From Dehalococcoidia bacterium (GTDB lineage: Bacteria > Chloroflexota > Dehalococcoidia > UBA2979), in NCBI GenBank assembly GCA_963667515.2, contig CAXXXY010000006.1, positions 80,531-112,530 of the forward strand: 32,000 bases of DNA, read 5' to 3'. A program made the position numbers and the translations under genes. Shown one piece after another: positions 1 through 32,000 of this stretch; position 1 is the first letter of the stretch, and the number at the start of each line of letters is the position of its first letter. The notes under the pieces were generated by a model. It had not been told where the DNA came from. It was given only the letters and a program-made list of their open reading frames with translations, and ran no database searches.

Positions 1-648
1 GACGACGCCGAGAGCGCGTGCATCGGCGCGGACGTGGTGCTGATCGCGGTCAAGCCGCAGGACTTCGAGGCGGCGGCGCAGGGGCTGCGTGGCGCGATCC
101 CCGCCTCGGCGGTGCTGATGTCGATCGCGGCGGGCATCCGCCTCGCCCAGGTGCAGCGCGACTCCGGCCACCGCGCCAGCGTGCGCGTGATGCCGAACCT
201 CCCCGCCGCGATCGGCGAAGGTGCCGCCGTCTACCACGCGGCGCCCGAGCTCTCGGCGGCGCAGCGCGAGACCGTGCAGCGCATGCTCTCCGCGGTCGCG
301 ACGGTGGTGGTGGAGGTCGACGACGACGACGCGGTCGACCTCGCCACGGCGGTGCACGGCTCCGGCCCCGCCTACATCTACATGGTGGTGGAGTCGATGA
401 TCGAGGCGGCCGTGCGCCTCGGGATGAAGCGGGCGGACGCGCAGCGGCTGGTGCTCGCCACCGTGGCGGGCTCGGCGCGCTACGCGCTGGGCACCGAGAC
501 GGCGCCGGCGGAGCTGCGCTACGCCGTCACCTCGCCCGGCGGCACGACCGCGGCGGCGATCGCCGAGCTGGAGGCGGCCGGCCTGCGCGCGGCCTTCGAC
601 GACGCGATCGAGGCGGCGTACGCGCGAGCCCAGGAGCTCGGGGAGTAG
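1..648 (+). CDS. proC: pyrroline-5-carboxylate reductase, C-terminal part (5' end outside window)
   Basis: Frame 1 is open from nt 1 to TAG 646-648. The translation (..VLIAVKPQDF..VRVMPNLPAAIGEGA..AVHGSGPAYIYMVVESMIEAAVRLGM..VTSPGGTTAAAIAELE..) carries conserved ProC motifs. Confidence 0.9.
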   Translation, partial: DDAESACIGADVVLIAVKPQDFEAAAQGLRGAIPASAVLMSIAAGIRLAQVQRDSGHRASVRVMPNLPAAIGEGAAVYHAAPELSAAQRETVQRMLSAVATVVVEVDDDDAVDLATAVHGSGPAYIYMVVESMIEAAVRLGMKRADAQRLVLATVAGSARYALGTETAPAELRYAVTSPGGTTAAAIAELEAAGLRAAFDDAIEAAYARAQELGE

Positions 649-650
649 CG

Positions 651-908
651 ATGGACTCGGTGGTTGAGCTCGTCGAGGTGCTCATCAAGGGCCTGATCTT
701 CGCCATCTTCCTCCGCGCGATCACGAGCTGGTTCCCCATCGATCGGAACGGCCCGCTCGTCCGCGCGCTCGACTCCGTCACCGAGCCCGTGCTCGGCCCG
801 CTGCGCCGCCTGATCCCGCGCATCGGCATGATCGACATCTCGCCGATGGTCGCGATCCTCGTGCTCTACGCCCTGCTCTGGGTGCTCCAGTCGGGCTCCG
901 TCTCCTAA
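651..908 (+). CDS. YggT-family small integral membrane protein
   Basis: ATG 651 lies 2 nt after the proC stop. 85 aa with hydrophobic helices and the YggT-like motif '..FLRAITSWFPIDRNGP..PLRRLIPRIGMIDISPMVAILVL'. proC-yggT adjacency is common at the distal dcw region. Confidence 0.85.
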   Translation: MDSVVELVEVLIKGLIFAIFLRAITSWFPIDRNGPLVRALDSVTEPVLGPLRRLIPRIGMIDISPMVAILVLYALLWVLQSGSVS

Positions 909-1158
909 CAGCGTTCCGCTGCACCTTGACGGCTGCCGCTCCTCGAAGAGAGCCGCGCGCCGGTCCCGTCCGCACGGCGTCGTTGCTTGGCCCTCGAGCC
1001 CGCCTCTCGACCGCCTGAGCATCCCCGACACCGCGAGCAGCAGCGGCAGCCCCTCGAGTCCAGTGGAACGCTGGCCCTCGAGCCCGCCTCTCGCCCGCCC
1101 GAGCATCCCCGACGCCGCGAGCCGCAGCGGCAGCCCCTCGAGTCCAGCGGAACGCTGG
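909..1158. repeat. Dispersed inverted-repeat element, locus 1 (one reverse arm plus two tandem 84-bp units carrying forward arms)
   Basis: Reverse arm 'CAGCGTTCCGCTG-CACCTTGAC-GGCTGCCGCTCC' at 909-942, directly after the yggT stop. Tandem 84-bp units at 989-1072 and 1073-1156 each end in the forward arm 'CAGCGGCAGCCCCTCGAGTCCAG(T/C)GGAACGCTG' (1041-1073, 1125-1157). Confidence 0.85.
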
Positions 1159-1252
1159 CGCTGGTGATGGGGGGCACAGTGCTCGGCGGCGCGCGGCGCG
1201 ATCGTGGATGGGCGCCTTCCACCCGAGCCGTTGCCGCGAAGGAGAGCCGCCG

Positions 1253-1827
1253 ATGGTGCAGGTCGTCGAGCAGATCCGGGTCGAGGCGCCGAGCGAGCGC
1301 GTGTGGGCGGTGCTCGCGGACCTCGGCGGCGTCGCCGAGTGGAACCCCACCGTCGACCACGCCGTCGCCACCTCGGAGGCGAGCGGCGGGCTGGGCGCGG
1401 CGCGATCTGCGCCGTCGGAGGCATGGGCACCGTCGAGGAGACGGTGGTGGCGTGGGACGAGGGTCGCGAGATGCTCTACGAGGTCGAGGGCGCGGCGATG
1501 ATGCGTCGGATGCGCGCCGGCTTCACGCTGGCGCCCGTCGAGGCGGGGGCCGCGACGCTCGTCACGATGCGCGGGGACTTCGCGATGCGCGGCGGGCCGC
1601 TGGGTGCGCTGATGGCGACGACGGTGGGCCGACGCAAGCTGCGCGGCACGATGCGCAGCGTGCTCGCCGGCCTGCGCGCGCACGTGCAACGTTACGTTGC
1701 ATCCGAGGGGCTGCCGCTCCTACGAGAGGGCCCGCCACCCGGTCGCCCGAATGCTCCCAACCGCCGAGCAGAAGCGGCAGCCACTCGAGTCCAGCGGAAC
1801 GCTGGGCGGAGCGCTGGCGTTGGTTAG
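1253..1827 (+). pseudogene. SRPBCC (START/polyketide-cyclase-like) family protein, frame-disrupted
   Basis: ATG 1253 follows the RBS 'GAAGGAGAG'. The N-terminus 'MVQVVEQIRVEAPSERVWAVLADLGGVAEWNPTV' is in frame 2. The family continuation 'ICAVGGMGTVEETVVAWDEGREMLYEVEG..FTLAPVEAG..TLVTMRGDF' is in frame 1, so there is a 1-nt shift near 1403-1406. The open frame then reads through repeat locus 2 to TAG 1825-1827. Confidence 0.7.
1686..1804. repeat. Dispersed inverted-repeat element, locus 2 (119 bp, one inverted arm pair)
   Basis: Reverse arm at 1686-1729: 'GCAACG-TTA-CGTTGC-ATCCGAGG-GGCTGCCGCTCC..'. Forward arm at 1768-1804: '..AGCGGCAGCCACTCGAGTCCAGCGGAACGCTG'. Confidence 0.85.
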
Positions 1828-2222
1828 CCGCTCGTGAGGGCGTCGGCGCCGGCCTGAGCCGCGAGCTCGTCGTTGGCGGCGGAGCTGCCGCCCGCGCCGA
1901 TCCCGCCCACGAGCTCGCCGCGCACGCGGATCGGCACGCCGCCCTGCGAGCGCACCAGCCGTCCGCCGTGCAGCTCGGCCGTCGCCAGCGCCACCTGCTC
2001 CGACACCTCGATCGCGCCGCTCGGCACGCCGAAGAGCGCAGCGGCGCGGGCCTTCCCCGTGGCCACGTCGGCGGCAAAGGCGCGCGTGCCGTCCATGCGT
2101 GCCGACGCCACCGTGTAGCCGCGATCGTCGACGACGGCGATGCCGAGCCGCGCGTCGAGATCGCGCGCCCGCTCGATCGCGGCGCGCAGCGCGCGCTCCG
2201 CCTGCTCGTAGCTCAGCGCCAT
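1824..2222 (-). CDS. GlcG/HbpS-like (DUF336) putative heme-binding protein
   Basis: 132 aa, ATG at 2222, TAA at 1824-1826. 'GIAVVDDRGYTVASARMDG..SQGGVPIRVRGELVGGIGAGGSSAANDELAAQAG' matches the GlcG/DUF336 pattern. Confidence 0.8.
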   Translation of the reverse strand: MALSYEQAERALRAAIERARDLDARLGIAVVDDRGYTVASARMDGTRAFAADVATGKARAAALFGVPSGAIEVSEQVALATAELHGGRLVRSQGGVPIRVRGELVGGIGAGGSSAANDELAAQAGADALTSG

Positions 2223-2376
2223 CGCGCCTCCCCTCGCCGCTCGCCGCTGCGCGCACGGTGCCAGCCGCGACGTGCCTCGTCCATGGCCCGCGCGCCCCGC
2301 AGCCAACGGCGAGGAATCCGAATCGCGCCGACGCTCGTTCACCCACTGCACCCACCCGCAGGGAGGGGATCCTTTT

Positions 2377-2942
2377 ATGGCAAGCGAAACACGGCGCCGC
2401 GCCGTCCGCTGGGGGCCGCGCTCTTCGTGGCGCTCGGACTCACGGCGATCCCGTTGACCGCGTTCGCGCAGCAGGGGGCGAGCGTCGACGTCGCGCTCGC
2501 GCGCTTCAGCGTGACGCCGAGCGTGCAGTCGGTCGCGCCGGGATCCGTCACGTTCGACGCCGCCGGCAACTTCCACCAGCTCACGGTGATCCGCACGGAC
2601 CTCCAGCCCGATGCGCTCCCCCAGTCGGGGGACGCTGTGGACCTGAGCGGCCTCGACGTGATCGGCGCGACGGATGTGCTGCGGGACGGCGCGACAGCGC
2701 AGGTGAGCGCGGACCTCGCAGCGGGCAGCTACGTCCTGATCTGCAACGTGCCCACCCACTACGCCCAGGGGATGCGGACCGCCTTCACGGTGTCCTCGCA
2801 GGTCACCCCGCCGGCCGCCGGGAACGCCGCCATCGCGTCGAGCGCGACGTCGGGCGGCAGCTCGACGGCGCTCGCGGCGCTGCTGCTCGCGGTCGCGGTC
2901 GGCGGGCGCGCGCTGACGTCGGCCAACGAGCGGCGAGCCTAG
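2377..2942 (+). CDS. Secreted/membrane-anchored cupredoxin (type-1 blue-copper) domain protein; apparent 1-nt frameshift just after the start
   Basis: ATG 2377 has a good RBS (GGGAGGGGA, 7-nt spacer) and gives 'MASETRRRAV' in frame 1. The signal peptide and domain ('LGAALFVALGLTAIPLTAFAQQ..GNFHQLTV..YVLICNVPTHYAQGM..') are in frame 3, which has no start codon of its own. His..Cys-x4-His-x4-Met copper ligands and a C-terminal hydrophobic anchor are present. Confidence 0.7.
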
Positions 2943-2993
2943 CTCGCGCCGAGCGCGGGCACCGCGGGTGAGGAGGCGCGGTCGCGGGCAGCG

Positions 2994-4060
2994 ATGACCG
3001 CGGGACTCCTCTCGGGGGCGATCGCGGCGGGGGCGGCAGCTCTGCTGTCGCCGCCGCTGCACGCGCCCAACGACACGCTCTTCAACACCGCCTCGATCAC
3101 GCTCGGCGCACTGGCGGCGGGCGTCGCCGCCGGTGCCCTGTGGTCCGCGCTGGCGCCGAGGCCGGATCGCGCGCGACTCTTCGGCGGAGCATGGGCGCTG
3201 ATTCTGCTGGCGACGCTCGTCGCGCTCGCGGTCGGCGACGGGCAGCTGGAGCGGCTGCTCGCCTTCGGCGCGCCGCTGGCGGCGCTGATCCTCGGCGTCA
3301 CCGGCGTGCTGACGCCATTGCTCGACGGCGCGCGGCTGCCGCGGCTGTGGCCCGGCGCCGCCGCCGCGCCCGTCGCGCTCACCGTCGGCGTCGCGGTGGC
3401 AGCGCGAGGGCGACGCCGACGGCGACGCCGGCTGCCGCGACACCGGCCGCCACCGCGTCGGCGGCGGCGGCGGCGACACCGACGCCCGCGCCGACGCCCG
3501 CGGTCGGCGTGCCGCCGTTCGTGGTGCCCGCGCAGCTCGAAGGCGTCAGCTTCACCGTCGGCGAGGGCTCGGAGGCGACCTTCTCCGTCACGGAGCAGCT
3601 CGCGGTCCTGCCGCTGCCCAACGAGGCGGTGGTACGGACGAGCGGGCTGGGCGGAGCGATCCACCTCGACGGGCGGCCCACCGTCATCACGATCGATCTG
3701 CGCGCGCTCGCGAGCGACCAGTCGCGGCGCGACCGCTACATCCGCAACACCATGTTCCCGGACCACGAGACCGCCACGCTCACCGTCGAGGGGATCGGCG
3801 CGCTCCCCGAGCGCTACGACGGGGAGGTGCTGGAGCGCGAAGTGACGGGCCTGCTCAGCATCCGCGGCGTCGAGGCTGCAGTGCCGCTCGCCCTGGAAAC
3901 GCGGCTGGACGGCGACATGCTCTTCGTGCTCGGGCGCGGCACCTTCACCTGGCAGCAGCTGGAGATCGAGCCGCCGAGCAGCGCCGCCGCGGTCTCCGTG
4001 GAGGACGAGGTGCGCGTGGAGGTGCTGCTCGCCGCGCGCGCCGACCTCGACGACGGCTAG
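2994..4060 (+). pseudogene. Polytopic membrane domain + Ala/Pro/Thr linker + YceI-like domain protein, frame-disrupted
   Basis: ATG 2994 opens about 135 aa of TM helices in frame 3. The linker 'ATPTATPAAATPAATAS..' and the YceI domain ('FTVGEGSEATFSVTEQL..IDLRALASDQSRRDRYIRNTMFPDHETATLTV..') are in frame 2, which has no plausible start. The shift is near 3400-3407. TAG at 4058-4060. Confidence 0.65.
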
Positions 4061-4553
4061 CCGGCCATCGTCCGACTCGCCCGCACCAGCGCCCCCTCAA
4101 CTCGCCGCACGCGCGACCGACGATCGGGGGGAGACCCCCCGCACCGCCCTCGCGGGTACGGCGCGTCGGGGCTCATCGACAAGGGCAAACCCGTCGAAAG
4201 GCGGGGGCGCAAAGGCACGGGCCTACACCCCCGCGGGGGGCACGGTCGCCGGCCTGCCGAAGGAGCCGCGCGTGCCCCGGTCACCGCTCCGCGCTCGCGC
4301 GAGGTCGCTCCCGCCGCCCGCCTTCGAGCTGCCCGCTCACGCGGTCCGCGCGCCGGCCCCGGAGCCGCGGCGCGCCCTCGCACGCCCGCGACACGACGCG
4401 CTCCCGACCGGCTCGCCCCCGCGGCAGCGAGGCTAGCCGCCGCGGCACAGACGCTCGAGAGAGGGTGGGCTGGGCCCGGACCGCGCCGACACTCAGGTGC
4501 GCGCGGCCGGGCCTCACGGCCTCCTTCAGACGTCCGTGCTCGCGCGTCTCTGC

Positions 4554-4841
4554 TCAGGCGTCACCGCGGATCACCTCCTCGCGCGGCGGGCTGTAGATGC
4601 CGAGGTAGGTCACGGGCGTCAGCGCCTCCATCTGGTGACGCACGCCCGGCGGGATGCGCGCCACGGTGCCCGGCCCCGCCTCCCGCGTCTCGCCGCCGAC
4701 GGTGAAGCGCGCGCGCCCCGCCAGCAGGTGCACGAGCTGCTCCTGCGGATGCGCGTGATCCTGGCTCGTCCCCGCCTCGCGCTCCACGTGCACGAGCATC
4801 ACGTTCTCGCCCACCACCAGCCGCCGGCGCCGACCCGGCAT
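4554..4841 (-). CDS. Cupin-domain protein (start uncertain)
   Basis: '..GENVMLVHVEREAGTSQDHAHPQEQLVHLLAGRARFTVGGE..PGTVARIPPGVRHQ' is a cupin_2 pattern. The frame stays open upstream to beyond 5048 and encodes cupin-like 'YFHDLAEVGAQE', but it has no ATG/GTG/TTG, so the true N-terminus is unclear. Confidence 0.7.
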   Translation of the reverse strand: MPGRRRRLVVGENVMLVHVEREAGTSQDHAHPQEQLVHLLAGRARFTVGGETREAGPGTVARIPPGVRHQMEALTPVTYLGIYSPPREEVIRGDA

Positions 4842-5049
4842 CTCCTGCGCACCGACCTCGGCCAGGTCGTGGAAGTAGCCGCTCCCCTCGCGCCTCCGAT
4901 CCTCGAACGCCTCGTCGCCGCGCCCACCCGGGCTCGGCGCGCCGACGATACCGCGGCGGCGGCGCGGCGCACCTCGGCGCGCGGATGCGGCGTCGAGGCG
5001 TTCGAGGGCGGGGCGATCGAGCGCGCGGCGGTCGAGGGGCAGTGCTAGC

Positions 5050-6099
5050 TGTACTACCCAGGAAGGTTGTTCACAGGCGGGAGGCGGGGACGGCCCCGCC
5101 GACGCCGCCGTGCGGTCGGCGGTGATTGTAGCGGTAGAGCCAGCGTGGGAGCTGGCGCAGCCGCTCGGCGTTGGAGCGGTAGGGGCGGGCGTAGGCCCAC
5201 TCGTTCTGCAGGATCTGGATGAAACGCTCGGCTTTGCCGTTCGTCTGCGGGCGGTAGGGCCGCGTGTGCGACAGCCGCACGTCTGCGGCAGCGGCGGCGC
5301 CGTGGAAGCTGCGGGCGACGGTGTAGGCCTTCGCGTTGTCGGTCAGGACCCGGCGCACGCGCACGCCACGCCGGCGGAAGGCCGCGAGCGCCTGCTCGAG
5401 GAAGGCGGCGCAGCTCGCGCCACGCTCGTCGGGCAGGACGGAGACGTAGGCGTAACGGCTGTGGTCGTCGACGGCGACGTGTAGGTACTCCAGCCCCAGC
5501 GAACGCCGCGAATGCGGCCCGGAGCGCGTCTCGGCGAAGCCAGACGCCATTCGCTTGCCGCCGCCCTCGGGGACGCGCCCGAGCTTCTTCACGTCGAGAT
5601 GCAGCAGGTCGCCGGGGGCGTCGTGCTCGTAGCGGACCGGCTCCCGGGTGACGCGGTGCAGGCAGTCGAGCCGGTTGAGGCCGCGGCGCCGCAGCACGGC
5701 GTAGACCGTGGAGCGGGCGACCCCGAGCGCCCACTGGATGCGATGCGGCCCGAATCCCTGCGTGCGTCGCACGGCGCAGATGCGTCGCTCCAGCTCGGGC
5801 GGCGTGCGCCGAGGATGCGCGCGCGGGGCGGAGCTGCGGTCCTCGAGCCCTGCCGCTCCCTCCGCCCGGAAGCGCCCCAGCCACTTGGCAACGGTGTGGC
5901 GGGAGACGCGGAAGTGGCGAGCGACCTCAGCCTGGGGCCAGCCGGCGTCCACTTCCCGCACGAGCTCGAGTCGGGTCAGCGGCGTCAGCCGCGCGTTACG
6001 ATGGGCCATGAGGGTGTCCTCTCCTCGCTACTGCCGTGCTGTCACACACAGCAGCGGGCGAGGCCCCTCATCCTGTCAACAACCTACGTGGGAACTACA
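5050..6099 (-). mobile_element. IS481-family insertion sequence, copy 1 (1050 bp)
   Basis: Imperfect 28-bp terminal inverted repeats: left TGTACTACCCAGGAAGGTTGTTCACAGG, right (reverse complement) TGTAGTTCCCACGTAGGTTGTTGACAGG. Flanked by a perfect direct repeat GCTAGC (5044-5049 and 6100-6105). Single DDE transposase ORF. Confidence 0.9.
5071..6009 (-). CDS. IS481-family DDE transposase
   Basis: 312 aa. N-terminal HTH ('MAHRNARLTPLTRLELVREV..'), then integrase-like core 'LLHLDVKKLG..', 'VLTDNAKAY..', 'YRPQTNGKAERF', typical of IS481/IS3-like transposases. Confidence 0.92.
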   Translation of the reverse strand: MAHRNARLTPLTRLELVREVDAGWPQAEVARHFRVSRHTVAKWLGRFRAEGAAGLEDRSSAPRAHPRRTPPELERRICAVRRTQGFGPHRIQWALGVARSTVYAVLRRRGLNRLDCLHRVTREPVRYEHDAPGDLLHLDVKKLGRVPEGGGKRMASGFAETRSGPHSRRSLGLEYLHVAVDDHSRYAYVSVLPDERGASCAAFLEQALAAFRRRGVRVRRVLTDNAKAYTVARSFHGAAAAADVRLSHTRPYRPQTNGKAERFIQILQNEWAYARPYRSNAERLRQLPRWLYRYNHRRPHGGVGGAVPASRL

Positions 6100-6100
6100 G

Positions 6101-7147
6101 CTAGCCGGCGGCGACGGGCTCGCTCGCGGCGGCCGCGCCCGCAGCGACCATCCGGCGGCGGATCGCCGGCGCCAGCGAGTCTGCGAGCGCGCGGTGGCCC
6201 GCGGCGGTGGGGTGCACGTCGACGGGGAAGCGGAAGCCGCGCCGCGTGGCACGCGGATAGCGCAGCAGGTCGGGCAGCGGGTCGTGCACGGCGAGGGCGG
6301 GCGGGCGCTCCAGCTCCGCGAAGCGCGCGCGGTAGCCGGAAGGCGAGGCGACCTCGTCCATGTGCTGCGCGAGCAGCAGCGGCACCACCAGCAGCGGCGC
6401 GCTCGACTCGGCGGCCCAGCGCTCGAGGATCGCTCGCATCAGCAGCCACGACGGCTCGTCGGCGCGCTGGTACTGCCAGTCGGGGTAGGCGCCCGTGACG
6501 CGCCTCGCCAGCCGCGACGCGCGCGGCCCCAGCCGGTAGACGAGGTCGCGCAGACGGCCGCGAGACGGCGCGCCCGAGGGGTACGGCGCGTCGCCCGCCG
6601 CCAGCGAGGCCGGGTCGATCGGGTCAGCCGGCACCGGCACCTGGCGCAGCGCCAGCGACCCATCGTCCTCGCGGGTGAAGTAGGGACGCGCGAAGAGGCG
6701 GTAGCCCGTCTCCGTGGGCGCCGCGAACTTCATCGTGCTGGCCACGATGCGCGCGATGTTCTCGACCCAGATCGCGACGACCACGAGATCGTGCTCGATC
6801 CCCCGCGCCAGCTCGCGGTAGGCGAGGTACTGCTGATCGGTGCCGCTGCCCGAGATGCCGAAGTTGTAGACCTCGAGGCCCGGCGTGCCGGCCTCCAGGA
6901 CGTCGCCGTCGCGCTTCGCGTTGCTGACGCCGTCGCCCACCGTGAAGGAGTCGCCGAAGAGCAGCACGCGGTAGGTCCCCGGCGCCTTCTCGGCTGTGTA
7001 CTCGCGGTCGGAGCGCAGCCCCATCGCGTTGGCGCACAGCAGGTAGCCGCCGCCCTCGTGGGGGGCGCGCGTGCGCAGACCGGGCGCGAAGGTGTGCCCG
7101 ATGACGGGGTGATAGCGGAAGTGGTCGCGCGTGCCGAGGCTCGCCAT
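6101..7147 (-). CDS. SGNH/GDSL-family hydrolase
   Basis: 348 aa. ATG at 7147 with RBS GGAGGA. 'VLLFGDSFTVGDG' (block I), 'NFGISGSGTDQ' (block II), 'DVHPTAAGH' (block V). The TAG stop (6101-6103) lies inside the IS target duplication. Confidence 0.8.
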   Translation of the reverse strand: MASLGTRDHFRYHPVIGHTFAPGLRTRAPHEGGGYLLCANAMGLRSDREYTAEKAPGTYRVLLFGDSFTVGDGVSNAKRDGDVLEAGTPGLEVYNFGISGSGTDQQYLAYRELARGIEHDLVVVAIWVENIARIVASTMKFAAPTETGYRLFARPYFTREDDGSLALRQVPVPADPIDPASLAAGDAPYPSGAPSRGRLRDLVYRLGPRASRLARRVTGAYPDWQYQRADEPSWLLMRAILERWAAESSAPLLVVPLLLAQHMDEVASPSGYRARFAELERPPALAVHDPLPDLLRYPRATRRGFRFPVDVHPTAAGHRALADSLAPAIRRRMVAAGAAAASEPVAAG

Positions 7148-7361
7148 GCGTCCTCCGTCGCTCCGGGCGGTGGTCGGGCCGCCAGGAAGAGACGGTCGCA
7201 GCCGCGGGTGGACGCCCCGTGGAGGAGGTGTCGGGCGCCCGCCGGGCGCGAGGTCCTCGCAAGCGCTCACTCTTGGCTCGACCGCGACGGTCGATGATTT
7301 CGGCGTCCTCCCTCGCGATGTGCGCGCCGGGTGGGATGCTGGATCGGAACGGTTGCGGAGC

Positions 7362-8405
7362 ATGCCGGTGAGCACCATGCCCCCGCCGCGCATCTCGGTC
7401 GGCGTCCCCGTATACAACGGCGAGCGCTTCCTCCCCGAGACGCTCGACTCGCTGCTGGCGCAGACCGAGAGCGACTTCGAGATCCTGCTGTGCGACAACG
7501 GCTCCACCGACGGCACCGAGGCGATCGGCCGCGACTACGCCGCGCGCGACCCGCGCGTGCGCTACGAGCGCACCCCGCAGAACCGCGGCGCCGCGTTCAA
7601 CTTCAACCGCACGCTCGAGCTGGCGAGCGCGCCCTACTTCAAGTGGGCCGCCGCCGATGACGTGTGCGCGCCACGCTTCCTCGAGCGCTGCCTCGCCGCG
7701 CTCGAGGAAGACCACGGCGTCGTGCTCGCCTACCCGCTGACCGCGATGATCGACGAGGACGGCGCACTGATCGATCAGCCGGGCGACGTGGCGCGCGTCG
7801 GCGAGTGGCCCACCGACGTGCGGCGCCGCACGCAGACGATCATCGGCGCCGTCTTCCGCGACGGGCGCGCCGCCGCCACCACCGTCCACGGCCTAGTCCG
7901 CACCGACGCGGTGCGCCGCGCCCGCCCCTTCGGCGCCTACTTCGGATCGGACTTCGCGCTGGTCACGGAGCTCGCCCTCATCGGCCGCATCGCCGAGGTG
8001 CCGGAGCTGCTGGCGTTCTTCCGCCGGCACCCCGACTCCTCCTCCGGCTACGCGCGGCGCCCCTCGGCGAAGGCGATGGAGTCATTCTTCCACGCCGGCT
8101 CTGGGAGCGTGCTGCGCGGCCAGCTGGCGCTGCGGCGCCGCTACGTGGAGGTGCCGCGCGCGATCCTGCGCTCTCGCGAGCCGCTGGCGCGCCGCCTCCT
8201 GCTCGTCGGGTGGACGCTGCAGCAGGTGACCCGCCGCGCCGCGTGGCGCGTCGGCTGGGAGCTGCGCGGCCTGCGGCGCGGCGCGAGCGAGCAGGCGCAC
8301 GCCGTCGAGCTCGAGCACCCGCACTGGTCGGAGCTCTGCGGCGCCGAGGCGCACTCCGTCGGCGCCGCCGACGGCTGGCGGACGCTCGCGCCGATCGAGG
8401 GCTAG
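7362..8405 (+). CDS. Family-2 glycosyltransferase
   Basis: 'ISVGVPVYNGERFLPETLDSLLAQTESDFEILLCDNGSTDGT..' is a GT2 N-terminal signature. Alternative start at ATG 7377. Divergent from the SGNH gene. Confidence 0.8.
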   Translation: MPVSTMPPPRISVGVPVYNGERFLPETLDSLLAQTESDFEILLCDNGSTDGTEAIGRDYAARDPRVRYERTPQNRGAAFNFNRTLELASAPYFKWAAADDVCAPRFLERCLAALEEDHGVVLAYPLTAMIDEDGALIDQPGDVARVGEWPTDVRRRTQTIIGAVFRDGRAAATTVHGLVRTDAVRRARPFGAYFGSDFALVTELALIGRIAEVPELLAFFRRHPDSSSGYARRPSAKAMESFFHAGSGSVLRGQLALRRRYVEVPRAILRSREPLARRLLLVGWTLQQVTRRAAWRVGWELRGLRRGASEQAHAVELEHPHWSELCGAEAHSVGAADGWRTLAPIEG

Positions 8406-8408
8406 CTC

Positions 8409-8473
8409 ACGCAGCTCACTCGCCGCAGCTCAGCCCTCAGCGCGCACCCCCCGCAGCTCACCCCCGCAGCTCA
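8409..8473. repeat. Short iterated motif CGCAGCTCA (4 copies), last two as 13-bp tandem CCCCCGCAGCTCA
   Basis: GCAGCTCA at 8411-8418, 8425-8432, 8453-8460 and 8466-8473, between the convergent GT2 and flavin-reductase stops. The last copy overlaps the TGA of the latter. Confidence 0.6.
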
Positions 8474-8961
8474 GCCGCAGTAGTTCAGCCCCAGCTCCCC
8501 GAGCGTCAGCGCCTGCGGTGCCTCCGCGCGCAGCCCCACGTCGACGACCTCCGCGACGACGACGGCGTGGTCGCCGCGCTCGATCGTCTCGGCGAGGCGC
8601 AGCTCGGCCCACGCCGGCGCCTCGGCGAGCACGACGGCGCCGCCCGGCGTGCGCTCCACGCCGACGCGACGGTCCTTCGTCACCAGCTCGTCGCCCTCGA
8701 GCTCGGCGTCCCCGAAGAAGGCGAAGGCGAGATCGCCCTGCCCCGTGCCGAGGAACGAGAGCGCCGCCGCCCCGCCCGCCTGCACGTTCGCGAGCGAGCG
8801 CGTCCCCTGCTTCACCCCCAGCGCCAGCAACGGCGGCTCGAACGACATCAGCGAGACCCAGTTGATCGTCCCCGCGACGGTGCTGCCGTCGTGCGTGCGG
8901 TGAGCACGTAGAGGCCGTACGGGATCATCCGCAGCGTGGTCTTGCGTGCGTCGGCGTCCAT
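8471..8961 (-). pseudogene. Flavin reductase-like (FMN-binding split-barrel) protein, frame-disrupted
   Basis: ATG at 8961 with RBS GAGGGGAG gives 'MDADARKTTLRMIPYGLYVLTA'. The continuation 'HDGSTVAGTINWVSLMSFEPPLLALGV..' is in another frame, with a 1-nt shift near 8889-8890 in an ACG-repeat stretch. Confidence 0.7.
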
Positions 8962-9061
8962 GACGCTCCCCTCGCATCGCTCGGCGGCGCCGATTCTCGC
9001 CGCGCCGCCCAGGCGCTCGACGGCCGCACGGTGAGGCGCCGCACCCGCTGTCAAAGGCGCG

Positions 9062-9496
9062 CTACAGCCCGCTGCGCCCCGGAGGGGCGGGCCGTCGCGC
9101 CGGCGGCCGCACCCGGCGCCACAGCAGCGCCGCGAGCAGCACAGCCCCGCCGAGCTGGAGCGCCGCCGAGCCCCAGCGCACGGGGATCGGCGCCCCGATC
9201 ATGCCGCCGAAGGCGAGGTCGGTGACCGCGCGCAGCAGCAGGCCGCCGTTCAGCGCCGCCCACCCGGCGAGCACGAAGCGCGGCGCGGCGACCGTGCCCG
9301 GCAACCGCGGGAACATCCACCACGCGACGCCGATCACCGTGTTGAGCAGCCAGCCGACGAGCAGCAGATGCGTGTGCGAGACGCGGCGCCCGTGCGTGAG
9401 CCTCGAGGGCTCGGCGAGGCCGATCGCGCCGATCACCATGCCCGCCACGAAGAACGCGAGCCCGGTGCGCAGGAAGAGGATCGCGAGCCCGCTCAC
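9062..9496 (-). CDS. Hypothetical 4-TM integral membrane protein
   Basis: 144 aa, four hydrophobic segments, His/Trp-rich motif 'HTHLLLVGWLLNTVIGVAWWMFPR'. No family assignment possible from memory. Confidence 0.55.
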   Translation of the reverse strand: MSGLAILFLRTGLAFFVAGMVIGAIGLAEPSRLTHGRRVSHTHLLLVGWLLNTVIGVAWWMFPRLPGTVAAPRFVLAGWAALNGGLLLRAVTDLAFGGMIGAPIPVRWGSAALQLGGAVLLAALLWRRVRPPARRPAPPGRSGL

Positions 9497-9560
9497 GGCG
9501 GCGCGCGCCGGCCATCGAGCGCCGGGCGCGGCGGCCGGCGCTCGATGGCCGGCGCGCGCG

Positions 9561-10329
9561 CTAGAGACGGGCGTTCGCGATCGCGATGTGGCGGCGCGTG
9601 TCGCGCTCTAGCGTCGCCGCCTGCTTGGGGCGTGACCTCGTCGCAGAGCCAGTCCCAGTGCAGCGTCACTTTGGCGCCCGGCGCGAGCGCGTCGAGGTAA
9701 CCGCGGCCGCCCGCGGCGCGCCGCGCCTCGCGCGCCTCGAGCGCACCCAGCGCGAGGCGGCCCGCGGCCAGCAGCAGCGGCCGCGCGCGCACGCGCGCGC
9801 GCTCCACGTCGAGTGCCTCGACCACCCCCCAGCCGATGCGGCAGCGGTCCAGCGCCTGCACGTCATCGGGCAGCGCCCCCGCGCGCGTGCTCACGTCCAG
9901 CACGTGGAAGGAGTGGTGCGGCCGCGCGCCCGCCGGCACCTGCCCCGCGAGGTGGCGCAGCAGCCGCGGGGGAACGCGCCGCCCCACGCTCTCCTCGACG
10001 AAGGCGTGGAAGCCGCGCGCGTCGACACGACGCGTGAGCGCGTCGCCCAGCCAGTACGCCTCCACGACGCGCGCGTCGAAGGGGTCGGCGATCCCGCTGC
10101 CGCGCGCGATGACGCCGAGGTAGGGGTACGCCGCCTGGAACTGGCGGATCAGCGGATCGATGCCGGGGTCCGCCTCGTCGGCGACGCAGTAGGCGAAGAG
10201 CTCGTCGTCGTCGGGGCCGCCGCAGTAGCCCAGCCGGTTGGGTGCGATGGCGTAGCGCGCGAAGAGCAGCCGGCCGTCGCGCGCGGGTGCGAGCTGCGGC
10301 GTCGCCTCGAGCGTCGCGCCGTCAGGCAG
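9561..10329 (-). pseudogene. Conserved hypothetical protein with 'APNRLGYCGGP' Cys motif; start codon unclear and C-terminal frameshift
   Basis: The frame is open from just beyond the DMT stop ('..LLFARYAIAPNRLGYCGGPDDDELFAYC..AYPYLGVIARGSG..EAYWLGD..HWDWLCDEV') but has no ATG/GTG/TTG before GTG 10065. After 'DEVT' an extra base in the run at 9627-9630 breaks the frame. The plausible ending 'KQAATLERDTRRHIAIANARL*' stops at 9561-9563. Confidence 0.5.
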
Positions 10330-11371
10330 CGCGCGGCCCCGACCCGGAGCGCAGCGCGCCCGCGGCTGAGGCGAGCGCGGGCGCGGGCGCCCGAGCCGCC
10401 GCGGGGCCCCCGGCGCGAGCGCCGCGGCGCCCGAGCTCGGCGGCCGCGAGCCAGAGCGCGGCGGCCACCGCGATCAGCGCGAGGCCGGCGGCCTGCTCGG
10501 CGCTGTAGCTGCGCGAGCCCGCCGCGGCATGCAGCGCCGAGGTCACCACCGAGCTCACGACGAGGATCGACGCCACCATCGTGGCGGGGGCGCGGCGCAG
10601 CGCAGCGTAGTAGCCGCCGACGTAGCCCAGCAGCAGCGCCGCCGTCGCCAGCACCCAGCCCCACTGCGCGGGGCCGAGCGCCGCCAGGTCGTCGGCGCGG
10701 CCGCTCGTCGCGAGGAAGGCGAGCATCACCAGCACGCCGAAGCCCATGCGGCCCAGCGCCGCCAGCGGCACCGAGAGCCCGCCCGCGAGGAAGCGTCGCG
10801 CCAGCACCGCCTCCGCCGCCCACAGCAGCGTGGCGGCCAGCGTCAGCGCCTCGGGCCGGCCCAGCGACAGGCTCGACGGCCGGCCCGCCAGCGCGAGGTG
10901 CCCCACCAGCAGCACCGCGAGCGCCGCCAGCGGCAGCGCGCCAAGCCGCTCGCGCAACAGCGGCAGCGCCAGCAGCGCGACCCAGATCACCAGCGTCTTG
11001 TGCATGAACGCCGCGCTGGGCGCCGCGGCCGCGCGCAGCCCCTCGAAGAAGAGCAGGAAGGGGATGCCGCCTCCGACCAGCCCCAGCGTCGCGAGCCGTG
11101 CCCAGCCGCCGCGCCCCAGCCCGCGCAGCTCGGCGGGGCGCACCGAGGCCGCCACGACGCCCACCAGCGCCACCACGGCGTTCTTCGCCGTCGTGAAGAC
11201 GAAGGGGTCGGGCAGCTCGCGCACGGCGAACGAGTTCACGTAGATCGAGACGCCCGAGAGCAGCGCCGTGGCGAGCGCGATCGCCGCGCCCGCCCGCACG
11301 AGCTCGCCACGCGCCGCGCCGTGGCGCTCGCGCTCCCGCCCACGCTCGCCCACCGTCGCGTACAGCCTCAT
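10322..11371 (-). CDS. EamA/DMT-superfamily permease
   Basis: 349 aa, about 10 TM segments with two EamA-like halves. Its ATG (11371) overlaps the hypC stop (ATGA). RBS GGAGGCG. Confidence 0.8.
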   Translation of the reverse strand: MRLYATVGERGRERERHGAARGELVRAGAAIALATALLSGVSIYVNSFAVRELPDPFVFTTAKNAVVALVGVVAASVRPAELRGLGRGGWARLATLGLVGGGIPFLLFFEGLRAAAAPSAAFMHKTLVIWVALLALPLLRERLGALPLAALAVLLVGHLALAGRPSSLSLGRPEALTLAATLLWAAEAVLARRFLAGGLSVPLAALGRMGFGVLVMLAFLATSGRADDLAALGPAQWGWVLATAALLLGYVGGYYAALRRAPATMVASILVVSSVVTSALHAAAGSRSYSAEQAAGLALIAVAAALWLAAAELGRRGARAGGPAAARAPAPALASAAGALRSGSGPRAA

Positions 11372-11619
11372 CGGTTCGCCTCCGCTCCACGGCTCGCCGC
11401 CTCCGCCGCGGCCCCGAGCTCCGCCAGCAGCGCGTCCAGCTCGCGCGCCTCCTCGGCGGTCGCGCGCTCGACGGCCATGCCCAGCGCGACGAGCACGTGG
11501 TCGCCCGGTGCGAGGCCCAGCAGCGCCAGCGCCGACACCTCGCGCGCCACGCCCCCCACCTCGACGAGGGCGCGCGCACCCTCGGCGCGCAGCACGCGGC
11601 CCGGTAGCGCCGTGCACAT
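11368..11619 (-). CDS. hypC: Hydrogenase maturation chaperone HypC/HybG/HupF family
   Basis: 83 aa starting 'MCTALPGRVL..' (N-terminal Cys after Met) and '..GDHVLVALGMAVERATAEEA', as in HypC. The start overlaps the hypA-like stop (TGATG). Confidence 0.88.
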   Translation of the reverse strand: MCTALPGRVLRAEGARALVEVGGVAREVSALALLGLAPGDHVLVALGMAVERATAEEARELDALLAELGAAAEAASRGAEANR

Positions 11620-11860
11620 CAGGACGGTCCCGGCACCACGACGCTCTCGAGCGCCACGCCGCCCGTCGCGGCCGAGCGGATCTCGATCGCCGCGCCCTCG
11701 GCGGGCGTCCCCGCGGCCGCAGCGAGCAGCGAGAGCTCGAGCGCCCCCGCCTCGAAGCCTCCCTCGGGGCCCAGCCGCAGCCGCAGCGCCGCCAGCTCGC
11801 CGCCCCCGCCGCCTCCACCGCGCGCGTCACGATGCGACGCGCGACGCCGAGCTCGTGCAT
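11619..11860 (-). pseudogene. hypA: HypA-like nickel-insertion protein lacking the zinc-finger domain, frame-disrupted
   Basis: 'MHELGVARRIVTRAVEAAG' (MHE nickel-binding N-terminus) from ATG 11860. The rest, 'ELAALRLRLGPEGGFEAGALELSLLAAAAGTPAEGAAIEIRSAATGGVALESVVV', is in another frame, with the shift at the C5/G5 run 11803-11807. There are no CxxC..CxxC motifs. Confidence 0.65.
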
Positions 11861-12404
11861 CGCAGCTCCTCCTCCACCGCCTCCAGCAGCGGCCCAGCGC
11901 GCGCTCGCACGACCGCGAGAGCGGCGCGCCGTGCTCCACCGCCTCGGGCTCGACGCCGTAGATCACGAGCGAGGCGGGGAGCCGGCCGAGCGCGCGCGCC
12001 AGATCGACGGCCGCCGCCGCGCCCAGCCCATGCGTCGAGGCGCCGCCGCGCGCCAGCCGCCCCGCGAGCCGCCCCGGCAGCGGCGCCGCGCGCGCGTCGA
12101 CGCGGTGCACCGTCCCCGGCGGCGCACCCGTGCGCACCGCGTCCAGCAGCAGCACGCTCGGCTCCCCGTCCCACGCCGCCAGCAGCCCCGCCGCGTCGCC
12201 GTCCGCGAGCAGCACCCGCGCCGCCACGCCGGGGCGCTGCGCGAGCCGCGCGCGCAGTCGCTCCGCCGCGACGAGGCCGACGGCGTCGTCGCCGCGCAGC
12301 CGGTTGCCGACGCCGATCACGAGCGGCGGCGCTGCGCCCCGATCGCGCGCCGCCGCCACGCCTCGACGGCGCGCCTCGCCGCGCCTCGTCACGCGCGCGG
12401 CCAT
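11827..12404 (-). pseudogene. [NiFe]-hydrogenase maturation endopeptidase (HyaD/HycI/FrhD family), frame-disrupted near the C-terminus
   Basis: 'PLVIGVGNRLRGDDAVGLVAAERL..LLLDAV..GAPPGTVHRVD..STHGLGAAAAVDLARALGRLPASLVIYGVEPE' are protease family motifs. The ATG (12404) overlaps the large-subunit stop. The shift is near 11915, after which 'VVRARAGPLLEAVEEEL' continues to TGA 11827. Confidence 0.75.
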
Positions 12405-13728
12405 CAGCCCCGTTCCACAGTGAGGTCGAGGAAGTGCGTGGCGCAGGAGATGCACGGGTCGAAGGCGCGGATCAGCTGCTCGCAGCCGTGCGTCAGCTCC
12501 GGCTCCGGGATGTCGAAGCGCGGCGCGGCGAGGGCGGCGAGATCCTCCTCGATCGCGCGCTGGTTCTGCGAGGTCGGCGGCACGATCTTCGCGTCGACGA
12601 TCGTCCCCTCGGCGTCGAGCGTGTAGCGGTGGTAGAGGAGGCCGCACGGCGCCTCGGTCACGGCGTAGCCCTCCCGGCGAGGCCGCTCCCGGCGCGCGGC
12701 TCGGCCTCGGCGAAGGGGGGCCGCGGCTGCTCGTACTCCGCGATCAGCCGCAGCGCCTCCTCGACGGCGAAGAGCAGCTCCGGCGCGCGCACCACGATCG
12801 AGCGGAACGGGTTGCGGAGCGGTGGCGCCACGCCCGCCACCTCGGCGGCCTCGCGCACGAGCGCCGGCAGCCGCTCGTAGTTGAAGGCGTAGCGCGCCAG
12901 CGGCCCGACGAGGTAGCTACGCTCCCCGTCGAGCAGCGAGTGCAGCGTCGTAGTGTACCGGAGCTACCGCTCCTCGAAGCGGTCGTCGTACTGCGGCGCC
13001 GCGACGTCGAGGCCGTCGCTCGAGACGATGCGCCCCTCGTTCATCGGGTACTCGGCGGGGTGGCGCAGCGCGACGAGCAGGTACTCCGCCTCGAACTCCG
13101 GCGTCGGCAGCGCCGCGGTCCAAACGACCAGCGCGAGCGCCTCTTCGCGCGCGCGCTCCAGCGTGGCGGCGAGCGGGCGCAGCTCGGCGGGGCGCGGCAC
13201 GCGATGGAAGCCGCCGACGCGCACGTTGATCGGGTGCACCTCGCGGCCGCCGACCAGCGCCATCACGGCGTTGCCCGCCGCCTTCAGCGCCAGCCCGCGC
13301 TCGACGACCTGCGGGTGGTCGGCGGCCATCGCGATCGCGTCTGGGTAGCCGAGGAAGTCCGGCGCGTGGAGCATCGTGACGTGCAGCGCGTGGCTCGCGA
13401 TCCATTCGCCGCAGTAGAGCGGGCGGCGCAGCTCGCGGACGCCGGCGGGCGGCACGAGGCCCAGCGCGTCCTCCATCGCGTGCACCGCGCTCATCTGGTA
13501 GGCGACGGGGCAGATGCCGCAGATGCGCGCCGTGATGTCGGGCGCCTCCGAGTAGTGCCGCCGCCGCAGGAAGCCCTCGAAGAAGCGCGGCGGCTCGAAG
13601 ATGGCGAGCTGCACCTCCTCGACGCGGCCGCCCGCGACGCGCAGGCGCAGCGATCCCTCGCCCGCCATCCGCGGCAGGTAGTCGACGCGGATCTCGCGCG
13701 TCCCGCTCTCGCGCGTGGCGTCGGTCAC
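12404..13728 (-). pseudogene. [NiFe]-hydrogenase large (alpha) subunit, group 3 type; in-frame TAG plus one frameshift
   Basis: GTG 13728 overlaps the small-subunit stop (GTGA). N-terminal Ni motif '[10 protein letters not shown]', central 'VGPLARYAFNYERL', C-terminal 'DPCISCATH'. Interrupted by TAG at 12964-12966 in the same frame, and by a 1-nt shift near 12674. Confidence 0.85.
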
Positions 13729-14482
13729 GGCGCCCCCTCGAGGCGCTCGGCCGCCGCGCGGAACGGCTCGGCGCCCGCGTGGAAGCTGCGGAACGCGCGC
13801 ACGAGCTCGCGGTCGCTCGCGCCCAGTGCGCGCCACCCCTCGGACAGCGACGCGGTGCTCGCCGTCTCGGCGGGGCCGTAGCAGCCGTAGCAACCGCGGT
13901 CGTAGCCCGGGCAGAGCGCGCCGCAGCCCGCGTGGGTGACGGGGCCCACGCAGACCGAGTGCTCCTCGATCCGCGGGCGCCGGCCCGCGAGGTAGGCGCT
14001 CATCACCTCGGCGAGCTGCCCCACGTCGATCGGGCAGCCGCGCAGCTCGAAGTCGACGGGCACGTGCTCGGAGATCGGCGTGGAGCGGTCGAGCGTGCGC
14101 ACGTACTCCGGCCGCGCGTAGACCACCGCGGCGAGCTCCCGCATGTCGACGAAGTTGCGCAGCGCCTGGATGCCGCCCGAGATGGCGCAGGCGCCGATCG
14201 TGACGAGCTACCGCGACTCCTCCCGCACGCGGTGGATGCGCCGCTCGTCCTCGGGCGTGGTGATCGAGCCCTCGACGAGCGAGAGGTCGTACGGCCCCGG
14301 CTCGGCGCGGCTGCTCGCCTCGGGGAAGTAGCGATCTCCACCTCGCGCGCCAGCGTCAGCAGATCGCGGTCGAGCGAGAGCACGGAGAGCTGGTAGCCGT
14401 CGCAGGAGGCGAACTTCCACACGGCGACGCGCGGCCGCCCTTCGCCTCGCCTGCGAGCCGTCACCACCGCGTGCGCGCTCAC
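13725..14482 (-). pseudogene. [NiFe]-hydrogenase small (delta) subunit, NuoB-like; in-frame TAG plus one frameshift
   Basis: GTG 14482 overlaps the gamma stop (GTGA). '[15 protein letters not shown]', '[39 protein letters not shown]', 'FELRGCPID', '[19 protein letters not shown]'. TAG at 14208-14210 in frame; shift near 14331. Confidence 0.85.
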
Positions 14483-15399
14483 AGCTCCGGCACCTCGAGG
14501 CAGCCGCCCAGCTCGGCGAACGAGAGCACCGGGCCGTCGCGGCAGACGAAGCTCTCGCGGAGCTGGCAGCGACCGCAGAGCCCCACGGCGCAGTGCATGT
14601 TGCGCTCCAGCGAGAGGTAGACGCGCTCCGGCGCGACGCCGCGCGCGGTGAGGTCGAGCGCGACCAGTGCATCATCATCTCGGGCCCGCAGACGAAGGCG
14701 ACGGCCTCGCGGGGCTCGAAGCGCGCGCGTCCGAGGTGCGCCGTGACCCAGCCGACGTCGCCGCGCCAGCGCTCGTCGGCGTGGTTCACCGTGACCAGCA
14801 CGTCGAGCTCCGGGTGGCGGCGCCAGCGCTCCAGCTCGCGGCGGAAGAGCAGCTCGCGCGGCGAGCTGGCGCCGTAGAGCAGCGTGGCGCGGCCGTAGCG
14901 CTCACGACGCTCGAGGATCGCGCGCAGCGCCGCCGCCAGCGGGGCGAGCCCCAGCCCGCCCGCGACGAGCAGCACGTCGGCGCCCTCCCCCTCGGCCTCG
15001 GCCTCGTCGAGCGGCCAGCCGCGCCCGAAGGGTCCGCACACCCCCACGGCATCGCCGCGCTCGAGGGCCCACAGCGCCTCGGTGACGGCGCCGACGGCGC
15101 GGATCGTGTGGCGAAGCGTGCCGCCCGGCTGCGTGGCGCTCGCCTCGGCGGCGCCCACCTGGGCCCGGCGCTCCCGGGCGCCGCTCACCGAGATCGGCGC
15201 CTCACCGACGCCCAGCGCGGTAAGGATCGTGAACTGCCCCGGCCGCACCTCGATCGGCGTCGCGGCCGGGCTCGAGCTCGAGCGAGCGCACGTCCGCCGT
15301 CTCGCGGCGCGTGCGGGCGATGCGCCAGATCGCGGGCAGCAGCGCCATCGTCGCGCCGGCCGGCGGAGAGGCTGGCGCGGGAGCCGCCAGCGCGCTCAC
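14479..15399 (-). pseudogene. Hydrogenase gamma subunit (FAD/NAD(P)-binding, PyrK/AsrB-like, with C-terminal Fe-S Cys cluster), two frameshifts
   Basis: '[27 protein letters not shown]' shifts (about 15268) to '[57 protein letters not shown]', which shifts (about 14670) to '[34 protein letters not shown]'. Candidate starts are GTG 15399 or ATG 15348. Confidence 0.75.
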
Positions 15400-15889
15400 G
15401 GCCGGGCTCGCGCGCGGGCGCCGCGCTCGCGGGCGGCGCGTAGAGGTGGAGCAACTGCAGCCGCGCCGCCTCCAGCCGCTGCGTCATGACCGCGACGAAG
15501 CGCGTGAGCAGCTCGTAGCCGAGCTCATGGTCGCCCGCGAACTTGCCGCGCAGGCAGGCGCCATCGAGCGCGACCACGCGCGTCAGCTCCAGCGCGCGCG
15601 CGTCGAAGCGCTGCACGTACGGCGGGACGATCCACGCCCAGCCGAGGATCTCGCCCTCGCCCAGCGTCTGCAGCGTGAGCCGCCCGCGGTCGGCGGCGTC
15701 CAGCTCGACGGCGACGCGGCCGTGGCGGATGAGGAAGAACTCGCGCGCGTCCTGGCCCTGGCGGAAGATCGTCTCGCCCGCGCGGTAGCGCGGGTTCGAG
15801 GCGCAGCCCGCGAGCAGCGCGATCTGCGCCTCGCTCATGCCGCGGAAGAAGGCGTGCTCGGCGAGGATGCCCTCGAGGCCGCGAATCAC
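15396..15889 (-). CDS. Cyclic-nucleotide-binding (CAP effector-type) domain protein embedded in the hydrogenase operon; 3' end uncertain
   Basis: GTG 15889 overlaps the beta stop (GTGA). '[77 protein letters not shown]' is a cNMP-binding fold. The printed frame has no stop until 15185. A GTGA start/stop overlap at 15396-15399 exists in a different frame, implying one more shift around 15400-15440. Confidence 0.7.
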
Positions 15890-17142
15890 GGCGCACCCTC
15901 CTCGCCCCGCGCGCCGCGACGCGCGCCCGCCGGCGGCGCCGCCCGCACCGGCATCGGCGCCGCGCGGATCGCCGCCGCCTCGTGCGTGATGTCGATGCCC
16001 ACGGGACACCAGGTGATGCAGCGCCCACAGCTGACGCGGCCCGAGCTGCCGAACTGGTCGATCCAGCTCGCGAGCTTGTGCGTCAGCCACTGCCGGTAGC
16101 GCGAGCGAGTGCTGCCGCGCACGTGGCCGCCGGCGAACGCGCTGAAGTCGAGGCTGAAGCAGGAGTCCCAGCGCCGCGTCCGCTCGACGTGGGCGCCCGT
16201 CAGGTCGCTCGTGTCGCTCACGGAGCTACAGAAGCAGGTGGGGCAGACCAGCGTCCAGTTGGTGCACGAGAGGCAGCGCGCGGCGACATCGTCCCAGCGC
16301 GGGTGCTCGGCGGCGGCGCGGAGCAGCTCGCGGATGCCCTTGGTGTCGAGCGAGCGGCCGAGCGAGACCGTCGTCGCCTTCACCACGGCGCGCGCTCGCT
16401 CGCGGTCCGCCGCCGTCGCCTCGCGGCGCGGCAGCCGCGCGAGCAGCGCGGAGCCGCGCTCGCTGCCCGCGCGCGCCAGCAGCTCGTGCGTGGCGCCGGC
16501 CTCGCGCCCCTCACCCGCCGGGGGCGTCAGCTCGGTGAGCGCCACGTCGAAGCCGTCCTCGACGCCGGGGCCCGCGTCCATGGAGGCGCAGAAGCAGGTG
16601 CCGCCCGCGACGGCGCACTCGACGGCGATCAGGAAGGCGCCCTCGCTCCGCCGCGCGTAGCCCGCGTCCACGTAGAAGCCGCCCGTGAAGACGCGGTCCT
16701 GCATCGCGATCGCGCGCAGCTCGCAGGCGCGCGCGCCGAGGAAGGCGTGGCGCGTCGCCTCGGGCGGCGGCGCCTCGACGGTCACGGCGTCGCCGTCGCG
16801 GCTCGCCTCCCGCAGCCGCTCGTGCGCGGGAAAGAGGAAGTGCTTCCACGAGTGCGGGCCGACGGCGTAGCCGAAGAGCGTCTCGTCGCCCCACCGCTCC
16901 AGGCGGTAGCGGCCCGGCTCCTGCCGGTCGCCCCAGCCCCGCGGCAGCTCGCCCGCGGAGTCGACGCGGTCGTAGACGATCGCGCCGTCGCGCACGGTGG
17001 GACCGACGACGGCGTAGCCATCCGAGCGTAGCGCCTCGATCAGCGCATCGAGCGCCCCGGGGTCGAGCACCCACGCGGCGGCGCTCTCGGCGAGGGGCTC
17101 GGCGATCGGCGTCTCGGCGGCCACGCTCCGCTCCCTCGGCAC
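15886..17142 (-). CDS. Hydrogenase beta subunit (4Fe-4S dicluster protein, AsrA/HydB-like)
   Basis: 418 aa, intact. '[10 protein letters not shown]', '[16 protein letters not shown]', '[16 protein letters not shown]' are Fe-S motifs. First gene of the minus-strand cluster. Confidence 0.8.
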
Positions 17143-17148
17143 AGGCGC

Positions 17149-17306
17149 CAGCGTTCCGCTGGACTCGAGGGGCTGCCGCTCCTGCCGGAGCAGCGCCGGT
17201 CGTTGCGCGCCCGCGCGGCGGGCCAGAGGGCTCGGCGAGCGGGCACCACCTAGGCGAGGCGAAACGCCAGCAGCAGCGGAAGCCCACCCGGTGCAGCGGA
17301 GCGCTG
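17149..17306. repeat. Dispersed inverted-repeat element, locus 3 (158 bp, one inverted arm pair)
   Basis: Reverse arm at 17149-17193: 'CAGCGTTCCGCTG-GACTCGAGG-GGCTGCCGCTCCTGC..'. Forward arm at 17268-17306: 'CAGCAGCAGCGGAAGCC-CACCCGGTG-CAGCGGAGCGCTG'. It fills the whole gap between the oxidoreductase stop (17308) and the hydrogenase start (17142). Confidence 0.85.
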
Positions 17307-17307
17307 C

Positions 17308-18417
17308 CTACGGCGCGATGCGTGCGCCCGTGACCGAGGACTCGCGGATGGCGTCCAGCACGCGCTGCGTGGCCGCGCCGTCCTCGAAGGAGGGGGCGGG
17401 CGAGCCGCCCTCGCGGATGCCGCGCTCGAAGTCGCGGAGCAGGAGGCGGAACGCCATCAGCCGGTTGTCCCGCTCGTCCTCGAACGGCACGAGGTCGGCG
17501 GGCATCGGCAGCTGCTCCAGCCGCCGGTCGCTCCCCCGGCCGCCGAGCACGACGCCATCCGGCTCCGGGTTCGGGCCGCGCTGCACCGCCTCCAGCACGC
17601 CGCCCGCGCCCACGAGGTGGATGCGCGCGCCGGTCGCGGGCGCGGCGGCGGAGGTCGCCGTCATCGTCGCGAAGGCCCCGGACTCGAAGCCCAGCGTGAA
17701 GGCGAAGGTGTCGTCGGCGTCGGCGGTAGCGGCGGCGCCCGTGTCCGGGTCGCGGCGCTCCGGGCGCGCCACGGTGAGCCGGCCGCTGACCTCGCGCACG
17801 TCGCCGAACCAGTGGCGCAGCCCATCGACGTAGTGCGAGCCGAGCGCGCCCAGCAGCCCGCCACCCTCGGCGGAGCGCGAGCCCCAGGCCAGCGGCGGCG
17901 GCTCCGCAGGCGCTGCACGTCCGATCAGCAGCTCGATCGAGGCGAAGCGCGGCTCCCCCACGAAGCCCTCGTCCAGCAGCCGGCGGATGTGCGCGCGCTG
18001 CGGGGCGTGCCGGAACTCGTGGGCGACCATCGCGGTGGGGCCGGAGGCGCGCGCCGCCTCGGCCATCGCGCTCGCCTCGGCGGCGTCGAGCGCGAACGGC
18101 TTTTCGCACAGCACGTGCTTGCCGGCGGCGAGCGCGGCCAGCGCCATCTCGCGGTGCGGCGCGGGCGGCGTGGAGATGGCCACGGCGTCGAGGTCGTCGC
18201 GGGCCACCAGCTCGCGCCAGTCCTCGTGCGGCGCGGACACGCCCAGGCGCTCCGCGGCCTCGCGCGTGCGCTCGGGCGAGCGCCCCCAGATCGCCGGCAC
18301 CTCCCAGCCCTCCGAGAGGAAGGCGGGGACGTGGACGGTGGCGCCGAAGCCCACCCCGATCACCCCGACACGCAGAGCGCTCACGCGCGGCAGTCTACGC
18401 CCTCCCTCCCGCGCCAC
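17308..18417 (-). CDS. Gfo/Idh/MocA-family NAD(P)-dependent oxidoreductase
   Basis: 369 aa. Rossmann N-terminus '[19 protein letters not shown]', '[10 protein letters not shown]' motif. The start could be the internal GTG about 18384. Confidence 0.82.
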
Positions 18418-18504
18418 GCGGAGCCCGGCCGGCGCCGACTGCTACGCTGTGCCTTCGAGGCCCCGCGGGCCGGTCAACCAGGCGAGCGCGACGAGGAGGC
18501 AAGC

Positions 18505-18900
18505 GTGACACGCGAGATCGCGCGCGACGAGCAGGAGTGGCGGGAGCAGCTCTCGGCGGAGCAGTACCACGTGCTCCGCGAGCGCGGCACGGAGCCCCCC
18601 TTCAGCGGGCGCTTCGTTCGGGAGAAGACCGACGGCACCTACGCCTGCGCCGCCTGTGGCGCCGCGCTCTTCCGCTCCACGTCGAAGTACGACTCCGGCA
18701 CCGGCTGGCCCAGCTTCTGGGAGCCGGTCGACGAGGAGGCCCTCGAGACGGAGACGGACCAGAGCCTCGGGATGACACGCACGGAGGTCTCCTGCGGCCG
18801 CTGCGGCTCGCACCTGGGCCACGTCTTCCCCGACGGGCCCCAGCCCACCGGCCAGCGCTACTGCATCAACTCGCTCTCGCTGGAGCTCGAGGAGGAGTAG
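18505..18900 (+). CDS. msrB: Peptide-methionine (R)-S-oxide reductase
   Basis: GTG 18505 follows the RBS GAGGAGG. '[48 protein letters not shown]' is the MsrB (SelR) signature, with both CxxC pairs. Confidence 0.92.
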
Positions 18901-18948
18901 CGGCGGCCGTCTCGGCGGGACGCCGAGGGGCGAGGGCGAGGGGGGGCG

Positions 18949-20715
18949 ATGGCGCAGGCGCCCGCGGACGGCCGGACGCTGGTGATGGCGATGGAGTCGA
19001 CCGAGGCGGCGCTCGACTGCGACCCGCCCGGGCGCAACGTCGGTAGCCAGCCCGCGCGGCCGTACCACCTCGCGTACCACGTCTTCGACGCGCTGACCGC
19101 GCCGACCATCGACACGCTGCCCGACGGCCGCCGCTACGCCGACTTCTCGCGCGTGGTCGGTCGCCTCGCCGCGTCCTTCGAGCCGCACGACGACGCCAGC
19201 CGCTGGGTGGTGACGCTGCGCGAGGGCGTGCGCAGCCACGCCGGCAACGAGCTGACCGCCGAGGACGTGGTATGGAGCTACGAGCGCATCCTGGCGTTCC
19301 GCGCGATCGGGATGTGGCGCGCCACGAACATCGCGGGGATCGCGCGCGAGGGCGGCGTGCGCGCGCTGGACCGGCGCCGCGTCGAGTTCCGCATCGACGG
19401 CCACAGCCCCAGCTTCCCGACCTTCCTGGGCTACGCGACCGCCGCCATCGTCGACTCCACCGAGGCGCAGCGGCACGCCACCGCCGACGACCCGTGGGCC
19501 TCGGCGTTCCTCGCCGACAACGCCTGCGGCTTCGGCGCCTTCACGATGACGCGGCGCGACGCGGAGCGGCTGGAGCTTCGGCCGCGCGCCGAGTTCTGGG
19601 CGGGCGCGCCGCCCGTCGACGGCGTCGCCTACGTGCCCGCGCCCACGCGCGAGCGCGGCCTCGAACTCTTCGAGCGGGGCGAGGCGAACGTCGTCGCCGG
19701 GCTCTACCCCGACGAGGCGCGGCGCGCCGAGCGCGTCCCCGGCGCGCGGCTGCTGCTGGGCCGCACCAACCACGCCACGATCGAGCTCGACCGCTCACGC
19801 CCGCCCTTCGAGCACCACGGCGTGCGCGAGGCGGTGCTGCGCTCCGTCCCCTACCAGCGCATCGTCGAGGAGGCGTACCTCGGCCTCGCCGAGGTGCAGC
19901 ACGGCATCTACCAGCCCAACACCCCGGGCTACGACGAGGATGGGTGGAGCCACGAGCCCGACCCCGCGCTGGCGCGGCAGCTCGTGGCAGATGCGGGGGC
20001 GGAAGGCGCTGCCGTCACCTTCGCCGTCTCCGAGGCAGAGGAGAGCACGCGCATCGGGGCGCTGGTCGCGGAGGCGCACGGCGAAGTCGGGCTGCACGTA
20101 CGCGTAGTGGCGATCCCCGAGCTCGCGGACGGCGAGGTGCCGGAGATGTACCTGCGTGGCGACTGCAGCCACGGCGTCGCCGACCGCCACTACGACCTCG
20201 GCATCGACTTCGCGGCGCCGCGCGGGATGCCGGGGCGGCTCTTCGAGGCCGTGCGCCTCACCTCGCAGATGCGGGCGATCCGCCACGCCCCCTCCGCGGA
20301 GCATCCCGCGATGTACCGCGAGCTCCAGCGCGAGCTGCTCGCCGACGCGGCCTGCGTGCCGCTCGCCGGGCACAGCTACGCCGTCGCCTACCGCGAGGGC
20401 CTGCACCCGTGGTTCCTGGGGCCGGAGTACCTGCCGATGTCGAGCCTGATGTGGTCGGCCGCGCGCTACGTCCTCCCGGCAGTCCGCTGCCCCACCAGAC
20501 CGCGCGCTAGATCACGCCCGGCCCGAGTGGGCACGTCCCGTCGTCGTGGCCGCCGAGGTGCCGCGCGGCGTCATCGCCGGACATCGGCAGCGCGGGGGCG
20601 GCGAAGGCGGCGTCCTGGCCCGCGGGCGGCATCGGCAGCAGGTCGAGCAGCAGGTCGCGCTCGATGTCGCTCTGGACGTCACTGCCGGGCGCGAACTCCT
20701 GCAGCACGGTCGTGA
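18949..20715 (+). CDS. Family-5 (peptide/nickel-type) solute-binding-protein homologue without signal peptide, paralogue 1; C-terminal tail probably out of frame
   Basis: ATG 18949 follows a G-rich RBS. SBP_bac_5-like '..WVVTLREGVRSHAGNELTAEDVVWSYERI..' throughout. After 'MWSAARYV' the ORF becomes Arg-rich and overlaps the convergent gene. A 1-nt shift near 20475-20480 would give '..LPGSPLPHQTAR*' ending at TAG 20508-20510. Confidence 0.75.
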   Translation: MAQAPADGRTLVMAMESTEAALDCDPPGRNVGSQPARPYHLAYHVFDALTAPTIDTLPDGRRYADFSRVVGRLAASFEPHDDASRWVVTLREGVRSHAGNELTAEDVVWSYERILAFRAIGMWRATNIAGIAREGGVRALDRRRVEFRIDGHSPSFPTFLGYATAAIVDSTEAQRHATADDPWASAFLADNACGFGAFTMTRRDAERLELRPRAEFWAGAPPVDGVAYVPAPTRERGLELFERGEANVVAGLYPDEARRAERVPGARLLLGRTNHATIELDRSRPPFEHHGVREAVLRSVPYQRIVEEAYLGLAEVQHGIYQPNTPGYDEDGWSHEPDPALARQLVADAGAEGAAVTFAVSEAEESTRIGALVAEAHGEVGLHVRVVAIPELADGEVPEMYLRGDCSHGVADRHYDLGIDFAAPRGMPGRLFEAVRLTSQMRAIRHAPSAEHPAMYRELQRELLADAACVPLAGHSYAVAYREGLHPWFLGPEYLPMSSLMWSAARYVLPAVRCPTRPRARSRPARVGTSRRRGRRGAARRHRRTSAARGRRRRRPGPRAASAAGRAAGRARCRSGRHCRARTPAARS

Positions 20716-20824
20716 CGGGCGCGGGCTCGTCGTCGAGCGCGCCCCCGCTCGCACCCCACGCGATGAGCGCCGCGGTCGCGACCACCGCCGAGGCGGTCAG
20801 CATCCCCCGCATCAGTCGAAGCAT
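20507..20824 (-). CDS. Hypothetical small protein with N-terminal signal/anchor helix
   Basis: 105 aa, 'MLRLMRGMLTASAVVATAALIAWGASG' followed by an acidic/Pro-rich region. Its TAG shares the CTAG palindrome (20507-20510) with the predicted stop of the convergent SBP gene. Confidence 0.45.
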   Translation of the reverse strand: MLRLMRGMLTASAVVATAALIAWGASGGALDDEPAPVTTVLQEFAPGSDVQSDIERDLLLDLLPMPPAGQDAAFAAPALPMSGDDAARHLGGHDDGTCPLGPGVI

Positions 20825-20921
20825 CCGGCTACCCTCCCGGCTCGCGAAAGCATACGTCGTGGAGCCGCTCAGCGGTTCTCGCCTCGCGACCTCGCCGCGC
20901 GACGGGGCGCCGCCGAGGGCG

Positions 20922-21466
20922 CTACGGCCCGCTCGACGGCGCGATCCCTGTGCGGTAGTTGGCCACGCGGTAGCGCTCCGGGTGCGCGAAGTCCGTCATC
21001 AGCACGATCTCCTCGAAGACATCGCTGAAGCCCTCAGCGCGCAGGCGGCGCGGGGTCATCGCCATGACGTAACGCTCGTAGTCCACCTCGAGGTTCGTGG
21101 GCTGCCCCCAGGCGCGCCCGCGCCGCTCGAGGAACTGCCGGATGCCGTCCGCGTCGCGCACCACCTCGACGTCGGCCTGCACCGTCACGTTGCGCGCGGC
21201 GCCGCCGCGCGGCCCGATCCCCTCGCCCGAGGTCTGCACCCACTGCATCGTCACGCGCGGGTTGTCGGCAAGGTGCCGCGACTTGAGGTCGCCCTCGCGC
21301 ACCGCCCGATGGTCCCGAGCCGCAGCCCGCTCTCGAAGCTCTCGACGAGGCAGCTCACCTGCCGCACGTAGGCGTCGCCGTAGCGGTTCACGGTGGTGAG
21401 GAAGCTCGTGACCCCCGGCTCGCGCGAGGAGATGAAGTCCCGGATCGCCGTCAGTCGCTCGTCCAT
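20922..21466 (-). pseudogene. Pyridoxamine-5'-phosphate-oxidase-like (PPOX/FMN-binding split-barrel) protein, frame-disrupted
   Basis: ATG 21466 (RBS GAAGGGGAG) gives 'MDERLTAIRDFISSREPGVTSFLTTVNRYGDAYVRQVSCLVESFESGLRLGTI'. The continuation 'AVREGDLKSRHLADNPRVTMQWVQ..VMAMTPRRLRAEGF' is in another frame, with the shift at the run 21305-21307. Confidence 0.65.
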
Positions 21467-21527
21467 CGCCGCTCCCCTTCGCCGGCACCCCGCTCGCGCG
21501 CCTCGCCGCCGTGCCCCGCGGCGCACC

Positions 21528-22382
21528 TTACGCGCTCTGCAGCCCATGCTCGCGCAGGAAGTCGAGCGTGACGCGCGCGAGCAGCTCCGGATTCTCGTTC
21601 GGAGTGAAGACGGCACGGCTCGGCACCAGCACCCCGCGACCGTCGGGCAGCGCCTCCACCACGCGCTCGTGCAGCGGGCGGATGCGGCTGTTGGTGCCGT
21701 GGATCACCAGCGCGGGCGACTGCACCAGCGGCAGCCGCTCCCAGATCGGGTAGCGGCAGATGGCGTGCGGCCCCGCCCCGCGCCAGCCCATGTGGCCGTA
21801 CGGGGAATCCGGCGCCGCCGCGTTGACGCGCAGCGTGTCGAGGTAGCGCTCGGCCGAGATGCGCAGGCTGGGGCTCGGGCCGAGCACGGCGAGGTCGGCC
21901 CACAGCTCGGGCAGGTGGCCGCCGTCCGCGCGCCGCGCACGGTAGAAGTGCCGGCCCTCGTGGAAGGCGCGGCCCTCGTCGTTGTTGTAGTCGTTGATCT
22001 CCTCGAGGATCAGCGCCGCCACGCGCTCCGGCCACTGCGCGGCGAGCTCGACGCCGACCACGGCGCCGGTGTGCGTCGCGAAGACGTTGGCGCGCTCCAG
22101 CTCCAGCGCCTCCATCGCCCACACCACCGCCTGCGAGAACTCGCGCACCGTCGAGTAGGGGACGGGCGGCCGGTCGGAGGCGCCGTAGCCGATGGTGCTC
22201 AACGCCATCGCGCGCACGCCCGCGCCCCCCGCGGCCGCGAGCTGCGGGAGCAAGTCGTCGTACATGGCGGCGGAGGTGGGCGTGGCATGCAGCAGGATCA
22301 GCGGGGCGCCCTGCCCCGCCTCCCGGCACTCCATGTAGCCGTGCGGCGTCTCCAGCAGCCGGCGGCGAATGCGCTCGACCAC
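21528..22382 (-). CDS. Alpha/beta-fold hydrolase family protein (atypical nucleophile elbow)
   Basis: 284 aa. 'PLILLHATPTSAAMY', 'GYGASDRP', 'VFATHTGAVVGVELAAQWPERVAALIL', 'ALVIHGTNS' follow the alpha/beta-hydrolase topology, but the G-x-S-x-G position reads A-T-H-T-G. Confidence 0.7.
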   Translation of the reverse strand: MVERIRRRLLETPHGYMECREAGQGAPLILLHATPTSAAMYDDLLPQLAAAGGAGVRAMALSTIGYGASDRPPVPYSTVREFSQAVVWAMEALELERANVFATHTGAVVGVELAAQWPERVAALILEEINDYNNDEGRAFHEGRHFYRARRADGGHLPELWADLAVLGPSPSLRISAERYLDTLRVNAAAPDSPYGHMGWRGAGPHAICRYPIWERLPLVQSPALVIHGTNSRIRPLHERVVEALPDGRGVLVPSRAVFTPNENPELLARVTLDFLREHGLQSA

Positions 22383-22392
22383 TTCGCTCCCT

Positions 22393-22647
22393 CAGCAACG
22401 TTCCGTTGCATCCCGGTGGCTGCAGCGAGCGTTCCGCTCGACCCTAGTGGCTGCCGCTCCTGCCCGAGGGTACGCGGGGCGCGTCGGTCGCCGCGACCTC
22501 GGCGGCGCGGCGTCGGCGGGCGCGCGGGCGGCGGGCGACTCGGAGGCCGCGCGCACGGCCGGCGCCTCGCCAGCCCTCTCGCAGGAGCGGCAGCCCCTCG
22601 AGTCGAGCGGAACGCTCGCTCGTCGAGTCGAGCGGAACGCTCGCTCG
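22393..22647. repeat. Dispersed inverted-repeat element, locus 4 (truncated arm + full inverted pair + 25-bp tandem duplication of the tip)
   Basis: Truncated reverse arm at 22393-22426 (hairpin GCAACG-TTC-CGTTGC). Reverse arm at 22427-22470 (GAGCG-TTC-CGCTC..GGCTGCCGCTCCTGC). Forward arm at 22574-22617 (..GAGCGGCAGCCCCTCGAGTCGAGCGGAACGCTC). 'TCGAGTCGAGCGGAACGCTCGCTCG' is duplicated at 22598-22622 and 22623-22647. Confidence 0.85.
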
Positions 22648-22689
22648 CGGTGGCATATGATGCGGCCGCAGCAGGGGGAGCTACCTAAC

Positions 22690-24237
22690 ATGGCGAGTGG
22701 TCCGTCTCCGAAGAACCTCGTGTGGCCGGTCGACCGGCGCGGCGGCATCCAGGCCGGGTGGGATCCCGACCAGCCGCACATGGGCGGGGCGGCGCAGCCC
22801 GCCCCGTACCACACGATTCACATCCCGTACGAGCCGCTGACGACGCCGAAGATCGAGTTCGACGCGGACGGCACGCGCTACCCGGTCGCGAGCGACCTCC
22901 AGGGCCGGCTGGCGGAGAGCTGGGAGTCCGCCGACGGCGATCGCACCTGGACGATCCGCGTGCGCCCGGGCGTGCTCAGCCACGCCGGCAACACGCTCTC
23001 CGCCAACGACGTCGTGTGGATGGTGCAGCGGGTCTTCGCGCTGCGTGGGGTGGGCATGTGGCGGCAGCGGCGCCTTGCCGGCATCAACGCCGCCGAGGAC
23101 GTCGAGGCCGTCGACGAGCGCACCGTACGCTTCCGGCTGCGCGGCGCGAACCCGCAGTTCCCGCAGTACTTCGTCTTCGCCTCCGGCAACGTCGTCGACT
23201 CCACCGAGGCGCGGCGGCACGCGACGAACGACGATCCGTGGGCCACGGCGTGGCTCTCGCAGAACGCGTGCGGCTTCGGCCAGTTCTCCGTCGAGCGGCA
23301 GACCGACGACGTGATCGAGTACGCGGCGCGCGACGAGCACTGGATGGGGCGCCCCGGCGTCGACTCGATCGTGCAGGTCGGCGTCGACAGCCGCGAGGAG
23401 GGGCTGCGCATGATGGACGCGGGCGACGCGAACATGGTGCTCGGCCTCTACCCGGAGGAGCTCGCGCGCTTCGCCGGGCGGCCCGAGTTCACGACGCGCA
23501 AGGTGCGCGCCAACCACTCGACGCTCGAGTTCAACTGGACCGAGGCGCCCTTCGACGACCAGAAGGTGCGGCAGGCGATCTGCTACGCGCTGCCCTACGA
23601 GCGCATCCTCAGCCAGGTCTACGGTGGCCACGCGCGGCCGAGCCACAGCCCGATCTGCTCCACCTCGCAGCTCCACACGCCCGAGTTCGACCCCTACGGC
23701 TACGACGTGGAGCGCGCGCGCGCGCTGATGAAGGAGGGCAGCCACGCGGACGGCTTCCAGACCGAGCTCTGGATCAAGCCAACGTACGAGTCGCTGCGCT
23801 TCGCGCACATCACGCAGCAGGCGCTGATCCCGCTGGGGATCGAGGTCGACGTCCGCCTCGACACGCAGCTCCCGTTCGGGACGAAGGTGCCGATGTGGTT
23901 CAAGGAGGAGTGCGGCCACGCGCTCTACGAGCCGATGTACGACGTGGCGCACGACTACGACCCGCCGATGGGGATGTGGGGCGGGAAGAACAACCTCGAC
24001 AAGGCGTGGACCACGCGCATCCGCGCCATCCGCGCCGCCGACTCGGCCGACCAGCCCGCGATGTACGGCGACATCCAGCGCGACCTGCTGGACTTCGCGC
24101 CGTGCGCGCACATCGCCGAGATCGACACCGGCTGGGTCTTCCGCGCCGACGTCGACCCGTGGGCGCTCGACCCGGCCTTCCTCGGCGCGACGACCACGGT
24201 GTGGTCGGCGCACCGCCAGATCATGCCCTCGTGGTAG
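22690..24237 (+). CDS. Family-5 solute-binding-protein homologue without signal peptide, paralogue 2
   Basis: 515 aa, ATG 22690 with RBS GGGGGAG. Colinear with the 18949 protein (e.g. 'WTIRVRPGVLSHAGNTLSANDVVWMVQRVFALRGVGMW', 'VDSTEARRHATNDDPWATAWLSQNACGFGQF'). The N-terminus 'MASGPSPKNLVWPVDRRGG' has no hydrophobic leader. Confidence 0.8.
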   Translation: MASGPSPKNLVWPVDRRGGIQAGWDPDQPHMGGAAQPAPYHTIHIPYEPLTTPKIEFDADGTRYPVASDLQGRLAESWESADGDRTWTIRVRPGVLSHAGNTLSANDVVWMVQRVFALRGVGMWRQRRLAGINAAEDVEAVDERTVRFRLRGANPQFPQYFVFASGNVVDSTEARRHATNDDPWATAWLSQNACGFGQFSVERQTDDVIEYAARDEHWMGRPGVDSIVQVGVDSREEGLRMMDAGDANMVLGLYPEELARFAGRPEFTTRKVRANHSTLEFNWTEAPFDDQKVRQAICYALPYERILSQVYGGHARPSHSPICSTSQLHTPEFDPYGYDVERARALMKEGSHADGFQTELWIKPTYESLRFAHITQQALIPLGIEVDVRLDTQLPFGTKVPMWFKEECGHALYEPMYDVAHDYDPPMGMWGGKNNLDKAWTTRIRAIRAADSADQPAMYGDIQRDLLDFAPCAHIAEIDTGWVFRADVDPWALDPAFLGATTTVWSAHRQIMPSW

Positions 24238-24249
24238 CCATGGACTAGG

Positions 24250-25299
24250 TGTACTACCCAGGAAGGTTGTTCACAGGCGGGAGGCGGGGACGGCCCCGCC
24301 GACGCCGCCGTGCGGTCGGCGGTGATTGTAGCGGTAGAGCCAGCGTGGGAGCTGGCGCAGCCGCTCGGCGTTGGAGCGGTAGGGGCGGGCGTAGGCCCAC
24401 TCGTTCTGCAGGATCTGGATGAAACGCTCGGCTTTGCCGTTCGTCTGCGGGCGGTAGGGCCGCGTGTGCGACAGCCGCACGTCTGCGGCAGCGGCGGCGC
24501 CGTGGAAGCTGCGGGCGACGGTGTAGGCCTTCGCGTTGTCGGTCAGGACCCGGCGCACGCGCACGCCACGCCGGCGGAAGGCCGCGAGCGCCTGCTCGAG
24601 GAAGGCGGCGCAGCTCGCGCCACGCTCGTCGGGCAGGACGGAGACGTAGGCGTAACGGCTGTGGTCGTCGACGGCGACGTGTAGGTACTCCAGCCCCAGC
24701 GAACGCCGCGAATGCGGCCCGGAGCGCGTCTCGGCGAAGCCAGGCGCCATTCGCTTGCCGCCGCCCTCGGGGACGCGCCCGAGCTTCTTCACGTCGAGAT
24801 GCAGCAGGTCGCCGGGGGCGTCGTGCTCGTAGCGGACCGGCTCCCGGGTGACGCGGTGCAGGCGGTCGAGCCGGTTGAGGCCGCGGCGCCGCAGCACGGC
24901 GTAGACCGTGGAGCGGGCGACCCCGAGCGCCCACTGGATGCGATGCGGCCCGAATCCCTGCGTGCGTCGCACGGCGCAGATGCGTCGCTCCAGCTCGGGC
25001 GGCGTGCGCCGGGGATGCGCGCGCGGGGCGGAGCTGCGGTCCTCGAGCCCTGCCGCTCCCTCCGCCCGGAAGCGCCCCAGCCACTTGGCAACGGTGTGGC
25101 GGGAGACGCGGAAGTGGCGAGCGACCTCAGCCTGGGGCCAGCCGGCGTCCACTTCCCGCACGAGCTCGAGTCGGGTCAGCGGCGTCAGCCGCGCGTTACG
25201 ATGGGCCATGAGGGTGTCCTCTCCTCGCTACTGCCGTGCTGTCACACACAGCAGCGGGCGAGGCCCCTCATCCTCTCAACAACCTACGTGGGAACTACA
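24250..25299 (-). mobile_element. IS481-family insertion sequence, copy 2 (1050 bp)
   Basis: Colinear with copy 1 at a +19200 offset. Only 4 differences (24744, 24864, 25012, 25275). Flanks are ACTAGG (24244-24249) and GCTAGC (25300-25305). Confidence 0.9.
24271..25209 (-). CDS. IS481-family DDE transposase
   Basis: 312 aa. Differs from the copy-1 protein at two residues (R vs C, P vs S). Confidence 0.92.
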   Translation of the reverse strand: MAHRNARLTPLTRLELVREVDAGWPQAEVARHFRVSRHTVAKWLGRFRAEGAAGLEDRSSAPRAHPRRTPPELERRICAVRRTQGFGPHRIQWALGVARSTVYAVLRRRGLNRLDRLHRVTREPVRYEHDAPGDLLHLDVKKLGRVPEGGGKRMAPGFAETRSGPHSRRSLGLEYLHVAVDDHSRYAYVSVLPDERGASCAAFLEQALAAFRRRGVRVRRVLTDNAKAYTVARSFHGAAAAADVRLSHTRPYRPQTNGKAERFIQILQNEWAYARPYRSNAERLRQLPRWLYRYNHRRPHGGVGGAVPASRL

Positions 25300-25300
25300 G

Positions 25301-26254
25301 CTAGCCTGCGGCCTGCGCGGCCGCGAGCGCGATCGCCCTGAACGCGCTCTCGATCGAGCCCACGCGGTCCTCCGGGTCGATGACGGGGTGCGCCAGCACC
25401 TCGCCCATGCCGGCGTCGAGCAGCCCGACGAGCCCGGCGGCCACCTCCTCGGCGCTCCCGGAGACCACCAGGTCGTCCAGCAGCGCGTCGCTGTAGCTCT
25501 CCTCGATCGGGAAGCCCGCGGCCTCGAACATGCCGCGGTAGTTGGCGCTCTGTGCGTAGTAGCCGAGCGAGCCGCGCACCCCGGCGCGCGCCGTCTCGGG
25601 ATCGGGGGTGACCATCACCGGCACGTGCGCGACGAGCGGCGGGACCGGCCGCCCGGCCGCCTCCGCGCCGCGGCGCATCGCGGGCAGCGCCTCCTCCACG
25701 AGGTAGGTGCGGGGGCACATCCACGAGATCGCGCCATCGGAGAGCTCGCCGCAGAGCTCGAAGGACCTGGGGCGCAGCGCCGAGGCCATGAGCGGGATCG
25801 CCACCGGCCCGCGCAGCCGCGTGCGCGCCACCACGTGCTCGCCCGCGAAGTCCACCTCGCCCGTATCGAAGAGCGCGCGCAGCACCGTGAGGTACTCGCG
25901 CAGCTGCGTCAGCGGCTTGCGCCACGTCACGCCGTACGTCGACTCCATCGCGGGCTGGTGCGCGGGGCCGATGCCCAGGCGGAAGCGCCCGGGCGCCAGC
26001 GACTCGATCGCCAGCGCCTGCTGCGCGATGACGATGGGGTGGCGCGGCCACGTCTGGATGATGCAGGTGCCCATGAGCACGCGCTCGGTCTGGACGCCCG
26101 CCGCGGCGAAGGCCGCCATCGGGTCCTGCCCGCCCGACATGCCGATTGTGCCCCACGTCGCGGGGATGCCGGCGCGCTCCGCCTCGGCGATCTGCTCGAC
26201 CGCCGCGCGCGCGCTCCCGGCCTGGATGTTGACTCCGACAGTACCCCGCGCCAT
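25301..26254 (-). CDS. Luciferase-like (LLM-class, probably F420-dependent) oxidoreductase
   Basis: 317 aa. '..LAPGRFRLGIGPAH..', TIM-barrel LLM pattern, '..EVAAGLVGLLDAG..' C-terminus. The TAG stop (25301-25303) lies inside the IS flank. Confidence 0.8.
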   Translation of the reverse strand: MARGTVGVNIQAGSARAAVEQIAEAERAGIPATWGTIGMSGGQDPMAAFAAAGVQTERVLMGTCIIQTWPRHPIVIAQQALAIESLAPGRFRLGIGPAHQPAMESTYGVTWRKPLTQLREYLTVLRALFDTGEVDFAGEHVVARTRLRGPVAIPLMASALRPRSFELCGELSDGAISWMCPRTYLVEEALPAMRRGAEAAGRPVPPLVAHVPVMVTPDPETARAGVRGSLGYYAQSANYRGMFEAAGFPIEESYSDALLDDLVVSGSAEEVAAGLVGLLDAGMGEVLAHPVIDPEDRVGSIESAFRAIALAAAQAAG

Positions 26255-26401
26255 TGGACCGAACGTAACACGGCCTCGTACTGCGTGCGCGCGCTTATGT
26301 CTCCTCGTATGTGAAGCGGGGCCTCGCCCACCTCGCCACGGGCGCTCCCCGCCCTAGAATGCGGCGCCGGCGCGCTCGCCGACGTGGAGTGGGGGGACGA
26401 G

Positions 26402-27334
26402 ATGAGCACCGCCGAGGGCAGCGCCGCGCCGGCCGTCGACGAGCGGCCGATCGAGGAGATCGTGGAGCGCTTCCGCGCCGAGGTCGGCGAGCTGCCTACG
26501 CACCTGGCGCTGCTGGCGGAGGTGGCGCCCTCCTCACTGCAGGGGCACGACCGCATGTGGCGCGAGCTGATGCGCGACCCCTCGCAGGGCGGCGCGCTGC
26601 CGCGGCGCTACAAGGCGCTGCTCTGCGCCTCGATCGCGCTGACCGCGCGCGACGGCGACGCCGCCGAGTGGTGGTCGGGCGTCGGCGCGCGCTGGGGACT
26701 CACGCTGGAAGAGCTGCTGGAGGTGATCGGCTTCAACATCACCGGCCAGGGCATGTCGACCTTCCGCGACATCGGCCAGCGCTGCGTGCGCCGGGCGCGC
26801 GAGGTGATCGCGTCGGGCGAGGTCGAGCGCGACCCCGAGCCGATGCCGCCCGTCGAGGTGCCCGCGAGCTGGGCCGACGCGGCGCTGCCGCAGGGCGAGC
26901 AGCCCCCCGGCGAGCACCCCGCCCTCGAGCCCCCCACGGGCGAGGCGATGACGGCGATCCACGCCTACTTCGAGCGCAGCTTCAACGCGCCGATGCCGGA
27001 GTTCTGGGCCGCGCTGGGCCGCGAAAGCGGCGGACTGCTGGAGGGTTACTACCTGCTGCGCCGCTACACGATGCGCCGTCCCGAGGAGGGCGGGCACACC
27101 CCGAAGATCGTGAAGGAGCTCAATGCCGTCGTCGGCGACACGATCATGAACAACCCGTGGGGCGGCGAGGCGCACCTGCGCGCCGCAATGGTCAACGGTT
27201 GCACGCTGGCGCAGGTCCGCGAGGCCGAGGGGCTGGTGATCATGGAGGCGGGGATGGTCGCCTACAAGATCGCCGGCTACGACTTCGTGCGCAGCGCGCA
27301 GGAGATCGCGGCGGTGCTCGAGGGGCTGAAGTAG
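26402..27334 (+). CDS. Protein with two carboxymuconolactone-decarboxylase/AhpD-like domains
   Basis: ATG 26402 follows GGGGGA (alternative GTG 26384). 'LPRRYKALLCASIALTARDGDAAEWWSGVGARWGLTLEELLEVI' and 'TPKIVKELNAVVGDTIMNNPWGGEAHLRAAMVNGCTLAQVREAEGLV' each resemble a CMD domain. Confidence 0.65.
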   Translation: MSTAEGSAAPAVDERPIEEIVERFRAEVGELPTHLALLAEVAPSSLQGHDRMWRELMRDPSQGGALPRRYKALLCASIALTARDGDAAEWWSGVGARWGLTLEELLEVIGFNITGQGMSTFRDIGQRCVRRAREVIASGEVERDPEPMPPVEVPASWADAALPQGEQPPGEHPALEPPTGEAMTAIHAYFERSFNAPMPEFWAALGRESGGLLEGYYLLRRYTMRRPEEGGHTPKIVKELNAVVGDTIMNNPWGGEAHLRAAMVNGCTLAQVREAEGLVIMEAGMVAYKIAGYDFVRSAQEIAAVLEGLK

Positions 27335-27359
27335 CGCGCTCGCCCGTCGGCGCGACTAC
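27331..27359. terminator. Possible bidirectional stem-loop between convergent genes
   Basis: GTAG-CGCGC (27331-27339) pairs with GCGCG-A-CTAC (27350-27359), with a 10-nt loop. The stem includes both stop codons. No U-tract. Confidence 0.3.
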
Positions 27360-28780
27360 GGCCGAGCGACGCAGAGATCGACGAGCAGGTCGACCGACTC
27401 GAGCGACTCGAGGTCGGCGACGGCCTCGGCGATGCGCTCCGCGTGCGCCTCGTCGAAGGGCAGCGCCGCGTAGAGCGCCGGCACGCGCGCGCGCTCCGTG
27501 GCGAGATCCCACGCGAACTCGGTGCCGTCGGCCTCCGCCACCAGCGTGGTGCCGTCGAGGAGCTCGACGGTGACGCGCGGCGAGTACTGGCCGCGGTCGG
27601 CGGTGACGGCGCGCACGCGGCGCGAGAGCTCCTGCACCTCGGGCGGCTCGTCGGAGCCGGCCGCGTCGCGGCCGCCGTAGGAGAGCCGGCGCCCCGTGGA
27701 GGCGTAGCCGCGCTGGATCAGCGCCTTTGCCGCGAAGTAGGCGTTGTTCCACTCGTCGGTGGCGGGGCGCGGGAAGCGCGGCGAGGGGTAGTGCGTCTCC
27801 CACTCGTTCATCTCGACGCGGATCTCGCGCACCTGCGCCGCGTCGATCTCGTGCTCGCGCCCGAGCTGCGCGCAGAGCTCGACGACGGGCTGCACGAAGC
27901 CGGCGCCCGAGTAGATCTTCATCGTCGCGCCGAGCAGCTCCCAGCGCTCGCCGAGGTCGGCCGCGATCGCCGGCACGTCGATGCGATCCGCGCCCACGAA
28001 GCTCCCCGTCAGCGCGCCCTCGGCGCTGCCCGCGAAGGAGTAGAGGAAGCCGACCGCGCCCTCGATGCACTGCGGGGCGCCGCTCACCCCCTCGGCGGCG
28101 AGCGCGGCAGCCGTCATCCCCGACTGCGCCGCGACGGGCTCCTGGAACGTCATCTCGCGCGTTCCGGCGCGGCTCGTCTCCAGGTTGCCGAAGGCGTAGC
28201 CCACCGCCAGCGCGATAGCGTGCGCCGTCTGCTCGGCGTCGAGGCCGCGCAGCCTGGCGGCGGCGACGGCGGGCCCGAAGACGCCGAACAGCGCCGAGGA
28301 GCGGAAGCCGTGGTTCTGCGTGGAGGGGACGATGTCGCGCGCGAGGCGGCAGTGCACCTCGTAGGCACCGGCGAGCGCCGCGAGCAGCGTGCGGCCGCTC
28401 ACGCCGCGCCCCTCCGCCTCCGCGAGCGCGGCGGGCACGATCGAGCAGCCGGGGTGCGTGAGCATGCGGTAGGAGTCGTCCTGCCCGCGGGCGTGCACCA
28501 GCACCGAGTTCACGAAGGCCGCGTCGCGGCGTGCGGCGCGCTCCCCGCTGCCGAGCAGCCGCGCGCCCCCCGCGGCCAGCGGCCCGGCCTCGCCCAGCGC
28601 GACCCTCGCCGCCAGCGCGACATCGGACTCGGCGTGGCTCGCCAGGCCCACCATCAGCGCGTGCAGCAGCAGCGCCTTCACCTTGTCGGCGGCGGCCGCC
28701 GGCAGGGCGTCAGCGTCAAGCCCCGCGGCGAAGGCGCCCAGGCGCTGACTGACCGTCGGCTCGCTCGCTGGATCGGCCAC
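27356..28780 (-). CDS. MmgE/PrpD-family protein
   Basis: 474 aa. '..AADKVKALLLHALMVGLASH..AAFVNSVLVHARGQDDSY..THPGCSIVPAALAEAE..' is typical of the 2-methylcitrate-dehydratase/MmgE fold. Confidence 0.85.
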   Translation of the reverse strand: MADPASEPTVSQRLGAFAAGLDADALPAAAADKVKALLLHALMVGLASHAESDVALAARVALGEAGPLAAGGARLLGSGERAARRDAAFVNSVLVHARGQDDSYRMLTHPGCSIVPAALAEAEGRGVSGRTLLAALAGAYEVHCRLARDIVPSTQNHGFRSSALFGVFGPAVAAARLRGLDAEQTAHAIALAVGYAFGNLETSRAGTREMTFQEPVAAQSGMTAAALAAEGVSGAPQCIEGAVGFLYSFAGSAEGALTGSFVGADRIDVPAIAADLGERWELLGATMKIYSGAGFVQPVVELCAQLGREHEIDAAQVREIRVEMNEWETHYPSPRFPRPATDEWNNAYFAAKALIQRGYASTGRRLSYGGRDAAGSDEPPEVQELSRRVRAVTADRGQYSPRVTVELLDGTTLVAEADGTEFAWDLATERARVPALYAALPFDEAHAERIAEAVADLESLESVDLLVDLCVARP

Positions 28781-28800
28781 GTGCGCCCCTCTTCCACCTC

Positions 28801-28833
28801 GTGTCGAGGTCGGCTGCTGCCTGGTGTCGAGGT
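28801..28833 (-). promoter_or_regulatory. Two perfect 10-bp direct repeats GTGTCGAGGT upstream of the MmgE/PrpD gene
   Basis: 28801-28810 and 28824-28833 (period 23 bp), 21-53 nt upstream of GTG 28780, in the 64-bp gap after the isomerase-like gene. Confidence 0.35.
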
Positions 28834-28844
28834 TGGCCCGCGGC

Positions 28845-29663
28845 CTAGTGCTCCGCGAGCAGCGTGCCGAAGCCGTCGGTGCGCTCGCGCAGCCCCGCGC
28901 GGCGCATGCAGTCCCAGAACATCGCGACGTTGCTGGTGACCACAGGTTTGCCCAGCGCCTCCTCCAGCCGCGGCACGATCGAGAGCGTGGGCAGGTCGGT
29001 GCAGCTGATCAGCACCGCGTCGGCCTCCTCGCGGTCGGCCTGCCGCGCGAGGCGGTAGGCCACCTCAGGCGGGATGCGCGCGAGGTAGCCGCCTGCGCTC
29101 TGCCAGGCCTCCTCGCCGATGCCCAGCGCCTCCAGTGTCAGCACCTCGAAGCCCGCGCCTTCCAGGAAGGCGCGCGCCAGCACGTTGCGCGACTCGGGGT
29201 ACGGCGTGGCGACGCCGATGCTGCGCGCGCCCAGCGCGCGCAGCGCGCGCACTACGGCGCCGCCCGCCGAAGTGGTCGGCGTCTCGCCGACCATCTCGGC
29301 CATGCGCGCGTCCAGCTCCTCGACGGGCAGCAGCATCGAGCTGGTGGTGCAGCCGAGCGCGACCACATCGAAGCGGTCGCCGCCGCCCAGCTGGGCGACG
29401 CCCTCGCGCAGGCAGCCCAGCATCTCCTCGGCGCGCTCCGGCTCGAAGAAGGCGGGCGAGCGCGAGGCGTGGATGGAGACGCCCTCGGGCGCCATCAGGT
29501 TGAACTCCGCCTCGTTCGAGGTGTTGCCCGGCGGCACGACGATGCCGACGCGCGCGCGCCAACCGTAGGCGGAGTAGGTGCCGAGCGCGCGCTCCACCGT
29601 CGAGAGCGCTCGCGTGCCATCCCCCGCGGCGCCGGCTGCCGCCGCGTCCTGCGTCGTGGTCAT
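28845..29663 (-). CDS. Maleate cis-trans isomerase / arylmalonate-decarboxylase-family (Asp/Glu racemase superfamily) protein
   Basis: 272 aa from ATG 29663 (RBS GGGGGAG). 'RVGIVVPPGNTSNEAEF', 'VVALGCTTSS' and 'VLISCTDLPT' (both catalytic-type Cys present), 'KPVVTSNVAMFW'. Confidence 0.75.
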   Translation of the reverse strand: MTTTQDAAAAGAAGDGTRALSTVERALGTYSAYGWRARVGIVVPPGNTSNEAEFNLMAPEGVSIHASRSPAFFEPERAEEMLGCLREGVAQLGGGDRFDVVALGCTTSSMLLPVEELDARMAEMVGETPTTSAGGAVVRALRALGARSIGVATPYPESRNVLARAFLEGAGFEVLTLEALGIGEEAWQSAGGYLARIPPEVAYRLARQADREEADAVLISCTDLPTLSIVPRLEEALGKPVVTSNVAMFWDCMRRAGLRERTDGFGTLLAEH

Positions 29664-29699
29664 CGGCCGCTCCCCCCTCGCCCCGCGTGTCCGCCCGCG

Positions 29700-29718
29700 C
29701 TCGACCCGAGAGGTCGAG
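29700..29718 (-). terminator. Perfect 7-bp stem-loop after the amidohydrolase gene
   Basis: CTCGACC-CGAGA-GGTCGAG at 29700-29718, 5 nt downstream of the stop (29723). No U-tract, so a terminator/attenuator role is speculative. Confidence 0.3.
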
Positions 29719-29722
29719 CTGC

Positions 29723-30637
29723 CTAGAGGTCCAGCTTCAGCGCGCGCAGCGCGTTCGTGCGCACGAACTTCTCGTAGACCTCGGGGCGGAACTCCCGCCG
29801 CTCGCCCCCCCAGACGATGCCTTGCTCGACGATCGCGTCGAAGTCGTCCAGCCACACCTTGGGGTCGATCGCGGGGTAGTCCGAGCCGAAGACGAACTTG
29901 TCCTGCAGCACGGTGTTCATGTACTGGAAGACGATCGGCTCCGCCTGGTAGACGTACTTCGGCAGCCACCCCGACAGGTCGAGGTAGACGTTCTCGTGCC
30001 GCCAGATCACGGCCAGCGCCTCGGCGGTCCAGGGCCAGCCGAAGTGCGTGATGATGATGCGCAGGTTGGGGAAGTCCGTCGCCACGTCGTCGATGGAGAT
30101 CGGGTTGCAGGTGCGGATCTTGCTGTAGGTCATGCGGGTGGTGCCGGTGTGGATCAGCACCGCCGCGTCCATCGCCTCGCAGGCCTCGAGGATCGGGTAC
30201 ATCAGCTCGCGGTCGGCGGGGTCGACCTCCTGGTACGCCGGGTGGAACTTCAGCCCCAGCAGCCCCAGCTCGTTCACGCAGCGCTCGAGCTCCGCGACCG
30301 CGTTCTTCGCGCCCATGTGCGGATCGACGCCGCCCAGGCCCAGGAACATGTCGGGGTAGCGCCGGACGTACTCAGCGATGTAGTCGTTGGGCAGCGCGCG
30401 GCCCCAGCGGTGGTAGGAGACCATGTTCACCAGCACCGCGCGCTCCACGCCCGCCTTCTGGAAGGCCTCGTAGCTCATCTCGATCGGGATGTCGAGGCGG
30501 CCGTGGTGCGGCGCCTGCTCCGAGCGGCCGAAGTAGTTGTCGTGCGCCTCCGTGTACGAGGGGCCGTGGCCGAGGCGCGTCTCCACCGTGAACGGGTGGA
30601 TGTGCACGTCGATCGGCTTGACGTCGGAGAGCGGCAT
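29723..30637 (-). CDS. Amidohydrolase-2 (ACMSD/LigW-like metal-dependent hydrolase/decarboxylase) family protein
   Basis: 304 aa. 'IDVHIHPF' (HxH), 'VLIHTGT', 'IIITHFGWPW', 'FVFGSDYP' metal-ligand pattern of PF04909-type enzymes. Confidence 0.82.
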   Translation of the reverse strand: MPLSDVKPIDVHIHPFTVETRLGHGPSYTEAHDNYFGRSEQAPHHGRLDIPIEMSYEAFQKAGVERAVLVNMVSYHRWGRALPNDYIAEYVRRYPDMFLGLGGVDPHMGAKNAVAELERCVNELGLLGLKFHPAYQEVDPADRELMYPILEACEAMDAAVLIHTGTTRMTYSKIRTCNPISIDDVATDFPNLRIIITHFGWPWTAEALAVIWRHENVYLDLSGWLPKYVYQAEPIVFQYMNTVLQDKFVFGSDYPAIDPKVWLDDFDAIVEQGIVWGGERREFRPEVYEKFVRTNALRALKLDL

Positions 30638-30653
30638 CGTGTTCCTTTCGTCG

Positions 30654-30686
30654 GGCCGTGCCAGAGTAGCGGCCGTGGCAGAGTGA
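30654..30686. promoter_or_regulatory. Tandem 16-bp direct repeat in divergent promoter region
   Basis: GGCCGTGCCAGAGTAG (30654-30669) and GGCCGTGGCAGAGTGA (30671-30686), 14/16 identical, 17 nt beyond the amidohydrolase start. Confidence 0.35.
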
Positions 30687-30780
30687 CCGCCGGACGGGCC
30701 GGCCCATTCTAGCGACGACGCCGCGCCGTCGCGCTCGCCCGCGCGAGCGACGGCCGGGCGGCTCGCGCGGGCGGACCGGC

Positions 30781-30833
30781 CAGCGGGATGTCAGCGCGAG
30801 CAGCGGGAACGCCAGCGGGAAGGCCAGCGGAGA
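30781..30833. promoter_or_regulatory. Iterated CAGCGGGA motif (4 copies, last three at 12-bp spacing) just upstream of the hydrolase start
   Basis: CAGCGGGA at 30781, 30801 and 30813; CAGCGGAGA at 30825; ATG at 30847. 'CAGCGGGAACGCC' resembles the tip hairpin half of the dispersed repeat family. Confidence 0.35.
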
Positions 30834-30846
30834 TGGGGGACGCCGG

Positions 30847-32000
30847 ATGACGAGGCCCACGGAGGTGGCACGCAAGGAGCGCCGACGCGACGGCCAGCAG
30901 TGGTTGCTCGACTGGATGGCGAAGACCACCGGCCGCGTCCAGAACTTCGCGTACGACACGCGCCAGCACCCGCCCGAGGTGAAGAGCTACCGCCAGATCC
31001 CCAAGGTGATCGAGCGCTACGCGCGCCACGCCGAGCAGGTCGCGCGCGGCGCCGAGGCGGCGGGCCACCGCCAGACCGCCTTCGAGCACTACTGGCGCGC
31101 GGCGGACCTCTACCGCGACGCGCAGCACCCGCTCTACTGGGACGACCACCCCGACAAGATCTACCTGCACGCGAAGCTCCTCGAGTGCTACGAGAAGGTG
31201 ATCGAGCTCGCCCCCTACCCCATCCGCCGCGTCGAGGTGCCGTTCGAGGGGCAGCAGATCCAGTGCGTCTTCCACATGGCGGGTGAGCCCGGCGCGCCCA
31301 CCGTGATCGAGGTACCGGGGATGGACCAGACGAAGGAGACGTTCCCGCGGCCCACCCGCAACCCCTTCGTGCAGCGCGGGATGAACGTGCTGGCGATGGA
31401 CGGACCGGGCCAGGGCACGAGCAACATGCGCAAGATCCGCGTCACGGACGACAACTATCAGCGCGCGGGCTCGGCGGTGATCGACTGGCTGGTCGAGCAG
31501 CCCGAGGTGGACGCGGAGCGCATCGGCGTCTCGGGCATCTCGATGGGCTCGTACTGGGGGATGCGCATCGCCGCCTACGACCCGCGCGTGGCGGCGCTCG
31601 CCACGGCCTCGGCGTGCTTCTCGGCGAAGCGCGCGATCTTCGAGGAGGACTCGCCCCGCTTCAAGCAGATGTTCATGTACATGGCGGGCATGCACGACGA
31701 GGACGAGTTCGACGAGATGGCCGAGAGGATGACGATGGAAGGGCACGCCTCCCGCATCACCGCGCCCTCGCTCACCGTCGTCGGCGAGTACGATCCGCTC
31801 TGCCCGCTGGACGAGGCGATCCCGATCTGGGAGGAGATCCAGGGCCCGCGCGAGATGTGGGTGCTGGAGGACGACTTCCACTCCCCGCCCGCCATCGAGG
31901 GGCTGGGCGGCGAGGATGTCTACTACTACATGGCGGACTTCCTGCGCGACGCCTTCGACGGGAAGATTGAGGCCGGGCGCGATGTGACGCGCGTCGTCCC
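30847..32000 (+). CDS. Alpha/beta hydrolase (FrsA/2,6-dihydroxypseudooxynicotine-hydrolase-like), 3' end outside window
   Basis: Not in the ORF track because no stop is reached. Own translation from ATG 30847: 'MTRPTEVARKERRRDGQQWLLDWMAKTTGRVQNF..VIEVPGMDQTKE..IGVSGISMGSYWG..VVGEYDPLCP..LEDDFHS', i.e. Ser (GxSxG), Asp and His triad candidates in order. Confidence 0.75.
   Translation, partial: MTRPTEVARKERRRDGQQWLLDWMAKTTGRVQNFAYDTRQHPPEVKSYRQIPKVIERYARHAEQVARGAEAAGHRQTAFEHYWRAADLYRDAQHPLYWDDHPDKIYLHAKLLECYEKVIELAPYPIRRVEVPFEGQQIQCVFHMAGEPGAPTVIEVPGMDQTKETFPRPTRNPFVQRGMNVLAMDGPGQGTSNMRKIRVTDDNYQRAGSAVIDWLVEQPEVDAERIGVSGISMGSYWGMRIAAYDPRVAALATASACFSAKRAIFEEDSPRFKQMFMYMAGMHDEDEFDEMAERMTMEGHASRITAPSLTVVGEYDPLCPLDEAIPIWEEIQGPREMWVLEDDFHSPPAIEGLGGEDVYYYMADFLRDAFDGKIEAGRDVTRVV

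Follow-up and report, generated by a model that had tools for sequence, protein, structure and literature searches.

The 32-kb stretch of DNA analysed here, which we call the window, belongs to an uncultured Chloroflexota genome of ~75% GC and carries four loci (E1 to E4, Table 1) of a short inverted-repeat family; none of the four overlaps conserved coding sequence, and all but one follow the 3' end of a gene. E1, E3 and E4 are intergenic, as the earlier note on this DNA had stated: E1 adjoins the stop codon of yggT, the second arm of E3 adjoins that of a GFO/IDH/MocA gene, and E4 is situated between divergent genes, an alpha/beta hydrolase on the minus strand and an ORF starting at ~22690 on the plus strand. 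E2, which the same note had placed in the tail of an SRPBCC reading frame, starts precisely where the domain itself stops, at ORF residue 161, and contributes the final ~46 codons of the frame; overlapping convergent stop codons come next. Two copies of IS481 account for all transposase genes in the window, and a comparison of their ends (TGTACTACCC...) with the repeat arms found the two to be unrelated, again in agreement with the earlier note.

Table 1. Repeat loci in the window, their parts and adjoining features
Locus	Feature	Positions	Strand	Remarks
E1	whole locus	908..1164		one left arm, core, two right arms
E1	yggT stop codon	906-908		TAA, adjoins start of E1
E1	left arm, full	908-951	+
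E1	tandem duplication	988-1071 / 1072-1155		84 bp, produced the two right arms
E1	right arm, full	1031-1074	-	T-G wobble in tip at 1061-1073
E1	right arm, full	1115-1158	-
E1	extra half-stem	1159-1164		6 nt, CGCTGG
E2	whole locus	1686..1816		tips-outward pair and partial outer tip
E2	left arm, full	1686-1729	+	GCAACG/TTA-loop variant
E2	right arm, full	1762-1805	-
E2	twelfth, partial tip	1805-1816		CAGCGCTCCGCC, read on minus strand
E2	overlapping convergent stop codons	1824-1827		3' of E2
E3	whole locus	17148..17307		tips-outward heterodimer
E3	first arm, full	17148-17191	+	CCAGCG type
E3	second arm, full	17264-17307	-	GCAGCG type, CTC loop
E3	GFO/IDH/MocA stop codon	17308-17310	-	TAG
E4	whole locus	22395..22643		truncated unit, full homodimer, truncated outer tip
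E4	truncated unit	22395-22425		31 nt, GCAACG type
E4	truncated arm, model match	22395-22423	+	29.5 bits
E4	homodimer arm, full	22426-22469	+	CGAGCG type
E4	homodimer arm, full	22575-22618	-	CGAGCG type
E4	truncated outer tip, model match	22623-22643	-	23.6 bits

The basic unit is ~32–44 nt long and consists of a 15-nt hairpin with a 6-bp stem and a TTC loop (consensus CCAGCG-TTC-CGCTGG), a stretch of 8 nt that starts with A and continues with 7 variable nucleotides, and a 3' part, GGCTGCCGC(TCCTGC), in which GGCTGCCGC is conserved to the same degree as the palindrome. Searching the window for the tip CAGCGTTCCGCTG with up to two mismatches gave 11 matches compared to 3.1 ± 1.9 expected, a number that 0 of 100 shuffles reached; ten of these fall inside the four loci and the remaining one, at 10150-10162, is a chance match. 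A covariance model built on the 44-nt arm and run with filters off recovered nine full arms (50–65 bits) and two truncated ones, all in the four loci, with the next match in the window scoring 18 bits. The repeat family is therefore real and not a product of chance. All eleven arm positions listed in the earlier note are present, and the stem variants GCAACG/CGTTGC and GAGCG/CGCTC, together with one T-G wobble, are as described there.

That note had also proposed that stem substitutions preserve structure, which is borne out for the tip hairpin: in an alignment of 35 arms, taken from metagenomes as well as from the window, 97.6% of stem cells are paired and three of the six stem pairs change on both sides, a score reached in none of 500 shuffles, with the paired substitutions following about four subfamilies and hence representing few independent events. 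Double substitutions between C-G and G-C occur at stem positions 1, 2 and 4 with pairing kept, the inner CG/CG is nearly invariant, the loop is TTC in 33 of the 35 arms, and the dyad symmetry is perfect about a fixed 3-bp centre. The left and right tips of one locus are 84% paired, no better than the 296 of 500 shuffled controls that do as well, because most pairs are heterodimers combining arms of different subfamilies. Since the tips covary internally and not across the locus, selection acts on the small hairpin, which as DNA is stable (-6.3 to -6.6 kcal/mol), and the units are independent of one another. The folding of each locus into one long hairpin, also suggested previously, is energetically possible (whole-locus folds are strong, z = -8.4 and -3.5) but is not conserved.

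Units occur as singlets (collected loci L001, L048 and L097), as tips-outward, head-to-head inverted pairs (four in the window, and L004, L037, L086, L095, L036 and L122), and as stacks in which truncated units follow one another head to tail (E4, L036, L119, L024 and L126), while no tail-to-tail dimers were seen in the window or the metagenome loci. Whole inverted elements measure 119–193 bp, and the spacers of pairs (44–117 nt between 38-nt arm cores) are unrelated in sequence between copies. In stacks, half of the joints (7/14) fall 31–33 nt from where the tip begins, immediately behind GGCTGCCG(C/G). Nine complete elements were checked for flanking direct repeats that could be target-site duplications, and none had any. 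Of 46 tips whose 5' flanks were compared, 30 have G at position -1, and positions -2 and -3 are mixed; (C/G)TAG stands directly at the hairpin foot of six of these 46 arms, compared to a background TAG frequency of 0.004 per position, although genes of this lineage end most often in TAG and this signal is thus partly the mere adjoining of stop codons.

The search for copies elsewhere that the earlier note had proposed found the same family on ~20 high-GC aquatic metagenome contigs and in one Lake Baikal MAG. Most metagenome copies closely follow the end of a gene, their neighbours being housekeeping genes (e.g. ATP synthase epsilon, PHP domain, sigma-70), and many are at contig ends. Relatives with 84–88% protein identity retain the elements E3, E4 and E1/E2 at orthologous sites (E3 in L086, and E4 at 235-425 of L122); in L123–L125 they are absent or decayed. 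Arms turn over at these orthologous sites, and one orthologous arm has switched subfamily. Orthologous arms are 80–84% conserved compared to 74–75% at 4-fold degenerate sites, which is only slightly higher, and constraint on single loci is therefore weak.

The family is newly found but of a known kind, the repetitive extragenic palindrome (REP): it is mostly extragenic, lies near ORF 3' ends, and comprises singlets, inverted dimers and clusters. The stem, of 6 bp, is short by the standard of known REPs and, unlike in REPs, is combined with a 3-nt loop and followed by a conserved single-copy tail of ~17–29 nt. Head-to-head dimers with variable 20–100-bp spacers, clusters, repeat-supplied TAG stops and intragenic units have all been reported in REP families (PMC3733652), and as these features of arrangement were already described, the present family is less novel than the earlier note implied. 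It shares with REP head-to-head dimers and REPINs of the GTAG and CGTC superfamilies (Di Nocera et al. 2013, PMC3733652; Bertels & Rainey 2011, PMC3116915) short palindromic stem-loops dispersed in intergenic DNA, ends-outward dimers that are commonly heterodimers, tandem reiteration within clusters, ends that may supply TAG stops or C-terminal codons, the lack of target-site duplications, and long vertical persistence. It differs from these superfamilies in that none of the GTAG or CGTC terminal tags is conserved among the 46 tips, although atypical REPs without a GT[AG]G tag are known (PMC6006769). Pseudomonas REPINs have conserved spacing, whereas spacers here are conserved in neither length nor sequence; the conserved spacing, related spacer and single hairpin by which Bertels & Rainey define a REPIN are not what these pairs display. 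In further contrast to these superfamilies, the host is an uncultured Chloroflexota and no RAYT gene has been linked to the family: Pfam found no Y1/RAYT or IS200/IS605 gene among the window ORFs, as had been noted before, and tblastn with 10 RAYT/TIRYT queries found no Y1-like or RAYT gene in the whole window and none across 775 kb of collected loci. Rfam likewise gave no match over the loci, whether with the gathering threshold or with a relaxed cut-off of E<=5, and the motif was not found in the literature searched, in keeping with the earlier note, which could not place it in any named family.

Three further systems are comparable in part. The TIRYT 'TIRtrons' (PMC3733652) and the repeats of TnpAY1 classes 2.6 and 3 (PMC6006769) are of moderate to high copy number and, as here, lack GT[AG]G and have weaker or partial secondary structure, dimers or clusters, and hosts outside Gammaproteobacteria; however, they are defined by a flanking Y1 gene, and their foot motifs CnGA and GGGGWSAS are not seen in the present family. 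The GTAG-23 REPs of Thermomicrobium roseum and Roseiflexus castenholzii (PMC3733652) are clustered units in GC-rich hosts of the same phylum, but differ in sequence, carry a GTAG tag, include intragenic units encoding e.g. GAAQPRTY, and are gathered in few large blocks rather than dispersed beside many housekeeping genes. IS200/IS605 ends share a subterminal hairpin with a conserved loop, the absence of target duplication, insertion 3' of a short target and joints at a fixed distance from the hairpin, whereas the present units contain no transposase and the hairpins of a pair are copies of one another in inverted orientation, not a left end and a different right end.

On balance we favour the view that these repeats form a lineage-specific family of REP-like units, arranged as REPIN-like head-to-head dimers, in uncultured high-GC Chloroflexota, and that an HUH enzyme of the RAYT type, acting on single strands, probably handles them. 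The small hairpin would form in single-stranded DNA and be recognised by an HUH/Y1 enzyme of RAYT or IS200-IS605 type, which may make one cut at the hairpin's 5' foot and another ~17 nt downstream of the hairpin, and re-join units without target duplication, often beside a copy already present or immediately behind a stop codon. Loci would then persist for long periods by vertical descent while their arms were replaced or stacked. If transcribed, they would place GC-rich hairpins in mRNA 3' ends, and some supply C-terminal codons and a stop codon.

It is also conceivable, if unlikely, that uncultured Chloroflexota of seas and lakes harbour in these palindromic repeats a "homing" system, in which an undescribed single-strand DNA enzyme, a divergent HUH protein or another, replaces and stacks ~32-nt units at fixed, inherited loci. 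Such an enzyme would cut at the hairpin foot and 31–33 nt further on, with little spread to new sites, which would explain the subfamily differences at the same orthologous site, the truncated outer units and the heterodimers. If true, repeats would here be maintained in a way that differs from the replication of REPINs.

We give an equally low probability to the proposal that these are host-functional RNA hairpins (terminators or 3' mRNA stabilisers), selected transcript by transcript, whose spread would be due chiefly to duplication or recombination and not to a dedicated enzyme. The position of most copies just 3' of a gene end, the strong folds and the stem covariation would suit such a role, which REPs are known to play secondarily (PMC3733652). 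However, the genes on either side of E4 are divergent, no window arm has behind it the T/U run that an intrinsic terminator would show, and the G-T pairs in stems, two per strand, show no strand bias. Truncated stacks with a recurrent joint and orthologous subfamily switches are unexpected for locally evolving terminators, and conservation of the arms barely exceeds that of synonymous sites.

A double-stranded binding site is a considerably poorer candidate. The 15-bp palindromes would serve a dimeric nucleoid, segregation or regulatory protein, with the rest of the arm hitch-hiking, and their perfect dyad, fixed centre, nearly invariant inner CG/CG and intergenic location fit this; but the C-G/G-C swaps keep pairing while altering the bases that a protein would read, the 3' part of the arm matches the palindrome in conservation, and eleven sites per 32 kb with stacked partial copies are unlike known site families.

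Slightly less probable still is a classical MITE, that is, a deletion derivative of a DDE-transposase IS moved by cut-and-paste via its terminal inverted repeats. The earlier label "REPIN/MITE-like" holds insofar as this is a dispersed inverted-repeat family with a conserved tip hairpin, and inverted ~44-nt arms at both ends of elements of this size, in a genome whose two IS481 copies indicate active insertion sequences, are what a MITE would show. The MITE part of the label fails on the missing target-site duplications, on the many copies that are single arms, on the unrelated internal sequences and on the mixing of arm subfamilies in most pairs; the IS481 ends do not resemble the arms, and no longer element with such ends was found among 120 metagenome loci. 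The idea that the loci are attC-like sites of an integron-type cassette system, prompted by conserved ends around a centre variable in length and sequence, by their position directly after stop codons and by the small SRPBCC gene flanked by E1 and E2, is close to refuted, as relatives also have SRPBCC after yggT and it is thus not a mobile cassette, the loci are 5–16 kb apart among multi-gene housekeeping segments in both orientations and lack R''/R' core sites (RYYYAAC/GTTRRRY), and the window holds no integrase gene.

REP and REPIN systems have mostly been studied in Proteobacteria. The family described here extends the REP-like range to uncultured high-GC Chloroflexota, and to units with a 6-bp hairpin and conserved tail, no GTAG tag, and heterodimeric pairing. 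Should the maintaining enzyme be found, the recurrent 31–33-nt joint offers a directly testable model of cleavage. The repeats also serve as a marker, as metagenome assemblies of this lineage break at them; they flag intergenic sites prone to rearrangement, and they account for gene calls with unusual C-terminal extensions and stop codons, as in SRPBCC, the C-terminal residues of whose orthologues are encoded by tips (QRSAAL, ERSARPS).

Four loci of the window (E1–E4, see table) are built from copies of a repeat unit, or arm, of ~32–44 nt that carries a terminal hairpin, the tip, at its outer end, and direct reading of these regions showed a module at every position listed in an earlier note. 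The 13-nt tip, allowing two or fewer mismatches, has 11 matches in the window compared to an expectation of 3.1 ± 1.9, and no shuffle attains 11; repeat detection also recovered the arm families D2, D5 and D18 and the inverted pairs I1, I3, I4, I7 and I12. A covariance model of the arm, with 35 arms as input, was used to scan the window (GC ~75%) with filters off and returned nine full arms (50–65 bits) and two truncated arms (29.5 and 23.6 bits), all eleven within E1–E4, while the remaining window matches reached 18 bits or less.

Coordinates of the repeat loci and other features of the window
Feature	Position (nt)	Remarks
E1	908–1164	begins right after the yggT stop
Tandem duplication in E1 (family D3)	988–1155	84 bp, copies 94% identical; reiterates the right arm and part of the core
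SRPBCC (Polyketide_cyc2) gene	1253–1686	two fragments in the source annotation (P0129, P0130)
1-nt frameshift in SRPBCC gene	near 1400–1405	splits the gene into two frames
E2	1686–1816	begins exactly at the SRPBCC domain end
Additional partial tip	1805–1816	
c-di-GMP-I-GGC riboswitch aptamer (RF03167)	4175–4262 (+)	67.4 bits (gathering score 59)
ORF downstream of the riboswitch	4497–5048	no Pfam match
IS481-family copy	5050–6106	bounded by CTAG
Hydrogenase-type segment	9062–17147	~8 kb
E3	17148–17307	adjoins the GFO gene's TAG stop
E4	22395–22643	between divergent genes
IS481-family copy	24250–25306	bounded by CTAG; direct orientation relative to the first

The alignment of 35 arms shows that the conserved unit begins with a 15-nt hairpin, comprising a 6-bp stem and a loop that is TTC in 33 arms, followed on its 3' side by a near-invariant A, seven variable nucleotides (often CTCGAGG) and then GGCTGCCGC, mostly extended by TCCTGC. 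Four subfamilies are discernible, each distinguished by a perfectly paired stem and by the bases that follow it (CCAGCG followed by ACTCGAGG, CGAGCG by ACC, GCAGCG by ACC, and GCAACG by ATCC). The window units form four tips-outward pairs of 119–193 bp, with one truncated unit outside each full arm of E4. The intervening cores are wholly different in length and content from copy to copy; shared cores were rejected, as similarity between them is weak and confined to sequence adjoining the arms. Only in E4 does clear complementarity between the two halves of an element continue past ~45 nt. At the locus orthologous to E1 in contig L126, three right arms in tandem take the place of the window's duplication.

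The compensatory stem substitutions proposed in the earlier note hold in the larger alignment: 97.6% of cells in the tip are paired, both sides change in three of the six pairs, and none of 500 shuffles attains the observed covariation score, with the caveats that the paired changes track about four subfamilies and hence few events, and that the inner stem positions were fixed by the pattern used to collect the metagenome arms. The same note suggested that each locus can fold into one long hairpin. This fold is thermodynamically available but has not been kept in evolution: among nine complete pairs each tip pairs with itself in 98.1% of cells (0/500 shuffles), whereas pairing between left and right tips is 83.7%, equal to shuffled controls (296/500), with mismatches at the variable outer positions in 6/9 and 3/9 elements. 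Selection has thus acted on the small tip hairpin, and each locus combines two independent arms that mostly belong to different subfamilies. A double-stranded protein-binding site, in which the sequence of the duplex itself would be recognised, is hard to square with the C-G to G-C swaps in these stems. The tip hairpin is computed to be stable as DNA on both strands (-6.3 to -6.6 kcal/mol), and since non-canonical pairs are few and without strand bias (G-T 2 vs 2) it is not possible to distinguish RNA-level from DNA-level folding. A second hairpin inside the arm was considered and discarded (z = -1.3, not significant; no support from the alignment).

The earlier note treated copies beyond the window as a test of the family, and such copies exist. 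Among GTDB species representatives a strict pattern matched one contig only (L001), from a Lake Baikal MAG labelled Dehalococcoidia, where the unit lies directly 3' of a TAG stop. A looser pattern matched at least 120 loci in metagenomes; among the matches listed ~20 are true family members, all at 69–75% GC, and the remainder match coding genes of gut bacteria by chance. Viral contigs scanned for the pattern gave no match. The covariance model found 46 arms in the collected loci. The identifiers of several family-bearing contigs (Ga0114993–Ga0115002, Ga0302123) point to JGI aquatic metagenome samples as their source. Many of the copies are found at the ends of contigs, which fits the tendency of repeats to break assemblies. 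The genes neighbouring the copies are ordinary (ATP synthase epsilon end, PHP domain, sigma-70, luciferase-like oxygenases, nitroreductase), and homologues of the GFO/IDH/MocA-type oxidoreductase (GFO) encoded beside E3 come from MAGs named Dehalococcoidia or Chloroflexota.

Units occur as singlets (L001, L048, L097, L109), as tips-outward pairs and as head-to-tail stacks; tips-inward pairs were not seen in the window or the collected loci. In every stack the truncated units are placed on the outer side of a full arm and share its orientation. Successive tip starts are 31, 31, 31, 31, 32, 32 and 33 nt apart in 7 of 14 stack junctions, placing the joint right after GGCTGCCG(C/G), and are spaced 12–41 nt apart in the other seven; several flanks (E1 right end, L004, L024, L036) also retain a bare 6-nt half-stem before a full arm. 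Terminators evolving locally would leave these stacks unexplained, as well as E4 and the subfamily switches; in the window loci the hairpins are not followed by a T run. Secondary effects of the units on mRNA 3' ends are nevertheless plausible, and one locus falls in a divergent promoter region. The MITE-like label in the earlier note fails: target-site duplications are absent from every complete element, singlets and heterodimers occur, and the cores are unrelated.

Immediately 5' of the tip, 30 of 46 arms have a G. TAG stands directly at the foot of the hairpin in six arms (background frequency 0.004 per position), and one arm abuts TAA. TGA is usually the dominant stop codon at ~75% GC. In this lineage, at that GC content, TAG is the commonest, ending 13 of 24 Pfam-supported window genes and 16 of 28 called genes in the related contigs L122 and L123. 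The signal at the foot is thus in part plain abutment of stop codons, which weakens the case for TAG as a conserved tag. In a single instance (L037), the convergent genes flanking a repeat pair end in the same nine bases, GAGCACTAG (539–547 and 725–733 of that contig), so that inverted identity continues beyond the tips and into the coding ends of both genes.

Published REP families consist of stem-loop units found as singlets, as head-to-head dimers with 20–100-bp spacers, as clusters with tandem reiteration and as heterodimers; they lie within 20 bp of ORF ends, their ends give TAG stops, and intragenic units add residues (PMC3733652). The window family matches all of these arrangement features (PMC3733652), and REP-like families that lack the GT[AG]G tag and form weaker hairpins have been described (PMC6006769). 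We infer that the units would be handled by a single-strand enzyme of the HUH/Y1 kind (RAYT or IS200/IS605-like); the covarying stem with its conserved loop, the lack of target duplication, joints recurring both at the foot of the hairpin and ~17 nt downstream of it, and insertion beside existing copies are all expected of such an enzyme. As noted previously for the window, it holds no RAYT or IS200/IS605 gene; no RAYT/Y1-type gene is present in the collected loci either, and tblastn with 10 published RAYT/TIRYT sequences gave no match in the window or those loci. Integron attC sites are excluded by genomic context.

The REP-like kind of element is thus already well known, while the sequence family itself is undescribed: as the earlier note had held, it fits no named RNA family (no Rfam match at gathering threshold or at E ≤ 5), a full-text literature search for the motif returned unrelated papers only, and its sequence is distinct from that of the GTAG-23 REPs of Chloroflexi. 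Specialists would notice that the tag is missing, that the hairpin is very short and followed by a conserved tail, that heterodimers occur, that stacked units join at 31–33 nt and that arms turn over at vertically inherited sites.

This turnover is seen among relatives. E3 is present in L086 between the same two genes (GFO 84% identical, Fer4_22 73%), E4 is present in L122 (GFO 88%), and E1 and E2 surround SRPBCC in L126. Identity between orthologues is 80–84% in arms and 55–70% in cores compared to 74–75% at four-fold degenerate sites, indicating weak constraint on any single locus; evidence for purifying selection on orthologous arms is marginal only. Where the window has CCAGTG/CGCTGG in the E1 right arm, L126 has CGAGCG/CGCTCG; a double change (C-G to T-A) separates the E4 right tip from its L122 orthologue, and the stack after the SRPBCC end is different in each orthologue; arms are replaced at vertically inherited sites. 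Only a relic is left beside the GFO stop in L122, and the family is absent from the more distant L123, L124 and L125, with decayed tips only in L125. GC content shifts widely among close relatives, from 73–75% in the window and L122 to 68% in L125 and 60% in L124 (GFO orthologue 81% identical in protein), and the low-GC relatives are without the family.

E2 encodes the final ~46 codons of the SRPBCC frame, bearing out its earlier placement in the 3' tail of that gene. The split of this gene marks either pseudogenisation or a mistake in the assembly. Intact orthologues (83–87% identity), found with the frameshift-spliced sequence, terminate in QRSAAL, ERVPAS or ERSARPS, residues that are the translated tip, and the L126 stop is a TAG within the variable block of the arm. 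A mobile SRPBCC cassette between E1 and E2 was ruled out by the yggT-SRPBCC synteny and repeats common to relatives.

Repeat loci coincide with synteny differences, for example the hydrogenase-type segment, which is absent in L122. It lies between the GFO and flavin reductase genes with E3 at its GFO-side border, is at least partly present in L086, and encodes Fer4_22, a cNMP-binding protein, an NAD-binding oxidoreductase, NiFe-hydrogenase and HycI-like ORFs, EamA and DUF6390. The window also contains a riboswitch aptamer and two IS481-family copies, flanked by CTAG, a known IS481 target type; these lie 19.2 kb apart with 4–5 differences and bracket E3, E4 and ~18 kb of ordinary genes.

Follow-up and report, generated by a model that had tools for sequence, protein, structure and literature searches.

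The window analysed here is a stretch of 32,000 nucleotides from the genome of a Dehalococcoidia bacterium (GCA_963667515.2, contig CAXXXY010000006.1). Between 11.6 and 17.1 kb its minus strand carries a [NiFe]-hydrogenase operon, in which the gene for the beta subunit is followed by genes for a cNMP-binding protein, the gamma, small and large subunits, a HycI protease and hyp proteins (Table 1). Judging from gene content and the names of homologues, the operon is predicted to be of the group-3b type (hyhBGSL-type), specifying an NAD(P)-linked enzyme; close homologues are named in their sources sulfhydrogenase alpha/delta or F420-reducing hydrogenase alpha/gamma. Genes for a beta subunit of Fer4 type (Fer4_22) and a gamma subunit of FAD/NAD and 2Fe-2S type (NAD_binding_1, DHODB_Fe-S_bind) are found adjacent, and the loci of a sister lineage show the same gene order. 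In the large subunit, Pfam NiFeSe_Hases matches both pieces of the interrupted gene; RICGICP (the RxCGxC motif) is read in the first frame and DPCISCATH (the DPCxxC nickel-ligand motif) is present with the frame shifted. The four-subunit set beta/gamma/small/large is common to the window operon and the sulfhydrogenase type of Pyrococcus furiosus (HyhBGSL, group 3b), and here hycI, hypA and hypC come after the large subunit. Unlike that system, the window operon holds a cNMP-binding gene between beta and gamma, as does the intact sister operon, and its gamma, small, large and hycI/hypA genes are broken.

Table 1. Features of the hydrogenase operon and copies of the shared 9-mer, in window positions
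Feature	Positions	Strand	Remarks
Beta subunit (Fer4_22)	15889..17142	-	Reading frame open
cNMP-binding protein gene, between beta and gamma	15440..15886	-	Present in intact sister operon too
Gamma subunit pseudogene (NAD_binding_1 + DHODB_Fe-S_bind)	14479..15399	-	5-nt deletion at ~15267, 1-nt deletion at ~14666
Small subunit pseudogene (Oxidored_q6)	13725..14482	-	Frameshift, Cys to Tyr, TAG, 57-nt deletion
In-frame TAG, small-subunit pseudogene	14208-14210	-	Pfam Oxidored_q6 match spans stop; 9-mer at 14205-14213
Large subunit pseudogene (NiFeSe_Hases)	12404..13728	-	TAG, frameshift, EAPRG to EAPCG
In-frame TAG, large-subunit pseudogene	12964-12966	-	Replaces His of E-E-R-H-L-P-Y; 9-mer at 12961-12969
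HycI-type endopeptidase and short hypA-like genes	11619..12407	-	1-nt deletions at ~11894 and ~11799 relative to sister
Third 9-mer copy	30984-30992	-	Antisense of AGC-TAC-CGC (Ser-Tyr-Arg), plus-strand ORF

Lesions were placed by alignment to sister DNA (L172 and L173 from JGI samples, L174 and L175 from Logan contigs), in which the operon is intact, syntenic and about 86-88% identical to that of the window. Relative to the sister, the window operon has deletions of 5, 1, 1, 57, 1, 1 and 1 nt. Six of them break the frame (two in gamma, one in the small subunit, one in the large subunit and two in hycI/hypA), and tblastn with intact homologues switches frame in gamma (twice), small and large. 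All five 1-nt indels are deletions, and three of these five fall in short runs of the same base. The small subunit suffers a frameshift from a 1-nt deletion at about 14332 and an in-frame deletion of 57 nt at 13946/13947, with which 19 residues are lost, three conserved cysteines among them; its CxxC motif is changed from CDGCQL to CDGYQL (Cys to Tyr, codon 14393-14395), and its set of Fe-S cysteine ligands is incomplete. The large subunit is frameshifted by a 1-nt deletion at about 12672, and its EAPRG has become EAPCG (Arg to Cys, codon 12644-12646). Both replaced residues, the cysteine and the arginine, are invariant throughout a comparison set of 14 large-subunit and 10 small-subunit proteins. 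Given several independent lesions and the intact orthologues in relatives, the operon is a decayed pseudogene cluster, and at least ten disabling lesions, the two TAGs among them, can be counted in it. No working hydrogenase can be made from it. The original prediction overlooked the death of the operon, and this is the main explanation of the stops.

When was the operon inactivated? The protein branch of the large subunit measures 0.067-0.074 on the window lineage versus 0.054-0.061 on the sister lineage, and the small subunit has accumulated 34 changes on the window side versus 40 on the sister side. Since the dead genes have a protein branch about as long as that of the sister, inactivation seems recent relative to the split between the two. 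It is older than the sampled strain diversity. No relative closer than the sister was found: scans of metagenome and genome contigs with the sister protein gave nothing above 64% identity. Nor was the hydrogenase found in any of the 24 other genomes of the same family that were searched, including four of the same genus. The best named relatives by gyrB are Chloroflexi/Dehalococcoidia MAGs.

The damaged sequence is found repeatedly in DNA assembled elsewhere. Contigs of two runs from different studies and hosts (X4 and X7, the latter with a depth of about 230) are identical to the window over 12400-15300, and one or the other may be the source of the assembly itself. A run from a third host (X8) differs by eight letters, a count without positions, and has no gaps. 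In a 2019 sponge metagenome (X1), three contigs of 151 nt match exactly across 13804-14237, a range that takes in the small-subunit TAG and the junction of the 57-nt deletion, and one of them, identical to the window, covers 14087-14237. A strain variant from another run (L176) has 6 SNPs in 1605 nt with no gaps and keeps both the TAG and the frameshift of the large subunit. In addition, the truncated large-subunit product forms a protein cluster with three different members of 254 aa in which the TAG is kept. An artefact of sequencing, assembly or polishing at a difficult motif, which the original prediction had put forward as a base-calling error, is thereby rendered highly improbable. Such an artefact would fit the tendency of the single-nucleotide deletions, three in five, to drop one base from a short same-base run, and would fit an assembly that resembles a long-read metagenome bin (11 contigs, 87% complete). 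However, independent assemblies of runs from four studies show the same letters, as do a slightly different strain and the short contigs of the 2019 metagenome. Given that the same TAG-bearing sequence recurs in independent contigs and in strain variants, which span runs, studies and hosts and differ by SNPs, base-calling or polishing error is excluded as the source of the stops. A systematic conversion of CGGCACCTC or CGGCAGCTC to CGGTAGCTC was considered as well and rejected, since both are abundant elsewhere in the assembly, with 226 and 380 intact copies, respectively.

The original prediction had pointed to two in-frame TAG codons lying in an identical CGG-TAG-CTC context, one in each catalytic subunit, and to a single further copy of this 9-mer in the window that creates no stop; the letters bear out both observations. 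In the window CGGTAGCTC occurs three times, always on the minus strand, versus 0.28 expected, and three or more copies were seen in none of 100 shuffles. The two hydrogenase copies are identical over the 10-mer GCGGTAGCTC. The third copy is unrelated to the hydrogenase stops; the plus-strand ORF over it reads AAG-AGC-TAC-CGC (K-S-Y-R), and this antisense Ser-Tyr-Arg phase is that of most of the 33 copies found in the genome, a density of about 0.36 per 32 kb. Of the 33, the two in the hydrogenase genes are alone in placing TAG in a coding frame. It had also been claimed that family sequence continues beyond each stop in the same frame. In translation, hydrogenase family sequence does flank each TAG on both sides in frame, but the continuity is local, and each gene carries a frameshift and further lesions. 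A proposed excess of in-frame TAGs in the 9-mer context was not borne out in a GC3-based scan of the genome, where the 9-mer came up at the two hydrogenase sites only. The scan, which required a GC3 coding signal on both sides, returned 59 TAG, 33 TGA and 3 TAA candidate codons, most of them probably gene boundaries. A genome-wide excess of in-frame TAGs is likewise rejected, the 59/33/3 distribution being proportional to stop usage.

In the closest intact proteins each subunit has a single R-H-L tripeptide, and in both it is the histidine of this tripeptide that TAG replaces. At the large site the window reads CGG TAG CTC CGG and the sister CGG CAC CTC CCG; at the small site the window reads CGG TAG CTC, the sister CGC CAC CTG and an outgroup (L010) CGC GCG CTC. 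Among 164 homologues the large-site residue is His in 113 and Gln in 45 (27%). The small-site residue is variable, with R-Q-L in 11 of 144 homologues. At the small site the third base, G, is common to the window and the outgroup and the second base, A, is common to the window and the sister; parsimony therefore gives CGC-CAG-CTC as the putative ancestor. From this reconstructed state the window lineage would have changed CAG to TAG by a C>T substitution together with a synonymous CGC to CGG change, and the sister lineage would have changed CAG to CAC and CTC to CTG. A CAG precursor is natural at both sites, and at the large site a CAC precursor with two hits is about as likely: the sister CAC implies either two hits in the window codon or a change of CAG to CAC in the sister at both sites. 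The origin proposed earlier for the stops, CAG to TAG by C>T, thus agrees with parsimony at the small site, and at the large site it is plausible, Gln being present in about a quarter of homologues. C>T is in fact the dominant mutation class of this genome, making up 58 of the 93 variants among 148 copies of an insertion sequence (IS). Codon choice is narrow as well; Gln is encoded by CAG in 98% of cases, Leu by CTC in 43% and Arg by CGG in 22%.

We consider it likely that this is a decaying group 3b operon whose TAGs are stops made by point substitution, and that the identity of the 9-mers is a coincidence helped by codon bias. Each TAG would have arisen by point substitution at a position tolerant of His and Gln in an Arg-x-Leu context, from CAG by the dominant C>T class or, at the large site, from CAC in two steps. 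The shared 9-mer would then follow from the Arg and Leu neighbours, the narrow codon usage and the one synonymous CGC to CGG change at the small site, with the remainder of the identity left to coincidence. We infer that the two TAGs are independent events.

Several observations speak against coincidence. When nonsense events in these genes are simulated neutrally from CAG precursors under the IS-derived spectrum, two of them share a 9-mer with a probability of about 0.002 (about 1 in 500). Of nine sense-strand CAGCTC sites in the operon, three have T in this genome (16228, 14210 and 12966), and the Cys to Tyr replacement is a change at GG[C]AGC on the opposite strand. The derived changes at the small site (14222-14221, 14211 and 14210) all approach the string of the large site, GAGGAG..CGGTAGCTC. 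Yet the case was picked from a very large scan for its coincidence, and we therefore read the shared 10-mer as most likely due to chance, aided by the R-x-L context and the extreme codon bias.

A question remains, could a single process have produced both stops? A context-specific hot spot, in which the C of (G)G-C-AGC(TC), a GCWGC-like motif, is modified or prone to deamination so that CAG to TAG recurs, is quite unlikely. Several changes do fit G[C]WGC: the two TAGs, the Cys to Tyr replacement (GG[C]AGC, on the antisense strand), a synonymous change at 13893 (GG[C]TGC) and the T at 16228, where the sister has G[C]AGCTC. Relative to the sister, such changes number five to seven on the window side and one on the sister side. 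The motif was, however, defined post hoc, and at the scale of the genome its signature is missing. GAG-CTA-CCG occurs 2 times versus 126 for GAG-CTG-CCG, that is 1.6%, and the overall figure is 1.46%; T at NNY-AGC-TC stands at 2.85%, versus 5.5% overall and 2.8% for NNY-A.. contexts. None of the 57 C>T events of the 148 IS copies lies at G[C]WGC, of which the IS has eight sites, and a search for C5-cytosine methyltransferase (PF00145) gave no match in the genome, which is 87% complete, while control genomes were positive. In E. coli lacI, Coulondre and Miller reportedly described in 1978 amber hot spots at 5-methylcytosine (CCAGG). Those hot spots, CAG to TAG by C>T in a fixed context, resemble what probably happened at the small site; the likeness ends there, as this genome has no C5-methyltransferase match and no genome-wide sign of a hot spot. 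The suggestion of a context- or methylation-driven process thus finds no support in methyltransferase content, in synonymous-site T or in the IS events.

It is likewise unlikely that one stop templated the other, with a TAG-bearing stretch of about 4-10 nt (GCG-GTA-GCTC or GTAG) passing from the site hit first to its counterpart at a distance of 1.24 kb, either through microhomology-mediated template switching or through SPDIR-like ectopic integration of a single strand, so that one event would account for the same 10-mer. In SPDIR, clusters of nearby base changes copy ectopic sequence flanked by microhomologies (bioRxiv 10.1101/2023.11.22.568220), so that a mechanism for clustered changes at microhomologies has been described, and the shared 10-mer can be read in this way as GCG + GTA + GCTC. 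The small site offers some encouragement. Its flanking CGG is derived (sister and outgroup both have CGC), the step from CGC-CAG to CGG-TAG is an adjacent double substitution, and an upstream change of CGG to GAG creates GAGGAG, as found before the large site; each of the four derived bases agrees with the string at that site. Against such copying, a permutation test finds no significant concentration of lineage-specific changes around the site (4 in 10 nt, p = 0.39), and a contiguous donor would have erased the TCG codon, which survives between the putative patches. Homology before the event would have been only about 8 of 15 nt, and no feature singles out this donor among the millions possible. 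For lack of significant clustering, and with a codon separating the putative patches, SPDIR is not demonstrable here. Point mutations outnumber events of the SPDIR type and other templated events by orders of magnitude. If copying were true nevertheless, the second stop would be a copy of the first, a natural ectopic micro-conversion spreading a nonsense codon. Among other donors and processes, a footprint of the abundant IS is rejected, since that element is flanked by CTAG whereas the sites read GTAG and show no change in length. Correction of a hairpin or quasi-palindrome is rejected too, the large site offering GGAGC-GGTA-GCTCC and the small site no equivalent. A tRNA-Met D-arm donor shares 17 of 19 positions with the small site, which is about chance here, and leaves the upstream change unexplained.

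Programmed read-through or recoding of TAG (as Pyl, Gln or another residue) in a working hydrogenase, which the original prediction had ranked last, is extremely improbable. Relatives have sense codons where TAG stands, and Gln is one natural occupant at both positions, as recoding would have it. But TAG is the main stop codon of this genome; it closes 610 of the 991 ORFs that show a coding signature and, among those of at least 500 aa, 156 of 237, gyrB included. ARAGORN, run on the whole genome, reports 59 tRNAs, none with a CUA anticodon. Searches of the 87% complete genome for PylS and PylD found neither: TIGR02367 (pylS) gave no match and TIGR03911 (pylD) a match of only 24 bits, far below the cut-off. 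Nor is TAG conserved: CAC stands at either site in the sister, and the small site of the outgroup reads GCG. Between them, these genes have also suffered frameshifts, the deletion of 19 residues and the loss of metal ligands. Stop usage, the lack of a CUA tRNA, the sense codons of the sister and the frameshifts taken together mean that there is essentially no read-through of a working gene here, and recoding is refuted.

The reading we prefer, decay of the operon by ordinary point substitutions and deletions, is in keeping with the genome in which it lies. The assembly comprises 2.9 Mb in 11 contigs with 74% GC and is 87% complete; it holds about 148 near-identical copies of a CTAG-flanked IS element of 1.06 kb, two of them in the window. 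The window stretch itself is found in sponge metagenomes and in runs of three host organisms. These features fit a lineage that is amassing IS copies and shedding dispensable genes. Accumulation of pseudogenes and expansion of IS elements are known from recently host-restricted bacteria such as Mycobacterium leprae, Shigella and Sodalis. The likeness lies in the many identical IS copies and in a dispensable operon lost by small deletions and nonsense changes; the difference is that here the bacterium belongs to sponge-associated Chloroflexota and that decay is read from one operon. A literature search on IS or pseudogene expansion in sponge Chloroflexi found no relevant report. The case is an ordinary decayed operon. 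Its interest lies in part in how it can mislead, as in-frame TAGs in conserved enzymes invite readings of recoding or of methylation artefacts, and gene decay is settled by simple tests: co-occurring lesions, stop usage, suppressor tRNAs, independent reads and sister DNA. The shared 10-mer is a small statistical oddity, of importance only should more such cases come to light and implicate templated mutagenesis. As for the biology, NAD(P)-linked hydrogen metabolism has gone from this sponge-associated Chloroflexota lineage and is kept by a sister lineage, and the genome that lost it has undergone massive IS expansion.

The hydrogenase operon in the window is decayed, and we find that its gene content recurs in an intact syntenic sister operon (86-88% identical) recovered from JGI samples (L172/L173) and from Logan contigs (L174/L175). 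The cNMP-binding gene between the beta and gamma genes, the 80-aa HypA-like gene and the downstream hypC, EamA and DUF6390 genes are all present in the sister operon too. Given that the intact operon shares them, these features, unusual as they are, belong to the lineage and did not arise through decay.

Differences between the window (11500-16620) and the sister sequences L172-L175 are dominated by G-C transversions (338 of 650 substitutions), and all five 1-nt indels on the window-genome side are deletions. Adjacent double substitutions occur between strains, as seen against L176, a strain variant from another run, as well as on the window-genome branch; with five observed and about 2.7 expected by chance, their excess is not clear.

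In samples X4, X7 and X8, public runs whose contigs carry the hydrogenase stretch of the window, there is also a second hydrogenase locus, roughly 80-83% identical, on separate contigs of at most 14.8 kb; the same hosts therefore harbour a related organism that carries this operon.

Locations of the sequence features
Feature	Location	Compared with, or source
Adjacent double substitution	window 13123-13124	L176
Adjacent double substitutions	window 14221-14222; 14181-14182; 13742-13743	
Pieces of second hydrogenase locus	window 12540-12650; 13466-13602; 14025-14198	contigs of X4, X7, X8
1.06-kb IS copies	window 5042-6117; 24245-25304	
Odd tRNA-like calls	C6:754459-754556; C11:166368-166458; C8:125454-125538	ARAGORN
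tRNA-Sec	C2:512125-512221	

Between two convergent genes, four copies of GCAGCTCA (window 8403-8473) directly follow a stop within GGC-TAG-CTCAC. No link of this repeat, with its CAGCTC motif, to the hydrogenase stops was seen, the context being unlike theirs.

At 74% GC, the dominant stop codon is expected to be TGA; across the whole source genome the commonest is TAG, which ends about 62-66% of coding-signature ORFs. Many of these TAG stops lie within GCTAGC, and CTAG is the target of a 1.06-kb IS element. Genome-wide, this element has about 148 full-length copies, roughly 99.5% identical, which take up about 5% of the genome; each contains two overlapping ORFs, and every copy has CTAG on either side, the base adjoining each CTAG being variable. 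Three odd tRNA-like calls elsewhere in the genome have anticodon loops of four or two bases (gaga, tcac, cg) and may be false positives.
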